Shown here: positions 1-64,000 of the stretch, piece by piece
How the letters are laid out: each line of letters opens with the position of its first letter
How positions within the stretch are numbered: position 1 is the stretch's first letter
Source of the DNA: a virus
Taxonomy: Duplodnaviria; Caudoviricetes
Virus record (IMG/VR): IMGVR_UViG_2974753081_000001
Location: 64,001-128,000 of that record
Reading direction: 5' to 3' (one strand)
Length of the DNA: 64,000 nucleotides
Made by a program: the position numbers and the translations under genes
The notes under the pieces: model-generated
What the model was told of the DNA's origin: nothing
Databases searched by the model: none
The model's input: the letters and a program-made list of their open reading frames with translations, nothing else

Positions 1-399
1 CGGACGCCGCCGATGGGAGTCATGTACGGGGTGCCGGATGTGATCTCCAAGTACAACCTGCCGCCGACCAAGCTCGCGGAGATGTGGGCGTTGACCGGGG
101 ATGCGGGAGACAACATCTCCGGCATTCACGGCGTCGGCCCCAAGACCGCTGCGAAGTGGATGAACAAGCACGGCTCCCTGCCGTCGGTTCTCGCGTACGA
201 GTCGAAGTGCGACGGCATGGAGTACCACTGCTGGGTGAACTACCAGATGATCCAGCTCGACGGCTCTATCGGCGAGATTGACCTTGATCTGGAGGACTGC
301 CGCGTGTTGCCTACGCTGGCTGCTGGTCAGCTCTCCGAGCTGGCGACGAAGTTCTGTGCCACCTACGGCATGGAATCGCTGATCAAGGAGGGCGCGTGA
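1..399 (+). CDS. 5'-3' exonuclease / flap endonuclease (PolA N-terminal-like), C-terminal part; 5' end outside window
   Basis: H3TH motif ALTGDAGDNISGIHGVGPKTAAKW; frame open from base 1. Confidence 0.85.
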   Translation, partial: RTPPMGVMYGVPDVISKYNLPPTKLAEMWALTGDAGDNISGIHGVGPKTAAKWMNKHGSLPSVLAYESKCDGMEYHCWVNYQMIQLDGSIGEIDLDLEDCRVLPTLAAGQLSELATKFCATYGMESLIKEGA

Positions 400-1460
400 C
401 GACCCCTGACCTGCAGCAGCAGTTCACCAGGTGGCGAGAGACCTATGACAGGCGGGTGGACCGTCCGGCAGCGGAACCTCCGCTTGTCGTCGGGGCCAAG
501 CATCATTTTCTGATGACCTCGGAGCGACAGGCGCTTCGGGACTTCACGGGCGGCGGCGGGCTGATGCCTGTCGGTCATGCTCAGGACCAGGTGGTCGAGG
601 CGGTGACCGATCTGGCGCAGCACTTCTACCAGCTCGGTCCGTTCGGCGATCTGATCCAGGGCATCCAGATGGAGTATCTGTCGTGGTTGTCGAAGCACTT
701 CCACCCCGAGTGGCGGTTCCGGTTCTACTCCAGCGAGAACGAGGCACTGATGCTCGTCGGCGACGCTGTCGGCGTGGCCCCCTGGGAGCTGGAGTGGATC
801 AATCGCGAACCTCCGCTGCGACCTCAGGACACCCACCCCAAGGGCGGCACTCCGAAGGCAGTGCTGGTCTCGCCGGTCGACCCGCTGACCTACCAGGAGG
901 TGGACGAGAACGAGCTGAATCGGGTGGCGCTGCTGCATGAGCAGGGCGTCAAAGTCGTCTGGGACGAGACTGTGCTCGGCATGGGGTGGCGGGGCACCTC
1001 GGTGTTCGGTACCCCGCACTACGCCGATGCCGTCGTGCTGGGCGGCGCTCTCGGCGGCGGCATGCCGCTGGCTGCCATCGGAGGTCGCGATCTGTCGGAT
1101 ACGTGGTCGGAGGATCGCACTGGGGGTTCGGGGCTCGCCTTCACTGCGGGGCTTCACACCCTGCGGCAGCTCATGGTCCAATCGTCCAAGCCGGACATGG
1201 CTCACATCGTGGAGCGCCTGGACGACGAGCTGAACCGACTGCCCGTTCAGCTGGACGGGTTCGGATTGCTCCGGAGTCTGCGGTTCCCGACCGATAGGAT
1301 CGCAGATGAGTTCGTGGGGGCCTGCCGTCGGCAGGACGTGCTGCTGTCGCGGCACGGGAATTTCGTCAGGATCGCTTTCCCGACGATCTGCGAGCTTCAG
1401 GACGTGGACGACCTGATCGTTCGCTTGACCGAGGCGCTGAAGGAGATAGAGCCGAGATGA
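396..1460 (+). CDS. Class-III aminotransferase-like (PLP-fold) protein, catalytic Lys apparently replaced
   Basis: WDETVLGMGWRG and DAVVLG-G-ALGGGMPLAA match class-III AT signatures; G where K is expected. Confidence 0.7.
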   Translation: MTTPDLQQQFTRWRETYDRRVDRPAAEPPLVVGAKHHFLMTSERQALRDFTGGGGLMPVGHAQDQVVEAVTDLAQHFYQLGPFGDLIQGIQMEYLSWLSKHFHPEWRFRFYSSENEALMLVGDAVGVAPWELEWINREPPLRPQDTHPKGGTPKAVLVSPVDPLTYQEVDENELNRVALLHEQGVKVVWDETVLGMGWRGTSVFGTPHYADAVVLGGALGGGMPLAAIGGRDLSDTWSEDRTGGSGLAFTAGLHTLRQLMVQSSKPDMAHIVERLDDELNRLPVQLDGFGLLRSLRFPTDRIADEFVGACRRQDVLLSRHGNFVRIAFPTICELQDVDDLIVRLTEALKEIEPR

Positions 1461-1810
1461 CGGACGAACGGGATGAGCGAATCAACCTCGGGCTGGAGGG
1501 GAACCAGGTGCTGCAGAAGTACCTGGCGAAGAAGTCCGTGGAGATGGCCGAGCTACGATTCGAGTGCAACGTCGCCAGCTACACCGGCTTCGTGACCGGT
1601 CTCGACCAGGAGTGGGTGAAGCTGACCTCCACCGATTCCGAGGACAACCTGAATCCCATTCTGCTGCGGCTCGATAGCGTGAACTCGGTCTCTGAGACCG
1701 GGCGCAGAATGTACGACATGGGGCGTCAGGATGCCGAGCAGATCAAGGCTTTCACCGGCCTGTTCCGCAAGGCGTCCAACGGTGAGCTGTCCCGTGTGAA
1801 GCTCGCCTAG
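1457..1810 (+). CDS. Putative Sm/Hfq-like RNA-binding protein
   Basis: YTGFVTGLDQEWVKL (Sm1-like) and ILLRLDSVNSVSE (Sm2-like) pattern; ATGA overlap. Confidence 0.45.
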   Translation: MTDERDERINLGLEGNQVLQKYLAKKSVEMAELRFECNVASYTGFVTGLDQEWVKLTSTDSEDNLNPILLRLDSVNSVSETGRRMYDMGRQDAEQIKAFTGLFRKASNGELSRVKLA

Positions 1811-1846
1811 CCCCACCGACCCCCGACCAATCTTAGGAGCACAATC

Positions 1847-2239
1847 GTGGAACGACCCGACCCACTGGAGCGGTACATGGACTGCCGCGTCGAGGAGATG
1901 ACTCCCTCGGAGATGGCGAGCTACATGAAGCTGTACCTGCGCAATCGGTACAACCTGGAGCTGCCAATGGACGGCATCAAGGAGCGCAAGACCTTCGAGG
2001 CGTTCCGGAAGCGGTATCCCGACGGCGTCGCTGGCCGCATCCTGCAGTGGGTGATGATGCACCACCAGGGGCGCAAGGACGGCGAGTACGTCACCAGCGC
2101 GTTCTTCTCGGCGGCGTTCTCGTGGTGGACGGACAAGATGTTCATGGAGCTGCAGCAGGCCGAGCTGCGGGCGAAGAACGCTCAGGTCGGCGCACACAAG
2201 CTTCAGTCCGCGTTCCTCGACGCCGACTCGATGGCGTGA
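1847..2239 (+). CDS. Hypothetical protein (replication module)
   Basis: RBS AGGAG before GTG; TGATG coupling to the DnaC-like gene. Confidence 0.75.
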   Translation: MERPDPLERYMDCRVEEMTPSEMASYMKLYLRNRYNLELPMDGIKERKTFEAFRKRYPDGVAGRILQWVMMHHQGRKDGEYVTSAFFSAAFSWWTDKMFMELQQAELRAKNAQVGAHKLQSAFLDADSMA

Positions 2240-3021
2240 TGGACATCCGCAACCGCTACCTCTCCGAGGCTGAGGCGCGGCGGCTGTATCGCGACCACCC
2301 TCAGGTGAAGCGGAGTCCGGTGAAGTACTGCCCGACTTGCTCGCTGGAGAGGACCTACGTCTGGCGCGGCGAGACTCGTGACTGCGATTGTGAGCTGCAG
2401 CTCCAGCTGCACAAGCACTACCTCGCGGCGGGCATCGGCGTGAACTACCAGCGGCTGTCCTGGGACGACTACGAGGGCGATCCCAAGATCAAGGTGATGT
2501 GCGACAAGTACATGGCTCGGCACGAGGCGTATGTCGGGAAGGGCATCGGCCTGCTGCTGCACGGCGAGGTCGGCACCGGCAAGACCTTCGGCGCGACCAT
2601 GCTGCTGAAGGACCTCATCAAAGCCGGATATGCTTGTTACTCAACAACTTTCGCGTCTATGATCGAGATGTTCACGGCGGGCTGGAAGTCGAAGGACGAC
2701 CAGCGATACTTCCAAGAAAAAATTGTGTTCTCGGACGTGCTGCTACTCGATGACCTCGGTCGCGAGCTGCGGACCAAGAACAAGCTCTCGGAGTCGACGT
2801 TCGATGATGTGCTCCGGCGGCGGGTTCAGGATGGACGGCCCACGTTCATCACCACGAACATGAACCTGATCGAGATGCAGGAGGGCTACGGCGCGGCGGT
2901 GCTCTCGCTGCTCAGCGAGAAGTCGGTCGCCTATCAGGTGTCCGGCGACGACTACCGCCCTCGCGCCAACCGGCGGATGGTCCAGGAGGTCCAGGACGGC
3001 GAGTGCCGCCCCATCTTCTAG
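2239..3021 (+). CDS. dnaC: DnaC/IstB-like helicase loader ATPase
   Basis: N-terminal CxxC..CxC, Walker A GEVGTGKT, Walker B LLLDDLG, ITTN; start re-called to ATG 2239. Confidence 0.85.
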   Translation: MDIRNRYLSEAEARRLYRDHPQVKRSPVKYCPTCSLERTYVWRGETRDCDCELQLQLHKHYLAAGIGVNYQRLSWDDYEGDPKIKVMCDKYMARHEAYVGKGIGLLLHGEVGTGKTFGATMLLKDLIKAGYACYSTTFASMIEMFTAGWKSKDDQRYFQEKIVFSDVLLLDDLGRELRTKNKLSESTFDDVLRRRVQDGRPTFITTNMNLIEMQEGYGAAVLSLLSEKSVAYQVSGDDYRPRANRRMVQEVQDGECRPIF

Positions 3022-3058
3022 TCCTTCCCACACCCCGACCACTGATGGAGAACCACCC

Positions 3059-4327
3059 ATGATGGAGCTGGAGAAGGCGACCCTGTCGCGCCTCACCTCC
3101 CCCGACGCGGTCCGGCAGTGCTGGGACCTCGGCCTGCGGGCCGACGTTTTCGAGGATCCGCACAACGCCCGCATCTACCAATTCGTCATCGACTACTGGC
3201 TCGACTCATCGATGCGCTCTGCGCCTACCGAGCGCGTCATCACCACCGAGTTCCCCGGCTTCGTCTCCGTCGACAACGACGAGTCGCTGACCTGGCTGGT
3301 GGGCAAGCTGCAGGACCGCTACCGGGCTAATCAGGTGCAGGAGGTCCTGCGCGCTGCTGCCCAGATGTCGGTCGAAGACCCCGAGGGCGCGCTCGCGGAG
3401 ATGTACAACAGCTCGCACCGCATCCGCGAGACCGTGCTCCCCCGGCAGGACCGGGTCGTCGTCCACGAGACCATCGAGTCCCGGCGCGATCGTTACCTGC
3501 AGCGCAGCCACGAGGTCATCGGCGGGGCAACGCTCGGGCTCCGCGAGGTCGACGAGCACACCGGAGGCGTCTTGCCAGGCGAGGTCGCCATCGTCGCGGC
3601 CTACACCAAGACCGGCAAGAGCTTCATGCTGGTGAACGCAGCAGTCGAGGCTGCCAAGCAGGGGTGGGTGCCCTACATCGCCACCCTGGAGCAGAACATC
3701 CCTGAGTTCGAGGACCGCATCGATGCGTTCTACTCCGGCGTCGGCTACGGCGATCTCACGCACGGCAGGCTGTCCCCGGAGGCGCTGCGGCAGCTGTACG
3801 AGGCTCAGGATCGGATGCGCGACGAGAACCACCTGATCCACCTGGAGCGTCCGGGGCGCGGAGATCGCACCGTGGTCAACCTGGTGAACCGGGCTCGGCA
3901 GGTCGGGGCCAACTACCTGGTCATCGACCAGTTGTCCTGGATGGACGCCAAGAGCCGACACCGCGACCGGCGGGACCGCTACGAGGAGCTGATCTACGAC
4001 CTGAAGGAGGAGGTATCGCGCGCGTCGGCGGGTGAGATTCCCTGTTTCATGGCCGTGCAGTACAACCGCCAGGCCGTCTCGACCAAGGGTGAGACTGGTG
4101 GGCTGCACAACATCGCGAACTCCGCCGACATCGAGCAGACCGTCGACATCGCCTACGGCCTGCACCGGACCGAGGAGATGCGCGCCAACAACGCGATGGT
4201 CCTGAAGACGCTGGGCTCCCGGCGTGGCGACATCCGCAACTGGCTGCTCGGCTGGTACCTGGACGAGGAGACCCGCATATTCGTCCGCGACGAGTTCGAC
4301 GGCGACGAGGGCGGGGGCGAGGAGTGA
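3059..4327 (+). CDS. dnaB: DnaB-like replicative helicase
   Basis: Walker A AAYTKTGKS, LVIDQL, AVQYNR, SADIEQTVD. Confidence 0.85.
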   Translation: MMELEKATLSRLTSPDAVRQCWDLGLRADVFEDPHNARIYQFVIDYWLDSSMRSAPTERVITTEFPGFVSVDNDESLTWLVGKLQDRYRANQVQEVLRAAAQMSVEDPEGALAEMYNSSHRIRETVLPRQDRVVVHETIESRRDRYLQRSHEVIGGATLGLREVDEHTGGVLPGEVAIVAAYTKTGKSFMLVNAAVEAAKQGWVPYIATLEQNIPEFEDRIDAFYSGVGYGDLTHGRLSPEALRQLYEAQDRMRDENHLIHLERPGRGDRTVVNLVNRARQVGANYLVIDQLSWMDAKSRHRDRRDRYEELIYDLKEEVSRASAGEIPCFMAVQYNRQAVSTKGETGGLHNIANSADIEQTVDIAYGLHRTEEMRANNAMVLKTLGSRRGDIRNWLLGWYLDEETRIFVRDEFDGDEGGGEE

Positions 4328-5418
4328 AGGGCCTCGGAGGTCTGTCTCGCCGCGAGGAGGCCCAGTCCATGCGCAAGGAGTACCTGCGGCGCATCGACGC
4401 GCAGGCGGTGCTCGACCACTACGGCGCGCAGAACGCTCACCAGGTCGGGGACGAGGTCATCCACTCGTGCCTGCTCGACCGCGTGGACCCGCACCACCAG
4501 AACGGCGATGCGAACCCGTCGGCGAGCCTGAACGTCGAGAAGAAGGTCTACAACTGCTATTCCTACGGCGGCGGCGACATCCTGTGGTTCATCGCGAAGA
4601 TGGAGGGCAAGGAGGACATCGGCCAGATCGTTCCGTTCCTCAGCGATTTTCTCGGGGACTCGACGGTCGACGTATCGACGTTCCTGGAGGAGCTGGAGGG
4701 GTACCTGAAGGCTCCACAGGCGACCGAGGAGCTTCAGACGTACCACCCTCGCGTGCTTCAGCGGTGGGCCAAGTACCACCCGTACCTTCGCAGCCGAGGC
4801 ATCTCCAAGGAGACGGCGGTCGAGTTCAAGCTGGGGTACGACGAGCGCAACGCTCGCATCACCATTCCGCACTGGGTGGACGGCAAGCTCGTCGGCTGGC
4901 AGCGGCGTTCGCTGTCGGACCCGCGCTGGCCTCAGACCGAGGTCGAGCGGGCTCCGGATGGAACCGAGCTGGATGGCGGGCGCATCCCGAAGTACAAGAA
5001 CAGCACGAACTTCCCGAAGGACACGACGCTGTATCGCTACGACGCGGTACGCGATGAGCGGGCGGTCATCGTGGTCGAGTCTCCGATGTCGGTCGCCAAG
5101 GCTCACAGCTGTGGCATCACCAATGTCGTCGCTACCTTCGGATCGAAGGTCAACGACGCCCAGGTCGCGAAGCTGCGGTCCTTCGGGCAGGTGATCGTGT
5201 GGTTCGACGCCGACCCGGCGGGCGAGTACGGCGCGTATCGACTGATCGAGGGTCTGTATCGGCACACGATGGTCACCCACGTGATTCCGGAGCCGGGCAA
5301 GGACATGGCCGACTACGACCGGGACGGGATGATGGAGCGGTTGAAACTGCCGAATATCGAGCCAGGGATTCTGGCTCTCGCACGATTGGAGAAGACCTAT
5401 GGCCGACGACAACGATGA
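4324..5418 (+). CDS. DNA primase (Zn-binding + TOPRIM)
   Basis: HSC..H..D.NPS..YNCYS Zn domain, PKYKNS, VIVVES, WFDADPAG. Confidence 0.88.
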   Translation: MKGLGGLSRREEAQSMRKEYLRRIDAQAVLDHYGAQNAHQVGDEVIHSCLLDRVDPHHQNGDANPSASLNVEKKVYNCYSYGGGDILWFIAKMEGKEDIGQIVPFLSDFLGDSTVDVSTFLEELEGYLKAPQATEELQTYHPRVLQRWAKYHPYLRSRGISKETAVEFKLGYDERNARITIPHWVDGKLVGWQRRSLSDPRWPQTEVERAPDGTELDGGRIPKYKNSTNFPKDTTLYRYDAVRDERAVIVVESPMSVAKAHSCGITNVVATFGSKVNDAQVAKLRSFGQVIVWFDADPAGEYGAYRLIEGLYRHTMVTHVIPEPGKDMADYDRDGMMERLKLPNIEPGILALARLEKTYGRRQR

Positions 5419-5581
5419 GCTGAACTACGACGTCGAGATTCCCTCGGTGATCGGAGGCTTCGATGACGCTGCTGACCGAGAGGCGTTCGAGGTCATGCAG
5501 GCCGACAACGCCGCCTACGCAGAGAAGCTCAGCCAGGAGATGACCGACAAGGGCGTCCCGCCCACGAAGAAGCCGCTGTAG
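5399..5581 (+). CDS. Small acidic hypothetical protein
   Basis: GGAG RBS, phage-like codon usage. Confidence 0.6.
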   Translation: MADDNDELNYDVEIPSVIGGFDDAADREAFEVMQADNAAYAEKLSQEMTDKGVPPTKKPL

Positions 5582-5582
5582 C

Positions 5583-6197
5583 GTGTGGCACTCCGACCTC
5601 GGGGTGGGGTTCCCGTCGACCAGTCGAGAACTGGTCCTGCGGCCCCGTAACACCGCTGACCCCAACGGCTACTACGCCGATCTCGACCTTCCCCCGTGGG
5701 CTTCAGAGCGTGAGATCGCGCGGCGCTGTCGCTGGCTGCTGTCCCGGTTTCACCCGGACGGCCCCGCCCCGAACGAGGAGCTGTACGCCCACATCGCCAT
5801 GATCTCGAAGGTTCTTCGGGACCCGGCCCAGCGATCGGTCTACGAAGCAACCCCCGAGGGGTCGGTCTACGTGGATGCCGAGGTGGTACGGAAGTTCCAA
5901 GAAGAGGGCAGGGGCGACGAGCTGGCGGCTGCCAATAAAAAATCTGCACCGTCGTACTGGACCTATCTCTCTGACCGGAAGGACTCGCGCGATCGCGAGC
6001 TGGCGGGGCAGTGGTACGAGGTGCTGCTCCGGGCGGCGTACGACGTCGGTTGGAACGGTCGTATCAGACTGCACCTGGTCTCGGATCAGGTGAATGCTGT
6101 TGTGGGAGAGGAGGTTTACGTTTGGAGGCATCGCCCGTCGTATGAGCGGGCGAGGCAATTGCTCGATCCACAGATTTCTGTCAGTGGGGTCGGGTAG
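5583..6197 (+). CDS. J-domain (DnaJ-like) protein
   Basis: YYADLDL...SEREI...SRFHPDG...KVLRDPAQRSVYE, J-domain with HPD. Confidence 0.75.
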   Translation: MWHSDLGVGFPSTSRELVLRPRNTADPNGYYADLDLPPWASEREIARRCRWLLSRFHPDGPAPNEELYAHIAMISKVLRDPAQRSVYEATPEGSVYVDAEVVRKFQEEGRGDELAAANKKSAPSYWTYLSDRKDSRDRELAGQWYEVLLRAAYDVGWNGRIRLHLVSDQVNAVVGEEVYVWRHRPSYERARQLLDPQISVSGVG

Positions 6198-6242
6198 CTT
6201 GGTCGATAGGTGAGAGGTCACCGACTTCGCACCCATCACCTC

Positions 6243-6290
6243 GGCTGACAAGGGCCGAAAAAATATCGAGTTGCAGGGCTGACAAGGGCC
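6243..6290 (+). repeat. 14-bp direct repeat GGCTGACAAGGGCC x2 flanking an A-tract, upstream of SSB
   Basis: Copies at 6243-6256 and 6277-6290. Confidence 0.8.
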
Positions 6291-6319
6291 ACGCATGTAC
6301 CAGAAGAAATGAGTGTGTC

Positions 6320-7240
6320 ATGGGTATCGGAATGGGAGCAGCGCAGGCTGCCGGTGAGCGCAAGGCCGCACAGGGCGGTGGCGATTTTCTCCCGATGGTG
6401 TACTGGAAGGACGACAAGTCCGGCGAGGGCAAGCAGTACAAGAAGATCGTCCGGTTCCTCACCGACGACGTCATCACGGCCAAAATCTACGGATTCGTCA
6501 AGGGCGGTCCGGAGGGTAAGGGGCGCGACTTCATCGATCCGGCCTCGCTGGTCGATGACGACGGCAAGCCGCTGTTCGAGGAGCTGGCCGGTGAGCGCGA
6601 CTACTTCCGTGAGAACAACATCAAGCTCCCCACGTACAAGGGCGACCTGAAGGACGCCAAGGACATCGCCCAGGAGCAGACGCTCGGCCTGGTCGTTCTC
6701 CGCGAGGAGTACACCGTCCGGGAGGATCGCAACGGTCGCGAGGTCGCTGTCGTCAAGATGCGCGATCTGATCGAGAAGCGCGAGTACGAGACCAAGGACG
6801 GCGAGAAGAAGACCGACGAGGGTCAGGTCATCGGCGTCGTCAAGCAGGGGTACAAGAATTTCTGGTCGACGCTGGCTGGCTATTACAACCGGTACGGCAC
6901 CATCTGCGACCGGGACTACGAGATCACCCGCAAGGGCAACGGCACCGACACCACCTACAGCATCATCCGTCTCGACAAGGACGAGGACATGCCGGACGTG
7001 GTCGACGGCGAGTCGGCGATGGCCCACTACCAGCCGCGTCTGACCCTGAAGGACTGGGTGGTTCCGAAGGCGAAGTACGACGCTGCGAAGGAGTGGCTGG
7101 AGGGCACCTCCACTTCGGCTCAGGACGGCGGCAACGACTCCCCGCGTAGCGAGGCCAAGGAGGACTCCGGGCCGGTCCGGGAGGCGTCGGGTTCGGCTGC
7201 TGCCGACCTCCGCAAGGAGCTGGAAGACTACAAGGCATAG
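6320..7240 (+). CDS. Single-stranded DNA-binding protein (gp32-like)
   Basis: VRFL near N-terminus, DRDYEITRKGNGTDTTYSI, acidic flexible tail, next to polymerase. Confidence 0.7.
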   Translation: MGIGMGAAQAAGERKAAQGGGDFLPMVYWKDDKSGEGKQYKKIVRFLTDDVITAKIYGFVKGGPEGKGRDFIDPASLVDDDGKPLFEELAGERDYFRENNIKLPTYKGDLKDAKDIAQEQTLGLVVLREEYTVREDRNGREVAVVKMRDLIEKREYETKDGEKKTDEGQVIGVVKQGYKNFWSTLAGYYNRYGTICDRDYEITRKGNGTDTTYSIIRLDKDEDMPDVVDGESAMAHYQPRLTLKDWVVPKAKYDAAKEWLEGTSTSAQDGGNDSPRSEAKEDSGPVREASGSAAADLRKELEDYKA

Positions 7241-7270
7241 TTGCCTGGAAGCGCATGACGTATGTTGTGC

Positions 7271-7318
7271 TTGGACAGGGGGTCTCGCACTCCCCCCAGG
7301 GCGTGGCTCCCTGTCCAA
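7271..7318 (+). promoter_or_regulatory. Stem-loop between SSB and dnaE
   Basis: TTGGACAGGG...CCCTGTCCAA perfect 10-bp inverted repeat. Confidence 0.55.
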
Positions 7319-7376
7319 TCTCCCCGACCAATTTCTCTCTGTGTGAGCAGCCTCTAATAGGCGGAAGCTCTCCAAG

Positions 7377-10300
7377 ATGGAGCATTCAGTGTCCAAGTAC
7401 GTTGGACTTCACGTCCACAGTCAGCACTCATTTCTCGACGGCGAGGCGTCTCTGGACGCGATGGTCAGCCGCATCAAGTCTCTCGGTCAGTCCGGCGGTG
7501 CGATCACCGACCACCAGGAGTGCTCGGGACACGTGTCGTTCTACAAGAAGATGACCGAGGCGGGCCTGAGGCCCGTACTTGGGATGGAGGGGTATTTCCA
7601 CCCCGAGGCGCACCGGGCCAAGGAGCTGAAGCTCAAGGCGTCGGACTACAGCCACATCACGGTGCTCGCTCGCAATCAGGAGGGCCTGCGCAATCTCTGG
7701 GCGTGGTCGTCCATCGCCTACACCCAGCACTTCTACTACCGGGCCATCGTGGACTGGCAGGACATGAAGGACCTGTCTGCGGGGCTGTGGGCCTCCGACG
7801 GCTGCGGTCTCGCGTTCATGGCGAAGGCCATCGTCGCGGGCGACGATCAGCTCCAGCACGAGCTGATGGGGCGCTATCTCGACACCTTCGGCGACCACTT
7901 CTACATGGAGCTGCACACCTTCCAATTCCTGGACCCGCAGACCGAGGACCAGGTCCGGCTCAACCGCGAGCTGACGATGATGAACCAGCGCAAGGTGGAG
8001 CTGGCTGAGGCATACGGCGTCCCGCTCGTGGTCGTCAACGACGCCCACTACGCTCCGCCGGACGACTGGAAGAAGCACAACCTGGTGTGGTCGATGTCCA
8101 CCCAGCAGAATGCCGACCAGACCGGCAAGGGCCAGACGGCTGCCTGGATGATGGACGAGCCCGAGCTGTTCACGTACATGCGTCGGCACGGCATCTCCGA
8201 CACCATCACCCGGCAGGCCATCGACAACACGGCGATGATCGCCGAGTCCTGCGACGTCGAGATCAAGCCGCAGCAGCGCATGCCTGCGGTCAACGCCTCT
8301 GAGACCGAGGACGTGCAGCAGTTCCTCGGTCTGCTGGAGCAGGGCATGAAGCGCCGTGTCATCGACCGTGGCCTGGACGAGGAGACCTACCGCAAGCGGT
8401 TGGAGACCGAGGTCAAGGTCATCGTGGACAACCACTTCACTGGCTACTTCAACGTGGTCCACGACCTGGTGCGCGCGGCCAAGGACGACAAGGACATGTT
8501 CGTCGGTCCGGGCCGTGGTTCTGCCGGTGGCGCGCTGTGTTCCTACCTCATGGGCATCACCGAGCTGGACCCGATTAAGTACGACCTGCTCTTCGAGCGG
8601 TTCCTCGCCGAGGGTCGCGGCGGCTTCCCCGACATCGACATCGACTTGCAGCAGTCGCGGCTGGCCGAGGCCAAGGAGTACACCGCGCAGCGGTACGGCC
8701 ACGACCACGTCTGCGGCATCGGCACCTTCACCCGCTCGGCTCCGAAGTCGATCCTCAACGACATCTGCCGCGCGATGAGCGTGCCCATCCAGGACTCCAA
8801 GGCGATCTCGAAGGCCATCGGCAAGCTCCCGGCGAACGCCGCCCACACTCCGCAGCAGCGGTGGGACACGATGCTGGAGCTGAAGCACGATCGCATCCTG
8901 CCGTGGGTGCGCAAGTACCCGGAGGTGTTCAGCTACGCCCAGAAGATGATCGGCATGGTCCGGCAGTCCTCGGTCCACGCTTCGGGGTGGATCATCTCGT
9001 CGGACCCGCTGACCGGCGATCTGCCGCTGCGCTCGAAGGACGGCAAGGTCGTCTCCCAGTTCGAGCAGGGAGACGTCGAGTGGCTGGGCTACGTCAAGTT
9101 CGACCTGCTGGGCATCCGGCACCTGGACACGATCAAGTGGACGCTCGATGCGATCAAGGAGCGCCACGGCGTCGACATCAACCCGTATGAGTTCACCGAC
9201 GCCGAGTTCTGCGACCCGGCGATCTGGGACCGCATCGGCAAGGGCGACACTCTCGGGCTGTTCCAGCTGGAGGCCGACCTCATGGCGAGCACGGCCAAGA
9301 AGCACAAGCCGCAGTCTGAGCGAGAGGTCGCCGAGCTGCTGGCGATCAACCGTCCGGGCGTCATCGACGCGGGCTTGCTCCAGCCCTACATCGACCGCAA
9401 GCACGGGCGCGAGGAGGTCACCTACGACCACCCGATGCTGGAGGAGATCGTCGGCGAGACCTACGGCATTCTGATCTACCAGGAGCAGATCATGAAGATG
9501 TCGCGGGTGATCGCCGACTTCACTCCGGCAGACGCCGACTGGCTCCGCAAGGTGGTGGGCAAGAAGAAGGTCAACGAGCTGCCCGCGCTGAAGGAGAAGT
9601 TCGTGGAGGGCGCTCGCGCCAACCGGGCGTTCATCTCGGGTTGCCACAGCAACCCTGAGGCGGTCATCCAGAAGCTCTGGACCTCGATCGAGGCGTCGGG
9701 CGAGTACCTGTTCAACAAGTCGCACTCGGTGGCCTACGCTCTCGTCGGCACCTGGGAAGCGTGGCTGCGGCACTACTACTACCCCGAGTTCATCGCTGCG
9801 TGCATGCGCTCGGACCCGGAGAAGGTGCCGCGCTACGTCCGGCATGCCGAGTTGAACGGAGTGCGCGTGTTGCCTCCGGACATCAACCAGTCTCGCCGCG
9901 ACTTCGTGCTCACTGACGACGGCGTCCGGTACGGGATGACGACGGTCAAGCACGTCGGCGACACCGCCTACGACGAGATCGTCCGGACCCGCCCGTTCGA
10001 CTCGCTGGCCGACATGATGGACAAGGTCGCGAAGCGCGCCGTCGGCAAGCGCGTGATGACCAACCTGATCCGCATCGGGGCCTTCGACAAGATGAACCCG
10101 GACCGCGCTGCTGTCGAACGCGAGTTCTACGAGCTGCGCAAGATCAAGGAGAAGGACCAGCCCGAGCTTCCCGACTACGAGGACCTGACGGCGATGTATC
10201 AGCTGGAGAAGCAGCTTGTGGGGTCCTCGATCCTGTACGACCCGCTGCGCGATCACCACCAGATGATCTCGGCGCTGTGCGTGTCGTCTCCGGACGCTCT

Positions 10301-10583
10301 CGACGAGCTGCGGACCGGCGATGTGGCGAAGGTCGGCGGGCTGGTCACTGCGGTCAAGCCGCACAAGACGAAGAAGGGCGAATGGATGGGGTTTCTGACC
10401 ATCACATTCGACGCCGAGGACTACGAGGTCCTGGTGTTCCCGGAGGCATGGGCGTCCTCCAAGATGCTGCTGGAGCTGGACACTCCGGTCATCGCCCGCG
10501 TTATCAAGCTGCGCGACGACGCAGTCCATCTATCCCAGGTCCAGCGGTTGGACTGGCTCACCAGTGGCAGAGAGGCATCATGA
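7377..10583 (+). CDS. dnaE: DNA polymerase III alpha subunit (start may be GTG 7389)
   Basis: PHP motifs HVHS, TDH, NDAHY; GRGSAGG; PDIDID; KFDLLG; FNKSHS; C-terminal OB fold. Confidence 0.97.
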   Translation: MEHSVSKYVGLHVHSQHSFLDGEASLDAMVSRIKSLGQSGGAITDHQECSGHVSFYKKMTEAGLRPVLGMEGYFHPEAHRAKELKLKASDYSHITVLARNQEGLRNLWAWSSIAYTQHFYYRAIVDWQDMKDLSAGLWASDGCGLAFMAKAIVAGDDQLQHELMGRYLDTFGDHFYMELHTFQFLDPQTEDQVRLNRELTMMNQRKVELAEAYGVPLVVVNDAHYAPPDDWKKHNLVWSMSTQQNADQTGKGQTAAWMMDEPELFTYMRRHGISDTITRQAIDNTAMIAESCDVEIKPQQRMPAVNASETEDVQQFLGLLEQGMKRRVIDRGLDEETYRKRLETEVKVIVDNHFTGYFNVVHDLVRAAKDDKDMFVGPGRGSAGGALCSYLMGITELDPIKYDLLFERFLAEGRGGFPDIDIDLQQSRLAEAKEYTAQRYGHDHVCGIGTFTRSAPKSILNDICRAMSVPIQDSKAISKAIGKLPANAAHTPQQRWDTMLELKHDRILPWVRKYPEVFSYAQKMIGMVRQSSVHASGWIISSDPLTGDLPLRSKDGKVVSQFEQGDVEWLGYVKFDLLGIRHLDTIKWTLDAIKERHGVDINPYEFTDAEFCDPAIWDRIGKGDTLGLFQLEADLMASTAKKHKPQSEREVAELLAINRPGVIDAGLLQPYIDRKHGREEVTYDHPMLEEIVGETYGILIYQEQIMKMSRVIADFTPADADWLRKVVGKKKVNELPALKEKFVEGARANRAFISGCHSNPEAVIQKLWTSIEASGEYLFNKSHSVAYALVGTWEAWLRHYYYPEFIAACMRSDPEKVPRYVRHAELNGVRVLPPDINQSRRDFVLTDDGVRYGMTTVKHVGDTAYDEIVRTRPFDSLADMMDKVAKRAVGKRVMTNLIRIGAFDKMNPDRAAVEREFYELRKIKEKDQPELPDYEDLTAMYQLEKQLVGSSILYDPLRDHHQMISALCVSSPDALDELRTGDVAKVGGLVTAVKPHKTKKGEWMGFLTITFDAEDYEVLVFPEAWASSKMLLELDTPVIARVIKLRDDAVHLSQVQRLDWLTSGREAS

Positions 10584-11761
10584 CCAAGGCTGTGTTCGAT
10601 GACAAGGTTGTCGAGAAAATCAACAAGGAGTTCGGCTCCGGCTCGATCATGAAGGCGTCGGAGCTGCCGCCGATCCCGATGGTGTCGTCGGGCTCGCTCG
10701 CGCTGGACTTCGCCATCGGTGCGGGCGGCATCCCCACCAACCGCGTCGTGGAGGTCTGCGGCTCTGAGGGCGCGGGCAAGACGACGCTCGCGCTGCTCAT
10801 CGCTCGGCAGATCATCGACCGCAACCCCAAGCGCGGGCTGGTCTACATCGACCTGGAGCACAAGATCACGCCGTCGTGGATGGAGATGCTGGTCGGCTCC
10901 GAACGGATGGACAACATCATGGTGGTCTCACCGGACAGCATCGAGCAGACCACCGAGATTTACCGGCGGCTGGTCAAGAGCGGCAAGGCGTCGATGGTCA
11001 TCGTGGACTCCATCGGCGGTGCCCCGACGAACCAGGCGATGGACGACACCCGCAACGTCGCCGAGAAGGCCGCGAGCATGGGCGGCAACTCCAAGGGCGT
11101 CTCTGAGTTCGCCCGGCTGGCGAACAACCTGTCGTCCAAGTACGACTGCCTGACCGTCGGCATCAACCAGACCCGCGACGACACCAAGAGCCGCCACGGC
11201 AACATGCTCCAGACTCCCGGCGGGCACGCCTGGAAGCACGCCTGCGTGCTCCGGATCGAGCTGCGGCGCGGCAGTGAGAAGTATCAGGTGAAGCGCGGCG
11301 GCGACGAGGTCACCGTGGGCTTCGACGTCCGGGCGAAAATCCACAAGAACCAGCTGGGCGGACAGGAGGGCCGCACCTGCGAGTGGCGGTTCTTCACCGA
11401 GGCCACCGAGCAGTTCGGTCCGTTCGGTATCGACACCACCGAGGAGTGCGTGCGCCTGGCGAAGGCCGTCGGCGTCGTGACCCAGGCGGGCGCGTACTAC
11501 CGGCACCCGGCGTTCCCCGATGGCCAGGTGATGGGCGGGGCCAAGATGCTCTCACTGATCCAGGAGGACGTGAAGGTGCGCGAGGCCGTCATCGGTGACG
11601 TGATGGACGCGCTGTCCAAGGACCCGGAGAAGCTGTCGGAGATCGCACCCATCGACACCGACGAGGACGACCCGGTGAAGGGCGACGACGAGCCAGCTCC
11701 CGTCGTGGCCAGCGGCTCCGGTCCCCTCGCCGACCTCGCGGCACGGAAGGGTGAGCAGTGA
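10580..11761 (+). CDS. recA: RecA-like recombinase
   Basis: SSGSLALDFAIGAGGIP, GSEGAGKTT, IVDSI, INQ.R, TPGGHAWKH; start re-called to ATG 10580. Confidence 0.95.
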   Translation: MTKAVFDDKVVEKINKEFGSGSIMKASELPPIPMVSSGSLALDFAIGAGGIPTNRVVEVCGSEGAGKTTLALLIARQIIDRNPKRGLVYIDLEHKITPSWMEMLVGSERMDNIMVVSPDSIEQTTEIYRRLVKSGKASMVIVDSIGGAPTNQAMDDTRNVAEKAASMGGNSKGVSEFARLANNLSSKYDCLTVGINQTRDDTKSRHGNMLQTPGGHAWKHACVLRIELRRGSEKYQVKRGGDEVTVGFDVRAKIHKNQLGGQEGRTCEWRFFTEATEQFGPFGIDTTEECVRLAKAVGVVTQAGAYYRHPAFPDGQVMGGAKMLSLIQEDVKVREAVIGDVMDALSKDPEKLSEIAPIDTDEDDPVKGDDEPAPVVASGSGPLADLAARKGEQ

Positions 11762-12114
11762 AGGAGCACTTCAAGGCGCACGAGGCCCACGTCTGCGACG
11801 TGCTGGAGGTCTCCCCCACCATCGCCTCGGGCAGCAAGTGGTACGACACCGGGGACGGTGTCGACCGCGATGCCTACGCCGCATGGCCGATCCAGTTCGA
11901 TGCGAAATGCACCATTCAGCGGTCGTACTCGATCCAGCGCGGCTTCATGGCCGGGGCGGTCCGCAAGGCAGTGGAGTCCGGCAAGCGATTCCTGCTCCCG
12001 CTGCGCTTCGTGGACGACGACGGCCAGCACGGCGACTACGTCGTGATGCCCCTGGACGACTACGCAGAACTGCTGGCGACGGCTCGGGCCTACTGGTCCG
12101 AGCATGAGGGGTGA
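11758..12114 (+). CDS. PD-(D/E)XK nuclease, probable Holliday junction resolvase
   Basis: ASG....GDG...FDAKCT; position after recA. Confidence 0.65.
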   Translation: MKEHFKAHEAHVCDVLEVSPTIASGSKWYDTGDGVDRDAYAAWPIQFDAKCTIQRSYSIQRGFMAGAVRKAVESGKRFLLPLRFVDDDGQHGDYVVMPLDDYAELLATARAYWSEHEG

Positions 12115-12341
12115 TGGACGTGGGGATGGGACCAGCGGACATCCTCGGCGATATCGAACGGGCCACCACCGAGGGGTGGACGTTCACCGTCGAGCGCGAG
12201 CAGTCCTCCGACAACACCCGGCTGCGCTTCGAGGTGGCGATGGTCCATCCCGACTGTGACCCGTCGCTACTGACGAGCCGCGCGACGTCGCTGAAGGGGG
12301 CGTTCGCCAAGGTGCTGATGAAGTGGTCGGACCAGCCATGA
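12111..12341 (+). CDS. Hypothetical protein
   Basis: Coupled ORF. Confidence 0.6.
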   Translation: MMDVGMGPADILGDIERATTEGWTFTVEREQSSDNTRLRFEVAMVHPDCDPSLLTSRATSLKGAFAKVLMKWSDQP

Positions 12342-13201
12342 CGTTGAAGAACATTCTCAATTCGCTGCAGTCCAGGCAGATCGTCATGCCCTACCTGGAG
12401 AACGCCTTCCACCAGGACGAGTGGCCGGATGAGTACAGCATCCTGGTCGACTCCGAGGACTACTACGGCCTGACCGACGAGGAAGGCGTCACGCATCCGA
12501 CGGGGCCGGGCGACGGGTACTTCCACCCGTCCTCGCACCCGCTGATGACGGCTCGGGAGCTGTACTACCGGTACCACCCCGATCTCGCCGGTCTCGTGGT
12601 GCCGGAGCGCCGGAGCTTGACGAGCCACATGACGCTGGCTGCGGGCACGGCTATGCACGCGGTGATCCAGACCCAGCTGTACATGGCGGGCATCCTCATG
12701 CGTGGCGAGACCGACGAGGACTTCGAGTGGACGCCGCAGCCGGAAAATCCCGACGTCGTCGGTCGCTGGGTGAAGAAAAATCCCTACGAGTGGGAGTACA
12801 TCAACCGTCGGCACATGGTCCGAGGGCGGATGGATGGTCGGCTGCGGCATCCGCAGGGCGAGATCGGCTTCGAGTTCAAGAGCCAGAACTCGCGCGCCTT
12901 TCGGTTCCAGGACGTCGAGAAGGACGAGTGGAAGTACCAGACCAACCTCGGGCTCGACGCCTGCGGGCTCGACCGAGGTGTGGTCCTGGTGATGGAGCTT
13001 GGGTATCCCTTCAACTTCAAGGAGTTCCCGATCACGCGCAACACCACGCTGCTTGACGAGGTGTACGGCAAGTTCGACTACGTGCGCGAGTGCGTCGCCA
13101 ACAACACCCCGCCACGCTGTGAGCACTCCTACCTGAGCCCCAAGGCCAAGAACTGCCCGGTCGGGCACCTCTGCTACCAACAGACGGAGATCGAGTCATG
13201 A
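12338..13201 (+). CDS. Cas4/RecB-like PD-(D/E)XK exonuclease
   Basis: FHPSS, GTAMH, GRMDG..FEFKS, C-terminal Cys cluster. Confidence 0.8.
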   Translation: MTLKNILNSLQSRQIVMPYLENAFHQDEWPDEYSILVDSEDYYGLTDEEGVTHPTGPGDGYFHPSSHPLMTARELYYRYHPDLAGLVVPERRSLTSHMTLAAGTAMHAVIQTQLYMAGILMRGETDEDFEWTPQPENPDVVGRWVKKNPYEWEYINRRHMVRGRMDGRLRHPQGEIGFEFKSQNSRAFRFQDVEKDEWKYQTNLGLDACGLDRGVVLVMELGYPFNFKEFPITRNTTLLDEVYGKFDYVRECVANNTPPRCEHSYLSPKAKNCPVGHLCYQQTEIES

Positions 13202-13914
13202 GGCACATCGGCGACATCGCAGACAAGGCCGGTCGCGAGCTGCAGGAGGAGCACGAGCGCATCGTCTCCGAGCGCCCGGTCCCGTTCGACGAGGACCCCA
13301 AGATCATGGAGAAGAAGGGGGTCGGGGTCTTCGGCAAGCTGAAGTTCGAGTGGCGCGACTCCGACCGGATGATCCTGGATCAGATTCGTGCTGCTGCCCA
13401 GCGCGCATTCATCGAGGGGTTCGGCGATTCGCTGCGCGTGCTCGACCGGCTCTACGAGGCCGTCCGGGTGCCGGAGGCCAACGAGCACGGCGTGGTGAAG
13501 GTCGACCAGGACGGGCGTCCGGTCTGGCAGACCGACTCCGACGGGCGGTACCTGGAGGACTGGGACAACCTCACCGGCCAGGACATCGAGCGGTGTCTGT
13601 TCGATCTCTCGCGCATCCGGCTCTACGTCGGTCCACAGGTCAACGAGTTGCTGATGGAGGCGATGTTCGCCAAGCGCATCCACCGCGACATCCACGACGA
13701 CGCCTACCTCGGCCCGGTCCAGGGCACCGTGGCCGACCGCACCGCCCAGGCGAATCGCAAGTCTCGACAGGACGACTACCAGGCGTTCTACCGGTACATG
13801 TTATGGTCGCAAGGAGATACGTTCCTGAAGGAACTCGGCAATATGCAGAGGACCTTGGAGCGTTTCCGCGAGTGGGGGATTCGAGGACAACAGGGGTATG
13901 GCAACAGAAGGTGA
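13198..13914 (+). CDS. Hypothetical protein
   Basis: ATGA coupling, phage codon bias. Confidence 0.75.
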   Translation: MRHIGDIADKAGRELQEEHERIVSERPVPFDEDPKIMEKKGVGVFGKLKFEWRDSDRMILDQIRAAAQRAFIEGFGDSLRVLDRLYEAVRVPEANEHGVVKVDQDGRPVWQTDSDGRYLEDWDNLTGQDIERCLFDLSRIRLYVGPQVNELLMEAMFAKRIHRDIHDDAYLGPVQGTVADRTAQANRKSRQDDYQAFYRYMLWSQGDTFLKELGNMQRTLERFREWGIRGQQGYGNRR

Positions 13915-14485
13915 TTGGACTCCTGTTCCGGGATTCCCTGGCTACGAGGCGTCGGCTGAACTAGGCCGGGTGCGGTCCCTGGATCGGTTAGATGCCAGAG
14001 GGCATCGCCGTAAAGGCGTGGTTTTGAAGGGCACTCAGCAGGTCCGAAAAGGGGCCGGTGGCCGTCTTCGCATGGGGCCGTTGATGGTCAGCTTGTCGAA
14101 GGACGGGAGGTCTCGGCCTTACTTGGTCCATCGAATTATTTTGCTGACTTTCGTTGGTCCGTGTCCTGAAGGTATGGAGGGGCTGCATCACAATGGTGAC
14201 GCCACGGACAATCGCCTGGTGAATCTGCGCTGGGGTACCTCGGTCGAGAACAAGGCCGATATGGTACGGCTCGGAGAGAATTTCAACGCCAACAAGGAGA
14301 GGTGTCCGCGAGGCCATCTTTTGCGCACTCCCAATCTGGTCCGTGGACCGGGAAGGGCTTGTCTGTCGTGTGCTCGCGCTCGGGCGTATCTTCACTACTA
14401 CCCTGAGAGGTCAGGGGATCTGCAGGCGGAGTCTGATCGTCGGTATGCGGAACTAGAACTGGAAGTGGGCGCTGATGAGCGATAG
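13898..14485 (+). CDS. NUMOD4-HNH homing endonuclease
   Basis: WTPVPGFPGYEAS..GRVRS (NUMOD4); VHRIILLTF..HHNGD..DN...NLRW; atypical codon usage. Confidence 0.9.
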   Translation: MATEGDWTPVPGFPGYEASAELGRVRSLDRLDARGHRRKGVVLKGTQQVRKGAGGRLRMGPLMVSLSKDGRSRPYLVHRIILLTFVGPCPEGMEGLHHNGDATDNRLVNLRWGTSVENKADMVRLGENFNANKERCPRGHLLRTPNLVRGPGRACLSCARARAYLHYYPERSGDLQAESDRRYAELELEVGADER

Positions 14486-15260
14486 TCCGGACATCTCCGG
14501 TCACAAGCTGCGGCAGCTGAGGAGCGCCGCTGCGAAGGAGGGCAACCTCGACAAGGCAGTGGTCGAGGAGATCGCCAACCTCACCGAGGAGCACCGGCTG
14601 TATGTGTTCCGACCCGAGACCCGCTGCCGGGTGTGCAACTCGGACTCGGCGGCGGCGGTGAACAAGATGCTCGCGCATGCCTTCACCTACACCGACATCC
14701 TGCGCACGCTGGAGCCGGTCAACAACGTGCTCCCCGACGACCTGAAGATCACCTACAGCTCCATCTGGAATCACGCCAAGCGCCACTTCCCCATCGAGGA
14801 GACGGCCAACGCGGTCTATCGGCGCATCGTGGAGAAGCGCGCCGAGGAGATGGAAGTCGACTTCGTCAAGGGCGTCAATGGCGCGCTGACCCCGCTCGCC
14901 TACCTCGAAGTGATGATGTACAAGGGCTACGAGAGCATGGTCGACACCGACACCGTGATCAACCCGGTCGACGGTGCTCGCGCGGCGGAGAAGCTGGCGC
15001 AGCTCACTCGCGAGATCAACGACCAGTCCGGCGACATGGCCGACACGATGGTCAAGTTCGAGCGCCTGGTCGAGGCGGTCAAGTCCAGCGTCCCCGAGCG
15101 GTACTGGCAGATCATCCTGGATGCCCTCGACGACACCCAGGGCGGCTACGGTTCGAACGTGCTCGACGCCGAGGTCGAGGAGATCGAGGCTGCGGGTTAC
15201 GACCCCGGCGACCCGGACCTCATCCCCGACGACCCAGGACTAGATGATGGCCGTTACTGA
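14475..15260 (+). CDS. Hypothetical protein with putative Zn-finger/HTH
   Basis: CRVC ... SIWNHAKRH. Confidence 0.6.
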   Translation: MSDSPDISGHKLRQLRSAAAKEGNLDKAVVEEIANLTEEHRLYVFRPETRCRVCNSDSAAAVNKMLAHAFTYTDILRTLEPVNNVLPDDLKITYSSIWNHAKRHFPIEETANAVYRRIVEKRAEEMEVDFVKGVNGALTPLAYLEVMMYKGYESMVDTDTVINPVDGARAAEKLAQLTREINDQSGDMADTMVKFERLVEAVKSSVPERYWQIILDALDDTQGGYGSNVLDAEVEEIEAAGYDPGDPDLIPDDPGLDDGRY

Positions 15261-16332
15261 TCTACCGCTGCCCGCTACCTCCGTGGACCTGGAGCGGGTC
15301 AGCGTGATCTCGTCCACCCCGCTGGATGCGGCCACCGACGAGCCGGGGCGCGGGGGCATCTTCTCCGCGTCCGGTCTCGCCGCCGGGCGTCTGTTCCACG
15401 TCCATGCCTGCCAGGACACGTTCCTGCTGTCGTATGCGACGAGCTGGACGGCAGGCACGCCTGCGGCCAACGCTCCGGGGCAGTGGTCGGCCAAGACCGT
15501 GCTGAAGCGCCCCACGTTCTGGTGGGCCAATCCGTCGGCGGCGGGCTCGGCCATCGGCGGCATCTCGGGATATGGCACCACTCCTGGCTTGCTCTACCCC
15601 CAGGGGGCGGCGGACTTGGTGATCGCCTCGGCCACCTCGGTGGACGACCTGGTGGTCTATCTCGGTTCGCACAAGGGCGGCGACTTCACGGCGGTGTATC
15701 GAGTGGAGCGGGGAGTGACGCAGTTCCTCGGCTCCACCTGGCTGACCCCCATCGATCTGACGACGAAGGTCGTGCGGTGGCGGCGAGGCGTACATGCGTT
15801 CGGTGGCTCCATCTTCGTGGCGGGGTGTGGCTCAGACAACGCGCTGTACCTGATGAAGATGCCTCTGGGACTGCGCGCCGACGCCCCTAGCGCCATCGGC
15901 GGTCGCGGTCAGACCTACCTCAGCGAGAAGGGGTGGGAGATTCCGCCGGAGTCGGCGGCTCCGCTGCGGGACTCCGTGGGCGCTCCGGTGACGAGCGTGG
16001 GGCCGGTGAGCTTCGCCTACTTCCGTGAACAGTGGATCATGAGCACCGTGGCCGACGGCGGGTCCAACTGGGAGGGCCGGTTCTATCAGGCGATGCATCC
16101 GCTGCGGGGCTGGCACCGGCTGCCGACGACGGTCAACCTCGGGGCCAAGACTCAGGACCCGCTGGTGTGTGGGGTGTGGCTGCAAGACCAGGTGAACCCG
16201 AATCCGGCGCTCGTCTCAGCGGTCACGACGGGCGACCATCGGGGTGCTCTGGCGTACACCTACACCGCCGAGACGTCGACCGCTCTCCGGACGAACTGGG
16301 GCCTGCTGCCCGTCCCGAATCCGCGTCTCTGA
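15244..16332 (+). CDS. Hypothetical beta-rich protein, possibly virion-associated
   Basis: G/S/T/W-rich, low in acidic residues, unlike neighbours. Confidence 0.55.
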   Translation: MMAVTDLPLPATSVDLERVSVISSTPLDAATDEPGRGGIFSASGLAAGRLFHVHACQDTFLLSYATSWTAGTPAANAPGQWSAKTVLKRPTFWWANPSAAGSAIGGISGYGTTPGLLYPQGAADLVIASATSVDDLVVYLGSHKGGDFTAVYRVERGVTQFLGSTWLTPIDLTTKVVRWRRGVHAFGGSIFVAGCGSDNALYLMKMPLGLRADAPSAIGGRGQTYLSEKGWEIPPESAAPLRDSVGAPVTSVGPVSFAYFREQWIMSTVADGGSNWEGRFYQAMHPLRGWHRLPTTVNLGAKTQDPLVCGVWLQDQVNPNPALVSAVTTGDHRGALAYTYTAETSTALRTNWGLLPVPNPRL

Positions 16333-16435
16333 TCGCTACCTGAAAGAAAAAATATCGGGTACGGTGGTACAAGCGAGGACAGGCCGAGGGGCCGCTATCT
16401 CGCTAAAAAATACTCACCGACCAAGGAGATTTGCC

Positions 16436-17572
16436 TTGTCAGGACACATGAAGGTGGCCGACATCCAGCCGCTGCTGGAGCGCAACGAGCGCCACATCAC
16501 GGCTCGGTTGCACGACATCACGGTGGACGAGGGTGGCCGCGAGCTGCGGCTGGTGAGCGAGGACGGGACCGACGAGTCCTTCCCGCTCGACGAGGTGGCC
16601 GAGCGTCATCTCGGGCAGTACCTGGACGTCAGCCCGGTCTACCTGAAGAAGTGCCCGTCCACGCTGAAGGCCACCAACCTCAACTACTGGCTGCACCAAC
16701 AGGATCGCGAGCAGGGTGAGGCCACTCTCGTCGTCGGCCCGGACGGCATTGAGAACATCTACTCGCCGGACAAGACGGTCGTGGCCATCCCGCGCATCGC
16801 GGAGTTCATCCACCGCACGTTCAATGGCGAGGACGAGATCGTCAACCTGATCTCCGAGCCCGGTACGTTCCATGCCGACATCATGGTGAACTCGTCGCGC
16901 ATCGAGGTGCCCGGCAACGGTCTCGGCGACCGCCCGGACGAGACCGGGCGCATCACGCAGTTCGGCGCGGGCATCGATCCCCTGGACACCCCCGAGGAGC
17001 GCGAGCAGAAGCTGGCGCAGGCTCGGGCCACCCAGGTGTTCGACATCACCCACGGCGGCGTCCGGATCATCGCTGATCCCGGCAAGAGCAAGGCTCCGGT
17101 CGTCGAGCGGTACTTCAACCGGCTCATCTGCACCAACGGCATGACCATGCCGGTGCCGGATCACTCGATCACCGTGCGCGGCAAGACGGTCGATGAGGTC
17201 ATCCAGTCGATGGAGGAGGCGGCGGAGTTCCTGCTGGGGTCGATGGACGATGCCCTGGAGGAGTACAAGGCGCTGTCGGAGGTCATCGTGCCGGGCAACC
17301 CGCTGCTGTTCATCCAGCAGCTCGGTCGCGAGCAGGGGCTCCCCGATCGCATCATCCAGCAGGCGATGGACTACGCGGGCGGCGCGGGCTTCGGTCGCAC
17401 CGACAGGGACGTGACGTCGTTCGACGTGATGCAGATTTTCACCGGCCTGGCCAACCGCAGCGGCGTTCGGTACTCGACTCAGCGTCGGCTGCAGAACACC
17501 GCAGGTCTGTTCGTACATCGCGGAGACGACCTGCTGCATCGCTGCACTCAGTGCGAGCGCCCGCTGCTCTGA
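16436..17572 (+). CDS. DUF932-like protein (start TTG 16436 or ATG 16448)
   Basis: RLICTNGM motif; RBS AAGGAG; C-terminal CxxC. Confidence 0.65.
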   Translation: MSGHMKVADIQPLLERNERHITARLHDITVDEGGRELRLVSEDGTDESFPLDEVAERHLGQYLDVSPVYLKKCPSTLKATNLNYWLHQQDREQGEATLVVGPDGIENIYSPDKTVVAIPRIAEFIHRTFNGEDEIVNLISEPGTFHADIMVNSSRIEVPGNGLGDRPDETGRITQFGAGIDPLDTPEEREQKLAQARATQVFDITHGGVRIIADPGKSKAPVVERYFNRLICTNGMTMPVPDHSITVRGKTVDEVIQSMEEAAEFLLGSMDDALEEYKALSEVIVPGNPLLFIQQLGREQGLPDRIIQQAMDYAGGAGFGRTDRDVTSFDVMQIFTGLANRSGVRYSTQRRLQNTAGLFVHRGDDLLHRCTQCERPLL

Positions 17573-17591
17573 TCGGATTCCCCGGTCAGGT

Positions 17592-17619
17592 GTAACGATC
17601 TGGCCGGGGTAAGCGATAC
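17592..17619 (+). promoter_or_regulatory. SigD-like promoter GTAACG-N16-CGATAC upstream of tRNA cluster
   Basis: Member of 12-copy family. Confidence 0.7.
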
Positions 17620-17735
17620 TCCTACCGACCCAGTGACTACCGGCGACACCCTCCACCCAACACATGCCGTCGGACTCGCGGGTCCGAACAACTGAATAGC
17701 GGGGCGCGTTCCTTAGCCGGGGGCGCGTCCGCAAT

Positions 17736-17808
17736 GCCCTGCTAGCTCACCGGACAGAGCAGCCGTTTCCTAGGCGGCGGGTACCAGGTTCGATTCCTGG
17801 GTGGGGCA
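17736..17808 (+). tRNA. tRNA-Arg (anticodon CCT)
   Basis: Acceptor GCCCTGC/GTGGGGC, D-arm GCTC/GAGC, anticodon stem GCCGT/GCGGC with loop TT-CCT-AG, T-arm CCAGG-TTCGATT-CCTGG. Confidence 0.9.
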
Positions 17809-17809
17809 C

Positions 17810-17919
17810 GGGGCGGTATTGGAGGAGTCATGACCTTCGTTCCGCCAGGGGCGCTCGGACGCGGGCGTGGCAAAGGAAGGACGAAATCCCGACGAGGTGG
17901 TTCGAATCCACCAGCCCCA
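17810..17919 (+). ncRNA. Atypical tRNA-like RNA (~110 nt)
   Basis: GGGGC/GCCCC terminal stem, T-arm GGTGG-TTCGAAT-CCACC, long central stem, no canonical D or anticodon arm. Confidence 0.55.
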
Positions 17920-17968
17920 CGATGGCGAGCGAGGGCTCGTCACACTCCCCGACCAAAGGAAAAATCTC

Positions 17969-18406
17969 ATGGAGACCCGTACCCTGATCGAGCCGTCTGC
18001 TCAGGTCATCACCATCACCACCCTCAAGCCCGGCGACACCTACAAGCGCCTGGTGAAGAACTACTCCGACACCTACGACCTGCGCATCGGCGTGGTCACC
18101 GACGTGTTGAACAACGGCTCCGAGGCGGTCCTCACCGCGCTGGAGTTCTCTGGCAGCTACAGCACCGCCGAGGCCGAGCTGAAGGTGTTCGGCGGCGACA
18201 AGGACCTCGCGCTGTTCGCGACGACTCCCGAGGAGGTCGGGGTTTACCTCGATGACGTGAACGAGCGGGCTCACCAGATGGCGGAGTCCAAGCGGCGCGA
18301 GCTGGAGAAGGCCGAGGCCGTCGTGCGCGCGGTTGAGGACACCCTGGCGAGGGCACGCGGTGGTCAGCTGTCGGCTCCCGTGGTCGAGCGCCAGGTCGAG
18401 AGCTGA
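17969..18406 (+). CDS. Hypothetical protein
   Basis: CCCGACC + AAGGA RBS; start re-called. Confidence 0.75.
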   Translation: METRTLIEPSAQVITITTLKPGDTYKRLVKNYSDTYDLRIGVVTDVLNNGSEAVLTALEFSGSYSTAEAELKVFGGDKDLALFATTPEEVGVYLDDVNERAHQMAESKRRELEKAEAVVRAVEDTLARARGGQLSAPVVERQVES

Positions 18407-18756
18407 TGCCCACGCCCTACGATGCCGCCCGTGCGGAACGTGTGGCCGATCTGACGAGGCAGGGCCTGAAGGCTCACGTCATCGCCGATCGTCTCGGCAT
18501 CACCGTCCGCACGGTCCGGCGGGACCGGGCTCGCACCGGGACTTCGCGCGAGGTGCCGCGTCGGCTCTCCGAGGAGCAGGTGAGTCGCGCGCTGTCGATG
18601 CTGCAGGACGGCTGCGCCTACATCGAGGTCAGTCGCACGCTCGGCATTCCGACCAAGACGCTGCGGCAGCGGTTCCCCGGCTACGGCATGGAGTCCGGCT
18701 GGGACTGGGCGCATCAGCTGCGCGGCATCGGCAAGTACCGACAGGAGGCGTCGTGA
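18406..18756 (+). CDS. Double HTH DNA-binding protein
   Basis: IADRLGITVRTVRR and VSRTLGIPTKTL. Confidence 0.75.
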   Translation: MPTPYDAARAERVADLTRQGLKAHVIADRLGITVRTVRRDRARTGTSREVPRRLSEEQVSRALSMLQDGCAYIEVSRTLGIPTKTLRQRFPGYGMESGWDWAHQLRGIGKYRQEAS

Positions 18757-19052
18757 ACAAGGACCCGTTCGAGAACCACCACGAGATCGAGGTGCGCGTG
18801 GCGCTGAAGGGCGAGAAGTCGGCCATGCTCTCTTCGCGGCAGCTCATCTATGCCTCGGTGGAGGTCTCCGACATCGAGCTGATCCAGCGGTTCACCTACG
18901 TGCTCTCCCAGATGACCATCGAGGTGGAGAACGCGCTGCGAGCCAAGATCGGACTGCCCTCGCTGTCGCAGGCGGAGCGGATGGAGTACGAGCGGCAAGC
19001 CTACGAGCGCACGGCACAGCTCCAGCGCCTGCGGGGCAGGGGGATGGTCTGA
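18753..19052 (+). CDS. Hypothetical protein
   Basis: AGGAGG RBS, GTGA coupling. Confidence 0.65.
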   Translation: MNKDPFENHHEIEVRVALKGEKSAMLSSRQLIYASVEVSDIELIQRFTYVLSQMTIEVENALRAKIGLPSLSQAERMEYERQAYERTAQLQRLRGRGMV

Positions 19053-19258
19053 TGGCGCTCGGCGAGATGCCTCGCACTCCAGTGTGGATGGCGGTCCACA
19101 CCCATCGGTCCGGTCGGACGACGGTCTCGGTGGGGTACTCCAAGGCGACCGAGGTCGATGTGCAGTACGCGCCGTGGTGGCCCAACGAGGTCAGCCGGAC
19201 GCTGTACAACTACGAGGACGGCTTGCCTGTCCCGCAGATGGGATGGGGGCGCGAGTGA
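19052..19258 (+). CDS. Hypothetical protein
   Basis: Coupled ORF. Confidence 0.55.
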   Translation: MALGEMPRTPVWMAVHTHRSGRTTVSVGYSKATEVDVQYAPWWPNEVSRTLYNYEDGLPVPQMGWGRE

Positions 19259-19434
19259 GGCTGCATCGGATCAAGGTAAGACGACCGAGCATCTATCCGC
19301 CGGTCTGGATCAACCACGGCCCCGGCATCGTCCGGCTGGACGAGGCGAACTGGCGCACCTTCAACGGCATCGGGTGGAAGTGGGGCACCTACACCTACTG
19401 GCTGTCCATTCGGTCTGAGGACGGGGTGCTCTGA
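19255..19434 (+). CDS. Hypothetical protein
   Basis: GTGA coupling. Confidence 0.5.
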   Translation: MRLHRIKVRRPSIYPPVWINHGPGIVRLDEANWRTFNGIGWKWGTYTYWLSIRSEDGVL

Positions 19435-19685
19435 TGGACCCGGTCCTGTTCCTGCTGCTCTACGGTCTCGGCGTGCTTGTCGAGGCGCTGTACCTGTACT
19501 GGCCGCTGCTGTTCGGCTCGAAAGAAAATCGCGAATCTACTCGCTTGGACTACGAGTCGGTCGCCCACTCCGACGACTGGGTGCTCATCCACGCGGTCAT
19601 CTGGCTGACCTCGGTCACGTTCCCGGTGATCTGGGCGGTGACTTTGGTCGTATTCGCCAAGCGAGTCCTGAAAGGGAAGCCATGA
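19434..19685 (+). CDS. Small membrane protein (2 TM)
   Basis: Two hydrophobic segments. Confidence 0.6.
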   Translation: MDPVLFLLLYGLGVLVEALYLYWPLLFGSKENRESTRLDYESVAHSDDWVLIHAVIWLTSVTFPVIWAVTLVVFAKRVLKGKP

Positions 19686-19710
19686 ACCAGTCATCCGAGG
19701 GGATGGATCA

Positions 19711-20562
19711 ATGACGACGACAGATCAACTGAGGGCCGCGAGGGCGGTCCTGGAGGCGGCGGGCTACGTCGTTCTCAAGAAAAAATCTTACGACGACATC
19801 CAGCGCAAGCGTCAGCGAGCCGAGACGCTGCTGGCGGCTGAGAGGGATCACCAGAAGAGCCTCTACGCCTGGATGAGCCAGCACTTCGAGGAGGAGCGTC
19901 GGCTGCGGGAGCGGCTGGTGTTCGTCTACGGCGTGGCGCGGGCTCACGGGGCACCGGTCGCGGAGCTGCACTCCCCCGAGGGAGCGATCCAGCAGGCTGA
20001 GGACGCCAACGGCGGCATCATCACCGAGATCACCATCTCCGATCTCATCATCAGGAGCCTCAGCGCGGCGGTCTACGAGGACTACGTCGATGAGGAGACG
20101 GGCGACGAGCTGTGCCGGGTGGTGCCGGGCACCGAGGACTTCGGTCTGGTGGAGCTGTTCGTCCCCGTGGAGAGTATGGGCCTGATCTCTTTCAACAAGC
20201 CGGTCGACCTGACGGTGAAGGTGGCCCAGCCCGAGTCTCGTGACATCCGGAAGGTGGAGGCCCCTGAGGCCACTTTCGACTACGGGGATGTGGAGGTCGG
20301 CACGGGAGCGCCGGACCCCAACGTCGACTTCAACGTGACCGTCACCGAGCCGGAGCAGGCAGCTGAGTATCCCGGCGTGGCCTCCAAGGACATCACGAAG
20401 ATGGAGTCACCGGCCTATCACCCCGAGCCCCAGCCCTGCACCCCGGAGCACGAGGACGAGCAGAAGGCTGACCCCGTGGCCCAGGAGACGTCGATGTTCG
20501 AGTTCGATGACATCCGTTTCGATGATGACGACGACTTCGAGAAGGAGGCCAGTGATGACTGA
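19711..20562 (+). CDS. Hypothetical protein, acidic C-terminus
   Basis: Long ORF with phage codon bias. Confidence 0.65.
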   Translation: MTTTDQLRAARAVLEAAGYVVLKKKSYDDIQRKRQRAETLLAAERDHQKSLYAWMSQHFEEERRLRERLVFVYGVARAHGAPVAELHSPEGAIQQAEDANGGIITEITISDLIIRSLSAAVYEDYVDEETGDELCRVVPGTEDFGLVELFVPVESMGLISFNKPVDLTVKVAQPESRDIRKVEAPEATFDYGDVEVGTGAPDPNVDFNVTVTEPEQAAEYPGVASKDITKMESPAYHPEPQPCTPEHEDEQKADPVAQETSMFEFDDIRFDDDDDFEKEASDD

Positions 20563-20755
20563 GGTGACGCGGTTCGAGGTCGGGCAGACGGTCCTCACCC
20601 CCATCGGCAGGAGAGCGACGATCGTGCGTGGGCCGTATCGCAAGTACGGCGAGGACTGCTACGACATCGTCCAGCCCACCGATCTCGGGGAGCCTGCCCG
20701 CTACACCCATCGCTACTTCGCCCGTCAGCTCAGGGCGGCAGGAGACGACGGATGA
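20555..20755 (+). CDS. Hypothetical protein
   Basis: AAGGAGG RBS. Confidence 0.55.
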   Translation: MTEVTRFEVGQTVLTPIGRRATIVRGPYRKYGEDCYDIVQPTDLGEPARYTHRYFARQLRAAGDDG

Positions 20756-21000
20756 ATATGCTGCGCCTGAATCTGCCGAAGGGGAAGTGGAACAACCCAG
20801 ATATTCCGGAACGCGCCCTGCTGGTATCCCCTGGCTCCATCGTGGCCCTGGAAACGCTCAACCCTGATGTGACGGTGGTCCATGTGCAGGGGTATCGGTG
20901 GACGGTAATGCACTCGGTGGCTGCGATAGAGGCGATGCTCCAGGAGGCAGAGAAGTACGAACTGTACTCCCAGATCACCCGAGAACACCCCCTGAAGTAA
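20752..21000 (+). CDS. Hypothetical protein
   Basis: AGGAG RBS, ATGA coupling. Confidence 0.6.
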   Translation: MNMLRLNLPKGKWNNPDIPERALLVSPGSIVALETLNPDVTVVHVQGYRWTVMHSVAAIEAMLQEAEKYELYSQITREHPLK

Positions 21001-21018
21001 AAAACCGACATCGAGGAA

Positions 21019-21088
21019 GTGTTGACACTACGTCTGCCCAGTCGGCCACTGTCCTTCGCACGCTGGGTGACCAGCGTAGTGTTAACAC
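21019..21088. promoter_or_regulatory. Inverted repeat made of two GTAGTGTYRACAC motifs
   Basis: GTGTTGACACTACG (21019-32) ... CGTAGTGTTAACAC (21075-88). Confidence 0.65.
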
Positions 21089-21138
21089 GAACCCCGACAG
21101 ATTCTCTCGACAAATTATTGACAAGGACGTGACAAGCA

Positions 21139-21627
21139 ATGCAGCACCCTAATCTCGGTGAACAGGCGTTTCTCGGGCGAAATCAGAACTCTGTGCCCGA
21201 TTTGAGTCGTCTCGGCTCTGCGGCCTCAGACGTCAATCCGATCACTGGTCATGACCCAGGGCAGCTGACTCCTACCGAGCGCAATCTGTGTGAGGCGGCG
21301 GCGATGCAGCTGAACCAGCGATGGATGCACAAGACCTACGATCCGGACTCCCCGGACTCGGTCTGGGACCAGTTCGCCAACGAGGCTCGCAACCAGTTCG
21401 CTGAGATCGGGTTCGTCATCGACATCATGTGGTCGGAGATTCAGGCGGACGGCCTGCCCGGCACTGCGGCCATCCCTCAGATCACGGTGATCGGACGGAC
21501 TGACCGGCACGAGACCGACCATGAACGTATTCAGCACGAGGTGCGCAAGGGCCTGCTGGACGGCAAGGAGGGTGTCATCCGGGAGGACGGCACGTGGGCC
21601 GAGTCGGCGAAGCGGACGCAGCTATGA
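21139..21627 (+). CDS. Hypothetical protein
   Basis: ORF after intergenic region. Confidence 0.7.
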   Translation: MQHPNLGEQAFLGRNQNSVPDLSRLGSAASDVNPITGHDPGQLTPTERNLCEAAAMQLNQRWMHKTYDPDSPDSVWDQFANEARNQFAEIGFVIDIMWSEIQADGLPGTAAIPQITVIGRTDRHETDHERIQHEVRKGLLDGKEGVIREDGTWAESAKRTQL

Positions 21628-21806
21628 GCGTTCGTCGTCGTCAGATGAGGCACTGGCCCTACGTCCACCGCACGTGGTCCTGGGGCAGGGTCTACCGCGT
21701 CCTCAACGTCTCCGCGACGCCCCGACGGGTGACCTGGATGTTGCACTGTTCGTGGGATCGCAGGATCAACGCTCTGCGGTTCTCTGTGATGGAAGTGGCT
21801 CGATAG
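21624..21806 (+). CDS. Hypothetical protein
   Basis: ATGA coupling. Confidence 0.45.
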   Translation: MSVRRRQMRHWPYVHRTWSWGRVYRVLNVSATPRRVTWMLHCSWDRRINALRFSVMEVAR

Positions 21807-21821
21807 GAAGACCGACGAGCA

Positions 21822-21849
21822 GTAACGATTCCCGACCAAGGAGCGATGT
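21822..21849 (+). promoter_or_regulatory. SigD-like promoter GTAACG-N16-CGATGT
   Basis: Family member; spacer contains CCCGACCAAGGAG. Confidence 0.65.
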
Positions 21850-21856
21850 ACATCCC

Positions 21857-22057
21857 ATGAGCGATCAAATGCACACCAAGGCGTGGTTCACCGGAGCTGC
21901 CACGGGTAGCGCGGATAACGCCGATGACGAGTGGCGGGACTTCAGGCTCGACGGCGAGCGCGCTATCGAGGTGTCGTTTCTGGTGCCCGATTCGGCCATC
22001 GATGGGGTCCGCAAGCTGCTGAACGAGCGCGGCACGCTCACCTTCGCCAAGGCGTAA
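21857..22057 (+). CDS. Hypothetical protein
   Basis: Start re-called after promoter/RBS. Confidence 0.55.
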   Translation: MSDQMHTKAWFTGAATGSADNADDEWRDFRLDGERAIEVSFLVPDSAIDGVRKLLNERGTLTFAKA

Positions 22058-22081
22058 CGGAGCGAGGGCTCCGAGCGATGT
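22054..22081 (+). promoter_or_regulatory. SigD-like promoter GTAACG-N16-CGATGT
   Basis: Family member; includes upstream TAA stop. Confidence 0.65.
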
Positions 22082-22197
22082 ACCCAGTAGGTCGAACTCG
22101 CGGTAACGATCTGGGAGAGCGTGCTAGGCGAGTATTGGGCACGCTTGCGGTCAACCTCTCCCGGATGACCTACACATAATTTTTCCTGAGGAGGATC

Positions 22198-22458
22198 ATG
22201 ACCGTCCCAGACAACGAGCTGATCGACCGGCTGCGCAAGCGGTACACCGTCGCTACGCCTCCGCCCTGCTCGGTCTGTGGCGCAGAGCTGCGGATCAGTT
22301 CGATGGGTGGCGGTCGGCAGACGTGGGCGTGCTCCACGACGCTCAGCAACGTCTCGGACGGTGGGCTGAAGCACTACGCCCAGAGCCAGTGGACGTGTGT
22401 GGTCGGCGACCCGGACGTCATCGAGCTGATCTCTCGCTACCAGGCGTCGGCGTCGTGA
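22198..22458 (+). CDS. Hypothetical protein (Cys-containing)
   Basis: GAGGAGG RBS. Confidence 0.65.
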   Translation: MTVPDNELIDRLRKRYTVATPPPCSVCGAELRISSMGGGRQTWACSTTLSNVSDGGLKHYAQSQWTCVVGDPDVIELISRYQASAS

Positions 22459-22829
22459 GTAGCGGACAGCTGCCTCGGTGGCCGCAGTTTTTTCCGAAGA
22501 TGAAGGTGCGAGGCAAGGGGCGTCTCCCTCGGACCCGCGTTGTCATATCTGGCGAGCTAATGGCGATCTATGACGAGGCTCTCCGGCTTGTTCGGGACAT
22601 CAACATCGAGTGTTTCGGAGTGGACCACGTCGAGATCGCTCCGAAGTACGAGGGCCTGTATCAGCACGCCGATTACCGATACGAAAGGCATCAGGTGGTG
22701 GTGTCCCCCTCGCTGCCCGTAGGCCACAGCATCGCTCTGCCATTCTGTCTCGACTGCGGCGGTGAGAGCTGCCAGGTCTATCACTCCAACCCCTCTGAAG
22801 GAGACTCCGATGGCACGGCCACTGGATAA
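22455..22829 (+). CDS. Hypothetical protein
   Basis: GTGA coupling. Confidence 0.5.
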   Translation: MSSGQLPRWPQFFPKMKVRGKGRLPRTRVVISGELMAIYDEALRLVRDINIECFGVDHVEIAPKYEGLYQHADYRYERHQVVVSPSLPVGHSIALPFCLDCGGESCQVYHSNPSEGDSDGTATG

Positions 22830-23037
22830 GCCCCCGGTCCGGCCCAACGTCATCCTCGAAGAGGAGACGGCGCAGATGCTGTACGACATCTGCAAGGCGC
22901 GCGGCGACACGGTGACCACCACGGTGCGCCGGGCGATCCGTCTGCTGCACGCCATCGAGAAAGAAAATCGGGAGGGCAACCAGCTCGCCATCGAGGCTCC
23001 CGATGGACGCATCATCGGAAAGGTAGTGGTGCTGTGA
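22810..23037 (+). CDS. Ribbon-helix-helix DNA-binding protein
   Basis: VRPNVIL.EE...L..IC...G.TVTTTVRRAI; AAGGAG RBS. Confidence 0.6.
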   Translation: MARPLDKPPVRPNVILEEETAQMLYDICKARGDTVTTTVRRAIRLLHAIEKENREGNQLAIEAPDGRIIGKVVVL

Positions 23038-23339
23038 CCGAGGCACACCGGTTCACCGTTCGTCGGCAGGACGGGATCAACCCGCCCCCGAACACTCCCT
23101 GCGCTGTCTGCGGGCTCACCCGTGCTGCCCACGACGACCCGAACAACGGTCCGCTCAACGTGCGCGATGCTTACCGTGAGCTGCAGGTGGCCCGGACGCT
23201 CGCACGCATCCTCTATCAGCTCGACGCCGCCCCCGGCTCTGCCGAGTGGGACTACGCCCTGGAGCCGGTACGTGACACGTATCTGCGGCGCGCTCGCGCT
23301 GTCGTCCGGCACCCCGAGATCAAGGTGGACTTCCCGTGA
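23034..23339 (+). CDS. Hypothetical protein
   Basis: Coupled ORF. Confidence 0.55.
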   Translation: MTEAHRFTVRRQDGINPPPNTPCAVCGLTRAAHDDPNNGPLNVRDAYRELQVARTLARILYQLDAAPGSAEWDYALEPVRDTYLRRARAVVRHPEIKVDFP

Positions 23340-23569
23340 CGATGGCCGACGGCTTCGAGGCGATGGGTGACGAGGTCAGACGGCCCCGTCCGCTGAAGGT
23401 CTATGCGTTGTGGAGGCAGGCGCGCGAGACGCTCGACATCCCCGGCGTCTCCCCTACGCTGCTGGCCCTGTTCGCCAGCGAGGACTCAGCGCAGGATAAG
23501 TGCCGTGCGTACAACAAGCGCCTGCGCTTCACGGCGCACTGGGTGACTGTGATCGAGGTGGAGCAGTGA
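23336..23569 (+). CDS. Hypothetical protein
   Basis: Coupled ORF. Confidence 0.55.
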   Translation: MTMADGFEAMGDEVRRPRPLKVYALWRQARETLDIPGVSPTLLALFASEDSAQDKCRAYNKRLRFTAHWVTVIEVEQ

Positions 23570-23787
23570 TCGGCGCGGGTACGAGATTTTTTGTCGGCAT
23601 CGCAGACAAGGTGCTGCGGCGGCGCACCCCCGAACGGGACGTCGATCGGTTCCTGGAGGAGCTGAGCGCCAGGCCGCGCACCATCGCGTGCAACTACTGC
23701 CCCTCCCCGTTCGAGTGGAATGGTGGAGCGCAATGATCCGAAGCTGCGGCAGCTGCTGGTCGAGCACCTGAAGGACTTCCATGAGGA

Positions 23788-24222
23788 GTGGTACCGGTGA
23801 AGGCGTTCATTGTGGTCGACCCCTGCCAGGACTACGACGAAATCCCCCACAACGTCGCTGTGCTCCCCACCCTCGACGAGGCGATGGGTGCGTTGCCCGA
23901 GCTGAGACACCTGCTGGACACGGTGCGCGGTCGCAACGGCTACCACAACCAGCCCGCCAACGAGCTGTGCCTGGACATCCAGGAGTGGGACGGCGTGCGG
24001 CATGTCTGCACCACCTCGGTCTACGACGACGGGCGCGTCAAGAACGTCGAGGTCCATCTCACCGACGGCGAGCAGCGTGCGCTCATGGAGGAGCACAGGC
24101 GCATTGCTGATGAGATGGCCGAGGCGCGTAAGAGGTCGGCGCGGTCGGAACTTCCTCACCTGAAGTCCGGTGAGAGTGCGGTGCGGGGGTTGGGGAGGAT
24201 CGGCGGGGAGGCTGAGAAATGA
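23788..24222 (+). CDS. Hypothetical protein
   Basis: GAGGAG RBS. Confidence 0.6.
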   Translation: MVPVKAFIVVDPCQDYDEIPHNVAVLPTLDEAMGALPELRHLLDTVRGRNGYHNQPANELCLDIQEWDGVRHVCTTSVYDDGRVKNVEVHLTDGEQRALMEEHRRIADEMAEARKRSARSELPHLKSGESAVRGLGRIGGEAEK

Positions 24223-24313
24223 GGGATGGTCTGAGGGTCCTAGCGGTCATCGTGCCGATCTGGATACTGATGTTCGTCACGGTCGTCCTCATCGTTATGT
24301 ACGCGGAGCCAGC

Positions 24314-24634
24314 ATGTGGGTGAAGAAGGCCCCCGAGGCTCCGGCGCACGCCTGCGACAAGCCGATGGCCCGGCTGATGGTCCGGCCTCCGCGCACCAAC
24401 GGTCGCGGCGAGGTCGTCATGCCGGTGCGACCCAAGGTCCCCGTCGGCCCGCCTATCCCCGACGGGAAGGTCGGCGACGTCTGGCTCTGCGACGAGTGCC
24501 TGACGGTCTGGAAGGTTGGGCAGGAGATCGGCCCTCGGACCTACCCGTACACGCCCGGCGCGCTCCGGCCCGTGTGGCGACGTGCCGGTTGGTGGACGAC
24601 CCGCAAGGCCCGACGGGCGGTGGGGACAGCATGA
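24314..24634 (+). CDS. Hypothetical protein
   Basis: GGAG RBS; start re-called. Confidence 0.55.
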   Translation: MWVKKAPEAPAHACDKPMARLMVRPPRTNGRGEVVMPVRPKVPVGPPIPDGKVGDVWLCDECLTVWKVGQEIGPRTYPYTPGALRPVWRRAGWWTTRKARRAVGTA

Positions 24635-24852
24635 CTTTCGACCGGTACGCACCGGCCTGGGTGACCGATGACATCGCGCACGTGGGTTCCTGGAAGGTCA
24701 TCGACCTACGAACGGGTGAGGCCGTGCGGAACTACAAGGGTTCGGTGCGGCTGGGCGGCATCGACACCGCCAAGAACCTGGCGGACGCACTGAACCGGGG
24801 CGACATCGAGCCGAAGTTCGGCACCGAGACGATTGTGGAGGAAGAGCAGTGA
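24631..24852 (+). CDS. Hypothetical protein
   Basis: ATGA coupling. Confidence 0.55.
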   Translation: MTFDRYAPAWVTDDIAHVGSWKVIDLRTGEAVRNYKGSVRLGGIDTAKNLADALNRGDIEPKFGTETIVEEEQ

Positions 24853-25064
24853 AGGAAACGATGGAGCGCCTCCAGGCGGGGCTGCGAGCGAAGGGGATCG
24901 AGTTCCCGTTCGTCAAGATCGGCATGACCGACTTCGGCATCAGCGTCATCGCCTACACCGACGACGACGAGGGCGACGTGGTGGCCTGCCGCTCCCGACA
25001 GAACGTAGGGGTCGAGGCTCTGGCCGAGCTGATGTCCGAGCTGGCTGATGAGGTCGAGGCATGA
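24849..25064 (+). CDS. Hypothetical protein
   Basis: GTGA coupling. Confidence 0.55.
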   Translation: MKETMERLQAGLRAKGIEFPFVKIGMTDFGISVIAYTDDDEGDVVACRSRQNVGVEALAELMSELADEVEA

Positions 25065-25396
25065 GGCTGTCGGAGGCCAAGGGGTTCAACCTCAGCTCGA
25101 CCCAGGACGAGTGGTACATGCACGTGGTCGAGGAGCAGGACCCGATCGAGCTGGAGGACGGCGCGATGATCCCCTGCCGCCGGACGATGGTGTTCGGCCC
25201 CTTCACCAAGGAGGAGATGAAGTCCTCGGCTCGGCTGGCCGTCTCCGACCACCTGACTCACGTCGAGGGTGTCCACTGGGAGCGCACCAAGGTCCACACG
25301 ACGATCGGCCCGGCCCCGGAGACGATGGTCTCGGTCCGGGAGACGATGGCTCGCTATCGCGACCGCCACCGACACGACCACGACGGGATGTACTGA
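25061..25396 (+). CDS. Hypothetical protein
   Basis: ATGA coupling. Confidence 0.6.
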   Translation: MRLSEAKGFNLSSTQDEWYMHVVEEQDPIELEDGAMIPCRRTMVFGPFTKEEMKSSARLAVSDHLTHVEGVHWERTKVHTTIGPAPETMVSVRETMARYRDRHRHDHDGMY

Positions 25397-25524
25397 GATG
25401 CGGCGCTTTTGTGCTCTGGCAAGGTATTACTTCAATCAGTTCCGCGACAACCCGCTCACCACGTTCGCCGACAAGCCGGGCGAGCCGGACCGGGACCACA
25501 ACTCCGTTACCGGGCGAGGGCTCA

Positions 25525-25552
25525 GTAACGAAACGCCGAGGGGCACCGATAC
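25525..25552 (+). promoter_or_regulatory. SigD-like promoter GTAACG-N16-CGATAC
   Basis: Family member, intergenic. Confidence 0.7.
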
Positions 25553-25591
25553 ACCACCGAATGACGATTCACCTGCCTGAGGAGGCACCCC

Positions 25592-25789
25592 ATGTTCATC
25601 CCGCTCAAGCGAGCGCATGTCACTTACGACGACGGCATCCACGTCCAGAGCAACATGCCCTTCATCGACTTCGGCCCCGTCACCATCGGTAGCGAGGTCT
25701 ACTGGTCCGGTCGTCGCGCCGCCCAGTCCCCGGAGCGCACGTTCATCAATTCCCGTCACGTCCACGTCGTCAGGGAGGTGTCGGAATGA
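25592..25789 (+). CDS. Hypothetical protein
   Basis: GAGGAGG RBS. Confidence 0.6.
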   Translation: MFIPLKRAHVTYDDGIHVQSNMPFIDFGPVTIGSEVYWSGRRAAQSPERTFINSRHVHVVREVSE

Positions 25790-26037
25790 TGAGGCGCACG
25801 CTGTCTCGGGTCCGTGAGTACTTCGGCTTCACCTCTGCCCGTGAGCAGGCGGCGGCGACCTATGGCCGTCACGCTGCCGGTCCGTTCACGCCTCCGTTCC
25901 ACGCGGTGTGGGGGTACGGCCCCGTCAATCCGTTCTCGGGTGGTCGTCACCGTCCTGAGAACATCCCGTGGTGGGCAGGCATCCTGAGTGACGACGAGGT
26001 GCGTCCGTCTGCTGTGTCTCAGCTGGCGGCGTCATGA
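25786..26037 (+). CDS. Hypothetical protein
   Basis: GGAGG RBS, coupled. Confidence 0.55.
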   Translation: MMRRTLSRVREYFGFTSAREQAAATYGRHAAGPFTPPFHAVWGYGPVNPFSGGRHRPENIPWWAGILSDDEVRPSAVSQLAAS

Positions 26038-26213
26038 AGGTCTACTACCGGTTCTCCGTACCGCCGGATGCGCTCTCCCCTCCGCTGGAGGTCGATGCCG
26101 AGCGCGTGCCTCGGGTCGGCGATCAGATCGAGTTCGACCTGGACACCTACGACGTCCACTCGGTCACGTGGGCCGACCTGGAGCTGACCTCGGCGACGGT
26201 GGTGCTGCGATGA
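26034..26213 (+). CDS. Hypothetical protein (59 aa, below ORF-track cutoff)
   Basis: MKVYYRFSVPP...; ATGA coupling at both ends. Confidence 0.55.
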   Translation: MKVYYRFSVPPDALSPPLEVDAERVPRVGDQIEFDLDTYDVHSVTWADLELTSATVVLR

Positions 26214-26407
26214 GCGAGCGCAACATCACGACGCTGTCGATCCGCACCCGGCATCCCGAGGACTATGTGCTCATCAACGAGGCCGACGGCACTCGCTGGC
26301 GCGGGAGCGAAGACATGGGCTGGCTGCGCGACGACATCGAGGACGACCGCCTCTGCGGCTGCGGTGCGCGTGGCGATCACGACGAGACTCACGAGGATGC
26401 GCAGTGA
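26210..26407 (+). CDS. Hypothetical protein
   Basis: ATGA coupling. Confidence 0.55.
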   Translation: MSERNITTLSIRTRHPEDYVLINEADGTRWRGSEDMGWLRDDIEDDRLCGCGARGDHDETHEDAQ

Positions 26408-26820
26408 CTGAACCTCGATACATCTGGCTCGGCTATGAGGCGGAGTCTGTCGACGGCATGGCTCCGGCCAGCCTGAAGGTCGCTTTCGATGACGCGGACG
26501 TCGCGTCGGCGTGGAAGACCGATGTGCCTCGTGCTCCCTACCAGTCGAAGTCGCTTCAGCGAATCGAAATTTCTTCCCCCACGACCGATGCCGAGTTCGC
26601 GCGCGCCCGCCTGAAAATCGCGCGCGAGGTCGTGGCCGAGTGGATGACGCACCACGGCAAGACGGCGGTCCGGCTCTTCGATCTGGACGTCGAGATCGAC
26701 AACCTGGATGTGGACGAGCGGGCTCGGCAGATCATGGCCGAGTGCGGGCTGGACCACTCGGCACTGCCCGCCATCAAGGGGACGCTGCGCACTCTGAAGG
26801 AATGGGGAGACATCTCATGA
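26404..26820 (+). CDS. Hypothetical protein
   Basis: GTGA coupling. Confidence 0.6.
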   Translation: MTEPRYIWLGYEAESVDGMAPASLKVAFDDADVASAWKTDVPRAPYQSKSLQRIEISSPTTDAEFARARLKIAREVVAEWMTHHGKTAVRLFDLDVEIDNLDVDERARQIMAECGLDHSALPAIKGTLRTLKEWGDIS

Positions 26821-27344
26821 GCCTCTGCGGCGAAGAGTGGACCACGAGACGCGGCGGACATACCGAGCGCCTGGGGCACTCCTGCGGGGAGCCTCGGGGG
26901 CATCCCGGCATACATCGGTGCGCCCTCATCGACTGCTCGGACGTATTGTCTCTGGTGCCCAGCCCGTCGGAGTGCTTGGCGAAGGGTGGGCATCACTGGG
27001 AGACCCCGGTGCCGGGGAAACGCAACCGTTGCTCGCGCTGCGGGACCTCTGGCCAGGTGTTCGAGCCGCAGAAGGAGCCGGAGCTACCCGACGACGATGA
27101 AGACGCGGACTTTTTCTCCGAGGCGCATTGCTCCGAGTCGAAGGGGTGGTGGGAGGCGCAGGCCGCGCTGAACGCTCGGGTGCTTGCTCCAGGCGTCGGT
27201 CCGGTGTTCGTGCTGCGGGCCACCGACCCACGCAGCGTGCGCGCTCTGCGGGCTCTGGCCGACTCCTACAGCGAGCACAACCCTCTGCTCGCCTCTGAGA
27301 TCGATGCGTTCGCGGACGGATGGGCTCGGCGTCATGAGTACTGA
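26817..27344 (+). CDS. Hypothetical Cys/His-rich protein
   Basis: ATGA coupling. Confidence 0.55.
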   Translation: MSLCGEEWTTRRGGHTERLGHSCGEPRGHPGIHRCALIDCSDVLSLVPSPSECLAKGGHHWETPVPGKRNRCSRCGTSGQVFEPQKEPELPDDDEDADFFSEAHCSESKGWWEAQAALNARVLAPGVGPVFVLRATDPRSVRALRALADSYSEHNPLLASEIDAFADGWARRHEY

Positions 27345-27696
27345 GCCAAGGACCTGGCACATGAACGACCTGAACAGCTGGGGTCGCAACGTCTACTTCA
27401 GCAAGCCGCTGGAGTCGATCACCGAGGCCGCTGAGAAGGGCGTCGGCACCGCTCCGAAGGGGCGGCTCTGCGGCTGGCTGACTCCCCGGCCCCGCGTGGG
27501 TGACCTGTTCACCTGCGACATGAAGTCGGGGCGCGTGGCTGTGCTGCGGGTGACGAAGATGGACACCTACGTCGACCCGCCGGACATGTTCTACGCCGAC
27601 GTCGTGTTCGACGGCTATGCCGACCAGGAGGAGCAGAAGTCCCGCATCGCCTCGGCGGAGAAGCCAAGGCACCGACCGTGGTGGATGAACGCATGA
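27334..27696 (+). CDS. Hypothetical protein
   Basis: Start re-called. Confidence 0.6.
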   Translation: MSTEPRTWHMNDLNSWGRNVYFSKPLESITEAAEKGVGTAPKGRLCGWLTPRPRVGDLFTCDMKSGRVAVLRVTKMDTYVDPPDMFYADVVFDGYADQEEQKSRIASAEKPRHRPWWMNA

Positions 27697-28025
27697 CGTC
27701 GTATCTGAAGCTCTCCGAGCGTCCGGGCCTTAGCTTCACCGCGCCCGAGTGCAACGCCTGCCTGAAGGAGGTCGATCACGACGGCGACGGGTGGCTGTGC
27801 CCGTCCTGCGGTACATCCTGGCCGGGAAACGTGATGGAGTCCGACGGCTCTGATGCCCAGCTGTTCGAGGAGTGGTCGGGCGAGGAGCTGCCCGGACCAA
27901 CGTGCAAGACCGACGAGGCGTACCTCGCGGCGATCTCTCCGTCCGACTGGTGGAAGAGATGGCCGTCATGCGTGTACAACCAGAGTGACGATGACCACGA
28001 CCAACAGAAGGACGGCAATGGCTGA
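27693..28025 (+). CDS. Zn-ribbon hypothetical protein
   Basis: CNAC ... CPSC. Confidence 0.6.
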   Translation: MTSYLKLSERPGLSFTAPECNACLKEVDHDGDGWLCPSCGTSWPGNVMESDGSDAQLFEEWSGEELPGPTCKTDEAYLAAISPSDWWKRWPSCVYNQSDDDHDQQKDGNG

Positions 28026-28218
28026 GATGATGGGCGGACCCCTCGACGGCAAGTTCGAGGAGCCCATTCGCTGCACGGAATGTGATCGCGGCGAGGTAAT
28101 GGACATCGTGGAGACGGTCGAGGGGCCGAACGGTCAGCTCCAGGAGCACCTGTACTCCTATGACGAGCAGACCGGTCGCTGGCAATGGCTGGGACACGAG
28201 AACGTCGAAGTCTCATGA
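28018..28218 (+). CDS. Hypothetical protein
   Basis: GGPLDG motif, AAGGA RBS. Confidence 0.55.
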   Translation: MAEMMGGPLDGKFEEPIRCTECDRGEVMDIVETVEGPNGQLQEHLYSYDEQTGRWQWLGHENVEVS

Positions 28219-28484
28219 TCGCTCGCTCGGCGAGGGACTGGCTGCGCGACGCTGCTCGCTCGGTCGCCCTCGCTGCCGTGGCGCGCAAGACCCGGCGTGC
28301 TGCCGACGAGCAGTACATCCGGTCGCACGCCATCCAGTCGATCCCGGTCGACTGCCCAGAGCACGAGGACCCCATCACTGACATCGTGTGGGCCTCGGCG
28401 GGCGCTGGCCGCGATCCGAGCTGGCTGCGCGTGTACTACTACTGCGGATGCACGCTGTCGCCTGAAGGGAGAAGAGGCGAATGA
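28215..28484 (+). CDS. Hypothetical protein
   Basis: ATGA coupling. Confidence 0.5.
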   Translation: MIARSARDWLRDAARSVALAAVARKTRRAADEQYIRSHAIQSIPVDCPEHEDPITDIVWASAGAGRDPSWLRVYYYCGCTLSPEGRRGE

Positions 28485-28825
28485 GGATTTACATCGCCGG
28501 GCCGGTCTCCGGTCACGCCGACTACAACCGTCCGGCCTTCGAGGAGGCCGCTCGGGTGGTCCGCGAGCACGGCCACGCCCCGGTTGTCCCCATCGACCTG
28601 GAGCCGGTCGTGCCGGGCCAGGAGAAGTCGTGGAACTACTACATGCGTCTGGCCCTGCGGGCGCTACTCGACACCGAGGCCGTGCTGGTACTGCCGGGAT
28701 GGATGAACTCCCGTGGTGCCACCATCGAGCGCAGTCTCGCGCTGGAGCTGGACATGCCGGTGTATCACTCGCTCACCGAGCTGGTGGACTGCATGACCGC
28801 GTGGCGACGCGAGTTCACTGGCTGA
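28481..28825 (+). CDS. DUF4406 / nucleoside deoxyribosyltransferase-like protein
   Basis: IYIAGPVSG..YN.PAF ... LPGW..SRGA.IE. Confidence 0.8.
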   Translation: MRIYIAGPVSGHADYNRPAFEEAARVVREHGHAPVVPIDLEPVVPGQEKSWNYYMRLALRALLDTEAVLVLPGWMNSRGATIERSLALELDMPVYHSLTELVDCMTAWRREFTG

Positions 28826-28829
28826 TTGG

Positions 28830-28847
28830 CACTACACTGGTGTAGTG
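28830..28847. promoter_or_regulatory. Palindrome CACTACAC-TG-GTGTAGTG (operator-like)
   Basis: Contains the TACAC-NN-GTGTA core of the promoter cassettes. Confidence 0.6.
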
Positions 28848-28900
28848 TAAGTCCTGCGCGTAGCGCACCAACCCCGACCAATTTTTCTTAGGAGTTCCCC

Positions 28901-29764
28901 GTGCCAGAGCACGATAATTTCGTGAGCGCGCAGCTCACCCCCGAGGGCCTGCTGGCCGTCCCCAAGACCGAGGGCGACAGGGTGCTGTTCCTGCTCGGTC
29001 GATTCCGCGCCACCGGGCGCTTCGTCCCCGAGCAGACGGTCTCCACCGAGGACCCCGCGTGGTACGAGCTGGATGATCTGCTCGCCGCGATCAAGCGTGG
29101 CAACGAGTCGGCGGAGAAGACCTGGCGCAAGGGCTACAAGGCCGGGCTGCGGTACTACCAGAACTCCGAGCGCCTGCGGCACGGTCCCGACCAGAAGCCG
29201 ATGGTCTGGCTCGATGACCACGGGCTGCTCGTGGTGCGAAACCCCGAGGGGCGGGCGTACTCCCACCTGGAGTGGAAGAACGATCAGGTGGGTTGGCAGT
29301 GGGCTGCGAACATGGATGAGCTGCCCGAGTCGGCCAGGCCGCTGTTCCACCCCGACCTTGCACCTCAGGCACTCCGCGAGATGCTGGGCGACGTCGAGAT
29401 CGAGGTGGTCAAGACGCCTCCCGAGTACGACATGGACGCCGAGTACGAGAGCGAGTTCTGCGCGGACACCTACTACGTCAAGAACATCGAGCCCTCCGGT
29501 CGGCAGCACAACCTGAACCACCTGGACAACCTGGGCACCCCGGTGGAGCCTGCCAAGGTGGCCGCTGCCGTCGACCGCGCCAAGCGTCGGCTCGCGGTCC
29601 TGCTGGACATCCAGGCCGAACTCGACGCCGCTGAGTCGGCAGAGGTCGAGCGCCTGGTCGAGGTGATCCTGGCGAACGAGGACCTCGACATCGACCGTGA
29701 GGGCGCACGCGACATCGCGCTGCGCATGCTGGCCACCTACAACCTGGAGGAGCGCGATGTGTGA
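28901..29764 (+). CDS. Hypothetical protein
   Basis: CCCGACC + AGGAG RBS. Confidence 0.7.
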   Translation: MPEHDNFVSAQLTPEGLLAVPKTEGDRVLFLLGRFRATGRFVPEQTVSTEDPAWYELDDLLAAIKRGNESAEKTWRKGYKAGLRYYQNSERLRHGPDQKPMVWLDDHGLLVVRNPEGRAYSHLEWKNDQVGWQWAANMDELPESARPLFHPDLAPQALREMLGDVEIEVVKTPPEYDMDAEYESEFCADTYYVKNIEPSGRQHNLNHLDNLGTPVEPAKVAAAVDRAKRRLAVLLDIQAELDAAESAEVERLVEVILANEDLDIDREGARDIALRMLATYNLEERDV

Positions 29765-30161
29765 TCTTCCCGAGGTCGACGTTCGTCGCGGTGGAGATGT
29801 CCAGCCAGAGCTGAACGGGGACCACTGGGTCCAGCCAGAGCTGAACGGGGACCACTGGTACCTGGTCAGCTCTCGGCACAAACCGCGCGACCTCAGCTAC
29901 GAGTTTGATCTATTCAGCAATGACGGGGTGGCGGCAGCGGTGCGCGATGCGCGTGTGGCCCTGGCTGCTCTGATCGAGGTGCAGCGCCAGATCGAGGAGG
30001 TCGAGGTAGCGCGCCGCGACGCTCTCACTCGGTACATGTCGGTGTGTCTGCCGACGACCGCCGATTCGCTGGTCGAGCGTCTCGTGGACAGCCTGTTCGA
30101 GGACGGGCTGATCGACGTGGAGCAGTGCGATGCGATGCGTGGGAAGGGGTCGAACTCATGA
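29757..30161 (+). CDS. Hypothetical protein with internal 10-aa duplication
   Basis: GGAGGAG RBS. Confidence 0.6.
   Translation: MCDLPEVDVRRGGDVQPELNGDHWVQPELNGDHWYLVSSRHKPRDLSYEFDLFSNDGVAAAVRDARVALAALIEVQRQIEEVEVARRDALTRYMSVCLPTTADSLVERLVDSLFEDGLIDVEQCDAMRGKGSNS
29799..29858 (+). repeat. Perfect 30-bp tandem duplication
   Basis: GTCCAGCCAGAGCTGAACGGGGACCACTGG x2 (VQPELNGDHW x2). Confidence 0.95.
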
Positions 30162-30288
30162 GCAAGGCAGCAGGCGTCGCTCTCGGCACGGTCGTGTCCC
30201 TGACGTGGGGGCCGGTGCTGGCGATGTTCGCCGTGCTGGCTCTCTGCATCGCTGTCTCGACCGTCGCGGTGTGGCGGGAGGGGCAGTG

Positions 30289-30687
30289 ATGCCTGTATCC
30301 CCTGAGGAACTGTTCCGAGCCACCAACCCCGGTGCGTTCCCGTTCGAGCGCCAGACGCGCTCGGTCCAGCAGCAGTACGAGCGCGCTGCTCAGAACCTCA
30401 ACGGGGGTACGAGCCACGTGCTCGGCGAGGGTGCGGAGGAAGAGGAGCGGTACCGGACTCCTCACGACCATGTGCGCGCCGCTCGGGCTCTGCTGGAGGT
30501 CGCTGATGCCATGAAGGCCCGCCTCGGTCGGCTGGAGGCGATGGACTTCGCCACCGAGGCCGAGCGTCAGCGCCGCGTCGGTGATCTGACCGCCGAGCTG
30601 CGGCTAGTCTGGACGGAGGCGCAGTTCCACGCGACGATGGCCTCCGTGTCCCCGGACGTCTACACCCGCGCGAGACTGGGCGACTGA
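30289..30687 (+). CDS. Hypothetical protein
   Basis: GGAGG RBS; start re-called. Confidence 0.6.
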   Translation: MPVSPEELFRATNPGAFPFERQTRSVQQQYERAAQNLNGGTSHVLGEGAEEEERYRTPHDHVRAARALLEVADAMKARLGRLEAMDFATEAERQRRVGDLTAELRLVWTEAQFHATMASVSPDVYTRARLGD

Positions 30688-30807
30688 GCTTCGGTTCCGG
30701 GTCTTCCCCCACCGGCATCCCATGATGCGCTCGGAACCGATCGGGGCCGGGGTGTTGGACATCCAGCATCCCGGTCCCACCCCCTAACCCGACCAGAGAG
30801 AGAGTCG

Positions 30808-31113
30808 ATGACCACTACCACTGAACCCAAGAAGCCGCCCCGATTCGCCACTGGCGCTCTGGTGGCGCACAACCTGCGGCGGCTGCGCACCGAGACTGGG
30901 ATGAGCCAGAAGGACTTCTCGGACCTCTGTCATGCCTCTGGCCTGGCCTGGTCGCCTGCTCGCATGAGCAACGCCGAGACCAACGCTGTCCCGGTCAACG
31001 CCATCCACGAGCTGGTGGCGCTGCGCGACCTGCTGTCCAAGCTGCTCGACCGTCACGTGAGCCTGGACGAGTTCTTCGAGCCGGTCCCGGACGGTGAGCC
31101 CGACCTGGCATGA
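30808..31113 (+). CDS. XRE-family HTH regulator
   Basis: NLRRLRTETGMSQKDFS...MSNAE. Confidence 0.8.
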   Translation: MTTTTEPKKPPRFATGALVAHNLRRLRTETGMSQKDFSDLCHASGLAWSPARMSNAETNAVPVNAIHELVALRDLLSKLLDRHVSLDEFFEPVPDGEPDLA

Positions 31114-31325
31114 GGAACCTCTGCGGCTGCCGGAGCGTGTGGCGCAAGCTCGACCACCTGCTTCGGTGCCGCGTGCGCTACGTCTGCAATCGGCACGACG
31201 ATTACATCCTGAACTCGACAGAGTTCACTACGCTGGAGGAGTACGCCGCCCGGCTCGGCGACGAGATCGCTGAGACGCTTCTGCGCAACCAGCGGCCCAA
31301 CGGAGGGAGCGACCGTGAGCAGTGA
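31110..31325 (+). CDS. Hypothetical protein
   Basis: ATGA coupling. Confidence 0.5.
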   Translation: MRNLCGCRSVWRKLDHLLRCRVRYVCNRHDDYILNSTEFTTLEEYAARLGDEIAETLLRNQRPNGGSDREQ

Positions 31326-31650
31326 CTCCGAGGTCTACCGGACCGTCGAGAACGACATCCAGCCCGTCGACCCGACCGAGATCGAGCGGCTGGTGGGCGC
31401 GGCCCGCCACCCCACTCGACATATCGCCCGCGCCGACACCACGGACTGGCAGGTGTACCTGCTCCACCCCCACAGCTGCATTCGGCTGCACGAGGACGGC
31501 GACTACCGCACCGCGTGCAAGTACGCCACGACGCTGCGCTGGGGGTTGTCCCAGGAGGAGTGGGCCGAGCACGAGGACGTGCCCGTGGTGGTCGACATCC
31601 AGGGCGGGCGTCTCGTGCCCGTCGAGGGTGGAGTGGAGGCGCTCGGATGA
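31315..31650 (+). CDS. Hypothetical protein
   Basis: GGAGGGAG RBS. Confidence 0.6.
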   Translation: MSSDSEVYRTVENDIQPVDPTEIERLVGAARHPTRHIARADTTDWQVYLLHPHSCIRLHEDGDYRTACKYATTLRWGLSQEEWAEHEDVPVVVDIQGGRLVPVEGGVEALG

Positions 31651-31834
31651 GGCCGCGTCGCAGTCACCGAGAGAGGGTCGTCAGGGGTGCCCTCTACGTC
31701 GCTCTGGCCCCCGGCATGTTCGTTGCTGGGCGTGTCCTGCCGCTGGTGGTACGTGATGCATTCCCGTACCCCTACGGCGACGATTAGGTTCGCAAGCCTT
31801 ACAACAGGGATGGTTTGTCCAGTTTCGTCGGGAT

Positions 31835-31938
31835 AAAATCCCGTACTCACATCGCTTCGTTATCGTTCCGAGCCCCATACCACGGTGTAGGGCGCTACGG
31901 TGGACGCCACGCCGATGGAGTGCGGGATTTTTTCTTTT
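31835..31938 (+). ncRNA. Candidate rod-shaped structured RNA ending in a U-tract
   Basis: AAAATCCCGTACTCACATCG pairs with CGATGGAGTGCGGGATTTT; inner hairpin; followed by TTTTTTCTTTT. Confidence 0.45.
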
Positions 31939-32056
31939 ACGACATCAGCGGACGTGCTGGTCACCTTTGTGGGGAGCGAATAGGGAGGTCGGGCTCTCCA
32001 CATGGGACACCAGTAGGTGCCCCTTCCCTGAGGAAATGCGGAAGGAACGCGCAGCC

Positions 32057-32524
32057 ATGAACGTGAAGGAAATCTACACTCCGGCGGTGAACGTCGGGGA
32101 AGCAGTCGGCCACCTGAAGGGTGGCACGACACGCCGACGTTGCGTCACGCAACACCAGCTCGACCGGCTTCCGGCGGCGAGGGCCGTACTGATCGATCGC
32201 GCACAGAAACGCGAGACGATCTCCTACCGGGAGCTGAGCCACGCCATCCAGGCGTTCAGCCCCACCGGCATGGGTGGGCTGCTGGAGACGATCTGGGAGG
32301 ACTGCGAGCGCCGCGACGAGCCGTCGCTGACTGCTCTGGTGGTCCAACGCCCCACCGGTATCCCGGTGCGCTCTGTGCTGGACACGTTCGCGGGACGCCC
32401 GGCCAAGGAAGGCGACCCCGACGACTACGGGATCGAGGAGTGGCGAGCTGCCCTGGACGAGGTCTACGACTACTGGGCCACGCCCTCGGGGAGGATCACT
32501 CACCACGTCTCCGATCCGGATTGA
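32057..32524 (+). CDS. Winged-helix-like hypothetical protein (paralog of 33158-33562)
   Basis: L..RA....ISY.EL ... EPSLTALVV. Confidence 0.6.
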   Translation: MNVKEIYTPAVNVGEAVGHLKGGTTRRRCVTQHQLDRLPAARAVLIDRAQKRETISYRELSHAIQAFSPTGMGGLLETIWEDCERRDEPSLTALVVQRPTGIPVRSVLDTFAGRPAKEGDPDDYGIEEWRAALDEVYDYWATPSGRITHHVSDPD

Positions 32525-32577
32525 CTTGCCATGACCGCTACACATGTGTATATTCAGTGGTGTCAGGGCCGCAGGCC
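32523..32577 (+). promoter_or_regulatory. SigA-type promoter cassette 1
   Basis: TTGCCA-N17-TATATT, TACACATGTGTA, GGCC-GCA-GGCC. Confidence 0.85.
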
Positions 32578-32603
32578 GAAGCTCCACACGGAGGACGAAC
32601 ACC

Positions 32604-32852
32604 ATGAGCGACATGACCGTCGGAGAATTGATCGAACTGCTCCAGCAGTACGACGAGGACGCGACCGTGCGTCTGGCGACCCAGCCGAACTACCCGCTCG
32701 AATACCGCCTCGCAGGCGTTGCCGATGCGGGTCAGGTGGCTGAGGTGCAGGGCGACGAGCCCGACGACGACACTCCGAACGTCGTCTACCTCGCCGAAGG
32801 CAGCCAGGTTGGCTACGCCAGCAAGGCGATCTGGGACGCGGCGGGCTGGTGA
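32604..32852 (+). CDS. Hypothetical protein
   Basis: MTVGELIELL.. common phage small-protein start; GGAGG RBS. Confidence 0.7.
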   Translation: MSDMTVGELIELLQQYDEDATVRLATQPNYPLEYRLAGVADAGQVAEVQGDEPDDDTPNVVYLAEGSQVGYASKAIWDAAGW

Positions 32853-33070
32853 CCACGATGGCTACCGCGACCAAGCGCCTGCGCTGCGAGGAATGCAACT
32901 GTTTCGTCTCCGAGAAGGAGGCGGAGACCAGCTGGGAGCCCGAGTGGGACGACGACCACGGTCGCCCCATCGGGGCGTGGGTCCGCACGACCCGCTGCAA
33001 CAACCCGAATTGCCCCGGCGACGGTGAGGTCTACCTGGGCCTCGCCGAGTACTCCGAGGTGTATGGCTGA
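32849..33070 (+). CDS. Zn-ribbon hypothetical protein
   Basis: CEEC ... CNNPNC. Confidence 0.55.
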   Translation: MTTMATATKRLRCEECNCFVSEKEAETSWEPEWDDDHGRPIGAWVRTTRCNNPNCPGDGEVYLGLAEYSEVYG

Positions 33071-33157
33071 CGGCCATCTTTGTTCGGAGCCCACATGGGG
33101 GATGGGCTCCGTTCATGGATCACCGATCCAGCTCGATCCCGACCAGAAGGAAAAATC

Positions 33158-33562
33158 ATGACCGCCACCATCACCGAGGTGTCGCCCCAGACCGTCGCCA
33201 CCGCGCGTCGGGCTCTGGCGCTCATCGCCTCCGAACAGCGCCTCATCGGCTACGCCGAGTTCGGCGACCTACTCACCGCGCTCGGCGTCGAGGGAGTGCC
33301 CCCGCGCGAGCACTACAGCCTCCGCAGCCGATACCTCGGCCACGTGCTCGGGGCTGTCGGGCTGGAGAACGGACGGCGCGGTGAGCCACTGCTGACCGCC
33401 ATCGTTCGCCATGTCGTCAACGGCAAGCTGGCCGAGGTCAACCCGAAGGGGTATGCCTGGCCGGTCGAGCAGGTCTACGGCCTGGAGCTGTCCAGCAACT
33501 CTGCCGTCGCCCACTCTCACCGCGAAGCTGAGCGGTGCCACGCACACCAGTGGGTGCTCTGA
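33158..33562 (+). CDS. Winged-helix-like hypothetical protein
   Basis: L..IA....IGYAEF ... GEPLLTAIV; CCCGACC + RBS. Confidence 0.65.
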   Translation: MTATITEVSPQTVATARRALALIASEQRLIGYAEFGDLLTALGVEGVPPREHYSLRSRYLGHVLGAVGLENGRRGEPLLTAIVRHVVNGKLAEVNPKGYAWPVEQVYGLELSSNSAVAHSHREAERCHAHQWVL

Positions 33563-34005
33563 TGGTGGAACTGACCCGAGCCCACGACCTCTCGGCTCGC
33601 GATGGTGTTGACGCTGCGGTCGCTGATGCGATCTCGATGCTGCGGGACGCGAAGAAGGCCATGCGCTCACGCACGCTCGCCGAGCTGATGCGCCTGGAGG
33701 AGTCCAGCGCCGAGTTCGGCACGTTCTCGGTGGTCCGCACTGCCGACCGCAAGGGGTACCGCGACCCGCGCAGCTTCAACGACGAGCGCAGCCCCTACCA
33801 GGACGACCAGAAGGTCCTCATCACCATCGAGATCGAGGTGGAGGACTGGGACCTGACCGACGGCTTCGTCACTCACGCCGCCGAGCTGGAGCGAACCGAG
33901 GAGGCGCTGCAGGCCCAGGTGGAGATCGCCGAGGCGCAGCGCGTCATCGCCGAACAACAGGAGCGCATCGCACGGCTCGCGAAGAAGGTCGCCCCTGGGC
34001 CGTAA
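33562..34005 (+). CDS. Hypothetical protein, C-terminal coiled coil
   Basis: TGATG coupling. Confidence 0.6.
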   Translation: MVELTRAHDLSARDGVDAAVADAISMLRDAKKAMRSRTLAELMRLEESSAEFGTFSVVRTADRKGYRDPRSFNDERSPYQDDQKVLITIEIEVEDWDLTDGFVTHAAELERTEEALQAQVEIAEAQRVIAEQQERIARLAKKVAPGP

Positions 34006-34029
34006 CGTTTTCTGACAGACCACCGATAC
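34002..34029 (+). promoter_or_regulatory. SigD-like promoter GTAACG-N16-CGATAC
   Basis: Family member, upstream of Ltp gene. Confidence 0.7.
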
Positions 34030-34076
34030 ACCCGACAGCAGTACATCGATCCCGACCAATTCAGGAGAAAAAAATC

Positions 34077-34607
34077 ATGAGCACGAACTACCCGCAGGCC
34101 CCCATCCCCGCCACCGAGCCCAAGCGCAAGAAGCGCAAGTGGCCGTGGGTGCTGGGCATCCTCGCCGTCCTCGGCATCATCATCGCGGTTGCCAGCCCGA
34201 AGGAGGCCGAGACCTCCGAGCCCGCTGCGGCCCCGACCTCGCAGGCCGAGGCCCCGGCCAACGTGCCGACGCCCACTCCGGCTCCGGTCAAGACCGAGGA
34301 GGCCGAGTCGTCGGACTCGCTGTCCAAGGAGCAGAAGAACGCAGTGCGCTCGGCAGAGCAGTACGTCTCGATGACCGGGTTCAGCCGGTCGGGCCTGATC
34401 GAACAGCTCAGCTTCGAGGGCTACTCGACCGAGGACGCTACGGTGGCCGTCGACAGCATGGACATCGACTTCAACGAGATGGCTGCCAAGTCGGCCAAGC
34501 AGTACCTGGACATGACCGGGTTCTCGCGCGATGGTCTCATCGAGCAGCTGACCTTCGAGGGGTACACCCCCGAGCAGGCTGCCTACGGTGCCGACAACGC
34601 TGAGTGA
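34077..34607 (+). CDS. Ltp-family (superinfection-exclusion-type) membrane-anchored protein
   Basis: TM anchor, P/A linker, two repeats A..SA.QY..MTGFSR.GLIEQL.FEGY....A. Confidence 0.85.
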   Translation: MSTNYPQAPIPATEPKRKKRKWPWVLGILAVLGIIIAVASPKEAETSEPAAAPTSQAEAPANVPTPTPAPVKTEEAESSDSLSKEQKNAVRSAEQYVSMTGFSRSGLIEQLSFEGYSTEDATVAVDSMDIDFNEMAAKSAKQYLDMTGFSRDGLIEQLTFEGYTPEQAAYGADNAE

Positions 34608-34699
34608 CCTGCTCTGACAGGTAGTTTCGCTCCCGCCCCCAGGGGATGCGGGCGGGGGCGTTACTAGTGCCAGAGAAGTCCCGACCAGAAGGAGACCCC

Positions 34700-35308
34700 G
34701 TGCCCGAGACCGACATCTACTCCGAGCGCCTGCTCGCCGTATTCAATCTCATCGCCGACCAGCCCCAGGCCCACGACCAGGGGCACTGGGGCACGATCCC
34801 GACCTCTGCTGTTCGGCAGGTGAGGGACGAGATCGAGGAGGTCGACACCACAGATTCGTACTTGGACCGCGCGCTGCCGAACAAGGTCGCCATCGATTGC
34901 GGCACGGCGGCGTGCTTTGCGGGCTGGACCGTGCTGCGCGAGGGCGGCAAGCCGGTGCTGTCGTCTCTGGAAATCTCCGCCAACGCCCGCGTTGATGGCG
35001 ACGTGATGACTTTCGGCAACGTCCTCATGCCCGGCGAGGATGAGCCCAGGTCGGTGGCACAGGTCGCGACGGAGCTGCTGTTCGGCGACCGTGATCGTCG
35101 GTGGTTGGCCGACGACCTGTTCAACGGCTACAACACCCGCTCCATCATCCGGGGCTTGGTGCTCGACCTGCTCAACGGTGTCGATGATGCCCTGATCTCT
35201 GAGCGCATCGATGCGGAAGCCTATGGCGAACAGAAAGGCCCGGACGGCCCGGATGATGAGGCGGTGGAGCCGATTCGCTTCGACGAGTCGCTGGGGGTGT
35301 ACGTCTGA
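34700..35308 (+). CDS. Hypothetical protein
   Basis: HDQGHW ... CGTAACFAGW motif; CCCGACC + RBS. Confidence 0.7.
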   Translation: MPETDIYSERLLAVFNLIADQPQAHDQGHWGTIPTSAVRQVRDEIEEVDTTDSYLDRALPNKVAIDCGTAACFAGWTVLREGGKPVLSSLEISANARVDGDVMTFGNVLMPGEDEPRSVAQVATELLFGDRDRRWLADDLFNGYNTRSIIRGLVLDLLNGVDDALISERIDAEAYGEQKGPDGPDDEAVEPIRFDESLGVYV

Positions 35309-35781
35309 TGCCGACCAAGACCGGTGCTCGACTCACAGCGCAGGATGCGCTCTCGGCCCTCGGCAGCAGCAATGGCTGGGAGGTCCGGGCCGGAGCGTTC
35401 AGTGAGCGGCGGCTGTCGTTCGAGCGTGGCGGCGTCAAGGCCACCATGCTCACCGCTGACTTCCACCCCGGCGGCGCGCTGAAGAACGCCATCCGCTACG
35501 AGGGCGGGAAGGTAGTGGCCGAGCTGCGCAAGGACGACCCCAAGCGTCGCAAGACGTTCGAGGGGTGGTTGCGCGAGAAGCCCGCGTTAACCGATCCGAA
35601 CAGGTTCAAGGTCGAGCCCATCGACCCCGACACCGGGGCCTCGGCAGCCGAGCCCGAGGTCGAGTCGCCAGAGGTCAAGTTCTGCGGCCTGCCGTCGGCG
35701 CAGATGGGCTGCGTCCTCTGCGGAGCCGTCGTTTTCGACATGCGGGCGCACACCGAATGGCATAAGGGGATGGGCCGATGA
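35308..35781 (+). CDS. Hypothetical protein, C-terminal C2H2-like motif
   Basis: CVLC...H..WH. Confidence 0.6.
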   Translation: MPTKTGARLTAQDALSALGSSNGWEVRAGAFSERRLSFERGGVKATMLTADFHPGGALKNAIRYEGGKVVAELRKDDPKRRKTFEGWLREKPALTDPNRFKVEPIDPDTGASAAEPEVESPEVKFCGLPSAQMGCVLCGAVVFDMRAHTEWHKGMGR

Positions 35782-35975
35782 TCCAGGTCAAGCCCATCGA
35801 GAACGAGATGTGGCAGGTGACCAGCAACGGGCGCTGGTGGACCGTCGCGCGTATCCGCACCTTCACGATGGTCGGCTGGCACATCATGAACGAGACCGGT
35901 CGGACGATCAGCGCGGACGGCCAGCTCGGTCGCAAGCTGATCGCGGCGGTCCAGGCAAAGCTGGAGGAGGTCTGA
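35778..35975 (+). CDS. Hypothetical protein
   Basis: Coupled ORF. Confidence 0.55.
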   Translation: MIQVKPIENEMWQVTSNGRWWTVARIRTFTMVGWHIMNETGRTISADGQLGRKLIAAVQAKLEEV

Positions 35976-36166
35976 TGGCACAGACGAGGCGCGTGTGTGC
36001 GCGCTGCGGACGTGAGCGCGCAGAGAAGCACCTGGAGCGACTGTTCACCGCCCGGCCTTGGGGTCTCACCCAGACCAGGATTCTCCCGACCTCGGTGTGG
36101 GTCTGCTATGCCAGGACGTCGTGCAAGCAGATCGCAAAGGGGGAGCGTCGTGCAGCACGAGTCTGA
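35975..36166 (+). CDS. Hypothetical protein
   Basis: GGAGG RBS. Confidence 0.5.
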   Translation: MAQTRRVCARCGRERAEKHLERLFTARPWGLTQTRILPTSVWVCYARTSCKQIAKGERRAARV

Positions 36167-36500
36167 TCCCCAGGACGACATCGACTGGAGCGGCCCCGTC
36201 GAGAACATGGAACGCTTCGCCGAGTACATGCGGAACCAACCGCCGGACCTCCCTCATCTCACTGAGGGTGAATCGTCGCGGCAATGCCTGGATGCGGGCC
36301 TGGTGTGCTCCATCGACCCGCGTACGGGTAAATGCACCGAGTGCGGATGCTATGAGCATCCCGAGGAGAATCACGTCCACTTCGCCTTCGACGCCGCGCG
36401 ACCCGGCTGGACGACGCCGATCTATGACGTCCACGGGCACAAGGTCTCCGACCCGGTGCCGATCGACTCGCTGCCGAGACACGGCGATGAGCGTCCCTGA
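36150..36500 (+). CDS. Hypothetical protein
   Basis: GGGAG RBS. Confidence 0.5.
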   Translation: MQHESDPQDDIDWSGPVENMERFAEYMRNQPPDLPHLTEGESSRQCLDAGLVCSIDPRTGKCTECGCYEHPEENHVHFAFDAARPGWTTPIYDVHGHKVSDPVPIDSLPRHGDERP

Positions 36501-36954
36501 GTACGCCACCACGGGTGTCGTGCTGCTGGCCCTGCTCATCGGCATGTACTGCTCGGCAGACCACCTTCGACGCCTGCGGAGGCAGAGCATGGACTGGACC
36601 GAGAACGCCCGGCAGCTGATCGCGATGGAGGATGCTGCTCTCGCGCGGAGGTGTTCTGAGGAGAACGCACGCTGGCTGGAGGACCCGACCCACTACCTCA
36701 TGGAGGTCACTGGACTCGATGTCGCCAAGGTGCTGTTCGGCTACGTGCAGCGCGAGAAGGTATCTCTGGTCAAGGCACCCCGTCCCCGCCATACGACGGC
36801 AGGGTCCCTACCCAATACCGAGATCGTTCTCCATTTCACCAGGCCCGAGGAACTGGTCTCCCAGATCGTCGCCATGTCGCGCGTGTCGCCGCCGACGGGT
36901 GGGCAACTCGCGCGCATCGTCCGGGAAGTCGAGGACGGTTCCATCGACCTGTAA
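36487..36954 (+). CDS. Hypothetical protein with N-terminal TM
   Basis: Hydrophobic N-terminus; start re-called. Confidence 0.55.
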   Translation: MSVPEYATTGVVLLALLIGMYCSADHLRRLRRQSMDWTENARQLIAMEDAALARRCSEENARWLEDPTHYLMEVTGLDVAKVLFGYVQREKVSLVKAPRPRHTTAGSLPNTEIVLHFTRPEELVSQIVAMSRVSPPTGGQLARIVREVEDGSIDL

Positions 36955-36979
36955 CGATCTGCCCCGACCTGAGCGATAC
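36951..36979 (+). promoter_or_regulatory. SigD-like promoter GTAACG-N17-CGATAC
   Basis: Family member. Confidence 0.65.
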
Positions 36980-37017
36980 TCCAATCACCCCGACCAACCC
37001 TGTCCTGAGGAGGACCC

Positions 37018-37776
37018 ATGAGTCACTTTGTCGTCGTCGTCGCACTGCCCGGCCACCTGCTCACCCACGATGAGCTGGACGCGGCCTTGGATGCTGCACT
37101 GGCTCCCTACGACGAGAACGTCGAGATGCCGCGCTACGTGCGGCACACTCGCGACGAGCTGATTAGGCGAGAGCGCGAGAGCATGGAGCAGATGTTCTCG
37201 ATCGGATCGGTTGGAAGATACTTGGCCGATCCCGTCGAGTACGCCGAGAAGTACGGCGGCATGAAAGGGCACCTGGCCCACGTCCGCCAGCTCATCGATG
37301 AGAAGCCGCTCGACACCTGGACCGACGAGCAGTGGCACATCAGGGCGCTGCAGAGCTACGAGCCCGACGAGATCGGCCCCGTCGGCGAGGTCTACTCCAC
37401 CTACAACCCACGCTCGAAGTGGGACTGGTGGAGTGTCGGTGGCCGCTGGGCGGGGTTCTTCAAGTTCCGCGAAGGCATCGATGAGGCGACCTACGACCGG
37501 CTCGGGACCAGGCCGTCGATCTTCGACCTGCCCGAGGACATGGACCCGATGGCCACCGACTGCGCGCGCAAGGGCGACCTCACGCGCGAGAGCCTGGACC
37601 GCACTCCATATGCCTACGTGGACCCCGAGCTGGGGTGGATCGAGAAGGGCCAGATGGGGTGGTTCGGGATGTCCTCGGGCGACAAGCCTGAGTCCGAGTG
37701 GCAGGAGCAGTACGCCGCGTGGCTCGGCTCCCTGGACGACAAGACCTGGCTCGTGGCTGTCGACGCACATATCTGA
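37018..37776 (+). CDS. Conserved-type phage hypothetical protein
   Basis: MSHF.V ... NPRSKWDWW.VGGRW ... GQMGWFG ... VDAHI. Confidence 0.8.
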   Translation: MSHFVVVVALPGHLLTHDELDAALDAALAPYDENVEMPRYVRHTRDELIRRERESMEQMFSIGSVGRYLADPVEYAEKYGGMKGHLAHVRQLIDEKPLDTWTDEQWHIRALQSYEPDEIGPVGEVYSTYNPRSKWDWWSVGGRWAGFFKFREGIDEATYDRLGTRPSIFDLPEDMDPMATDCARKGDLTRESLDRTPYAYVDPELGWIEKGQMGWFGMSSGDKPESEWQEQYAAWLGSLDDKTWLVAVDAHI

Positions 37777-37787
37777 GAGGGATCGCC

Positions 37788-38255
37788 ATGATGGAAAAAA
37801 TGCCGGACGACCGATTCGTCTGTGTCCTGTCTCCTGACGAGCCGCTGGAGCGGTTCGATGACGAGGGCAAGAAGGTCAGCGTTCGCGAGTACGTGGTGCA
37901 GCGCCGCGATGACGGGTACGAGGTCATTCTGTACCAGCGGTATTCGGCCAACTCCAGCTCGTCCTACACCATCAGCAAGGGGATGGATCGGGGGATCGCG
38001 ATGATGCTGGCCGACGAGCTGAACAAGCGCGAGAGCTACGATCCGCAGCCGTCGTCGTCTCTGGGCAAGGTGAGGTTCATGCTGGCAGACCTCCGCAAGC
38101 AGGTGTCGCGCGAGATCGATGAGCACGACCGTCGGCTGTCCACCATGAACGCTTCTCGGGAGGCCCTGGAGGACCTGGAGGATTTGCTGGTGCGCGGGGA
38201 GCCGCTCACCGCCCCCGACGTCGTGAGGCGATTCAACCAGGCGGGGGTGCTGTGA
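37788..38255 (+). CDS. Hypothetical protein
   Basis: Start re-called. Confidence 0.6.
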   Translation: MMEKMPDDRFVCVLSPDEPLERFDDEGKKVSVREYVVQRRDDGYEVILYQRYSANSSSSYTISKGMDRGIAMMLADELNKRESYDPQPSSSLGKVRFMLADLRKQVSREIDEHDRRLSTMNASREALEDLEDLLVRGEPLTAPDVVRRFNQAGVL

Positions 38256-38782
38256 TGGCCCGCTTCGTACACCGTCCGACGACCATTGAGGCGATGCAGT
38301 GGACCGGAGACAACGCCGACGAACTCAGTCGGTGGATGGCCGGGTTCGGCGAGGCGTCGGCGCTGCGCATCTACACCGAGACCGGGGCCGAACAGGTCGT
38401 GCTCGATCTCTACGTCGCGGCCAACGACACCTGGCTCCCGCTGGAGATGGGTGAGTGGGTGGCGCGCGACGTCGCGGGCTTCTATCCGATCAAGGACTAC
38501 GTGTTCCAGGAGAGCTACGAGTCCGAGCCCGAGGTCACCATGCTCACCCAGCCGTGCGGCTACGGGTCGTGCGTGGAGGGGTTCGGACACCTCGGGCCGC
38601 ATCGGTGTTCGTGCGGCAGGCCGTGTAACGATCCGGAGCTGAACTGCGATGTACATGCAGCCGGTTGGGCCGAGGAGCCCCACCAGGCCAACGGCATGGA
38701 GGTGCTCGGGAAGATGCGCGCTGCTGGCGAAGTGGACGACGCGCTCGGGGCCTCCGACAGACACGGAGGATTCGATGCTTAG
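38252..38782 (+). CDS. Hypothetical protein
   Basis: IEAMQWTG.N ... FYPIK..VF..SY phage motif. Confidence 0.65.
   Translation: MMARFVHRPTTIEAMQWTGDNADELSRWMAGFGEASALRIYTETGAEQVVLDLYVAANDTWLPLEMGEWVARDVAGFYPIKDYVFQESYESEPEVTMLTQPCGYGSCVEGFGHLGPHRCSCGRPCNDPELNCDVHAAGWAEEPHQANGMEVLGKMRAAGEVDDALGASDRHGGFDA
38625..38652 (+). promoter_or_regulatory. SigD-like promoter GTAACG-N16-CGATGT (intragenic)
   Basis: Exact family match. Confidence 0.55.
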
Positions 38783-38996
38783 CCCGTTCGAGCTGATCAA
38801 GGCTCGGTTGAAGGAGCAGGTCCAGCGGCACACGCCGCTCGGCAGCGAGGTCGACACCATCGAGAGCGTGGTGTTCTTCAGCGAGGAAGTTCGCGTTCAC
38901 TACATCGACCAGCACGGTGACATGTGGTCGTGTCTCGTGCCGGTCGAGGCGCTGCTGACGGCGTTCTTCGACCTGGTGATGTCGGAGGGGTCATGA
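38775..38996 (+). CDS. Hypothetical protein
   Basis: GGAGG RBS. Confidence 0.55.
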   Translation: MLSPFELIKARLKEQVQRHTPLGSEVDTIESVVFFSEEVRVHYIDQHGDMWSCLVPVEALLTAFFDLVMSEGS

Positions 38997-39196
38997 GCGA
39001 CATCCAGCCGGGCGACTACGTGATCCCGGTGGACGACGACGCAGGGGACTTCCACGGCATCGATCTGTCGGGGGTGTGGACCCCCTGCAAGGTGCTGAAC
39101 GTCTACAAGAACGGCAACCTCCGAGCGCGCTCGGACGACCGCAAGGTTCTCTGGCACGGCCCCGTGACCGGATTCCGCAAGACCGACAGGAGATGA
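38993..39196 (+). CDS. Hypothetical protein
   Basis: ATGA coupling. Confidence 0.55.
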   Translation: MSDIQPGDYVIPVDDDAGDFHGIDLSGVWTPCKVLNVYKNGNLRARSDDRKVLWHGPVTGFRKTDRR

Positions 39197-39359
39197 CGAT
39201 GGACCCCGATCAGTTGCTGGAGGCGATCCAGCGCAACGCCACTCAGCTCACCGAGCGACACAGCGCCGAGCAGGCCGAGACGCTTGCCCAGGACATCCTC
39301 GCGCTCGATGAGTGGCTGTCCAAGGGCGGGTTCCTGCCGAAGGAATGGGCGCGCAACCG

Positions 39360-39683
39360 ATGATCAGTCCCTGGTGGTCCATCGCTCTGACCGTGCTCGG
39401 AGCGTTCGGTCTGTTCCTGGTGTTCCGGCACCCCAACCACTGGCTCGGCCCGGCGTGGTCGATCGCTCTGCAGGCCGTCTGGCTCACCTACGGCATCGCC
39501 ACCTGGCAGTACGGGTTCATCGTGTCGGCGTTCATGTATGCCGGGGCGAACGCCTACGGGCTGCGCAAGCGCGCCAAGGCCAATGCTGCGGCTGCTCTTG
39601 TGCTCGCGCGCGATACTCAGCGCCGGGAGCGGGGCTGGTACGTGGACGACGACGGCTTCACCTGGCAGCGAGTGGCGACGTGA
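39360..39683 (+). CDS. Small membrane protein (3 TM, PnuC-like pattern)
   Basis: W.I....Q.VW..Y....QYGF. Confidence 0.55.
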   Translation: MISPWWSIALTVLGAFGLFLVFRHPNHWLGPAWSIALQAVWLTYGIATWQYGFIVSAFMYAGANAYGLRKRAKANAAAALVLARDTQRRERGWYVDDDGFTWQRVAT

Positions 39684-39973
39684 TCCCCACGCGCGAGATC
39701 GTCCGGGAGTTCGACCGGCGGTATTCGCTCTACGCCGAGCCGACGTCGAAGGGGATCACGGTGTACTCCGACCCCAGCGAGCCCGACATCCTGACGGTTC
39801 TGCACCTGCCCGAGGACGGCAAGTGGTGGTGGCGCACGGCCATGCACGAGGACGAGAACGGAACCCCGGTGCTCGCGAATCAGTGGGCCGCGAATGGCGA
39901 CATGGACATCCCCACCCTGGTCCGGATGGTCGCCATCACCATCTTCGGCACGATCTGTATCTCTCCGAAGTAA
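39680..39973 (+). CDS. Hypothetical protein
   Basis: GTGA coupling. Confidence 0.55.
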   Translation: MIPTREIVREFDRRYSLYAEPTSKGITVYSDPSEPDILTVLHLPEDGKWWWRTAMHEDENGTPVLANQWAANGDMDIPTLVRMVAITIFGTICISPK

Positions 39974-39997
39974 CGCTCCGGCGGTCTCCGCCGATGT
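39970..39997 (+). promoter_or_regulatory. SigD-like promoter GTAACG-N16-CGATGT
   Basis: Family member. Confidence 0.7.
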
Positions 39998-40026
39998 ACA
40001 GATCACACCCCGACCAAGGAGAAAAT

Positions 40027-40482
40027 ATGGACGAGCTGATGTCCGGCATGACTGAGATGTGCGGCGTGGCGCATCCCGACAACCGTTCGGACGCCAACCT
40101 GATCACCTACTGCTACCTGAACGATGGTCATGAAGGACCGCATCGTGATCCGGAGGGGCGGGCCTGGGTCGGCAACTTCCGTGTGACCCCCGTTAATACC
40201 TCGCCCGACAAGGACTTCCATGATCTCGTGGCCCGAGTCGCGGCGATCGAGGAGAAGCTGGACATCACGCCGGAGTCCGGTCCGAAGAACCCGGCATACA
40301 TCCTCGGCTACAACATCCTGCTGCGATCACTGGTGGACCAGATCGAGAACCTGCACCAGCGAAGCGACACCACCGGCAAGTGCGTCGGATGCCACAAGCC
40401 TTGGCCTTGTCCCAGTGCTGACGCGATAGCCGAGCATCGTGCGCTCGTGGAGGACTTTCGCGCACGGGGGTCGCTACGATGA
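40027..40482 (+). CDS. Hypothetical protein (Cys/His motifs)
   Basis: CCCGACCAAGGAG before ATG; C..C...WPC. Confidence 0.65.
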   Translation: MDELMSGMTEMCGVAHPDNRSDANLITYCYLNDGHEGPHRDPEGRAWVGNFRVTPVNTSPDKDFHDLVARVAAIEEKLDITPESGPKNPAYILGYNILLRSLVDQIENLHQRSDTTGKCVGCHKPWPCPSADAIAEHRALVEDFRARGSLR

Positions 40483-41486
40483 TCGACCCGAACCTGACCT
40501 TCGAGCCCGGCTGTGAATGCACCTGGTACGACGGCGAGGGCGAGTATCGCCCCGAGTGCCCCGTCCACGGCGAGCAGCGCGAGAAGCCGTTCCTGGAGCT
40601 GCGCAACCTCAACGCCGACGACGGCGAGCGTTACGCGGCGTACCGCGCGCTCACGTGCGACTACTACAACGGTTGGGGAGGCTGCGGTGGCGGCTGCTAC
40701 GAGGAGCCGTCGTGCCGCACCGATGAGCCCCTGGGAGGCTGGGAGTGGCCGACGCCCTACGGACTGCACGTCCTGGAGGAGGTAGCCGAGCGCGCCAAGG
40801 TCGAGCGCGAGCGCGAGGAGTTCGAGAGATGGCTGCTCGCCGAGCAGCGTTGGCTGCAACGGCCCATCCTGGAGTCCAGGCACTGGAGCATGTACGGCGG
40901 CATCCCTCGCGACATCCCCAACGGCGTCTACCCGGTCAACCCGTTGGCCCTGGAGCGACAGGAAGAACCCAAGCCCTGGATCGCTCTGCACAACACCAGT
41001 GGCGGCGGCTCGATGAGCTACCACGCCACGCGCGAGGAAGCCGAGGAGGAGCTGCTGTCGTCGGAGGCGAGCACGCGCAACTTCTGGGAAGAGAAGGTCG
41101 AGTGGCGCGAGAACGGTGACAAGACCACGCCGAGCTACTGGACGATGCACGGCTCGCTGAAGCCCAAGCTGCGCGCTCCCGGCGGGCAGCAGGTGCTCCG
41201 CATCGGCCACTGGCACTACGTTCCGCGTCGCATCTACGAGGACGGCAAGCTCCCCGAGCGCGGTCACGGGCAGCGTGAGCACATGGGCTTCGGCGGCAGG
41301 GTGTTCCGGTGGCGCTACCTAGACGAGGACGGCGAGCCGACCGGCCCGATCTGGACCTCCGACGACGTCTACACCCAGGGCGAGATTCCCGAGGAGTTCC
41401 GCGACCGGCTGCCCGACAACGCAGTGTTCGTCTACACCAAGCCTCGTGACGTACTCGCCACGATCATGACCCAAGACGGTTTCTGA
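40479..41486 (+). CDS. Hypothetical protein
   Basis: 335 aa, phage codon bias. Confidence 0.7.
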   Translation: MIDPNLTFEPGCECTWYDGEGEYRPECPVHGEQREKPFLELRNLNADDGERYAAYRALTCDYYNGWGGCGGGCYEEPSCRTDEPLGGWEWPTPYGLHVLEEVAERAKVEREREEFERWLLAEQRWLQRPILESRHWSMYGGIPRDIPNGVYPVNPLALERQEEPKPWIALHNTSGGGSMSYHATREEAEEELLSSEASTRNFWEEKVEWRENGDKTTPSYWTMHGSLKPKLRAPGGQQVLRIGHWHYVPRRIYEDGKLPERGHGQREHMGFGGRVFRWRYLDEDGEPTGPIWTSDDVYTQGEIPEEFRDRLPDNAVFVYTKPRDVLATIMTQDGF

Positions 41487-41872
41487 TGGCGACGGACCGT
41501 GTAGTTCACGGCATGGCCGTGCAGCAGCATTACCTGGAGCGCGTGTCGGAGGCCGCGTTCGGAGGATGGACGGGCGGCTGCACCTGTCGCTGGACGATGG
41601 CCGCAGGCAGCAAGTCGTGGCTAGTGACCGCGCACCGCGCGCATGTCTCCGAGATGGCGGAGAAGTTGTCTCTCATTCGCGGAACCTGGGAGGCCGAGTG
41701 GATGCCCCGAGGTACCGTGCTGATCTCGGAGCGTACCGATCTGCCGTTCGTCTGGCAGGGCGAGGGTCAGCCGTGCTCCGTGCTCCACCCCGACCAACCC
41801 GCGCACGCCGCCAAGGGCGACGCGGAAGACCTGTTCCCCGCCACTGTGGTGTGGGTGCCAAGAGAAAAATGA
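41486..41872 (+). CDS. Hypothetical protein
   Basis: Coupled ORF. Confidence 0.55.
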   Translation: MATDRVVHGMAVQQHYLERVSEAAFGGWTGGCTCRWTMAAGSKSWLVTAHRAHVSEMAEKLSLIRGTWEAEWMPRGTVLISERTDLPFVWQGEGQPCSVLHPDQPAHAAKGDAEDLFPATVVWVPREK

Positions 41873-42002
41873 GGAGTTCCGATGTCTGATACTGCATGGG
41901 CCGACACCCCCATCTTCGACGAAACCGTGGAGGCCACCGGCATCCATATCGGGGAGGACTTGCCGTCGTATGACGAGGTCCAGGCGGTGCTGGAGGCCGA
42001 GG

Positions 42003-42359
42003 GTGACTAACCCCGACTGCGTTTTTTGCGACAAGATCGCCGCTGGCGACTTCGAGTACACCGACAACGGGTGTGTCGTGTTCGAGCCACTGAATCCCGT
42101 CACGCCCGGCCATCTGTTGGTGGTCCCCATCGAGCACGCTTCGAACGCGGTGGTCGACCCCAACGCTGGCCGGGCGGTCGAGGTGGCTACGACCGTGATG
42201 CGGATGCGCCACGTCCGCTCGGCGAACATCATCACTAGTGTGGGAGCGGAGGCGACGCAGTCGGTGCTCCACACCCACATCCACATCGTTCCTCGGCGCG
42301 AGGGCGACGGCTTGACGCTCCCGTGGACCGGCCAGGAGAAGGAGAACTCACATGTCTGA
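42003..42359 (+). CDS. HIT-family nucleotide hydrolase
   Basis: CVFC, P..PGHLLVVP..H, HTHIHIVPR. Confidence 0.9.
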   Translation: MTNPDCVFCDKIAAGDFEYTDNGCVVFEPLNPVTPGHLLVVPIEHASNAVVDPNAGRAVEVATTVMRMRHVRSANIITSVGAEATQSVLHTHIHIVPRREGDGLTLPWTGQEKENSHV

Positions 42360-42570
42360 GAATCTGACCCAGCAACTGCGCGACCTGAAGGAAGGAGACA
42401 CCGTCGTCTACCAAGGACGAGATCACAAGGTGTTCCGCGTCAAGGGCAAGTGGATCGGCCTGATCGACCCGGAGCGCGAGCGCATGTTCTCGACCAACGA
42501 GAAGGGTGTCGTCCAGGGGCCGGTGGCTCACTTCGCGGTGCCGCTGACCGAGGTCGATCTGACTTCGTAG
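42352..42570 (+). CDS. Hypothetical protein
   Basis: AAGGAG RBS. Confidence 0.6.
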   Translation: MSENLTQQLRDLKEGDTVVYQGRDHKVFRVKGKWIGLIDPERERMFSTNEKGVVQGPVAHFAVPLTEVDLTS

Positions 42571-42578
42571 CCCCATCG

Positions 42579-42633
42579 GGCTTGCACCACCCTCTATACG
42601 TGTGTATATTGGGTGGTGTCAGGGGCACAGCCC
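42579..42633 (+). promoter_or_regulatory. SigA-type promoter cassette 2
   Basis: TTGCAC-N17-TATATT, TATACGTGTGTA, GGGC-ACA-GCCC. Confidence 0.85.
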
Positions 42634-42657
42634 ACCAACCTCCACAGAGGAGCCATC

Positions 42658-42939
42658 ATGGCAACCACCATCGTCACCGATCCCACCACCATCGAGCTGC
42701 CCGCGCGCGACGCCATCGTCCGTTCCTACTCCGGCAAGATCGGCTGCGCCTGCGGCTGCCGGGGCAACTACGGCGAGACCTCGCGCTCGAAGGCCATCGT
42801 GCTCGGCAAGGTCGAGAAGCTGCTCCAGTGGTCCCTGGAGGACCCCACGGCTCCCCTGGAGTGGATGGCTTGCTCGCAGTTCATCGCGGTCGACAACCGC
42901 GAGACCGGTCGGTCCTACACCCTCTACCTGGAGAACTGA
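42658..42939 (+). CDS. Hypothetical protein
   Basis: GAGGAG RBS; YSGKIGCACGCRG. Confidence 0.7.
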   Translation: MATTIVTDPTTIELPARDAIVRSYSGKIGCACGCRGNYGETSRSKAIVLGKVEKLLQWSLEDPTAPLEWMACSQFIAVDNRETGRSYTLYLEN

Positions 42940-42978
42940 CGGCCATTGTCGGCATGCTCGAAGCTATGAGCTGACACT

Positions 42979-43033
42979 GACTTGCACCACACTCTACACG
43001 TGTGTATATTCATAGGTGTTAGGGACGCAGTCC
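42979..43033 (+). promoter_or_regulatory. SigA-type promoter cassette 3
   Basis: TTGCAC-N17-TATATT, GGAC-GCA-GTCC. Confidence 0.85.
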
Positions 43034-43058
43034 GCCAACCCCCACGAAGGGACTCATC

Positions 43059-43208
43059 ATGCAGGTCAACGACTACCGCGCCGCAGGAGCCGACGATGTT
43101 CGGTTCGCCGCCAAGCGTCACCGCCGCAACGGCGAGCACGCCATCGCCGACGCGCTGGAGGCCATCGCCAACCGCATCGCTCGCCAGGAGCTGGAGGAGG
43201 CTCGATGA
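43059..43208 (+). CDS. Small hypothetical protein (49 aa, not in ORF track)
   Basis: First ORF after cassette 3, MQVNDYRAAG... Confidence 0.55.
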   Translation: MQVNDYRAAGADDVRFAAKRHRRNGEHAIADALEAIANRIARQELEEAR

Positions 43209-43534
43209 CCGCCCGCATCCCCTTCCGCTCCACGATCCGGATCAGTCGTCGGGTCTTGGAGTTCCTGCAAGGCACACACGCCTACCAGAGCCCCAACGAC
43301 CGGCAGATCGTCTCCGACGTCGACCGCTGGCTGATGGAGGCCATTCAGAACGCCGAGGGCGACATGCGCAAGGATGGCTCGATCAGGGCCGAGCTGACCA
43401 CGCAGGAGCGCAACGCTCTCTGGAATTACGTCCACACCATGCGGATCGGTGCCCAGGAGAACCTGCCCGACCCCGACGCCCGTGGCGACTACCTCGCTGC
43501 CAAGGCGCTCATGCAGCAGCTTGAAGAAATCTGA
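43205..43534 (+). CDS. Hypothetical protein
   Basis: GGAGGAGG RBS, ATGA coupling. Confidence 0.65.
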   Translation: MTARIPFRSTIRISRRVLEFLQGTHAYQSPNDRQIVSDVDRWLMEAIQNAEGDMRKDGSIRAELTTQERNALWNYVHTMRIGAQENLPDPDARGDYLAAKALMQQLEEI

Positions 43535-43545
43535 GAGGACCCGTT

Positions 43546-43929
43546 ATGGCTGCCAAGCACGACCCCACCAACCACCCGTTCGAGGTCGGCATGGAGGTGC
43601 TGATCGATGACGTGAACCGTCGCGGTCGCCCGCTCACCGAGGCCGTCGTCTCCAAGGTCGGTCGCAAGCTCGTCTACGCGACCATGTACGGGCGCGACGT
43701 CGGGTTCCGCCTGGAAACCCGCGCGGCCAACGACAACTACGGCCACCAGAGCATCTGGACGCCGGAGGAGGTCGCTGAGCGCGAGCGCCGGGCGTACCTG
43801 GACCGTCGGCTCGCAACCTACGGCCTGCGCTCAGAGTTCGGAGGCACGAAGTTCCGCGAGCTGCCGACTGAGGTGGTTGAGGAGCTGCTGGAGGTCCTGG
43901 ACCGGCACGCCGAGCGTGATTCGGACTAG
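43546..43929 (+). CDS. Hypothetical protein
   Basis: V.KVGRK motif; GAGGA RBS. Confidence 0.65.
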   Translation: MAAKHDPTNHPFEVGMEVLIDDVNRRGRPLTEAVVSKVGRKLVYATMYGRDVGFRLETRAANDNYGHQSIWTPEEVAERERRAYLDRRLATYGLRSEFGGTKFRELPTEVVEELLEVLDRHAERDSD

Positions 43930-44012
43930 GACTTATCGCTACACCCATGTATTGTCATTCCTGAAATGGGCACACACACGCCCACCACGCTCGCAGAGGA
44001 GAAAAAAAAATC

Positions 44013-44756
44013 ATGACCCCGACCAAGACCAATGCCCGCACCCGGATGCTCGCGCGCGTCGCCGATCTGGGGTGGGAGCTGGACCCCACCGCGAAGGTGC
44101 CTCTGTCGCGCTTCGAACGTCACGTCCTGGTGCAGAATGAGACCGCGTTCCGCAAGCGCGCCGCTCACGGCGGCTGGTGGAAGATACTGCTCGACTACAG
44201 TCAGACCAGCGGGTCCTGGCGCACGGTTATCGGAACCACACTGCGTGGCATCCAGATCAACTGGACCGAAAACGAGGTTCATTCCGGCAAGGTGATTGGG
44301 GTGCTGAAGAATCCCCGATCATCTCGATACGGGTCCAGATTTCTGTGGCTTGCCTCTGGCGACCCCAGCGACCCGATGAAGAAGCACGCCGAGACGTTCC
44401 TGGCTGATCCTGACCTGGTCGTGTGGCTCAGTCAGGAGCTGCGGCACAAGGACATCGAGGAGACCCGAGCGCGCCATGCGGAGCAGCGACGCATCGAGAA
44501 ACTGCGCGAGCAGCTGCTCCCGGTCAAGGGCCTGACGGAGAATGCGCGGTGGAGGTTCGCCTACGTCTCTCCATTCAAGCGCGCATCCGCCGAGCTGATC
44601 AAAGCTGACGGCCTCACCGATCTGCCGAAGGTGATGGCCGAGACGTGGAATGAGTTGGAGCGTCTGGTCGAGTACCTGACGCCGGAGGCCCGCGAGGCAT
44701 TCCAGAAGCACCTGGACGACCTGAGCGGCGCTGCCGTGACGGACTTGGACGCCTGA
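44013..44756 (+). CDS. Hypothetical protein
   Basis: GAGGAG + A-tract before ATG. Confidence 0.7.
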   Translation: MTPTKTNARTRMLARVADLGWELDPTAKVPLSRFERHVLVQNETAFRKRAAHGGWWKILLDYSQTSGSWRTVIGTTLRGIQINWTENEVHSGKVIGVLKNPRSSRYGSRFLWLASGDPSDPMKKHAETFLADPDLVVWLSQELRHKDIEETRARHAEQRRIEKLREQLLPVKGLTENARWRFAYVSPFKRASAELIKADGLTDLPKVMAETWNELERLVEYLTPEAREAFQKHLDDLSGAAVTDLDA

Positions 44757-45253
44757 TGGCCGAGCTGAACAAGCCAACGGCAGTGCTCGTAGACATCGAC
44801 GGCACGCTCTGCGATGTCCGGACGATCCGGCACTACGTGATCGGGCCGGATAAGGACTTCGAGGCGTTCCACACCGCGAGTCTCCACTGCCCTCCGCACC
44901 CGCAGGCCCTGGACTTCATCCGTAACTCCATCGAGGACGGCCACGACGTCGTGTTCGTCTCCGCCCGGCAGGAGAAGTTCCGCCAGATCACCGAGTTGTT
45001 CATCGCGATGCACGTGCCTCGGGTGCAGTGGTTCGGCCCATTCATGCGCGAGCACGGTGACCGCCGACCGGACGTCGAGGTCAAGCGCGACATCCATCAC
45101 CAGCTGAGCAAGTGGTGGGACATCGTTGGAGCCATTGACGACAACCCCGCCATCGTGGCCCTCTGGCGAGAGCTGGGCATCCCCGTGGAGGTCGTCCCCG
45201 GCTGGGACGCTGGGGCTGCCGCCAGCTACGTCCAATCCCAATCCACCCAGTAG
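44756..45253 (+). CDS. HAD phosphatase (PNK 3'-phosphatase-like)
   Basis: VDIDGTL, VSAR, MR..GD.RPD..VK, IDD. Confidence 0.85.
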   Translation: MAELNKPTAVLVDIDGTLCDVRTIRHYVIGPDKDFEAFHTASLHCPPHPQALDFIRNSIEDGHDVVFVSARQEKFRQITELFIAMHVPRVQWFGPFMREHGDRRPDVEVKRDIHHQLSKWWDIVGAIDDNPAIVALWRELGIPVEVVPGWDAGAAASYVQSQSTQ

Positions 45254-45279
45254 CTCCACCCCCGACCAAGGAGAACCTC

Positions 45280-45699
45280 ATGAAGAAGACCATCGCTGCC
45301 CTCGCGGCTGCCGCCGCCATCACGCTCGCCACCGGCTGCACCATCGAGACAGTCAGCGAGCCCACGACCACGACCACCCCGGCCCCGCTGCCGGTCGTCA
45401 CCACGACCACCGTCGACACTCCGCCCCCGCCGACCACCACCGAGATCGACAGTGAGTGGGTGGCCGATCGCGCCTACATCGCTGCGCTCGACCAGCAGGG
45501 CATCGACTACCCGACCGAGCAGGACGCCATCGACCTCGGCCACTCGATCTGTGAGGCCCTGGACTCCGGCAACTCCCCGCAGGAGCTGATCCGTGTCGGC
45601 GTGGACGCCAGCGGCATGGACTCCCAGGACGTCGCCTTCATGGTTGGCGCGGCCATCGGGTCGATCTGCCCCCGCCACGACGATCTGATCCCCGAGTAA
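45280..45699 (+). CDS. Lipoprotein with DUF732-like domain
   Basis: Lipobox LATGC; D.AYIAAL..QGI...G..IC..L..G ... ICP. Confidence 0.8.
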   Translation: MKKTIAALAAAAAITLATGCTIETVSEPTTTTTPAPLPVVTTTTVDTPPPPTTTEIDSEWVADRAYIAALDQQGIDYPTEQDAIDLGHSICEALDSGNSPQELIRVGVDASGMDSQDVAFMVGAAIGSICPRHDDLIPE

Positions 45700-45723
45700 C
45701 ACTTCGCTGGGCCGCAGCGATAC
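45696..45723 (+). promoter_or_regulatory. SigD-like promoter GTAACA-N16-CGATAC
   Basis: Family member. Confidence 0.65.
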
Positions 45724-45756
45724 ACCCAACACACCCCGACCAGAGGAGAAAAAATC

Positions 45757-46203
45757 ATGAGTACTCGCAGTGTCACCGGCATCTGGAAGCCCGAAGGTGA
45801 TCCGATCGGAGTGGGCGTCTACGTCCACAGCGATGGCTATCCGGAGGGGCGTCTACCGGACCTGAAGAAGATGATCACGCGCGACGGTCCCGAGAAGGTA
45901 GTCCAGACGATCCTGTCGGCCAAGCGTGGCGGCTGGTCCTACCTCGACGTCGAGTACGCCAACAATTATCTCGGCGAGGACCGTGCGAAGCTCGTGCCGG
46001 GCTACGGCCTGATGTTCCTCGACGGAGATCACGAGCCCAAGCCGCTGAGACACAGTGAGGTCATCAGGACTTTCTGGTGTGAGTACGCCTACTACATCGA
46101 CGTCGAGACCGGCGACATCCACTGGTACGAGAGCAGCGACCCCACCGAGCACGTCGAGCTGTTCTCCGACTACGTGACCGAGGTCAAGAAGGTGGATTCC
46201 TGA
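45757..46203 (+). CDS. Conserved-type phage hypothetical protein
   Basis: MSTRS ... Y.H.DGYP ... EYAY. Confidence 0.75.
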   Translation: MSTRSVTGIWKPEGDPIGVGVYVHSDGYPEGRLPDLKKMITRDGPEKVVQTILSAKRGGWSYLDVEYANNYLGEDRAKLVPGYGLMFLDGDHEPKPLRHSEVIRTFWCEYAYYIDVETGDIHWYESSDPTEHVELFSDYVTEVKKVDS

Positions 46204-46508
46204 TGGGTGCGACGACGTTCTTCCACTGGGAGGGTGGTCGCAGCCCGGAGGAGGCGTTTACCGCCGCTCGGGACCAGGCCAAGTACGACTTCGGCCACGC
46301 GGGATACACGGGCACTATCGCAGAGAAGTCCGGTTTCGTCATGATCCCCTGGACCGGAGAGGGCCTGCCGGACCGATCCGAGGCCGAGGACCTGGGCGAC
46401 AAGCTGATCGAGGACTGCGACCCCCGCATCGATGACAAGTGGGGTCCGGCGGGCTGTATCAAGGCCCAGGACGGGATGCTCCTGTTCTTCGGCTGGGCAT
46501 CGGAGTAG
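46203..46508 (+). CDS. Conserved-type phage hypothetical protein
   Basis: GH.GYTGTIAEK ... DKWGPAGC ... FFGWAS. Confidence 0.75.
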   Translation: MGATTFFHWEGGRSPEEAFTAARDQAKYDFGHAGYTGTIAEKSGFVMIPWTGEGLPDRSEAEDLGDKLIEDCDPRIDDKWGPAGCIKAQDGMLLFFGWASE

Positions 46509-46681
46509 CCGGTGAACGAGCTGATCGAGCGTATGGAGCGCGCCGTCGAGATGCTGAAGGATCGGCGGGTGCGATACTCCAGCAGCCCTCTGAATCCCGA
46601 GTACGTCCGGCTCGGCGGGAAGATCGAGGGCATCCAGTTGGCACTGTCCTACGCCCGAGAAGAAATCCGGAAGGAGCCCCA

Positions 46682-46909
46682 ATGAGGACGTTTCGCATCG
46701 TGCTGTCGCTGCCGGACCCCAAGATGGAGTTCTACTCGCGACCGATCGTGGCCGTCGACCCCGACAGCATCTTCGTGCAGGAGGCGATCGAGGCCATCGA
46801 CCGGACGCAGCAGCCGCACGGCCTGCGAGTCGTGGCCATAGAGGAGCGCGTGGACAAGGGGTACGACCACCCCTTCGACGCGGTCTCGGAGGAATGGAGA
46901 GTCGTATGA
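46682..46909 (+). CDS. Hypothetical protein
   Basis: AAGGAG RBS. Confidence 0.55.
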   Translation: MRTFRIVLSLPDPKMEFYSRPIVAVDPDSIFVQEAIEAIDRTQQPHGLRVVAIEERVDKGYDHPFDAVSEEWRVV

Positions 46910-47157
46910 AGATCACCAAGGTGTCCGCTCTGTCGGGCAAGACCAACGAGATGGACCTCGACATCACCGAGGATCGGTTGCTCGCCTGGCAGAACGCTGC
47001 CGACGACGATCCCAATCGGTTCGTCCAGCACGCCTTCCCCGACCTGACCGACGACGAGCGGGAGTTCCTGATCACGGGTGTGACGCAGGAGGAGTGGGAT
47101 GCCACGTTCCCGCCGGAAGAGGAGGACATGGACGAGGCTGATTGGGTGGGCCGATGA
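46906..47157 (+). CDS. Hypothetical protein
   Basis: Q.AFP.L..DEREFLITG. Confidence 0.65.
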   Translation: MKITKVSALSGKTNEMDLDITEDRLLAWQNAADDDPNRFVQHAFPDLTDDEREFLITGVTQEEWDATFPPEEEDMDEADWVGR

Positions 47158-47348
47158 CTCGGGACGAGGTGGTCGCGGCAGCTGAGAGGGGTGCTGCCGT
47201 CATCTACCGCCCCCACCCGGACGCCAAGCCCGAGGAGGGCATCGTCATGCGCTGCAACGATCGGTACGCCTTCGTGCTGTTTCGCGGCGACACCACTGCC
47301 AAGGCGACTCCGTTCGATCTTCTGGAGCCGATGTTTCGGAAGATGTAG
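47154..47348 (+). CDS. Hypothetical protein
   Basis: ATGA coupling. Confidence 0.55.
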   Translation: MTRDEVVAAAERGAAVIYRPHPDAKPEEGIVMRCNDRYAFVLFRGDTTAKATPFDLLEPMFRKM

Positions 47349-47359
47349 TGTCGACACTA
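47345..47359. promoter_or_regulatory. Palindrome TAGTGTCGACACTA (GTAGTGTYRACAC family)
   Basis: Perfect 14-bp palindrome at a gene end, ~130 bp upstream of whiB. Confidence 0.55.
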
Positions 47360-47491
47360 AGCCGACGCGCGCATTAGCACCCGAGGGGGTCCGATGGCAG
47401 ACGAAGTGATCGAGGACATCGACATCGATATGCGGGGCGATGTCGGCTATTGGCTCGAAGGGCGCGACGCGGAGTCAGATAAGTGACGTCG

Positions 47492-47797
47492 ATGCAGTCG
47501 GTGTTCCAGCTCCCGTGGCTGGACCCCACCGACCGCTCCGAGAATTGGCGATCCCGCTCGATCTGCACTCCGGAGCACGACCACATCCTGTTCTCGGAGA
47601 AGCGTCGCGGATGGCGACGCGATGAAGACCTCCGTGCAGCTGCTCGGCTGTGCGGATCATGTCCGGTCCGGATGGACTGCCTGCTCTGGGCAACCAGGAC
47701 CGGACAAACCCACGGAGTCTGGGGAGGAAAAGACTTCAGTGCTCGACCCGCGCGTACAACGCAGATGCGCTCGGTACACCCGACCAGAGGAGAATGA
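47492..47797 (+). CDS. whiB: WhiB-family transcription factor
   Basis: C..(x)..CGSCPVRMDC, GVWGG. Confidence 0.85.
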   Translation: MQSVFQLPWLDPTDRSENWRSRSICTPEHDHILFSEKRRGWRRDEDLRAAARLCGSCPVRMDCLLWATRTGQTHGVWGGKDFSARPARTTQMRSVHPTRGE

Positions 47798-47798
47798 A

Positions 47799-48101
47799 AT
47801 GTCTACTGCCACACCGCCTGTCGGCTGGTACAAATGCACGCCCACCCAGGCATGGATGCTGGCCGTCCTGCAGTCCGAGGGCGAGGTCCACTCCAACACC
47901 GACATCGGCCCGGCCAAGCGCGCCGCGAACAAGCGCACCGCTCGCTCGCTGGTCGACCTCGGCGTCGCGACCTGGAGTCGCCCCGAGAACGGCCAGCACT
48001 GGAAGATCATCGAGCGCCGCCCCAAGCCGCTGACCCGCAAGGGCAAGAAGTCGGACGTCCCGCGCGCCAAGGTCGAGATCACGGCGCTGGTGGAGCGATA
48101 G
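47799..48101 (+). CDS. Hypothetical protein
   Basis: CCCGACC + GAGGAG RBS. Confidence 0.6.
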   Translation: MSTATPPVGWYKCTPTQAWMLAVLQSEGEVHSNTDIGPAKRAANKRTARSLVDLGVATWSRPENGQHWKIIERRPKPLTRKGKKSDVPRAKVEITALVER

Positions 48102-48107
48102 CCCCAG

Positions 48108-48431
48108 ATGTCTGCCTACAGCCCCGTGGGATTTGACCTGATGCGCCACCTGCTGCACCCCCGCAACGCGATTGCGGCCCCGGTGCATCGGGTGGCGCTC
48201 GGGCGCATCCTGCACGACGAGTCCCTGACGTTCGAGCAAGGCCGCGACCAGGTCGTGAGCGAGCTGCGCAACTCGGCGTGGATCAAGTCCGTCGCCGACT
48301 TCGACCCTGTCCACGTAATGCTCGACGATCTCGCCGAGACCCGGACGCACCTGGAGTTCCTGGCCGAGTTCGAGGCCATCCGCGACCAGGCGGACTACCA
48401 CCGCTGCTGGATTGACGTGGTGCCGACGTGA
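48108..48431 (+). CDS. Hypothetical protein
   Basis: D.AD..R.WI terminal motif. Confidence 0.6.
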   Translation: MSAYSPVGFDLMRHLLHPRNAIAAPVHRVALGRILHDESLTFEQGRDQVVSELRNSAWIKSVADFDPVHVMLDDLAETRTHLEFLAEFEAIRDQADYHRCWIDVVPT

Positions 48432-48640
48432 TGCGCCGCAAGACCTTCCCTGCCCAGTACCCCGGCACCTGCAACGCCTGCGGTGACCGCTTCCCCGAGG
48501 ACACTCAGATCAGCTACGACGACACCGACCGCACTGTCCATGCCGACGCCGACGAATGCGGCGTCGCTCCGGCACCGAGCCGCCTGCGTATGCCCGGCGT
48601 CTGTCCGGAGTGCAACCTCATGCACGCGGGGGAGTGCTGA
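48428..48640 (+). CDS. Zn-binding hypothetical protein
   Basis: A.YPGTC..C, CPEC..H.G.C. Confidence 0.6.
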   Translation: MMRRKTFPAQYPGTCNACGDRFPEDTQISYDDTDRTVHADADECGVAPAPSRLRMPGVCPECNLMHAGEC

Positions 48641-49149
48641 TGACGACCGGCGAACAGCTCCGAGACGAGGGCATGCAGCAGGTTGACGAGACCCACACCG
48701 CATGGCGAGAGCACGCGGACCAGGTGATGGCTGCGCTGATCGAGCTGCGCAGGCCGTTCTCGGCGAACGACTTCAACGAGCACATGGCTGCGTTCGGCCT
48801 GGAGCCGCACCATCCGTCATCGATTGGCGCGCTGTTCGGTGGGTACGCCAAGCGCGGTCTCATCGTTCGCTGCGGCACCGCTCGGCCCACCAAGGCCAGC
48901 TCGCACGCGCGCACCTACGCGCAGTGGATCGCTGCCGACGTCGCCTTCCCGTCGACTCCGGAGGCCAACCTCCGTCGCGCGCTCGCTGCGCTGTCGGACA
49001 TCCGCGCGCGTGTCGAGGCTGCGTCGCAGACGCCGGTTGATCCCTACGACCGCGACGGCCTGATGCGTGTCCGTTCGTTCCGCGAGTGCCTGGACATCGT
49101 GGACGACGAGATCGACAGAAGACGGGATGACAATGGCCGACCTACCTGA
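48640..49149 (+). CDS. Hypothetical protein (wHTH-like)
   Basis: G..LRD.GM ... GALF...AK.GLI. Confidence 0.6.
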   Translation: MTTGEQLRDEGMQQVDETHTAWREHADQVMAALIELRRPFSANDFNEHMAAFGLEPHHPSSIGALFGGYAKRGLIVRCGTARPTKASSHARTYAQWIAADVAFPSTPEANLRRALAALSDIRARVEAASQTPVDPYDRDGLMRVRSFRECLDIVDDEIDRRRDDNGRPT

Positions 49150-49312
49150 CGACGGTTTTTCGGTGACTTACCTCGGTAACGGGGGTGTCCGCGTCACGCA
49201 CACCCCCACCGGGGAATCGCGCGAGTCGTCGCGGCACCCGGTGATGACCATGAACTTCGATGCTGCCTGGGAGGAGCTGAGGATGGAGCTGCAGACGAGG
49301 CCAGAGTCGTGA
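49127..49312 (+). CDS. Small hypothetical protein
   Basis: GVRVTHTPTG, reminiscent of release-factor domain 3 but without GGQ. Confidence 0.45.
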   Translation: MTMADLPDDGFSVTYLGNGGVRVTHTPTGESRESSRHPVMTMNFDAAWEELRMELQTRPES

Positions 49313-49404
49313 TCCGCGCGCTGAAGGTGTTCGCGGTGGCCGTCGGCATCGAGACCGCCCTCGGCCTTGCGTGCTGCGTTCTGCTGGTCTACCTCATGGA
49401 GTAG

Positions 49405-49459
49405 GACTTGCACGCACGTCTACACATGTGTATATTCGTAGGTGTAAGGGCCACAGGCC
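49405..49459 (+). promoter_or_regulatory. SigA-type promoter cassette 4
   Basis: TTGCAC-N17-TATATT, TACACATGTGTA, GGCC-ACA-GGCC. Confidence 0.85.
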
Positions 49460-49483
49460 ACCAAATCCCCAGGAGGAGCCACC

Positions 49484-50164
49484 ATGACCACCACCGCCAC
49501 CGTCCGCCCCATCGCCGGAGTCGACGCCAAGGACGGCCAGATCGGCTATGTCGAGGTCCTGCTCGCCGAGCGCAACTGGGCTGAGGCCACCCCCGCCACC
49601 TACGCGATGCGCGCTGGCGAGATCGCTGCCGCCATCCAGATCGTTCGCAACCCGGAGCTGGCTGCCAAGGCCGGTGCCACCGCTCCGTTCGACGGCGGCA
49701 AGCTCAACCAGGTGCTCCACTTCGCCAACTCCAAGCCGCTGACCATCAAGGGCGCGAGCGCGCTGATCGACTGGCTGAAGACGGTGGAGCGCAAGGCCGC
49801 TCCGGCTCGCACCGCTCACACCCGTCCGGCCACCGCACTCCCCGAGGTCCCCGCCGGACGCTATGCCGTCGCCACCGACAAGGGCGCGATCAACGAGATC
49901 GCCTTCTACGTGGTCGACCGCCCGGAGACCGGCAAGTGGGCGGGCTACACCTTCGTCAAGCGCCTGGAGAGCGACACCGAGGTTCGCCTCGGTCGCGCGC
50001 AGGCCGCGACGGTGCTCGCCAAGATCGCCGCCGATCCCGCTGCTGCCAGCAAGCTCTACGGCCACGAGATCGGTGCCTGCGGCGTCTGCGGTCGCACCCT
50101 CACGAATGACGCCAGCCGCGAGGCCGGTATCGGTCCGAAGTGCCAGGCCAAGGCTGGCTGGTGA
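49484..50164 (+). CDS. Protein with C-terminal DUF6011-like Zn finger
   Basis: CGVCGRTLT...S...GIGPKC. Confidence 0.75.
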   Translation: MTTTATVRPIAGVDAKDGQIGYVEVLLAERNWAEATPATYAMRAGEIAAAIQIVRNPELAAKAGATAPFDGGKLNQVLHFANSKPLTIKGASALIDWLKTVERKAAPARTAHTRPATALPEVPAGRYAVATDKGAINEIAFYVVDRPETGKWAGYTFVKRLESDTEVRLGRAQAATVLAKIAADPAAASKLYGHEIGACGVCGRTLTNDASREAGIGPKCQAKAGW

Positions 50165-50168
50165 CACC

Positions 50169-50197
50169 GAGGGACGGGGGCTCCGGCCCCCGCCCTC
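50169..50197 (+). terminator. GC hairpin terminator-like
   Basis: CGGGGGC-TCCG-GCCCCCG right after stop. Confidence 0.55.
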
Positions 50198-50209
50198 TGA
50201 CCCCAGGAG

Positions 50210-50416
50210 ATGATCATGAACGAGGTGTGGGCGGTCACCGAGTCCGGCTGCCCCGAGGAGTGCTGCAATTACGTGAGCGGGACCACCGTGGTGGCCCTGT
50301 TCGACAACAAACAGGCCGCTGACCAGCTAGCTGACCGCAAGGGCTACGGGTTCTACTCCCAGCGCCTGCGCGTCTACCACGCCCCCAGGGACGTGCCGGA
50401 GTACCTCCGCACGTGA
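50210..50416 (+). CDS. Hypothetical protein
   Basis: AGGAG RBS. Confidence 0.55.
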   Translation: MIMNEVWAVTESGCPEECCNYVSGTTVVALFDNKQAADQLADRKGYGFYSQRLRVYHAPRDVPEYLRT

Positions 50417-50435
50417 CGAGAAGGAGAACCTGAAG

Positions 50436-50636
50436 ATGATGATCGAATGCCGTGTCCGCGCTGATGTGGACATCAAGAAGTGGGCCGAGCTGTACGACAC
50501 CGACGGCCAAAAGATCTCTGAGGTCCGCAAGGACATCCGCACCTGGATGCGCGAGACGGTGATCGACGCGATGGAGGACGAGGGCTTGCTGCTGCTCGAC
50601 CCCGACGGCAAGCCGGTAACGAACCTGTTCGAGTAG
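50436..50636 (+). CDS. Hypothetical protein
   Basis: AAGGAG RBS. Confidence 0.55.
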   Translation: MMIECRVRADVDIKKWAELYDTDGQKISEVRKDIRTWMRETVIDAMEDEGLLLLDPDGKPVTNLFE

Positions 50637-50643
50637 CCGATAC
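50616..50643 (+). promoter_or_regulatory. SigD-like promoter GTAACG-N16-CGATAC
   Basis: Family member. Confidence 0.7.
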
Positions 50644-50685
50644 CCACTTCGACCCCGACCAACCACCCCCGACCAAGGAGTCCCT

Positions 50686-51321
50686 ATGCCCATCCTGACC
50701 ATCGACGGCATCGAGGTGACGATGACCGTCGCCGAGTTTGTCGAGTACCAGCGGCTGTCGAAAGCCGAACCGCCCCCGACGCCCGAGCCGGAGCCTCGCA
50801 AGACCCGTGGCAGCTCGCGCAAGCGCAACGACGCCGAACGTCGTCGCATGGAGCTGCAGCGGCAGGGGTACGCCAACGTCACCAACCTGATGAGCACCAT
50901 CGTGTTCGTGCATTCGGTGCTGGAGTATGTGGTGCCCGGCTCCGAGAGCTACGACATGGACGGTGTCGAGGGTCGGCACGGCTGGCTGCTCTCGCGCGAG
51001 TCGGGGGAGGTGAACCGGCTCAACCGCTATGTCTCGGTCGCGCGCTCGCTGCAGCCCGGCGTCGGCGAGTACCTCTGGCCCCCGGCCATCGCGGCGGCGC
51101 TCATCTGCATCGAGATCGACTACGGCGTCGACACCGCCATTGCGGCCCAGGGCGCGCTGTCGCGGCGCGGCGTGATCACTGCGGTGGTGAAGCTGCACTC
51201 CAAGGCGTTCCTGAAGCTGTCGGAGCAGGATCGCGCCGCCGGTCACATCCGGCTGCACCGGAACCAGCAGATGGAGGTCTGGAGCGGCACCTATGACCTG
51301 CTCGTGAAGGCGGTGGAGTGA
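50686..51321 (+). CDS. Hypothetical protein
   Basis: Two CCCGACC + AAGGAG. Confidence 0.7.
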   Translation: MPILTIDGIEVTMTVAEFVEYQRLSKAEPPPTPEPEPRKTRGSSRKRNDAERRRMELQRQGYANVTNLMSTIVFVHSVLEYVVPGSESYDMDGVEGRHGWLLSRESGEVNRLNRYVSVARSLQPGVGEYLWPPAIAAALICIEIDYGVDTAIAAQGALSRRGVITAVVKLHSKAFLKLSEQDRAAGHIRLHRNQQMEVWSGTYDLLVKAVE

Positions 51322-51337
51322 TGGCGGTCAGCAGGCA

Positions 51338-51365
51338 GTAACGCTCTGGCTCGCTCGGACGATGT
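51338..51365 (+). promoter_or_regulatory. SigD-like promoter GTAACG-N16-CGATGT
   Basis: Family member, intergenic. Confidence 0.7.
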
Positions 51366-51398
51366 ACTGGGCAGGCCATCCCGACCGAAGGAGAGAAC

Positions 51399-51713
51399 AT
51401 GGCAGAACAAGGCGACCCCGCTCAGGTCCTCAGCGGCCTCGGGGTCGGCGGCATGCGCCCACTCGCGGCGCTGGAGGAGTCGCGGCAGGCAGGCGAGGGC
51501 TTTCAGGCCATCGCCGCCTTTGTCGATTGGCTGCGAAACAACGGCATGGGTATCGGGCTGCGCCCCGTGCTCCCCGACGCCCGGTTGATCCCGCTGACGG
51601 ACCCGGCGGAGGACTTCGCTGCTGCGTTCTACGACATCGACATCGAGGCACTACATGCCGATCGTGCCGAGTACATCTATCGGCAGCAGGCAGCTCGCGG
51701 CGGTCGGCTGTGA
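51399..51713 (+). CDS. Hypothetical protein
   Basis: CCCGACC + AAGGAG. Confidence 0.65.
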   Translation: MAEQGDPAQVLSGLGVGGMRPLAALEESRQAGEGFQAIAAFVDWLRNNGMGIGLRPVLPDARLIPLTDPAEDFAAAFYDIDIEALHADRAEYIYRQQAARGGRL

Positions 51714-52135
51714 CTGGTCACTGCTCGGCCCCCATCGAGCACCGGGTGTTCTGCTACAACGGCGCGGAGGCCCGCCCCATCGAGGACTTCCGGCTCTGGA
51801 GCGACGACGAAGCCCCCACCCACCAGGTGGAGGCACAGGACGTGCGGGTCGGCGACTGGATTGTTGCCACCACCCCTTACGATTCGTCGCGATCCAAGCG
51901 TCCATTCCGGGAGTACAGGGTCACCCAGACTCTCGCGCGCGAGGGCGCGGTGACTCTGGTGATGCACATCGGCTACGGACTCCGCCTCGGCCACAACTAC
52001 GACGTCCACATTCAGCTTCACCCCACCGACCTGATCTGGGTCTATCGAATCCCGAGGAGTACAGATGAGCAAGAAGACCGTGCGCTTCGCCGAGCCGACC
52101 GTGATGGTGGCTTCGTACAGCCAGCCGAACCCTGA
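51710..52135 (+). CDS. Hypothetical protein
   Basis: GTGA coupling; 3' end overlaps thyX. Confidence 0.5.
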   Translation: MTGHCSAPIEHRVFCYNGAEARPIEDFRLWSDDEAPTHQVEAQDVRVGDWIVATTPYDSSRSKRPFREYRVTQTLAREGAVTLVMHIGYGLRLGHNYDVHIQLHPTDLIWVYRIPRSTDEQEDRALRRADRDGGFVQPAEP

Positions 52136-52808
52136 GCTGCGAGACATCCTCGGCGAGGTGAACGTCCCGGCGCTGCAGGTGGTCCCGGAGTTCGCCGGAC
52201 GCGCGTGCTACCAGAGCTGGGACAAGCCCAACCCGGCGACCGCTACCAACGCGGGGTACCTGGCGAACATCATCAAGCAGAAGCACTTCAGCGTGATCGA
52301 GCACAGCTCCATCGGGTTCTACATCCAGGGCGTCTCGCGCTCGCTGACCCACGAGCTGGTCCGGCACCGGCACTTCTCCTACAGCCAGCTGAGTCAGCGG
52401 TATGTCGACAGCTCCGACGTCGGGTTCGTGCTGCCGCCGGACTTCGAGGGCGACGACGAAGCGATCGAGGTGTTCCGCGCGGACTGCGAGGACCGGCTGG
52501 AGATGTACCAGTGGTTCCAGGACCATCAGGCCAAGAAGGGCCTCGGCAAGAAGGCCACCCGACAGTCGGCTCGGTCGGTGCTGCCCAACGCCACCGAGAC
52601 CAAGCTGGTGATGACCGGCAACCTTCGGGCCTGGATGGAGTTCATGGTCAAGCGCGACAACCCCGCCGCCGACGTCGAGATTCAGCGGTTGGCCCGCATG
52701 ATCGGTCTGCACCTCGGCACCCTGGCCCCGAGCGTGTTCGGCAGCGAGGCCCGCCCGCTCTGGGACGAGTTCCTGCGCGAGGCCGCTCAGCACGAGGCTC
52801 GGCAATGA
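52065..52808 (+). CDS. thyX: Flavin-dependent thymidylate synthase
   Basis: AGRACYQS, H.SVIEH, HELVRHRHFSYSQLSQRY, AR.VLPN, A..EI. Confidence 0.97.
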   Translation: MSKKTVRFAEPTVMVASYSQPNPELRDILGEVNVPALQVVPEFAGRACYQSWDKPNPATATNAGYLANIIKQKHFSVIEHSSIGFYIQGVSRSLTHELVRHRHFSYSQLSQRYVDSSDVGFVLPPDFEGDDEAIEVFRADCEDRLEMYQWFQDHQAKKGLGKKATRQSARSVLPNATETKLVMTGNLRAWMEFMVKRDNPAADVEIQRLARMIGLHLGTLAPSVFGSEARPLWDEFLREAAQHEARQ

Positions 52809-52987
52809 ACGGCATGGACCGGCTGATCTCGGCGCACCGCTACGACGAGCAGAAGAAGCCCGTCTGGGCGCAGCGGCCCCGTCCGTCCTGGCGTGGCGAC
52901 CCTGACGAATCCAATGACTACGAGTTCGACCCGGAGTTCGAGCACGAGCTGGTCTTCTACGGCACCGACGGAAGGTTCCCGCTCTGA
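52805..52987 (+). CDS. Hypothetical protein
   Basis: ATGA coupling. Confidence 0.5.
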   Translation: MNGMDRLISAHRYDEQKKPVWAQRPRPSWRGDPDESNDYEFDPEFEHELVFYGTDGRFPL

Positions 52988-53250
52988 TGGATAACGACAC
53001 CCCACTGACGACTCAGCGGGACATCGACCGCGCCTGGGACCTGTTGTTGGCCGCGCTCGACCGTGCGGGGGTTCCCCACGACAACTGGGCGCTGGTGCCG
53101 GGCAAGTACTGCGCTCCCCGCTTCGAGGATCGGTGCTGGCTGATCGTCTCCGGCGCTGACGTCGTACTTGACCTCGGCGTGTCCAAGGCATCGGCGTATC
53201 GGGCGCTGCTCGGTATGCGCTTCGGCGTCAAGCTGGCCCAGGAGAACTGA
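52987..53250 (+). CDS. Hypothetical protein
   Basis: Coupled ORF. Confidence 0.55.
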   Translation: MDNDTPLTTQRDIDRAWDLLLAALDRAGVPHDNWALVPGKYCAPRFEDRCWLIVSGADVVLDLGVSKASAYRALLGMRFGVKLAQEN

Positions 53251-53456
53251 TGCTCACCGACCCCGACCGCCGCAAGAAGGAATCCGACGCCGACTACGCA
53301 GCTCGCTGTGCCCGCTGGCACCGCTGGTCCTCGCAGGAGCCCACCGTCGATCTCTGGCTGGTGGACGACACCGAGGTGGCCGAGTACCGCGCGTGGGCCG
53401 GGACGACCGGCCTGCACCGACGCCGCGTTGAGGAACTGATGGAGATGGCCCGATGA
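53250..53456 (+). CDS. Hypothetical protein
   Basis: Coupled ORF. Confidence 0.5.
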   Translation: MLTDPDRRKKESDADYAARCARWHRWSSQEPTVDLWLVDDTEVAEYRAWAGTTGLHRRRVEELMEMAR

Positions 53457-53923
53457 CCCCTGAACGTCGCTACTACGAGATCGCGCCCGAAGTGGCTGCC
53501 CTGATCGCCGACTGGGAGGAGCGCATCCTGCCGCTGGTCCGGTCGCGATACCAGGGCACCGCCGAGGGCAAAGCACAGGAAGCCAGGCGTCTGGCCCGCA
53601 ACCGCGACCAGGAGGCATTGCTGCTCCCAGCCGACCCCACGTGGTCGAAAACCTCGCGTGCGAGCGGCAACGCGCCGCGCCGGGTGATCGTCGGCAGTGT
53701 GTGGGCCGGACACCCCGAGGAGAGCTGGGGCAAGCGCCACAGCGACAAGCTGAATCCGTCCCAGGACTGGGGCGACTGGATTCTGGATGGCCACGAAGAC
53801 TGGACCGTCCTCTGCTCGGTCAAAGATGTCCAGACTGGAAACCGGCAGAGCAAAGTCAACCCGGACTTCGTCGTGACCGCCGATGAGCCGCTGTACGCAC
53901 AACTGCTGGAAGGCATGAGATGA
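53453..53923 (+). CDS. Hypothetical protein
   Basis: ATGA coupling. Confidence 0.6.
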   Translation: MTPERRYYEIAPEVAALIADWEERILPLVRSRYQGTAEGKAQEARRLARNRDQEALLLPADPTWSKTSRASGNAPRRVIVGSVWAGHPEESWGKRHSDKLNPSQDWGDWILDGHEDWTVLCSVKDVQTGNRQSKVNPDFVVTADEPLYAQLLEGMR

Positions 53924-54333
53924 GCGACCAGAAGATCACCGCCGAAGAGCGCGAGCTGGCCGAGAAGATCGGCCTGGCTCCGCAGCCGGACCCTATCCAC
54001 AACGATCTGCCGAGCGCGCACGACCTGGTGATCGGATCGATCAAGGAGCACTTCGACCTCCGAGCAGAGCCGGAGCTGACCGATGCCGCACTGCGCCGGA
54101 TGTACAACGACCTGCTGGAGATGTACGTCGTGCTCAGCGGTGGCGCGCGTCCAGCGATCAAGGAGCTGCGCGCTCGCAAGGAGTTTGGCCTGCGCAAGTA
54201 CGGCACCCCTCTCCAGCCGCACAACGGCAGGGATCAGGTCGGCGACGCTCGCGATGAGATGGGCGACCTGCTGGTGTATGTCGTTTGCGAAATCTACGAG
54301 GGCATGTACCCGAAGGAGGGGAGCGGTGAATAA
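53920..54333 (+). CDS. Putative all-alpha (MazG-like) nucleotide pyrophosphohydrolase
   Basis: R..FG..KYGT.L...NGRD...DA.DE..D..VY. Confidence 0.55.
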   Translation: MSDQKITAEERELAEKIGLAPQPDPIHNDLPSAHDLVIGSIKEHFDLRAEPELTDAALRRMYNDLLEMYVVLSGGARPAIKELRARKEFGLRKYGTPLQPHNGRDQVGDARDEMGDLLVYVVCEIYEGMYPKEGSGE

Positions 54334-54661
54334 CGACGACTTCGAAACCGTGGGACGGCTGCTCGCCAATGTTCGGGAGATGGTCGCGGGGCTCGGTCGC
54401 CCCGGCCACGACCGCCCCTTCGTCTCGCTGATGCTGCGCGAGGACGACGGCGTCACGCTGCAGGTGCTCCGCCTAGACCCGGACCAGTTCCCCGAGTTCC
54501 GCCACCCGCGCTCACCGGTCCGGGTGTCGCACATCCGCGACGAGGATGGCTCTGTTGTCGTGGTGCTCGCGTGCAAGCGCGGCGAGCTGCTCGACGTGCT
54601 GCAGACCACGCTCGCCTATCTGCTGCTCCGCCCCGAGGACCGGGAGGGACTTGCTAGCTGA
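54326..54661 (+). CDS. Hypothetical protein
   Basis: AAGGAGG RBS. Confidence 0.55.
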   Translation: MNNDDFETVGRLLANVREMVAGLGRPGHDRPFVSLMLREDDGVTLQVLRLDPDQFPEFRHPRSPVRVSHIRDEDGSVVVVLACKRGELLDVLQTTLAYLLLRPEDREGLAS

Positions 54662-54702
54662 TCTATACGTGTGTATATTGAGTGGTGTTAGAGGCACAGC
54701 CC
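54648..54702 (+). promoter_or_regulatory. SigA-type promoter cassette 5
   Basis: TTGCTA-N17-TATATT, TATACGTGTGTA, GGC-ACA-GCC. Confidence 0.8.
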
Positions 54703-54725
54703 ACACCCTCACCGAGGAGATCGAC

Positions 54726-54881
54726 ATGTACGCACCCGCACCCACCGCCCGCGAGGCCGCATGGGACGCCGCGATGGACATCCACGACACCGTGAGCGAG
54801 GACGGCCACACCTGCGGCTGCGGCCAGGATGTCGCCGAGTGCCAGTTCGATCTCAGCCACCTGGAGGACCCCGAGGACTGA
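54726..54881 (+). CDS. Small hypothetical protein
   Basis: GAGGAG RBS after cassette. Confidence 0.55.
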   Translation: MYAPAPTAREAAWDAAMDIHDTVSEDGHTCGCGQDVAECQFDLSHLEDPED

Positions 54882-55102
54882 TGAGCTTCAACTACACCAA
54901 GCCGCAACTCACGAAGGGAGACCCGGAGACCTACTGGCACTGCTGGTGGTTCCTCGGGTGCCCCGAGTGTGGTACGAAAAAATACCGAACCCAGGAGATG
55001 CGGTCCTCCGCTCTCACCCAATTCCATCACCGGCACGGCGCTACCAAGCAGTGGACCGTCGAGCTGCCTGCTCCACTATCCGGCTTCAAGCCCCCGACCT
55101 AA
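54881..55102 (+). CDS. Hypothetical protein
   Basis: TGATG coupling; CPEC. Confidence 0.5.
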   Translation: MSFNYTKPQLTKGDPETYWHCWWFLGCPECGTKKYRTQEMRSSALTQFHHRHGATKQWTVELPAPLSGFKPPT

Positions 55103-55128
55103 GGCCCCAGGCCACCAAGGAGAAAATC

Positions 55129-55650
55129 ATGACCGCCTTCGAGAACCGCCACGGGTTCACTCTGCATCGCACCCCCAGCCACGGCGATTTCGACCGCAAG
55201 ACCAACACCGTGTTCGACGAGAATGTGGACCGGTGGGTGAACGCCGATGCGTTCTATGCCCACTACGGCATCGATGCACCGACCTACACCGACGCCGACA
55301 CCCGCATGCCGTTCCGCAAGGCGTTCGCGATCGTCGTGGGCTCGGTGGCCGCGTTCCTGGTCTTGCTCGCGCTGACCGGCGGTCTCGGAGGCGGGCACGA
55401 CGACACCTCGGAGCCGGTGACCAAGGCCGACCGATTCCTCGCGCAGATGGAGGAGGAGGAGATCGCCAACACCCGTGGCGACACCGGGCAGCTGGAGGCC
55501 GGGTTCTGGATTTGCGGCCTGGCTCAGGACGGCTACTCCTATAACGAGATCGTCAACACCGTCTCCGACAACTCGCCGGGGCTCGGCTACGGCAAGTCGA
55601 TGGTGCTGGTGTCCTACGCCATTGAGATCCTCTGCCCGCAGTACAGCTGA
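55129..55650 (+). CDS. Membrane protein with C-terminal DUF732-like domain
   Basis: TM segment, D.FL.....I...G.WIC.....G ... A...LCP.Y. Confidence 0.7.
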   Translation: MTAFENRHGFTLHRTPSHGDFDRKTNTVFDENVDRWVNADAFYAHYGIDAPTYTDADTRMPFRKAFAIVVGSVAAFLVLLALTGGLGGGHDDTSEPVTKADRFLAQMEEEEIANTRGDTGQLEAGFWICGLAQDGYSYNEIVNTVSDNSPGLGYGKSMVLVSYAIEILCPQYS

Positions 55651-55664
55651 GATACGATGGCCGC

Positions 55665-56423
55665 ATGGCCGAACTGAAGTGGCTAGGGCCACCCGGCAGC
55701 GGCAACTCCGCAGAGGTCATCACCCGCGACGACGTCACTGCCAAGAAGGGCACCGCGATGTCGGCTGCCCAGATCGACGCCCAGATCAGTGCCGCGCTCA
55801 CCGGCTACTCACTGAAGACCTACGTCGACTCGCAGGACTCGCCCAAGGCGCTGCTGTCGTATGTGAACTCGCGCGACGCGACCAAGCTCACTCGCGAAAT
55901 GCGCGGTGCTCCGAACGGCGCTCTGCCCCTGGACGCCAGCGGCATGATCCCCAAGGCGTACCTGAACAACAACTACCCCGCCTTCAACAAGGCGGTCCGG
56001 GGCTACTACTCCCCGGCGAGCTACGTCTCGACCAACTGGACCTCGCTCACCACTCAGAACGCCCAGAAGCTCTGCGCCGACATCACCATCCCCGACCCCG
56101 GCTATCCGTACCTGATCATCCCGTATGGCTACTGGGAGTGTCAGGTCAACTCGGCCTCGGGCGACAACACCTACCCGGAGATCAACGTCCGCGTCGGCAC
56201 GCGCGTGATCGGTCGCGGCGTGGGCGCGCTCAACATCATCGAGCCGCACAACTGCACCATCGGCCCCTACGACACCGTCGGCACGCCATTCACCGGCACC
56301 CAGACGGTGACCTGCCACGGCGGGCGCTGGAGGCCGTCTGGCTCCAACACCACGTCCATCAGCATCTTCGGGGCATCGACGGCCACCCCGCCCAAGCTGA
56401 TCCTGTTCCTGGCTGCCGCGTGA
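55665..56423 (+). CDS. Fibre/minor tail-like protein, paralog 1
   Basis: KTYVDSQD, NG.LPLDASG.IP..YL, beta-rich C-terminus. Confidence 0.65.
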   Translation: MAELKWLGPPGSGNSAEVITRDDVTAKKGTAMSAAQIDAQISAALTGYSLKTYVDSQDSPKALLSYVNSRDATKLTREMRGAPNGALPLDASGMIPKAYLNNNYPAFNKAVRGYYSPASYVSTNWTSLTTQNAQKLCADITIPDPGYPYLIIPYGYWECQVNSASGDNTYPEINVRVGTRVIGRGVGALNIIEPHNCTIGPYDTVGTPFTGTQTVTCHGGRWRPSGSNTTSISIFGASTATPPKLILFLAAA

Positions 56424-56430
56424 GGTCGAC

Positions 56431-57174
56431 ATGGCGAAGCTGAAGAACGTCGGCGCGTACCCGAACACCGAGGACTCGCTCGGGCGCACCGACTTCATGA
56501 ACACGACGTTCTCCGACCGAGGCGTGGTGCCCGCCGACGTCACCGCTGCGATGGATCAGGCCAAGGCCCCGCTCGCGCTGAAGACCTACATCGACGCCCA
56601 GGACGCGCTGTACACCACCAAGAGCTACGCCGACACCCAGGACAACCTGCTCATCGATGCCAGCCAGCTCGGGGCGTCCAACGGCATCGCCCAGCTCGGA
56701 GCCAACAGCAAGGTCACCGCGTCGGCTCTGCCACTGGCCGCAACCGTCCGGTCGCACAACTTCACCTACGGCACGATCAAGACGGTCTCCAGCGCGGGCG
56801 TCTACTGCACCAGCTTCACCGTCCCCAACCCAGGGTTCCGGTGGCAGCCGCTGTGGTCGGGGTGGACGATGTCGCGCTACTACGCCTCGCCCTACTGCTT
56901 TCCGGGCGTCTCGATCCGCGACAGCACCGGCAAGTGGGTGGCCCGAGGCTACGGATCGGGGCGCAACCTCAACGAGTGGTATCCCACCCCAATCACCAAC
57001 ACCCGCTATGAGACCGCTCCGCCGATCTGGTACGACGGCTCGGAGACGTTCGATCTGTACTACACCCGCGAGTACGGCACCGGGCAGGTTCAGGTCGGCC
57101 ACCTGTACTCGTGGTTCCAGTGCATGGTCGTCGCCGCAGCCAGCTCCACCACATCGCCGGTCGTCATCACGTAG
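56431..57174 (+). CDS. Fibre/minor tail-like protein, paralog 2
   Basis: KTYIDAQD, KSYADTQD, NGIAQLGANSKV..S.LP. Confidence 0.65.
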   Translation: MAKLKNVGAYPNTEDSLGRTDFMNTTFSDRGVVPADVTAAMDQAKAPLALKTYIDAQDALYTTKSYADTQDNLLIDASQLGASNGIAQLGANSKVTASALPLAATVRSHNFTYGTIKTVSSAGVYCTSFTVPNPGFRWQPLWSGWTMSRYYASPYCFPGVSIRDSTGKWVARGYGSGRNLNEWYPTPITNTRYETAPPIWYDGSETFDLYYTREYGTGQVQVGHLYSWFQCMVVAAASSTTSPVVIT

Positions 57175-57184
57175 GAGGACATCC

Positions 57185-57955
57185 ATGCCCGCTCTCCGTA
57201 GCGTCGGCCCCGTCCCGGTCTCGGGCAACGGTCTGGTCACCCGTGGCACCGCCGACGCCATGCTCACCGGCATGGTGGGACATGACGTTCTCGCCTCGAA
57301 GGTGGATGCCGCTGTCGCGCCGTATGCGCAGAAGTCCTACGTCGACACCCAGGACGGCTTGCTCGCGACCAAGGCCCAGGTGGACGCTGGGGACGCGCTG
57401 CTGATGCCGACCAGCTGGAAGAACGCCGCCAACGGCGTCTGCGGTCTCTCCGGCACCGACCTGCCGACCGCCAGGGTTCCTCGGGTTCCGGTGCTGCCCA
57501 CCATCTTCCAGCGGTCCTGGTACTACAACGACTTCACCCCGCTCGCCGCCAACGTCGGTGCTGAGGGTGAGATTGTCATCCTGAATGCTTCGATGCAGCT
57601 GCCCTCGAATGATCCGAGCGTCTACTACCGATTCATGTGTTTTGGCAACTTCGAGGGGTGGGCGCTCTCCGGCTCTGCCCCCTACAACAACCTCAGCGGC
57701 AAGCCGGTTTTCCGCGTGTATGTCAACGGCTACCTGTGCGGATACGGAGCGGGGCGCAATGGCGCGGGCTCGGCAGCTCCGTCTCCAGTGCCGGTGACCC
57801 CGGTCGCCGACAACCTCGGGCACGTGCCGGGTACCGGATGGACGAACAGCACCGCGACGGTGCGCGTCACCATCGCCTCGGCGTTTGCGAGCACGATGGT
57901 CAAGTACGACCCGACGCCGCAGACGCTGCTGACGATCATCGTCGTATCTGCGTAG
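57185..57955 (+). CDS. Fibre/minor tail-like protein, paralog 3
   Basis: KSYVDTQD, NGVCGLSG..LP; AGGAGG RBS; start re-called. Confidence 0.65.
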   Translation: MPALRSVGPVPVSGNGLVTRGTADAMLTGMVGHDVLASKVDAAVAPYAQKSYVDTQDGLLATKAQVDAGDALLMPTSWKNAANGVCGLSGTDLPTARVPRVPVLPTIFQRSWYYNDFTPLAANVGAEGEIVILNASMQLPSNDPSVYYRFMCFGNFEGWALSGSAPYNNLSGKPVFRVYVNGYLCGYGAGRNGAGSAAPSPVPVTPVADNLGHVPGTGWTNSTATVRVTIASAFASTMVKYDPTPQTLLTIIVVSA

Positions 57956-58010
57956 GGCTTGCACTAAACGCTACACGTGTGTATATTCGTAGGTGTTAGG
58001 GACGCAGTCC
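57956..58010 (+). promoter_or_regulatory. SigA-type promoter cassette 6
   Basis: TTGCAC-N17-TATATT, TACACGTGTGTA, GGAC-GCA-GTCC. Confidence 0.85.
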
Positions 58011-58034
58011 ACCACCCCCACGAAGGGACCTCCG

Positions 58035-58970
58035 ATGACCACCACCGCTACCCGCAAGCACACCCGCAAGCCGATGTCGGCTGCCAAGCGCGAGCAGGCC
58101 GCTGCCGCCCGCAAGGAGCAGGCCGAGGCGCTGCAGGCCGGACTCGCCGCCCAGGTCGCCGAGATGGCTTCGGGTGCCGCGTGGCGCGACTACCTGGACT
58201 TCGCGGGCAACTTCCACCGCTACTCGCTGCGGAACACGCTGCTCATCATGGTTCAGCACCCCACCGCCACCTCGGTCGCCGGATACAAGGCGTGGCAGGA
58301 GCGCGGTCGCCAGGTCATCAAGGGCGAGAAGGCCATCCGCATCTATGGCTTCGCTCAGAAGAAGGTCGAGGACGAGGTGACCAAGGAGGTCACCTACCAG
58401 ACCTACTTCCCCATCGTCTCGGTGTTCGCCGAGGACCAGACCGCGCCGATTACCGACGACATGATCGCCGACATCCGCAAGGCCAACCCGAAGGCGATCA
58501 CGTTCGCCGAGGCTCCGGTCAACCCGACCCAACGCCTGCAGGGCACCGATGACACCGACATCCTCGGGCGCGTCGCGGCGTTCGTGGAGGGCAACGGCTG
58601 GGAGTTCGCCATCGAGGCCGTCGGCGGCGGAGCCAACGGGTTCACCACCATCGACGGCACCAAGCGCGTCGTGGTCGAGGCCAACCTGGCTCCGGCGCAG
58701 CAGGCCAAGACCGCGCTGCACGAGGCCGCGCACATGATCCTCCACACCGACGAGGAGGGCATGGTTCTGGACCGCGCCACCAAGGAGCTGGAGGCCGAGA
58801 GCGCCAGCTACGTCGCCTCCAAGATGCTCGGCCTGGACTCCGAGGGCTACAGCATCGGGTACCTCACCGGCTGGAGCCAGGGCAACCCCGACGCGGTGAA
58901 GGCGACCGCCGAGCGGGTCCTGAAGGCCGCGCACCGGATCATCGAGGCGTTGGACCCCACCGACGACTGA
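58035..58970 (+). CDS. ardC: ArdC-like antirestriction protein (ssDNA-binding + HExxH domain)
   Basis: YS.RN.LLI, VAGY.AW...GRQV.KGEKAI.I, LHEAAH, ELEAE. Confidence 0.8.
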   Translation: MTTTATRKHTRKPMSAAKREQAAAARKEQAEALQAGLAAQVAEMASGAAWRDYLDFAGNFHRYSLRNTLLIMVQHPTATSVAGYKAWQERGRQVIKGEKAIRIYGFAQKKVEDEVTKEVTYQTYFPIVSVFAEDQTAPITDDMIADIRKANPKAITFAEAPVNPTQRLQGTDDTDILGRVAAFVEGNGWEFAIEAVGGGANGFTTIDGTKRVVVEANLAPAQQAKTALHEAAHMILHTDEEGMVLDRATKELEAESASYVASKMLGLDSEGYSIGYLTGWSQGNPDAVKATAERVLKAAHRIIEALDPTDD

Positions 58971-58977
58971 CCGACCC

Positions 58978-59015
58978 GGCGGGGGCTGTAACGAATCGGC
59001 CCCCGCCACCGATCA
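58978..59015 (+). promoter_or_regulatory. Terminator-like hairpin overlapping SigD-like promoter GTAACG-N16-CGATCA
   Basis: GGCGGGGGCTG-TAACGAAT-CGGCCCCCGCC; CGAT at 59010. Confidence 0.6.
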
Positions 59016-59042
59016 CCCACCACCCCGACCAAGGAGAAAATC

Positions 59043-59522
59043 ATGGACTTCGCCACCGCACTCACCCTGTCGATCAACGAGGAGTGGGGTCGTCACGTCG
59101 CGGCCAACGAACGACTGGGCGGACTGCCGTCGACACCGCGCGACGTGTTCGCTCTCACCTGCGCCAATTTCATCATCGCCGCGCGCGTCCATTCCATGTG
59201 CGAGTTTCCCGACGACACCACCTACGGCACGTTCTACAACTGCCGCGAGTACGGCGTGACCTACCATCGGCGCGGCTGGACGTTCGCGCTCTACGAGCAC
59301 CGCAACTCCGACCAGATCATTCTCAACGGCTGCCCCGACCCCGAGGTGCAGAGCTACGGGCCGTATGGCGACGTGGACGACAAGCACAACTACTTCGTTG
59401 CGCTCGGCCCCGAGGACTACTGGCCCGCTGCGGACGCACTGAAGCAGGCGCTGTCCGTTGCGAGCCCCGCCCTGACTCGGCAGGAGATGAAGGACCTGTT
59501 CGACTCGGACTTCGCACGCTAG
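59043..59522 (+). CDS. Hypothetical protein
   Basis: CCCGACCAAGGAG; FYNCREYG, EHRNSD. Confidence 0.7.
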   Translation: MDFATALTLSINEEWGRHVAANERLGGLPSTPRDVFALTCANFIIAARVHSMCEFPDDTTYGTFYNCREYGVTYHRRGWTFALYEHRNSDQIILNGCPDPEVQSYGPYGDVDDKHNYFVALGPEDYWPAADALKQALSVASPALTRQEMKDLFDSDFAR

Positions 59523-59555
59523 GCTCCCAACACCCCCGACCGAAAGGCTGTCCCG

Positions 59556-59825
59556 ATGATCACTCCCACCCCTGGCAACAAGGTCCTGGAATCGCCGGAC
59601 GGCGTGCCCTACGACCGCGTCCTGCATGCGTTCCTGGACACCCGGCACGTGGCCGTCGACTCCGAGGGCAAACCCGTGGGTCCAACCATGGGCGACCCGT
59701 TCGACCGCTGCATGATCCCCGTCGCGGTCTCAATGGACGTCTGCGACCACTCGACGGCGATCTGCAACGGCTGCCTGCAGGAGTGGGCCATCGACTACGA
59801 CTTCGCCGAGCTGACCGTATCCTGA
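59556..59825 (+). CDS. Hypothetical protein
   Basis: CCCGACC upstream. Confidence 0.55.
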   Translation: MITPTPGNKVLESPDGVPYDRVLHAFLDTRHVAVDSEGKPVGPTMGDPFDRCMIPVAVSMDVCDHSTAICNGCLQEWAIDYDFAELTVS

Positions 59826-59874
59826 CGGGGACCGGGGGCTGCTGGAAATAAAAATCCGGCAACCCCCGGCTTTG

Positions 59875-59938
59875 GACTTGCATCATTCCCTACACGTGTG
59901 TATATTTAGTGGTGTCAGGAAGACCAAGGCCGCAGGCC
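59875..59938 (+). promoter_or_regulatory. SigA-type promoter cassette 7
   Basis: TTGCAT-N17-TATATT, GGCC-GCA-GGCC. Confidence 0.85.
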
Positions 59939-59961
59939 ACCAACACCCCACGGAGGACAAC

Positions 59962-60303
59962 ATGTACACCACCCCCAACACCGCAGCCGCCACCTTCCAG
60001 GTCGGACAGGTCCTGGCCGAGCCTCTGGTCACCGACACCATCACCTACGAGGTCGTCAAGACCACCGCCCACACCGTCACCGTCCGCCGGACCCAGGACG
60101 GCGGCGAGCCGATCCGGGACCTCAAGGTCGACCAGGGTGACTACCCGGTCCTCTGGACCCCTCAGGTCCCCTGCCCCGAAGCGCCCGCCAAGACCCTCCG
60201 CATCCGCAAGGACGGAAGCATCCGCTTCGGCGGCGGCTACAAGCTCCGCCCCGCAGCCACGATCGAAGGCCAGCCCGTCCGGCGCGTCGATTACCGGTTC
60301 TAG
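59962..60303 (+). CDS. Hypothetical protein
   Basis: F.VG ... YEVVKTT..TV; GGAGG RBS. Confidence 0.7.
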   Translation: MYTTPNTAAATFQVGQVLAEPLVTDTITYEVVKTTAHTVTVRRTQDGGEPIRDLKVDQGDYPVLWTPQVPCPEAPAKTLRIRKDGSIRFGGGYKLRPAATIEGQPVRRVDYRF

Positions 60304-60309
60304 TCCGAG

Positions 60310-60333
60310 GAGCGGGGGCTTCGGCCCCCGCTC
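60310..60333 (+). terminator. Terminator hairpin with TTCG tetraloop
   Basis: GAGCGGGGGC-TTCG-GCCCCCGCTC. Confidence 0.7.
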
Positions 60334-60358
60334 TCTTCGGCTCCTACGGGCTCTCCCC

Positions 60359-60413
60359 GACTTGCATCTGACGCTACACGTGTGTATATTCGTAGTTGTA
60401 AGGGCCACCGGCC
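60359..60413 (+). promoter_or_regulatory. SigA-type promoter cassette 8
   Basis: TTGCAT-N17-TATATT, GGCC-ACC-GGCC. Confidence 0.85.
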
Positions 60414-60438
60414 ACCAAGCCTCACAGAGGAGATTCCG

Positions 60439-60711
60439 ATGAACGACATGATGCACCGCCCCGAGGTTTCCTTCCCGCTTCGCGCGATCGGCAAGGGCGA
60501 GTACGAGGGCACCAAGGTCATCAACGGCACCAAGGTCGTCATGAACGCCGACAAGTCGATGTGGGCCGAGAACACCTGGAGCCTGCACGTCTGGACCGTC
60601 AAGGCCGACGAGGACGGTTACGAGCGATACACCCTCATCCACAAGAGCACCGAGTGGAGCCTGAAGGACTGCCGGATGCAGGCCAAGATGATCGCCACCT
60701 ACGAAATCTGA
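60439..60711 (+). CDS. Hypothetical protein
   Basis: GAGGAG RBS. Confidence 0.65.
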   Translation: MNDMMHRPEVSFPLRAIGKGEYEGTKVINGTKVVMNADKSMWAENTWSLHVWTVKADEDGYERYTLIHKSTEWSLKDCRMQAKMIATYEI

Positions 60712-60743
60712 TCCCCACCCCGGCCAACTGATCCCACCAAGGG

Positions 60744-60765
60744 GGCGGGGGCTTCGGCCCCCGCC
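60744..60765 (+). terminator. Terminator-like hairpin with TTCG tetraloop
   Basis: GGCGGGGGC-TTCG-GCCCCCGCC. Confidence 0.65.
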
Positions 60766-60792
60766 ATCCCCATTCCCAGAACGGAACCCGCC

Positions 60793-61107
60793 ATGAACCC
60801 CGCCCAGATCGCTGCCTACCGCGCCGCTGCTCTCGCCGATTTCTCCGACCGTGACCTGCTCAACGAACTGCTCTCGCGCGTCGGACAGCGCGTAGCTCAG
60901 CTCCCGGAAGTTCGGGTCGGCGAGATCGACGTGGACGTGAACGACGCGATGATGGAAGCCGCCATCGACCTGGCTGCCGAGATGGGTGTCGACGCAGACG
61001 ACGTCGCGCGCCCGGACCCCAAGCCGGAGATGGACATCGTCGTCTCGGCGGCGGAGCTGTTCTACGGCCTCTCGGCGCTGGCGGGCTTCGACATCGTCAC
61101 CATCTAG
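60793..61107 (+). CDS. Hypothetical protein
   Basis: ORF between hairpin and cassette 9. Confidence 0.6.
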   Translation: MNPAQIAAYRAAALADFSDRDLLNELLSRVGQRVAQLPEVRVGEIDVDVNDAMMEAAIDLAAEMGVDADDVARPDPKPEMDIVVSAAELFYGLSALAGFDIVTI

Positions 61108-61171
61108 GACTTGCGCTGCGCGCTACACGTGTGTATATTTAGTGGTGTCAGGAAGACCAAGGCCGCAGGCC
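61108..61171 (+). promoter_or_regulatory. SigA-type promoter cassette 9
   Basis: TTGCGC-N17-TATATT; 59 bp identical to cassette 7. Confidence 0.85.
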
Positions 61172-61194
61172 ACCAACACCCTCAGGGAGTCACC

Positions 61195-61458
61195 ATGAAC
61201 GCCATCGACATTCAGACCGTCACGATTGTTCGAGAGGGCGAAGAGATCGTGAAGGTCTTCGCCGGAGCCCACCGGGTCCGCGCTGTAGCCGAGAAGATGT
61301 TCCCCGAGAGCGTCCAGCAGACGTGGGAGACCCTGGCCGACCCCACGGTCGTCACCCATTGCATCGAGTCCAGGTACTTCGTCATCCGAGGCATCGACCA
61401 TCGCGGCGACTACGAACGCTTGTTCCGCGTCAGCCACGAGCCGGTCGAGACCTTCTGA
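61195..61458 (+). CDS. Hypothetical protein
   Basis: GGGAG RBS. Confidence 0.65.
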   Translation: MNAIDIQTVTIVREGEEIVKVFAGAHRVRAVAEKMFPESVQQTWETLADPTVVTHCIESRYFVIRGIDHRGDYERLFRVSHEPVETF

Positions 61459-61470
61459 GTCACCAGCTAG

Positions 61471-61525
61471 GACTTGCACTAAACGCTACACCTGTGTATA
61501 TTTAGTGGTGTCAGGGACGCAGTCC
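61471..61525 (+). promoter_or_regulatory. SigA-type promoter cassette 10
   Basis: TTGCAC-N17-TATATT, TACACCTGTGTA, GGAC-GCA-GTCC. Confidence 0.85.
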
Positions 61526-61548
61526 ACCACCTCCACGAAGGAGTCACC

Positions 61549-61791
61549 ATGAAGACCATCGACATCCAGACCATCATCGCCTGCGCCGCCGGACGCATCG
61601 TCGGTCGAGTCGGAGCCGAGCGCATTGTCGACTTCGCCTACAGCCCCGAGCTTCATCCCTCCGCCCAGGCGCTGTTCGCCAAGGAGATCGACCGCGAAAT
61701 GCGCAACGTGATCAGCCGCCTTCCGGTCACCGTCCGTCGCGAGGCCCTGGAGCTTGCGGTCGTCGAGCGCGCTGAGGCCCTCACCTTCTGA
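61549..61791 (+). CDS. Hypothetical protein
   Basis: AAGGAG RBS. Confidence 0.65.
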   Translation: MKTIDIQTIIACAAGRIVGRVGAERIVDFAYSPELHPSAQALFAKEIDREMRNVISRLPVTVRREALELAVVERAEALTF

Positions 61792-61847
61792 TCCGATCCC
61801 GGAGGGGCATCCTGCCCCTCCCCCACCCCCGACCTGAGGAGGTCCCC

Positions 61848-62141
61848 ATGTCCGACACCACCGCCCGCGTCATGAACACCACCGACGTGCTCAACGCCGC
61901 CGAGGTCATCGAGGCCGCGATCCAGGGCAAGTCGGTCGCGCTGATCGACGTGCTCGGCAACGTCTCCTACGGCACCGCTCGCAGCATCGGCGACGAGCAG
62001 GGGTACTTCGCTCGCGGCGACGAGGACGTGCGCGACTGCTACCTGCGCATCACGATGCGCTCGGGCGTCGAGCGGTTCGAGAAGGTCAGCGACCTGATGA
62101 ACGGGCTGCGCACGACGTTCTTCCCCGGCGCTCACGAGTGA
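61848..62141 (+). CDS. Hypothetical protein
   Basis: CCCGACC + GAGGAGG. Confidence 0.65.
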   Translation: MSDTTARVMNTTDVLNAAEVIEAAIQGKSVALIDVLGNVSYGTARSIGDEQGYFARGDEDVRDCYLRITMRSGVERFEKVSDLMNGLRTTFFPGAHE

Positions 62142-62204
62142 CCCGCACGGGCTCCCTCTCGATGTAGTGTTAACACCAAACGCCACATCGAGCAGGGAGC
62201 CCCG

Positions 62205-63539
62205 TTGTCTGAGGAGACCGCGACCATCACCCCGTCGGCCACCGGCCATCACGAGGTCAACCACCCGTCCGAGCTGAACCTGGCGAAGAAGAATCCCCGC
62301 AAGGGTGACGTCGACATCATCGCCTCCAGCCTCCGGGCCAACAGCCAGTACAAGCCGGTCACGGTCAACCGGGGCACCTACACCGGGCGTCCGATGGAGG
62401 TCCTGGCCGGTAACCACACCGTGAAGGCCATCCGCAATCTCGCTGAAAAATATCCAGATGACGAGCGATGGCAGCGGGTCGACTGCTGGGTGATCGACGT
62501 GGACGACGACCGGGCCAACCGGATCGTGCTCGCCGACAACCGCACCGCCGACCTCGGTGGGTACGACGAGGATGTCCTGCTGGACCTGCTGCAGGACGTC
62601 ACGAGCCTGGAGGGCACCGGCTACTCCGCCGAGGACCTGGCCGCGCTTCAGCAGGACCTGCAGCCCAACGAGCCCAAGGCCGACCCCGACGACGCCCCGC
62701 CGCTGCCAGAGTTCACCGCGCGCTGCGAGGTCGGCCAGGTCTGGAAGCTCGGCCCGCACCGGCTCGCGGTCGGCAGCTCCACCGACGAGGCCCTGATGGA
62801 CCGCCTCATGGCTTCGATGGGCTGCGAGGGGATCGACGGCCTGCTCACCGACCCGCCCTACGGCGTCTCCTACGTCGGGGCCAAGGACATGTCGATCGAG
62901 AACGACGAGCTGCGCGACGACGCGCTGCAGGAGCTGGTCCAGGCCGCGCTGGCGAACGGCGAGCGGTACATGCCTCCCGGCACCCCGTGGTACATCTTCG
63001 GGCCATCCAACGAGCAGCAGATGTCGTTCCGGCTCGCACTGAAGGCGCTCGGCTGGCTGGTCCGGTCGGAGTGCGTGTGGGTGAAGAACGCGCTCGTGCT
63101 CGGTCGCGGCGACTACCAGCCCAAGCACGAATCTTGCCTGACCGGCGGCGACGACCCCGACACCGACGGCTGGGACGAGGAGCCGCCGCCCCCGGAGGGG
63201 CACGACGTCGCGCTCTACGGCTGGAAGCACGGCGCGGCGCACCGCTGGCTCGGCGACCGCAAGCAGACGACCGTGTGGGAGCACCCCAAGCCTCGGTCGT
63301 CGGCAGACCATCCGACGATGAAGCCGGTCGACCTGTTCGCGGCCATCCTCGCCAACTCGGTGCAGCCCGGCGGCATCGTGCTCGACCTGTTCTGCGGCTC
63401 CGGCACCACCGTGGCTGCTGCGTTCCTCACCGGGCGCAAGGCGGCGACGTTCGAGCTGGACCCGCGCTACGCCGACGTCATCCTGACGCGCTGGAAGAAC
63501 ATCTCCGGCGAGGACCCTGAGCTGGACGAGACGGTCTGA
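62205..63539 (+). CDS. ParB-like nuclease domain fused to N6A/N4C DNA methyltransferase
   Basis: NPR..D...I..S ... LAGNHT ... LADNRT; TDPPY; HPTMKP; DLFCGSGTT; ELDP.Y.DVI..RW. Confidence 0.9.
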   Translation: MSEETATITPSATGHHEVNHPSELNLAKKNPRKGDVDIIASSLRANSQYKPVTVNRGTYTGRPMEVLAGNHTVKAIRNLAEKYPDDERWQRVDCWVIDVDDDRANRIVLADNRTADLGGYDEDVLLDLLQDVTSLEGTGYSAEDLAALQQDLQPNEPKADPDDAPPLPEFTARCEVGQVWKLGPHRLAVGSSTDEALMDRLMASMGCEGIDGLLTDPPYGVSYVGAKDMSIENDELRDDALQELVQAALANGERYMPPGTPWYIFGPSNEQQMSFRLALKALGWLVRSECVWVKNALVLGRGDYQPKHESCLTGGDDPDTDGWDEEPPPPEGHDVALYGWKHGAAHRWLGDRKQTTVWEHPKPRSSADHPTMKPVDLFAAILANSVQPGGIVLDLFCGSGTTVAAAFLTGRKAATFELDPRYADVILTRWKNISGEDPELDETV

Positions 63540-63540
63540 C

Positions 63541-63945
63541 ATGACTGCACCGGATCAGCCGATCTCCCTGGAGCGCGCTCTCCAGTTGCGCAAGGCCGGG
63601 GCCACGATCCCCCGCCTCGCGCGGATGACTCAGCTGCCGGTCAACGAGTTCCAGGGCGAGCTGGCCGCGCTGCTGTTCGACAAGCACCCCGGCGTCGACT
63701 CCGATACCGCGCTCGCCCTGGAACAGCTCGACGCCCTCACGGCGGGCCTGTGGCCCAAGGTCGTGGCCGGAGACCCGTCGGCGGTCTCTCAGGTTCTCAA
63801 CGTCGCATCGCGGCGTGAGGTGCTGCTCAGCAAACCGCAGCGACGCACTCCATCGCAGAAGCTCGACAGTGCGGTGGCTGAACTCGTCGCGCGTACGCGC
63901 GGCACCTACGGAGAGGCCGACGATGAGGGTATCGAGCAGAGCTGA
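63541..63945 (+). CDS. HTH-containing hypothetical protein
   Basis: ALQLRKAGATIP.LA ... LEQLD.L...LW. Confidence 0.55.
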   Translation: MTAPDQPISLERALQLRKAGATIPRLARMTQLPVNEFQGELAALLFDKHPGVDSDTALALEQLDALTAGLWPKVVAGDPSAVSQVLNVASRREVLLSKPQRRTPSQKLDSAVAELVARTRGTYGEADDEGIEQS

Positions 63946-64000
63946 GTTCCTGGACGGACCGCTGCAGGGGCAGGTCCGCGAGTTCGACCGGTCCGAGCCC

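Follow-up and report, generated by a model that had tools for sequence, protein, structure and literature searches.

The heptamer CCCGACC(A) forms an exact tag directly 5' of the Shine-Dalgarno (SD) sequence of about 22 genes in this 136,319-bp actinobacteriophage genome, and a conserved stem-loop encoded in the structural arm carries the complement of tag and SD together. From these sequence relationships we tentatively read CCCGACC(A) as an address tag by which an antisense RNA would occlude the ribosome-binding sites (RBSs) of about 22 non-structural genes, a possibility to which we give rather less than an even chance; through such a tag, a single small RNA may regulate many genes simultaneously. 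The further proposal that the exact tag fused to the SD would mark about 20 early or accessory mRNAs with a common address, with a single late hairpin RNA serving as an RNA-only temporal off-switch in several unrelated phage lineages, is slightly more doubtful still.

In the 40 nt 5' of gene starts across the whole genome, CCCGACC is the most frequent heptamer and also leads the 42 composition-matched permutations. With gene starts taken from our own, uncurated codon-bias caller, the 40 nt upstream of predicted starts hold 23 of the 64 plus-strand copies in the whole genome, where 3.1 would be expected (hypergeometric p = 1.4e-14), which bears out the enrichment foreseen in the original prediction. 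Intergenic sequence, 9.3% of the genome, holds 26 of the 64 copies. The window, i.e., the whole stretch of 64,000 nucleotides that was analysed, contains 41 plus-strand and 12 minus-strand copies (shuffle mean for both strands, 25). Forward matches to the composite pattern CCCGACC-N0-12-RGGA-N5-12-RTG number 18, against one in reverse and none for the reversed control, as expected from the earlier description of a sense-strand, non-palindromic motif. The 21 single-mismatch variants show no enrichment, with 25 of 600 copies upstream of starts (4.2% vs 4.9% expected), and the two bases 3' of the tag are A or G in 19/23 and 22/23 sites, respectively.

All places in the window where the motif had been noticed do carry it to within 1-2 nt, with the qualifications that the site near 16417 has a one-mismatch form and that the copy near 7322, already described as distant from its start, is not of the RBS type. 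The sites are the following (window coordinates, plus strand):

1822-1849 (+): tag 1822-1828, SD TAGGAG, probable in-frame GTG start at 1847, which places a second copy (1856-1862) inside the coding sequence
3034-3061 (+): tag, weak SD, ATG 3059 (DnaB-like helicase), in a 37-nt intercistronic gap
7323-7329 (+): intergenic copy, 47 nt or more 5' of every candidate start of the DnaE-like gene; not RBS type
16416-16450 (+): one-mismatch form ACCGACCA abutting AAGGAG; start TTG 16436 or ATG 16448
17948-17971 (+): tag-AAAGGA-ATG 17969, 3' of a tRNA-Arg / tRNA-like region
21822-21859 (+): tag (21831) and AAGGAG within a GTAACG-N16-CGAT spacer; ATG 21857, an atypical 13 nt past the SD
28873-28903 (+): tag-N10-AGGAG-GTG 28901, the sole tag behind a SigA-type TACAC-NN-GTGTA cassette
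30788-30810 (+): tag-AGAGAGAGAG-ATG 30808 (weak HTH match)
33138-33160 (+): tag-AGAAGGA-ATG 33158, preceded by a hairpin
34002-34079 (+): GTAACG-N16-CGAT, tag 34051-34057 (23 nt past CGAT), SD, ATG 34077 (Ltp-like lipoprotein)
34680-34702 (+): tag-AGAAGGAG-GTG 34700, preceded by a terminator-like hairpin
36951-37020 (+): GTAACG..CGAT with one tag in the spacer (36963) and one 11 nt past CGAT (36989); SD GAGGAGG, ATG 37018
39970-40029 (+): GTAACG..CGAT, tag 40009 (13 nt past CGAT), CCCCGACCAAGGAG, ATG 40027
45261-45282 (+): CCCCGACCAAGGAG-ATG 45280 (DUF732 protein), in a 26-nt gap and thus too short a gap for a promoter
45696-45759 (+): GTAACA..CGAT, tag 45735 (13 nt past CGAT), AGAGGAG, ATG 45757
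47779-47801 (+): tag-AGAGGAG-ATG 47799
50616-50688 (+): GTAACG..CGAT, tags 50654 and 50668, the second of which (CCCCGACCAAGGAGTC) complements the hairpin RNA over 16 nt; ATG 50686
51338-51401 (+): GTAACG..CGAT, tag 51380 (16 nt past CGAT), GAAGGAG, ATG 51399
55093-55131 (+): tag overlapping the upstream stop codon, 29 nt 5' of ATG 55129 (DUF732 protein); SD separate
58988-59045 (+): GTAACG..CGAT, tag 59024 (10 nt past CGAT), CCCCGACCAAGGAG, ATG 59043
59535-59558 (+): tag-GAAAGG-ATG 59556, in a 33-nt gap
61828-61850 (+): tag-TGAGGAGG-ATG 61848, preceded by a terminator-like hairpin

Tagged genes lie almost entirely in the non-structural region at 58-128 kb (21/22), and the set is rich in small accessory genes of one genome region; a single late-region gene, at genome position 20106, is also tagged. 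The tag ends 11-29 nt from the start codon (median 13.5) and, in 15 of 21 sites, 0-3 nt from the SD, within G-poor, C/A-rich leader or intercistronic RNA and inside the region covered by the 30S subunit. Upstream of position -7, information content is about zero and no shared repeat was found.

The relation to promoters is looser than first described. The tag had been said to follow most SigD-type promoters; it does follow 7 of the 13 GTAACG-N16-CGAT promoters and is missing after 6, but "most" is too strong, with only 7 of 22 tagged genes behind such a promoter. The other 15 tagged genes lack it, and about 13 sites have no recognisable promoter of any kind. Likewise, the absence from SigA-type cassettes holds for 10 of 11, but the cassette at 28833 is tagged. 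At the 7 promoters, the distance from CGAT (-10) to the tag varies from 10 to 23 nt, without the fixed spacing to -35 GTAACG or -10 CGAT expected of an ECF (SigD-type) promoter element, and some tags sit in gaps of just 26-37 nt between genes. Because the motif is also sense-only, non-palindromic and tied to the RBS, an RNA-level signal, as originally proposed, is the best reading. Action at the DNA level, as a promoter element or transcription-factor binding site, could appeal to the tagged promoters, to the occurrence of inverted copies and to three tags inside 16-17 bp GTAACG..CGAT spacers (window 21831, window 36963 and position 80576 of Rhodococcus phage Finch, which shares the tag; about 0.1 expected by a rough estimate). 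We nevertheless regard it as highly improbable: the distance from CGAT to the tag is even more variable in Finch (10 to 40 nt), the promoter-less sites are not preceded by a conserved -35-like element, the tag in an unrelated actinophage contig (G122, see below) lies about 30 nt 3' of a separate SigA-like promoter, and the constant partner of the tag is SD plus start codon, which a DNA-binding factor would have no reason to follow.

A small RNA had been among the partners suggested for such a signal, and this option gains concrete sequence support from a candidate antisense stem-loop outside the window, in the structural arm 3' of the capsid gene (G000:C1:25595-25672; locus L148:996-1073). It reads 5'-GUGACUCC[UUGGUC]GGGGUCAU-3' with the core CUCC[UUGGUC]GGGG, and its plus strand at 25599-25612, CTCCTTGGTCGGGG, matches the reverse complement of the module CCCCGACCAAGGAG (5 copies) without a mismatch. 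In total, the hairpin offers a 14-16 nt complement of tag and SD (G000:C1:25597-25612). At 16 nt, it is longer than any other tag-related match between an initiation region and the complement of intergenic sequence, a length reached in only 2 of 200 shuffles. Finch carries the same element at the syntenic spot, after gp24 and before gp27, and so does a metagenome contig (L181) in which the neighbouring protein is 60% identical. In a three-way alignment of these copies, no block other than CTTGGTCGG is invariant; all three share the loop UUGGUC, and the hairpin is kept via paired changes, with 7 of 20 predicted pairs differing on both sides. At the sequence level, the complementarity of the hairpin and its syntenic conservation are clear.

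Antisense control of RBSs requires an encoded complement in a non-coding, co-oriented position, and the hairpin indeed occupies a 202-nt non-coding gap between plus-strand genes in their orientation, which is what suggests that it is transcribed; no minus-strand start codon was found after the antisense copy. A conserved stem-loop near a terminator is likewise expected and found, as a GC-rich, terminator-like hairpin with a U-run comes after it, although a simple terminator scan made no call there. We propose that a predicted late phage RNA from the structural arm would carry both hairpins and that its loop UUGGUC would first pair with GACCAR of the tag, with pairing then extending over the flanking CCC(C) and AAGGAG to form a duplex of 9-16 bp that covers the RBS. 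Tagged early and middle mRNAs would consequently no longer be translated once late transcripts build up, and the tag would supply a specificity that a bare anti-SD sequence does not have. Expression of the hairpin RNA, pairing in vivo, repression and timing are the parts of this scheme that we infer.

Several observations favour the antisense model. The need for the exact heptamer (23/64 copies upstream of starts vs 25/600 for the variants) has a sharpness that fits base pairing, the purines after the tag can both pair with the UU of the loop, and the position of the tag within the initiation region fits occlusion. Spatial logic speaks for it too, with tagged genes on one side of the genome and the hairpin in the structural arm, and co-occurrence of tag and antisense copy across phages appears to favour it as well. 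On the other hand, median duplex energies of -27.6 kcal/mol for tagged and -18.8 kcal/mol for untagged initiation regions separate the two only weakly in this genome, where 64 of 174 untagged regions reach -20 kcal/mol or below. An untagged late gene at genome position 46829 pairs best of all with the hairpin. This pairing, the weak energy separation, the tag at 20106 and the result of the terminator scan count against the antisense model. Furthermore, inverted duplication of an RBS module could have produced the antisense copy: part of the hairpin forms automatically from the quasi-palindromic module, and minus-strand readings of ordinary tagged sites also yield hairpins with a TTGGTC loop.

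The tag was absent from E3, a Bxz1-type phage, Skog and Phrappuccino, and neither the tag nor plus-strand CTTGGTCGG was found in E3, ScottMcG or Skog; Finch has two copies of CTTGGTCGG, both intergenic. E3 and ScottMcG have C/A-rich, start-associated leaders of their own (ccaaca-CTCAAGGAG and CACNCAC, respectively). In E3, no antisense copy accompanies this start-associated module, which counts against the antisense model. CCCGACC(A)AGGAG is carried by unrelated IMG/VR actinophage contigs, upstream of 24 genes in G122, 9-15 in G125 and about 5 in G123, and follows gene orientation on both strands. No proteins common to this phage and G125 or G123 were found at a tblastn E of 1e-4 or better, and G122 gave two short weak matches only. 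An antisense copy of 13 nt lies in a co-oriented non-coding gap of G125 itself. For G122, no antisense copy was found in the 105 kb searched (record 85% complete), which, with 24 tagged genes, counts against the antisense model.

The identical heptamer in phages without shared proteins is not explained by a private small RNA and points to a host-side reader, the main rival to the antisense model. The 30S platform, bS1 or another host RNA-binding factor would then recognise the tag as a standby site or enhancer of translation initiation that boosts uncoupled de novo initiation, with antisense copies being secondary or incidental. Its constant place immediately before the SD within G-poor, C/A-rich RNA, the other C/A-rich leaders of the related phages E3 and ScottMcG, and its presence wherever uncoupled initiation is needed, promoter or not, agree with this idea. 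We still consider it unlikely, given that an all-or-none reliance on seven bases is unusual for S1-type or compositional enhancers and that the composite pattern is rare in 121 Mycobacteriales genomes (2-6 per roughly 5 Mb, about twice the reversed control). The suggested search for a complement succeeded in the phage genome but not in host rRNA: three Mycobacteriales genomes contain neither GTCGGG nor GGTCGG in their 16S rRNA, and GGTCGGG occurs in 23S rRNA at non-conserved positions only. Epsilon-type enhancers such as that of the T7 gene 10 leader are also short elements just 5' of the SD but pair with 16S rRNA, for which the tag lacks a complement in these three genomes.

A host enzyme would account for the tag in unrelated phages if CCCGA|CCA were a processing or 5'-end-defining site at which RNase E frees the cistron with a short leader starting before the SD. 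Mycobacterial RNase E cuts single-stranded C-rich RNA 5' of cytidine, preferably with 1-2 purines upstream (RR|CNU; PMC10641625), and GA|CC, the only purine-purine-C step in otherwise G-less leaders, fits RR|C; many sites are also internal to polycistronic RNA. The +3 base of the tag, however, is A rather than the preferred U, and so loose a specificity would explain neither the invariant CCC and the absence of one-mismatch forms nor the conserved complementary hairpin, so that we think this improbable. To much the same degree, we doubt that the tag serves as an operator at which a sequence-specific RNA-binding protein, encoded by phage or host, would repress or activate a regulon at the level of translation, as T4 RegA does. 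Sharp sequence specificity, sense-strand restriction, location inside the ribosome footprint and concentration on small accessory genes of one region would all suit such a protein, but tblastn found no protein shared with G125 or G123 (nor with G122 beyond the weak matches), no candidate RNA-binding domain was seen among the few proteins scanned, and the antisense hairpin would be left unexplained.

The earlier comparison to the start-associated sequences (SAS) of Cluster K mycobacteriophages was apt. In the excerpts of the literature used here, SAS have been catalogued since 2011 and no mechanism is given. According to these excerpts, the Cluster K SAS is GGGATAGGAGCCC, includes the SD and is accepted with up to two mismatches, and an ESAS, made up of two 17-bp inverted repeats, immediately precedes about half of the sites (PMC3203893; PMC12699233). 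Like the SAS as described there, the tag is a short conserved sequence beside the start codons of roughly 10-20 genes, has a single orientation, lies mostly outside the structural module and precedes different genes in related phages. Unlike the SAS, it is a heptamer 5' of a separate SD without mismatch tolerance; it resembles GGGATAGGAGCCC only in GGAG and falls outside the two-mismatch limit, and no ESAS-type 17-bp inverted repeats were found upstream of it. Its carriers are large Bxz1-like genomes and unrelated high-GC contigs rather than Cluster K siphoviruses, and no RNA like the complementary hairpin is mentioned for the SAS in the excerpts (PMC3203893; PMC12699233). What this phage adds is a tag with all-or-none sequence dependence, its recurrence in unrelated actinophages and the conserved complementary hairpin, which jointly make the question of mechanism a matter for a simple experiment. 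If the pairing model is true, a large lytic phage times the translation of many orphan genes through one small RNA, and a translational switch both portable and orthogonal would become available for Mycobacteriales. Should the reader be a host factor instead, translation initiation or mRNA processing in Mycobacteriales would include a component not recognised so far.

Phage antisense RNAs that occlude RBSs include c4 of P1/P7, acting on icd-ant, and sar of P22, acting on ant. The candidate RNA resembles them as a co-oriented, terminator-adjacent stem-loop with loop and arm complementary to an RBS region of its own phage, but it would address about 20 dispersed targets through one tag, where c4 and sar serve an immunity circuit by acting on one or two sites, and its source would be a late structural operon in a phage that appears to be lytic. 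In its logic, with one factor shutting off many early mRNAs at their initiation regions, the model resembles T4 RegA, a protein repressor of translation that acts on many early mRNAs at a loosely defined AU-rich site, whereas the candidate factor here is an RNA and the site an exact GC-rich heptamer.

CCCGACC, the core of the start-associated tag CCCGACC(A), occurs 41 times on the plus strand and 12 times on the minus strand of the window, where shuffled sequences average 25 copies over both strands. The complete virus record comprises 136,319 bp at around 65% G+C (the window being bases 64001-128000) and carries almost all genes on the plus strand; genome-wide, 26 of the 64 plus-strand copies of CCCGACC are intergenic, although intergenic sequence makes up only 9.3% of the genome. 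The original prediction of a start-associated motif was borne out by 23 copies within 40 nt before predicted starts against 3.1 expected (hypergeometric p = 1.4e-14), using approximate gene coordinates from a caller made for this analysis that takes codon bias and Shine-Dalgarno (SD) sequences into account (198 genes). No heptamer is more frequent in this 40-nt zone, not even any of the SD-derived words. Among 42 permutations of the same letters CCCGACC likewise ranks at the top, followed by its own frame-shifted overlaps, and the 21 one-mismatch variants remain at background (25 of 600 copies before starts, 4.2% versus 4.9% expected), which indicates that all seven positions of the tag matter. 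Since neither permutations nor one-mismatch variants are enriched, a C/A-rich leader composition was ruled out as the full explanation. The composite pattern CCCGACC-N0-12-RGGA-N5-12-RTG gave 18 forward matches and a single reverse one, with none for a reversed control, in agreement with the earlier claim that the tag is sense-strand only. The motif is genuine.

Alignment of the sites on the motif revealed a conserved span of (A/C)(C/T)-CCCGACC-A-R, preceded by seven G-poor bases (at most 3 G over 23 sites) and by no conservation further upstream in these 23 sites. The end of the tag lies 11-29 nt (median 13.5) from the start codon and 0-3 nt from the first SD-like tetramer at 15 of 21 sites, with distances of up to 11 nt at the others; the fullest form of the module is CCCCGACCAAGGAG (n = 5). 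At window 1847-1879, our caller had placed a start at ATG 1877; an in-frame GTG at 1847, preceded at a suitable distance by the tag and a TAGGAG SD, is more likely the true start.

Promoters are a less constant neighbor of the tag, as apparent from the two classes that had been described as SigD-type and SigA-type:

Promoter classes and their association with the tag
GTAAC[AG]-N15-17-CGAT promoters (SigD-type): 13 copies, tag after 7 of them, 10-23 nt past CGAT
TACAC-NN-GTGTA cassettes (SigA-type): 11 copies, tag after 1 of them (window 28833)

The tag had been said to follow most SigD-type promoters and to be absent from SigA-type cassettes; the first statement holds for a narrow majority, with six promoters lacking it, and the second for ten cassettes, with the one at window 28833 as the exception. 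Two GTAAC[AG]..CGAT promoters contain the tag within their spacer, around 13 tagged genes have no recognizable promoter, several tags sit in intergenic gaps of only 26-37 nt, and one overlaps the preceding stop codon. Because spacing varies and many sites are promoterless, we rejected the tag as a component of the GTAACG..CGAT promoter and regard the ribosome-binding site as its constant neighbor, which argues for action at the RNA level as originally proposed. Recognition of the tag as RNA would also fit its exact sequence, its sense-only orientation, and its location within the ribosome footprint. A phage sigma factor behind the tag was discarded as well, given that the Pfam Sigma70_r2 model had no match in the phage genome.

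Nearly all tagged genes (21 of 22) lie at 58-128 kb, a region of 140 genes, and a single one in the structural left arm with its 52 genes. They are mainly small and of unassigned function, the recognizable products being a DnaB-like helicase, two DUF732 proteins, and an Ltp-like lipoprotein. With identities of 85.5% for the major capsid protein (around 78% for Bxz1-type mycobacteriophages and Rhodococcus phage E3) and 59% for the DnaB-like helicase, Rhodococcus phage Finch appears by protein comparison to be the closest relative among those available, yet a distant one; a few short DNA matches came from Gordonia phages. Finch lacks homologues of 16 of the 22 tagged genes, and just two of the remaining six carry CCCGACC upstream in Finch, so that we rejected conservation of the tag at orthologous genes and view it as associated with accessory genes rather than with given orthologues. 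Upstream of the Finch DnaB-like gene, CCCGACC lies around 50 nt from the start and does not adjoin the SD.

Finch itself has 8-11 tagged genes (eight forward matches to the composite pattern, one reverse, and one for the control) and around 16 GTAACG..CGAT promoters, some followed by the tag at varying distance and one with the tag in its spacer. The composite pattern is at background in E3, Phrappuccino, Skog, and ScottMcG (Bxz1-type). Relatives without the tag have different start-associated leaders of their own: E3 (NC_021347) has ccaaca-CTCAAGGAG around 14 times (e.g., at 5881, 54808, and 130548), in some cases inside repeated TAAGCT promoter cassettes, and ScottMcG (NC_011269) has CAC[C/T/A]CAC before starts 20-30 times. 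Exact-pattern scans of IMG/VR, one of them with an exact 14-mer, returned chiefly single chance matches, from which contigs with many tags were picked out by recounting. These are G122 (105 kb, 70% G+C, provirus class) with 24 tagged genes and tags oriented with the genes on both strands, G125 (69 kb) with 9-15, and G123 (56 kb) with around 5. Essentially no proteins are shared between them and the studied phage; the tag, unexpectedly, is not confined to its lineage. Most tags of G122 belong to a recurring cassette in which a promoter and a 5' hairpin precede CCCGACCAAGGAGG. Around 20 such cassettes (e.g., at 30438-30510 and 32500-32560 of this record, which is the one behind locus L124) show an operator-like palindromic CACGATGTGTGCTA promoter, the hairpin, CCCGACCAAGGAGG, and the start, and their hairpins are short, variable, and maintained through paired changes.

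A plus-strand search of the whole genome for the complement of the tag, as the original prediction had suggested, uncovered CTCCTTGGTCGGGG at positions 25599-25612 of the genome. This site falls outside the window, within the structural arm, in a 202-nt gap 3' of gene 24642-25550. The sequence matches the reverse complement of CCCCGACCAAGGAG exactly, its complementarity reaches 15-16 nt against three targets, and no start codon follows downstream when the locus is read on the minus strand. The RNA folds as GUGACUCC[UUGGUC]GGGGUCAU (-10.6 kcal/mol) and is followed by a GC-rich hairpin of 10 bp and UUUUCG; this second hairpin went uncalled in a strict scan for terminators. The pair is non-coding, flanked by two conserved structural-arm genes, and recurs as follows:

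Occurrences of the UUGGUC stem-loop with terminator-like hairpin
G000:C1:25595-25672 (L148:996-1073), plus strand: whole-genome record of the studied phage and its hairpin-bearing locus
NC_054724 21906-21968: phage Finch
L181:2336-2425: metagenomic contig

In Finch, CTCTTGGTCGGGA lies 39 nt past the stop of gp24, the homologue of gene 24642-25550, folds as GAAUCUC[UUGGUC]GGGAUUC ahead of a GC hairpin and UUU, and has the homologue of gene 25753-26970 as the next conserved gene. L181 encodes a homologue of the latter (60% identity) and at the syntenic place has GACTCC[TTGGTC]GGATGTC with a clear terminator behind it; its hairpin arm has GGA for GGGG, which would predict the tag form UCCGACCA in its early genes. 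CTTGGTCGG is the sole invariant block of the three-way alignment, for which RNAalifold retained both hairpins with both-sided change in 7 of 20 pairs (three sequences). Rfam had no family matching the hairpin, IMG/VR had no related loci for the gene adjoining it, a metagenome search gave one useful contig (L181), and a scan for the hairpin-plus-terminator pattern found no additional relatives. Finch has three copies of TTGGTCGG, all intergenic. Besides the one in the stem-loop, two anti-tag copies TTGGTCGG(G) lie 29 nt apart in its non-coding stretch NC_054724 24588-25206 (619 nt), and one of these is complementary over 16 nt to the initiation region of a gene located at 109541. In G125, a non-coding, co-oriented gap contains a separate antisense copy of 13 nt, CTTGGTCGG is absent from the plus strands of E3, ScottMcG, and Skog, and the 105 kb of G122, the contig richest in tags, contain no antisense copy. 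A long hairpin (window 31950-32060; folding z-score -2.0) lies in a 406-nt apparently non-coding gap, and its 15-nt loop includes GGUCGG, part of the tag complement, with the following G beginning the stem.

Chance alone is expected to give a genome this large a 13-nt complement to one initiation region or another, and the module is quasi-palindromic (CCCC...GGAG), so any inverted copy forms an inner hairpin, as ordinary tagged sites do when read on the minus strand; the element could have originated as an inverted duplicate of the ribosome-binding site module. Its significance lies in being complementary to a repeated module, reaching 16 nt (2 of 200 shuffles), and recurring at a syntenic site. 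Duplex energies separate tagged regions weakly in the studied GC-rich genome and better in Finch; ranking by them was among the approaches set aside. The hairpin RNA is predicted to form its best duplex (-37.8 kcal/mol) with CCCCGGCCAAGGAGG, which differs from the tag module by one base and makes up the initiation region of a large gene of the late class (genome 46790-46831, outside the window).

Of the readings considered, we tentatively rank first that the hairpin RNA, whose expression we infer from its orientation, would occlude tagged ribosome-binding sites in antisense, because this conserved complementary stem-loop in a putative late transcript is the only concrete partner found. By form it resembles classical phage antisense RNAs, and a literature search for the combined features found nothing comparable to a dispersed regulon of around 20 ribosome-binding sites. 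That unrelated phages also carry the tag keeps a host-side reader alive; in the form of an enhancer or standby site it seems rather unlikely. Pairing with host rRNA, where a search for the complement had also been suggested, failed: neither GTCGGG nor GGTCGG is present in 16S rRNA from three Mycobacteriales genomes, and 23S rRNA of two genomes has GGTCGGG only at positions that do not match between them. Across 121 Mycobacteriales genomes, there are 2-6 matches to the tight composite pattern per ~5 Mb, around twice the reversed control and at a density around hundred-fold below that of the phage; an unpublished genome, G008, is part of the counts, and no claim depends on it alone. We therefore rejected both rRNA pairing and a general host signal, and both-strand counts of YCCTTGGTCGG in 41 genomes were uninformative.

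Cleavage of the tag by RNase E is improbable; in its favor, GA|CC matches the published RR|C preference of the mycobacterial enzyme (PMC10641625). We give an equally low chance to the tag being a protein operator. Action at the DNA level, against which the constant association with ribosome-binding sites argues, is the least credible of these. The readings do not rule one another out: a phage antisense RNA could have co-opted a host-read enhancer as its address.

Cluster K start-associated sequences (SAS) are the nearest described system and resemble the tag in position, orientation, copy number, and non-structural bias; their function was still just "proposed" in 2025 (PMC3203893; PMC12699233). 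The tag differs in sequence, as had been stated from the outset, in mismatch tolerance, and in having no ESAS, which places it outside the SAS family though similar in kind. A literature search for the 8-mer retrieved primer sequences only.

Two further features were noted. Window 5582-6319 contains GGTCGGG and CTTGGTCG with 4 nt between them and may be non-coding, its plus-strand ORF 5583-6197 (204 aa) being poorly supported by codon bias in our own caller. The palindrome-containing GTAGTGTTAACAC, which looks like an operator, is found at five intergenic sites just 5' of gene starts (window 21075-21091 and 62164-62176; genome ~2170, 61086, and 136273).

Follow-up and report, generated by a model that had tools for sequence, protein, structure and literature searches.

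The window analysed here (the whole 64,000-nucleotide stretch of phage DNA, which forms part of a complete phage genome of 136,319 bp, or 136 kb) carries 12 copies of the two-block motif GTAAC(G/A)-N16(17)-CGAT, all on the + strand, which is the coding strand. The copy number, positions and strand reported in an initial annotation of this DNA were reproduced in full, against an expectation of 0.13 copies in the window (100 dinucleotide shuffles; largest shuffle count 1). Across the whole genome there are 13 forward matches, none in the reverse orientation and none to a backwards control; the 13th is at genome position 61501 (window position -2499), 2.5 kb ahead of the window. The upstream block, corresponding to a -35 element GTAAC(A/G), is present at 13/13 sites (12 GTAACG, 1 GTAACA), as is the -10 block CGAT, which extends to CGAT(A/G)(C/T)AC (CGAT-R-Y-A-C). 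Spacers of 16 nucleotides separate 11 GTAACG blocks and the single GTAACA block from CGAT, and one site has N17. Neither N15 nor N18 spacers occur in the phage genome, and its minus strand holds no exact match.

Most of these sites occupy the boundaries of genes as predicted by a codon-bias caller. The first, GTAACG-N16-CGATAC at 17592..17617 (+), lies 119 nt 5' of a tRNA-Arg with anticodon CCT (17736..17809, +), which is the first feature downstream and is followed by a protein gene (17867-18406) homologous to gp208 of Rhodococcus phage Finch. The site at 21822..21847 (+) has a spacer containing the ribosome-site motif CCCGACCAAGGAG, and its transcript may be leaderless because a 66-aa gene (21857-22057) has its ATG 9 nt past the end of the -10 block. 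For the site at 22054..22079 (+), the next gene (22198-22458) is 118 nt away. The copy CGATACAC at 25525..25550 (+), 41 nt ahead of gene 25592-25789, is spanned by a weak ORF of 60 aa, probably not a real gene. Next, the site at 34002..34027 (+) precedes by 49 nt a gene for an Ltp-like lipoprotein of the superinfection-exclusion type (34077..34607, +; Pfam PF07553, E=5e-29; phrog_15667 and phrog_4980, superinfection exclusion). The sole N17 site (36951..36977, +) is 40 nt from gene 37018-37776, a distant homologue of Finch gp219.

Of the remaining sites, the one at 38625..38650 (+) falls within the 3' part of a real gene encoding 175 aa (38255-38782) and is 124 nt from gene 38775-38996. Gene 40027-40482 begins 31 nt past the site at 39970..39995 (+), and the GTAACA variant at 45696..45721 (+) is 35 nt from gene 45757-46203, a homologue of Finch gp187. 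The site at 50616..50641 (+) overlaps the end of gene 50436-50636 and lies 44 nt before gene 50686-51321, whereas that at 51338..51363 (+) lies 35 nt before gene 51399-51713, with thyX (52065-52808) as the second gene after it. At the last site (58988..59013, +; gene 59043-59522 29 nt on), a GGCGGGGGC/GCCCCCGCC hairpin has the -35 block in its loop, such that a terminator overlaps the promoter. At five sites (22054, 34002, 36951, 39970 and 45696) the stop codon of the upstream gene is the TAA inside GTAAC, as had been noticed earlier, and these account for 5/14 TAA stops in the genome. The proposal that nearly all copies sit at gene boundaries applies to 10-11 of the 12 sites but fails for 38625, which is inside a gene, and is affected by the weak ORF around 25525. 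Likewise, of the downstream cargo described, the Ltp-like gene and thyX are present, but the plural ‘tRNAs’ reduces to the one tRNA-Arg(CCT).

A cultured relative shows a comparable arrangement. The DnaE protein of Finch is 56% identical to that of this phage, and the Finch genome carries 24 motif sites, comprising 15 with exact CGAT and nine variants (eight CGAC and one CGAT with an N15 spacer), whose spacers are mutually unrelated. In both phages all sites are co-oriented with genes, and at 29/37 sites in the two genomes together the next start codon follows CGAT by 29-68 nt. Two orthologous genes lie behind the motif in both phages, namely the gp63-like gene that opens the replication module and the gp208-like gene; Finch site 121248 precedes gp208, as 17592 precedes its homologue here. 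Promoter regions of orthologous genes have diverged too far beyond the motif for alignment by MAFFT, and were compared by motif anchoring. Ten other cultured actinophages, as well as the closer uncultured relatives G001 and G002, have motif counts of only 0-2.

This phage also carries a separate SigA-type promoter class (TTGCAC-N17-TATATT, 13 cassettes). The leader GGTGTAAGG...CCCACGGAGGAC that follows SigD-type promoters in Finch is the same leader that follows the SigA-type -10 block here, at the same distance, which would place the transcription start of both promoter types at the same spot. The 2026 Finch genome paper mentions neither such promoters nor any sigma factor (PMC13313380). Relatives of this phage infect Rhodococcus and Gordonia, and the phage itself is lytic with a putative host of the Rhodococcus/Gordonia type, its assignment to Mycobacteriales hosts being drawn from Finch and from the relatives of thyX.

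SigD is an envelope-stress sigma factor of Mycobacteriales that belongs to the ECF40 group and is normally held by the membrane anti-sigma factor RsdA. The consensus given for it in the initial annotation is correct: ChIP-seq in M. abscessus yielded GTAACA/G-N16-CGAT (PMC13537577), and the C. glutamicum consensus is GTAAC(A/G)...GAT (PMC6338062). The phage sites are identical to these regulon promoters in the -35 block, the -10 block and the 16-bp spacer (PMC13537577, PMC6338062). However, they are about 30 times denser, they reside on a lytic phage genome before genes of mostly unknown function, their -10 block is extended, and many of them overlap the stop codon of the preceding gene. In Streptomyces, the related factor ShbA of the ECF40 group acts at the promoter hrdBp1 (CGTAAC-N16-CGATGA) and has two known targets, hrdB and shbA (PMC12019637). 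SigShbA promoters (9ISN; PMC12019637) thus share group, blocks and spacing with the phage motif, although ShbA acts in another bacterial order than the Rhodococcus and Gordonia hosts of the phage relatives.

Genomes from the likely host clade were examined for the same signal. A first scan of genome contigs with the phage ThyX sequence gave no match, and Rhodococcus genomes were reached by scanning contigs with bacterial ThyX sequences. Five Rhodococcus-type genomes carry 14-28 motif sites each, compared with 2-7 for the control (4-7 fold enrichment). In R. navarretei, the only genome examined in detail, one site lies directly 5' of an ECF sigma gene whose product matches SigD (PDB 3VEP, E=6.5e-25) and ShbA (9ISN chain F, E=9e-43), and the gene that follows encodes an RsdA domain (PF16751, E=8e-18). 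Further sites in this genome precede genes for FabD, Wzz, an Ag85-type esterase and a lipoprotein with a Big_10 domain, interpreted here as an L,D-transpeptidase-type gene. The initial suggestion that host SigD reads these sites is supported, now also by the conservation of the class in Finch and by the motif copy ahead of sigD-rsdA in R. navarretei.

A different host ECF factor, such as a SigD paralogue or a SigH whose specificity overlaps that of SigD, might instead read the motif. R. navarretei has 16 sigma-70 region-2 matches, and SigH gives weak activity at nearly all SigD promoters of C. glutamicum (PMC6338062). We nevertheless regard this as quite improbable, given that the phage motif matches the SigD consensus exactly in both blocks and in spacing, whereas the SigH consensus is GGAA(T/C)...GTT (PMC6338062).

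The abundance of the sites raises another option, which is that they are not mainly promoters and rather serve as decoys that capture SigD holoenzyme and blunt the host envelope-stress response, as binding sites of some other kind, or as recombination joints between cassettes. Their density is approximately 95 per Mb in the phage compared with approximately 3 per Mb in Rhodococcus, an excess that phage replication would multiply, and they border small, poorly conserved genes. A decoy, however, would need neither a particular orientation nor a particular position. Transcription initiation fits the strictly uniform orientation of the sites relative to genes, their narrow range of distances to start codons and ribosome sites, and the leader that recurs at a fixed distance. 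This option is therefore considered highly improbable.

If the sites are promoters, their reader could be encoded by the phage itself, and the initial annotation had allowed for a phage sigma gene outside the window. Inspection of the complete genome speaks against that branch of the proposal. Searches with PF04542, PF04545, PF08281 and TIGR02937 gave no full sigma-70 hit in this phage or in Finch, no sigma region 2 was detected anywhere in either phage, and the best phmmer match to Rhodococcus SigD in the two phages had an E value of 0.4. No phage RNA polymerase was found in the complete genome or in Finch; the large proteins considered as candidates were rejected, all being virion structural proteins. 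The lack of a sigma-70 gene and of an RNA polymerase gene in the complete genome favours the host-SigD branch.

Two kinds of phage reader would escape recognition by sequence, namely a highly diverged sigma factor and an activator of the T4 MotA/AsiA kind, by which a host sigma factor is redirected. Finch gp84 carries a sigma-factor annotation, and small HTH proteins in both phages (window 18406-18756 and 63541-63945) weakly resemble sigma region 4. In addition, the phage -10 block is longer than that of host sites, which could reflect either promoter strength or a different reader. However, gp84 was rejected as the reader, since its only hit is to a region-4 HTH (residues 52-86), and it lacks a homologue in this phage, where an HNH endonuclease occupies the matching slot. 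The protein encoded at 63541-63945 (Finch gp217-like) was rejected as a sigma factor as well, as it has an N-terminal HTH only (TM 0.44 to region 4) and no region 2. A MotA-like scheme would require a -10 block of the form TANNNT, and this SigA-type element is absent from the motif, whose invariant bases are CGAT with no conserved T at the expected place. Moreover, it would be a large coincidence for a non-homologous protein to match both SigD blocks as well as the 16-bp spacing.

Phages beyond this lineage bear on the same point. A scan of viral contigs with GTAACG-N16-CGATGTAC returned contigs with at least single matches and was used to pick large contigs for re-testing. Four unrelated uncultured phages with GC contents of 49-66% were found to carry N16-specific motif copies. 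We found no protein family common to all motif-bearing phages, which argues against a phage-encoded reader and suggests a host reader. Taken with the evidence above, a phage factor appears unlikely.

The usual view is that phages either rely on the housekeeping sigma factor of their host or supply one themselves. Phage-encoded sigma factors or adaptors include SPO1 gp28 and gp33-34, T4 gp55 and T4 MotA/AsiA. The present system resembles those of SPO1 and T4 in having a distinct phage promoter class that departs from the housekeeping consensus and exists beside SigA-type promoters. It differs in that SPO1 and T4 encode the sigma factor or adaptor, whereas none is detectable here and the motif is the consensus of a host sigma factor.

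We therefore favour, with a probability of roughly two in three, the interpretation that the sites function as promoters at which host SigD directs the RNA polymerase of the host. Under this model, which is built from sequence comparisons, one phage transcription class would be served by the host core enzyme and the host ECF40 factor, with no sigma brought by the phage. Recognition of the -35 block GTAAC(G/A) would fall to region 4 of SigD and that of the -10 block CGAT to region 2, with the spacer fixed at 16 bp. Transcription is predicted to start about 6-8 nt past CGAT, yielding 5' leaders of roughly 20-60 nt that are followed by a Shine-Dalgarno site. Because SigD is normally held by RsdA, a lytic phage that relies on it would need an activation step. 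SigD might be freed as infection damages the envelope and thereby triggers proteolysis of membrane-bound RsdA, or basal SigD activity might suffice. The class would run beside the 13 SigA-type cassettes and may sustain phage transcription if SigA-dependent transcription is shut off.

Any link between the class and envelope function is weak, because the downstream genes encode mostly cytoplasmic proteins of unknown function. Envelope or membrane proteins, as judged by hydrophobic segments, are encoded behind 2/13 sites here and 1/24 in Finch, with no enrichment.

To our knowledge, little is known about the timing of actinophage transcription. If the SigD interpretation is true, lytic phage development would be tied to mycomembrane and cell-wall status via a stress-gated host ECF sigma factor, and mutations in sigD, rsdA or rip1 would alter phage susceptibility. 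The class would also be a source of compact, orthogonal promoters for Mycobacteriales. A direct test is possible because the class is conserved in cultured Finch, which grows on R. erythropolis RIA 643.

A broader and more tentative proposal, to which we would give slightly less than even odds, is that host SigD has been recruited separately, for part of their gene expression, by several unrelated lineages of lytic actinophages; examples would be Finch, the present phage and at least four uncultured phages. These phages might exploit SigD as an alarm-signal timer or sensor of infection or superinfection, or for continued transcription after SigA shut-off, with some lineages adding a soluble anti-SigD protein and the present lineage employing promoters alone. 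No RsdA-like anti-SigD gene (PF16751) was detected in this phage or Finch by Pfam, phmmer or an HMM made from host and phage RsdA-like sequences, where the Pfam model is weak and leaves the C. glutamicum control below the cut-off. Among the other contigs, blastn gave no cultured relative for G011, and the sigma factor encoded by G018 is not SigD-like (21% identity; nearest PDB match FliA). RsdA-like genes are weak and below the Pfam cut-off in G018 and G012 and above it in G010. In one of the four uncultured phages, an RsdA-like gene that scores above the Pfam cut-off is positioned directly 3' of a SigD-type promoter.

All 12 copies of GTAACR-N16/17-CGAT that the initial annotation had read as coding-strand promoters were recovered on the plus strand of the window (-35 elements starting at 17592, 21822, 22054, 25525, 34002, 36951, 38625, 39970, 45696, 50616, 51338 and 58988), compared with 0.13 matches predicted from shuffled sequence. 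The whole genome holds 13 forward matches, with zero reverse matches and zero for a backwards control; the thirteenth site lies outside the window on the plus strand, at genome position 61501. The N16 spacing is represented by 11 exact GTAACG copies and one GTAACA copy, N17 by one copy, and N15 and N18 by none, and this spacing test produced no exact match on the minus strand. The extended consensus is GTAACG-N16-CGAT(A/G)(C/T)AC, and the spacers between the -35 and -10 blocks are mutually unrelated.

A start codon is located 29-68 nt downstream of nine of the 13 sites, and one site resides 119 nt upstream of a tRNA-Arg gene. Another site ends only 9 nt from an ATG, so that its transcript may be leaderless. 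In five cases, as had been claimed, the TAA of GTAAC serves as the stop codon of the upstream gene, in a genome with a total of 14 TAA stops. The thirteenth promoter overlaps the 3ʹ end of a gene whose product is homologous to Tad4, an inhibitor of Thoeris (PF25186, E=4e-27; genome 61128-61532, window -2872 to -2468, L018:1128-1532).

The IMG/VR record of this phage, of which the window covers bases 64001-128000, is rated 100% complete (136,319 bp, 65% GC), and the plus strand holds 209 of the 210 genes that we called across it. Among cultured phages, the nearest relative is the myovirus Rhodococcus phage Finch (138,896 bp), which shares 56% identity in DnaE and 86% in the major capsid protein and carries homologues for 88 of the 210 gene calls. 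Because of this kinship, and because the phage ThyX is nearest to ThyX proteins of Gordonia phages and Rhodococcus bacteria, the host very probably belongs to the Mycobacteriales.

At the sequence level, the phage motif is identical to the consensus recognised by the ECF40 sigma factor SigD. ChIP-seq of Mycobacterium abscessus SigD yielded GTAACA/G-N16-CGAT (PMC13537577), Corynebacterium glutamicum SigD uses GTAAC(A/G) plus GAT (PMC6338062), and Streptomyces ShbA, which is related to SigD, reads CGTAAC-N16-CGATGA (PMC12019637). SigD and its membrane anti-sigma factor RsdA are conserved throughout the Mycobacteriales (PMC11175481). Five Rhodococcus/Rhodococcoides genomes carry 14-28 motif matches each, versus 2-7 for the control, and many of these sites are shared across species. 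In Rhodococcus navarretei, one match resides immediately upstream of an ECF sigma gene. Among solved structures, the product of this gene is closest to ShbA (9ISN, E=9e-43) and M. tuberculosis SigD (3VEP, E=6.5e-25), and the gene that follows it has an RsdA SigD-binding domain (E=8e-18). The site preceding this sigD-rsdA operon, GTAACGcggggaaaattgtcgaCGAT (minus strand, G006:C1:3401500-3404300, piece L113), suggests autoregulation, and the orthologous site is kept in a second Rhodococcus genome. Other R. navarretei matches precede genes for an Ag85-type esterase that is secreted, a lipoprotein with a Big_10 domain (presumably of the L,D-transpeptidase type), FabD and Wzz-type proteins, which by their predicted functions are the expected envelope regulon.

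Finch carries 15 exact motif matches, all forward, versus zero for the control, and nine further sites with CGAC or an N15 spacer bring its total to 24. Their consensus is GTAACG-N16-CGA(T/C)(A/G)TAC, with a start codon 30-62 nt downstream at 20 of the 24 sites and an embedded TAA stop at nine. Two site positions are orthologous between the two phages despite diverged flanking sequence: one upstream of the gp63-like gene that heads the rightward replication module, where the site overlaps the end of the Tad4-like gene, and one upstream of the gp208-like gene. This class is specific to the lineage: no match occurs in Rhodococcus phage E3, Phrappuccino or Alice, Myrna has two, six more cultured actinophages have zero or one, and two uncultured relatives (G001 and G002) have one each; G002, a complete 131-kb genome, uses an extended -10 class, TGGTACAGT, instead. 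N16-specific copies co-oriented with genes also occur in four unrelated uncultured phages of 49-66% GC (G010, G011, G012 and G018).

The initial annotation had allowed for either host SigD or a phage sigma factor encoded beyond the window. Whole-genome searches found no sigma-70-family protein in this phage or Finch (Pfam r2, r4 and r4_2; TIGR02937), producing only short HTH fragments, and phmmer searches of both with Rhodococcus SigD gave no match. The Finch protein annotated as a sigma factor, gp84, shows only a region-4-like HTH and is absent from this phage, where an HNH/NUMOD4 homing-type endonuclease gene (window 13898-14485) occupies its slot. The large proteins of the phage are all virion proteins, and therefore none is a phage RNA polymerase. 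All-against-all comparison revealed no protein family common to all motif-bearing phages, so that the factor they have in common would most simply be host SigD. Pfam, phmmer and a custom HMM detected no RsdA-like anti-SigD gene in either this phage or Finch. In G010, a SigD-type promoter is immediately followed by an RsdA-like gene for a small soluble protein of 80 aa (28.4 bits, above the PF16751 cut-off; L241, G010:C1:71900-72700, minus strand). Weak candidates below the Pfam cut-off are present in G018 (66 aa, likewise directly after such a promoter; L242, G018:C1:39000-39700) and G012. The sigma factor that G018 itself encodes is not SigD-like.

Given the consensus identity, the host regulon and the lack of a phage sigma factor or RNA polymerase, we consider it roughly two-thirds probable that the host SigD holoenzyme initiates transcription at these phage sites, which favours the host-SigD option of the initial annotation. 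Envelope damage during infection might release SigD, or the factor might act at its basal level. Weighing against a simple envelope story, the downstream genes mostly encode cytoplasmic proteins of unknown function, with an Ltp-like superinfection-exclusion lipoprotein (this phage) and lysin B (Finch) as exceptions, and the phage -10 block is longer than that of host sites. The class does not constitute a new type of element but a variant of already known ones, ECF40 promoters and phage promoter classes, and Finch offers a tractable experimental system for it.

A second promoter set in this phage comprises 13 near-identical SigA-type cassettes, which are not found in Finch. Eleven reside in the window (28833, 32539, 42595, 42995, 49421, 54664, 57972, 59891, 60375, 61124 and 61487) and two outside it (genome 25690 and 57856). 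Each heads a small gene, often behind a GC-rich hairpin, and has the form gaCTTGCAc-N8-cTACACGTGTGTATATT followed by the leader GGTGTCAGG...CCACGGAGGA; within this, gaCTTGCAc-N8-c is followed by a palindrome, TACACGTGTGTA, that overlaps the extended -10 TGTGTATATT, and then by the conserved leader GGTGTCAGGGCCGCAGGCCACC...CCACGGAGGA. The leader (G)GTGTAAGG(C) also follows many SigD-type -10 blocks in Finch (L009, L003 and L008), and GTGTAAGG recurs after SigD-type -10 blocks in G011 (L248:10366-13041) and G012 (L253:18739-19886), at a distance matching that from the SigA-type -10 in this phage. Two promoter types thus set the same leader at the predicted transcription start, an arrangement that supports both the promoter reading and the proposed start point; GTGTAAGG resembles a 5ʹ leader module that these phages have in common. 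G011, a 153-kb phage of 54% GC, clusters ten SigD-type promoters in a 6-kb stretch (67-73 kb), of which nine lie in L248:10366-13041. Six promoters conserve TTTGC straight after GTAACG, which could be an overlapping SigA -35 (TTGCAA-N18-TAGTGT) and, if so, would create dual promoters.

Several other elements recur in the genome. The palindromic motif GTAGTGTTAACAC, with a TAGTGT -10-like hexamer, is found in intergenic regions (window 21001-21138 and 62142-62204; genome 2161-2194 and 61069-61127) and at matching places in Finch, and could serve as an operator or early promoter. Outside the window (L015-L017), TAG(G/A/T)CTGG recurs upstream of virion genes (genome 4609-4707, 19988-20105, 21608-21742 and 42021-42126), as does GTAG(T/A/C)CTG in Finch; these are candidates for a late-promoter element that lacks a -35 block. 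Many genes of both phages carry CCCCGACCA immediately 5ʹ of the Shine-Dalgarno sequence (e.g. window 1811-1846, 3022-3058, 39974-40026, 45700-45756 and 58971-59042). A candidate regulatory repeat, GGCTGACAAGGGCC, occurs twice upstream of the SSB gene (window 6198-6319), and the same word precedes the Finch SSB gene. Further annotated genes encode an anti-restriction type protein with ArdC-N and M78 peptidase domains (window 58035-58970), a phage ProQ-C-like protein (43546-43929), a PNKP-type phosphatase (44756-45253) and a DNA methylase (PF01555; 62205-63539), the N-terminal part of which matches gp210 of Finch, which carries the annotation of a ParB-like nuclease domain protein.

Follow-up and report, generated by a model that had tools for sequence, protein, structure and literature searches.

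The window analysed here, a stretch of 64,000 nucleotides, covers positions 64001-128000 of a 136,319-bp virus record whose closest DNA relatives are Gordonia phages. ARAGORN called tRNA-Arg(CCU) as the sole tRNA in both the window and the whole genome, and Rfam returned no further match in the window at the gathering score. Immediately behind this gene, the initial annotation had placed a non-canonical tRNA mimic of about 110 nucleotides. The sequence quoted for 17810-17919, including the 5′ GGGGCGG at 17810, and a start two nucleotides past the tRNA-Arg discriminator (A17808 versus G17810) were both confirmed. The motif ACAACTGAATAG lies ahead of the RNA locus both in the window and in the phages Skog, Pupper and CherryTomatoes, and it may be a promoter or leader signal for the locus. 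The features of the region are collected in Table 1. When 17500-18200 was compared by blastn with 50,697 phage records, the match was limited to 17810-17922 (Skog, 83.5%, E=4e-23; Pupper and SCentae, 80.5%). A block of 110-113 nucleotides is kept in these three Gordonia phages while the flanks are unalignable, and the corresponding positions carry no annotation in any of them. The single-sequence fold energy of the element was unexceptional (z=-1.0) and the case for function therefore relies on the comparison with other sequences. It is conservation, and not fold energy, that indicates that the element is a conserved RNA gene and no product of chance.

Table 1. Features of the tRNA-Arg locus and the adjoining RNA element, in window coordinates
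Feature	Position	Strand	Basis or remark
Motif ACAACTGAATAG, 12 nt	17688..17699	+	Once in the 136-kb genome
tRNA-Arg(CCU), canonical	17736..17809	+	ARAGORN; Rfam RF00005, 47.5 bits; discriminator A17808
Module 1, 5′ hairpin	17810..17847	+	RNAalifold consensus; constrained folds; same hairpin with other stems in more than 20 phage contigs
Module 1, base helix GGCGG/CCGCC	17812-16 with 17842-46	+	RNAalifold
Module 1, inner stem GGAGG/CCUUC	17821-25 with 17834-38	+	RNAalifold
Module 1, loop AGUCAUGA (A-G-U-C-A-U-G-A)	17826-33	+	
Self-complementary loop core GUCAUGAC, 6-nt core UCAUGA	17827..17834	+	Proposed intermolecular kissing-loop site
Module 2, 72-nt tRNA-like body without anticodon arm	17848..17919	+	Segment table, five homologs
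Module 2, acceptor 5′ strand GGGGC	17848..17852	+	Pairs with 17914-17918; segment table; RNAalifold
Module 2, D-like hairpin GCUCG-GACG-CGGGC	17853..17866	+	CGGACGCGGG block invariant in 5/5 homologs
Module 2, linker (GUGGCAAAG...) and weak 'hairpin C' version specific to the window	17867..17895	+	
Module 2, T-arm GGUGG-UUCGAAU-CCACC	17896..17912	+	
Module 2, acceptor 3′ strand GCCCC and discriminator A17919	17914..17919	+	CCA not encoded, CGA next

The locus is syntenic with those of Pupper and CherryTomatoes, as judged from an HTH gene two genes downstream (58% identical), and its RNA content varies among the phages. The window holds tRNA-Arg and the element, Skog and Pupper hold a 116-nt 'tRNA-Ala with intron' and the element, and CherryTomatoes holds an 83-nt odd tRNA alone. 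CherryTomatoes, a close Pupper relative, lacks the element, which shows that at least one background can do without it. In Skog and Pupper, the RNA next to the element (L001, about 2867-2978, and L002, 2866-2978; annotated 'tRNA-Ala, joined' in Pupper) has a canonical tRNA body with an anticodon stem 4 bp longer, in which one compensatory change separates the two phages. The extended stem opens into about 37 nucleotides that form two hairpins with the palindromic loops GCGC and CUUGAUCA. This insert is not obviously a spliceable intron, and the RNA as a whole may represent another tRNA mimic that pairs with itself. CherryTomatoes carries, at the corresponding site (L068, 5152-5234), the 83-nt 'tRNA-Val(cac)', which looks like a deletion derivative of the Pupper RNA in which the strands of the extended stem were fused as GUGCGCAC. 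In Skog, about 430 nucleotides without an annotated gene (L001, 2432-2866) lie between gene 78 and the first odd tRNA; a long GC hairpin and the motif AACTGAATAG fall within them, the record skips gene number 79, and the interval may hold a further RNA structure. In the window, an ORF resembling HNH_3/NUMOD4 homing endonucleases by Pfam (13898-14485, plus strand) lies 3.3 kb upstream of the RNA locus.

Comparison among homologs indicates that the element consists of two modules. The first is a 5′ hairpin predicted by RNAalifold from the window, Skog and Pupper sequences. Full elements of the window type amount to three distinct sequences only, among which the base helix of the hairpin showed nil covariation. 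Two features of the initial annotation did not survive this comparison. The segment UAUUGGAGGA, described as an unpaired GG-containing loop in place of a D-stem, is in fact the 5′ strand of the conserved hairpin (its inner stem in Table 1), and the long-range stem UUCGUUC/GGACGAA occurs in the window only, has no counterpart in Skog or Pupper and clashes with the same hairpin. The most informative feature, a self-complementary hairpin loop common to many unrelated phages, had been overlooked. The computed self-duplex energy of AGUCAUGAC is -10.8 kcal/mol. A 6-nt direct repeat, GGGGCG, brackets module 1 (17810-17815 and 17848-17853); it could be the footprint of grafting the hairpin onto a tRNA-like body or the basis for two acceptor pairings.

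The second module is the tRNA-like body, of which five homologs were compared: the window, Skog, Pupper and the metagenomic phage contigs L066 and L085 from IMG/VR, the last two carrying a homolog of the final 72 nucleotides alone (MAFFT misaligns L066). The order of segments is the same in all five: the acceptor 5′ strand is followed by the D-like hairpin, by a linker whose last letters are AAA(G), and then by hairpin C, a link of 2-6 nucleotides, the T-arm, the acceptor 3′ strand and a final A as discriminator. The perfect T-arm and the CGCUCG-GACG-CGGGCG hairpin reported earlier are both present in the window. Hairpin C comprises 7 bp and a loop of 4-5 nucleotides in Skog, Pupper, L066 and L085 and is weak in the window; its sequence differs at most positions across homologs and its pairing is kept. 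It is placed like a class-II variable arm, and the alignment to the tRNA-Sec model puts the variable arm at this site. The acceptor stems read GGGGC/GCCCC in the window and Skog, GGGGU/GCCCC in Pupper, GGGAGGC/GCCUCCC in L066 and GGGAGG/CCUCCC in L085, with compensatory changes at pairs 4 (G-C to A-U) and 5 (C-G to G-C). In the window, the stem has five clean pairs and a G.A mismatch.

The partner of the 3′ end probably differs from the one first proposed. The GCCCC-A terminus is present, and its 5′ partner is most likely the internal GGGGC at 17848-52 and not the terminal GGGGC at 17810-14. The internal strand is the only one available in L066 and L085, where it carries compensatory changes, which identifies it as the ancestral partner, and it is also the pairing chosen by RNAalifold. 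Constrained folds gave lower energies for the internal than for the 5′-terminal pairing in Skog (-52.3 versus -48.7 kcal/mol) and Pupper (-47.1 versus -43.9 kcal/mol), whereas the internal pairing was slightly disfavoured in the window (-43.5 versus -45.1 kcal/mol). In a possible two-state arrangement, the 5′-terminal GGGGCGG-UA could serve as an alternative acceptor stem, as in the group B RNAs described below.

The loop of module 1 was followed across phages with two pattern scans. In scan 1, GGAGTCATGACC was sought 50-80 nucleotides upstream of GTTCGAATCC in IMG/VR, JGI metagenomes and GTDB genomes. The same loop was found in many unrelated phage contigs, GC-rich and AT-rich alike, always within or beside tRNA arrays, several of which also contained GOLLD and tmRNA genes. 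Its flanks were always complementary, with stem sequences differing between phages. In scan 2, restricted to IMG/VR, two loop positions were freed (GGAGU-N-AU-N′-ACC, 50-80 nucleotides upstream of a same-strand GTTCGAATCC T-loop). The sense orientation gave 23 hits at 22 loci, and N and N′ were self-complementary in 23/23 (C/G in 11, A/U in 9 and G/U in 3, the last class still self-pairing via G.U), while none of the ten non-self-complementary combinations was found in IMG/VR. The four hits in the opposite orientation to the T-loop carried GA, AT, AA and AA, a chance background. The loop signal is thus strand-specific; this speaks against both a DNA operator and a mobile DNA palindrome. From the matches of the metagenome and genome scans, four ordinary tRNA-Ser genes with an acceptor stem that reads GGAGUCA by chance (L026, L046, L047 and L049) and a coding hit (L048) were excluded, and a generic palindromic-loop scan over all loci was too noisy for use.

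Loop changes at homologous hairpin positions followed the same rule. UCAUGA is replaced by UAAUUA and by CAUAUG, and in group B ACUAGU is replaced by GCUAGC. Several of these palindromic loops lie outside the search patterns, namely UAAUUA (first hairpin of group A), CAUAUG (L074) and ACUAGU/GCUAGC (group B), and so does a palindromic UGAUCA loop in the RNA neighbouring the element in Skog and Pupper. Taken together, these comparisons indicate that loop self-complementarity itself is under selection. As N and N′ are two bases apart, they are unable to pair within one chain, which suggests a loop-loop contact between two RNA copies, and the covariation points to module 1 being a DIS-type kissing hairpin. 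The loops of HIV-1 DIS, OLE L9.3 and GOLLD L21a have the same design, with 8-9 nucleotides and a 6-nt palindrome after purines (PMC12286853). Also as in module 1, the palindrome of OLE/GOLLD-type loops switches across homologs, supporting intermolecular pairing, and loop self-complementarity is maintained through sequence change in both. The same argument was made for the symmetric kissing loops OLE L9.3 and GOLLD L21a by Kretsch et al. and was confirmed by cryo-EM (PMC12286853). GOLLD and ROOL are, in addition, phage RNAs located beside tRNA islands. The contexts differ, in that the known loops belong to cage- or dimer-forming RNAs of 600-800 nucleotides or to viral genomes, whereas module 1 is a predicted hairpin of about 38 nucleotides on a 72-nt tRNA mimic. 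A different reading of the hairpin, as a mimic of the initiator tRNA anticodon arm (group A UCGGG..CAU..CCCGA), was rejected, given that homologous hairpins carry UAAUUA, UGAUUA or CAUAUG and not CAU.

The hairpin occurs in four further settings. In L014, L018, L020, L023 and L025 it lies in the 5′ leader of ordinary tRNAs; in group B (L017, L031 and L035), whose RNAs resemble tRNA-Tyr(GUA), it separates the acceptor strand from the D-arm; in L019 it occupies the anticodon loop of a tRNA-Gln-like RNA; and in group A (11 contigs) it stands ahead of anticodon-less tRNA-like RNAs with an extra outer helix. In the cultured cluster M mycobacteriophages Reindeer (L014, 4694-4705) and Bongo (L020, 8136-8147), it sits between tRNA-Ser and tRNA-Phe, in tRNA arrays that include GOLLD and a tmRNA as well. 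A further contig with both GOLLD and the hairpin is L015. The members of group A (L015, L016, L021, L022, L024, L027, L032, L037, L039, L041, L045, L071, L074 and L076) are RNAs of roughly 170-190 nucleotides from AT-rich freshwater and soil phages. They comprise an outer helix (AUAUGG/CCAUAU), two hairpins with self-complementary loops, an extended acceptor-like helix, a D-arm of normal form, a T-arm and, in place of an anticodon arm, a capped stem that varies and has no anticodon. Rfam has no family for them, their core being matched only by the tRNA model (38.8 bits). The group B RNAs (L017, 841-996; L031, 1155-1309, minus strand; L035, 1362-1516, minus strand) have an encoded ACCA end and an insert of about 75 nucleotides at the junction of acceptor strand and D-arm. 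This insert forms two kissing-type hairpins (AGUCAUGA; UACUAGU or UGCUAGC), and compensatory changes are seen in the acceptor and anticodon stems. The L017 RNA sits after two tRNA-Arg(CCU) genes, and L030 looks like a tRNA-His(GUG) version of this group. The tRNA-Gln(UUG)-like RNA of L019 (about 3791-3942), whose CCA is encoded, has the AGUCAUGA hairpin within the anticodon loop and a second insert of about 55 nucleotides, with a UUGAUCA-type palindrome, in its variable region. Blastn of the group A and group B RNAs against cultured phages gave no match. Two more patterns searched in IMG/VR returned Skog, Pupper and chance coding hits only (GCTCGGACGCGGGCGTGG), or 15 new loci that were all chance matches at gene starts on the other strand (GGGGCGGTA..AGTCATGAC).

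The best explanation, favoured tentatively and judged just short of probable, is that the element is a two-module, non-decoding tRNA look-alike that pairs with itself and engages a factor that reads tRNA shape. The 110-nt RNA would probably be co-transcribed with tRNA-Arg from the conserved upstream leader and processed by tRNA maturation enzymes. Module 2 would take the shape of a tRNA's acceptor/T-arm half, supplemented by a small D-like hairpin and lacking an anticodon arm, and would offer a tRNA 'top half' with a free A73 to RNase P, the CCA-adding enzyme and possibly a synthetase or a tRNA-directed toxin. Judging from its segments, module 2 should be incapable of codon reading. The A-G-UCAUGA loop of module 1 would pair, as HIV-1 DIS does, with its own counterpart on another molecule, so that the precursor, or any RNA retaining the hairpin, would form a homodimer with two tRNA-like heads per particle. 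The most likely use would be that of a self-pairing mimic that binds or titrates a host or phage tRNA-shape factor, as a decoy or sponge. A decoy for factors that read the acceptor/T-arm half is a possible role, while a decoy against anticodon nucleases, suggested in the initial annotation along with a decoy for uncharged-tRNA sensors and an SmpB sponge, is unlikely from the sequence because the body lacks an anticodon arm. The picture of a dimeric mimic would fail if RNase P cut at 17847/17848, as this would part the hairpin from the body. Partner searches of the comparison records found no consistently co-occurring phage protein: peptidyl-tRNA hydrolase was absent, a CCA-adding enzyme was present in 1/5 records, and a 2H-phosphoesterase-like 'RNA ligase' was present in all records, including the phage without the element. 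A broader proposal, possible but one we lean against, is that the A-G-U-N-A-U-N′-A hairpin is a portable RNA-RNA docking module with which phages equip tRNAs as well as mimics of them. Dimers or multimers of tRNA-shaped units would result, acting as high-avidity decoys against oligomeric tRNA-directed host defences, such as acceptor-end nucleotidyltransferase or nuclease toxins, or representing small cousins of the GOLLD and ROOL assemblies.

The presence of the hairpin merely in the 5′ leaders of ordinary tRNAs, as in the cluster M mycobacteriophages and several metagenomic phages, also suits a reading without any function in trans, in which hairpin and body are processing punctuation. They would be cis signals in the 5′ leader of the downstream operon, cut out by RNase P and RNase Z to set the 5′ end or the stability of the mRNA of the next gene. 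A same-strand ORF does begin close behind the element, 50 nucleotides downstream in the window and 23-27 nucleotides downstream in Skog and Pupper. However, the genes that follow the element in the window and in Pupper lack homology to each other, L066 and L085 retain the body in other contexts, and a cleavage signal would leave the selection for loop self-complementarity unexplained. The invariant D-like hairpin (CGGACGCGGG) suggests a specific partner instead, and we regard the punctuation reading as unlikely.

Another explanation, less probable again, is that the element is a chargeable tRNA without an anticodon, which a synthetase of the LeuRS or SerRS type, indifferent to the anticodon, would aminoacylate and which would serve as an off-ribosome amino-acid donor or sink. 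Charging is possible for minimal tRNA-Leu and tRNA-Ser substrates from which the anticodon arm is missing, the element would present a free acceptor end with A73, and hairpin C stands directly before the T-arm like a class-II variable arm. The only additional Rfam match in the window at E<=10 was tRNA-Sec (RF01852; 13.4 bits, E=8.4, below the gathering score of 47 and thus non-significant), in an alignment that matched the D-arm, the variable arm and the T-arm and deleted the anticodon arm. Yet the stack of acceptor stem and T-arm has 11 layers and not 12, it includes a mismatch, and the D-loop is the 4-nt GACG with no G18G19. tRNA-Sec itself has a 13-layer stack, a 6-bp D-stem with a 4-nt loop, a UCA anticodon and a long variable arm, so that the likeness is confined to D-arm geometry and the extra arm and the element falls outside this class. 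It also falls outside the canonical tRNAs (RF00005). A UUCGAAU T-loop arm stacked on an acceptor stem and a single-base discriminator are present (17896-17919), but an anticodon arm was found in 0/5 homologs. ARAGORN and Rfam left the element uncalled in the window, and the calls of ARAGORN in intron mode at a lowered threshold were mutually inconsistent (Leu, Ala and others) and were not used. The earlier description of a tRNA mimic rather than a tRNA was therefore upheld: acceptor stem, T-arm and discriminator are kept, the anticodon arm is absent, and the body is conserved and shows covariation.

That tRNA finders leave the element uncalled would also be expected if it had no function as RNA and were a decayed tRNA gene, an attP-type tRNA fragment or a DNA palindrome (an operator or a mobile hairpin), and the GGGGCG repeat around module 1 could be taken for a target duplication that arose when a hairpin was inserted. 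Such an origin is very unlikely. The helices show compensatory changes across five divergent contigs, on which grounds a pseudogene, a decayed tRNA and an attP fragment were rejected. The hairpin is asymmetric between strands (an extra 5′ A) and fixed in orientation to the T-arm, there is one copy per genome, and the loop is fixed while the stems vary, the opposite of what copies of a mobile repeat display.

The proposal of the initial annotation that the RNA mimics tmRNA in binding SmpB or in ribosome rescue is the least probable of all, since Rfam tmRNA, beta_tmRNA and permuted tmRNA models gave no window match even at E<=10 although they detect genuine phage tmRNAs in the comparison loci, pair 3-70 is G-C so that G3-U70 is absent, there is no P2 helix and no conserved resume codon, and no tag frame is conserved (the AUG frame spans 141 codons in the window; readings from the sequences of Skog and Pupper give about 14 and 30). 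Both RNAs have a GGGGC... 5′ end, a T-arm and an ...AGCCCC-A 3′ end (the element ends in ..CCACCAGCCCCA) and lack an anticodon, and E. coli tmRNA has the string CGGACGCGGG just ahead of its T-arm. In the element, CGGACGCGGG forms its own hairpin and not a T-stem. The likeness to the tRNA-like domain of tmRNA noted earlier is superficial only, with a D-like hairpin replacing the D-loop and P2 helix of tmRNA; the element has no mRNA-like part, and 110 nucleotides leave no space for pseudoknots. On the silence of the covariance models, the missing G3-U70 and the lack of a conserved frame, tmRNA identity was rejected.

YrlA RNAs (RF02553), found in actinobacteria and their phages, are like the element in being non-decoding mimics of tRNA D-arm, T-arm and acceptor stem (PMC4201824). 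In the actinobacterium M. smegmatis, RNase P cleaves the tRNA-like domain of YrlA, whose acceptor stem has 7 bp, and CCA is added to it (PMC4201824), a precedent in favour of comparable processing of module 2. YrlA is defined by a helix that binds Ro60, the motif GNCGAAN0-1G and a Ro60 gene close by; all three are missing from the element. Ro60/TROVE (PF05731) was absent from its own genome, Skog, Pupper and three further records, and the window had no RF02553 match. An identity as YrlA or Y RNA was rejected on these six records, the covariance model and the missing motifs of PMC4201824.

The closest described relatives are rnaC and rnaD of phage T4 (species 1 and 2), small stable RNAs of 139 and 119 nucleotides that are encoded, like the element, directly behind tRNA-Arg within a phage tRNA cluster. 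Their biological roles are unexplained (PMC3014915). T4 rnaC has a T-arm (CCGGG-UUCGAAU-CCCGG), an acceptor-like end and extra hairpins. The element fits this description as a non-tRNA RNA gene at a tRNA cluster with a T-arm and an acceptor end, which defines a descriptive class and not a sequence family. There is no sequence similarity by eye, the architecture of the body differs, and the T4 RNAs lack the GACG D-like hairpin. In addition, rnaC has two mutually complementary loops (read from its sequence), suggesting an intramolecular kiss, in contrast to the self-complementary loop of the element. In kind, the element belongs with the phage tRNA-cluster stable RNAs and tRNA mimics. In Rfam 15 and a limited literature search, we found no description of the kissing-hairpin module, its loop sequence or phage tRNA-like kissing-loop RNAs, nor of the 72-nt body with the GACG D-like hairpin.

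That the tRNA clusters of phages contain stable RNAs without an explanation, T4 species 1 and 2 among them, has been recognised since the 1970s, and more recently the giant self-assembling RNAs GOLLD and ROOL were found to adjoin such clusters. The element joins both themes on a small scale, with a 72-nt tRNA mimic and a 38-nt hairpin under clear selection for self-pairing. Skog, Pupper and the mycobacteriophages of cluster M are available in culture and open to genetic manipulation. If the pairing is true, a compact natural dimerisation module has been identified, and the element would provide a simple model for phage RNA-RNA assemblies around tRNA genes. If the hairpin is indeed a docking module, phage tRNA mimics that assemble themselves would form a class that is both new and widespread.
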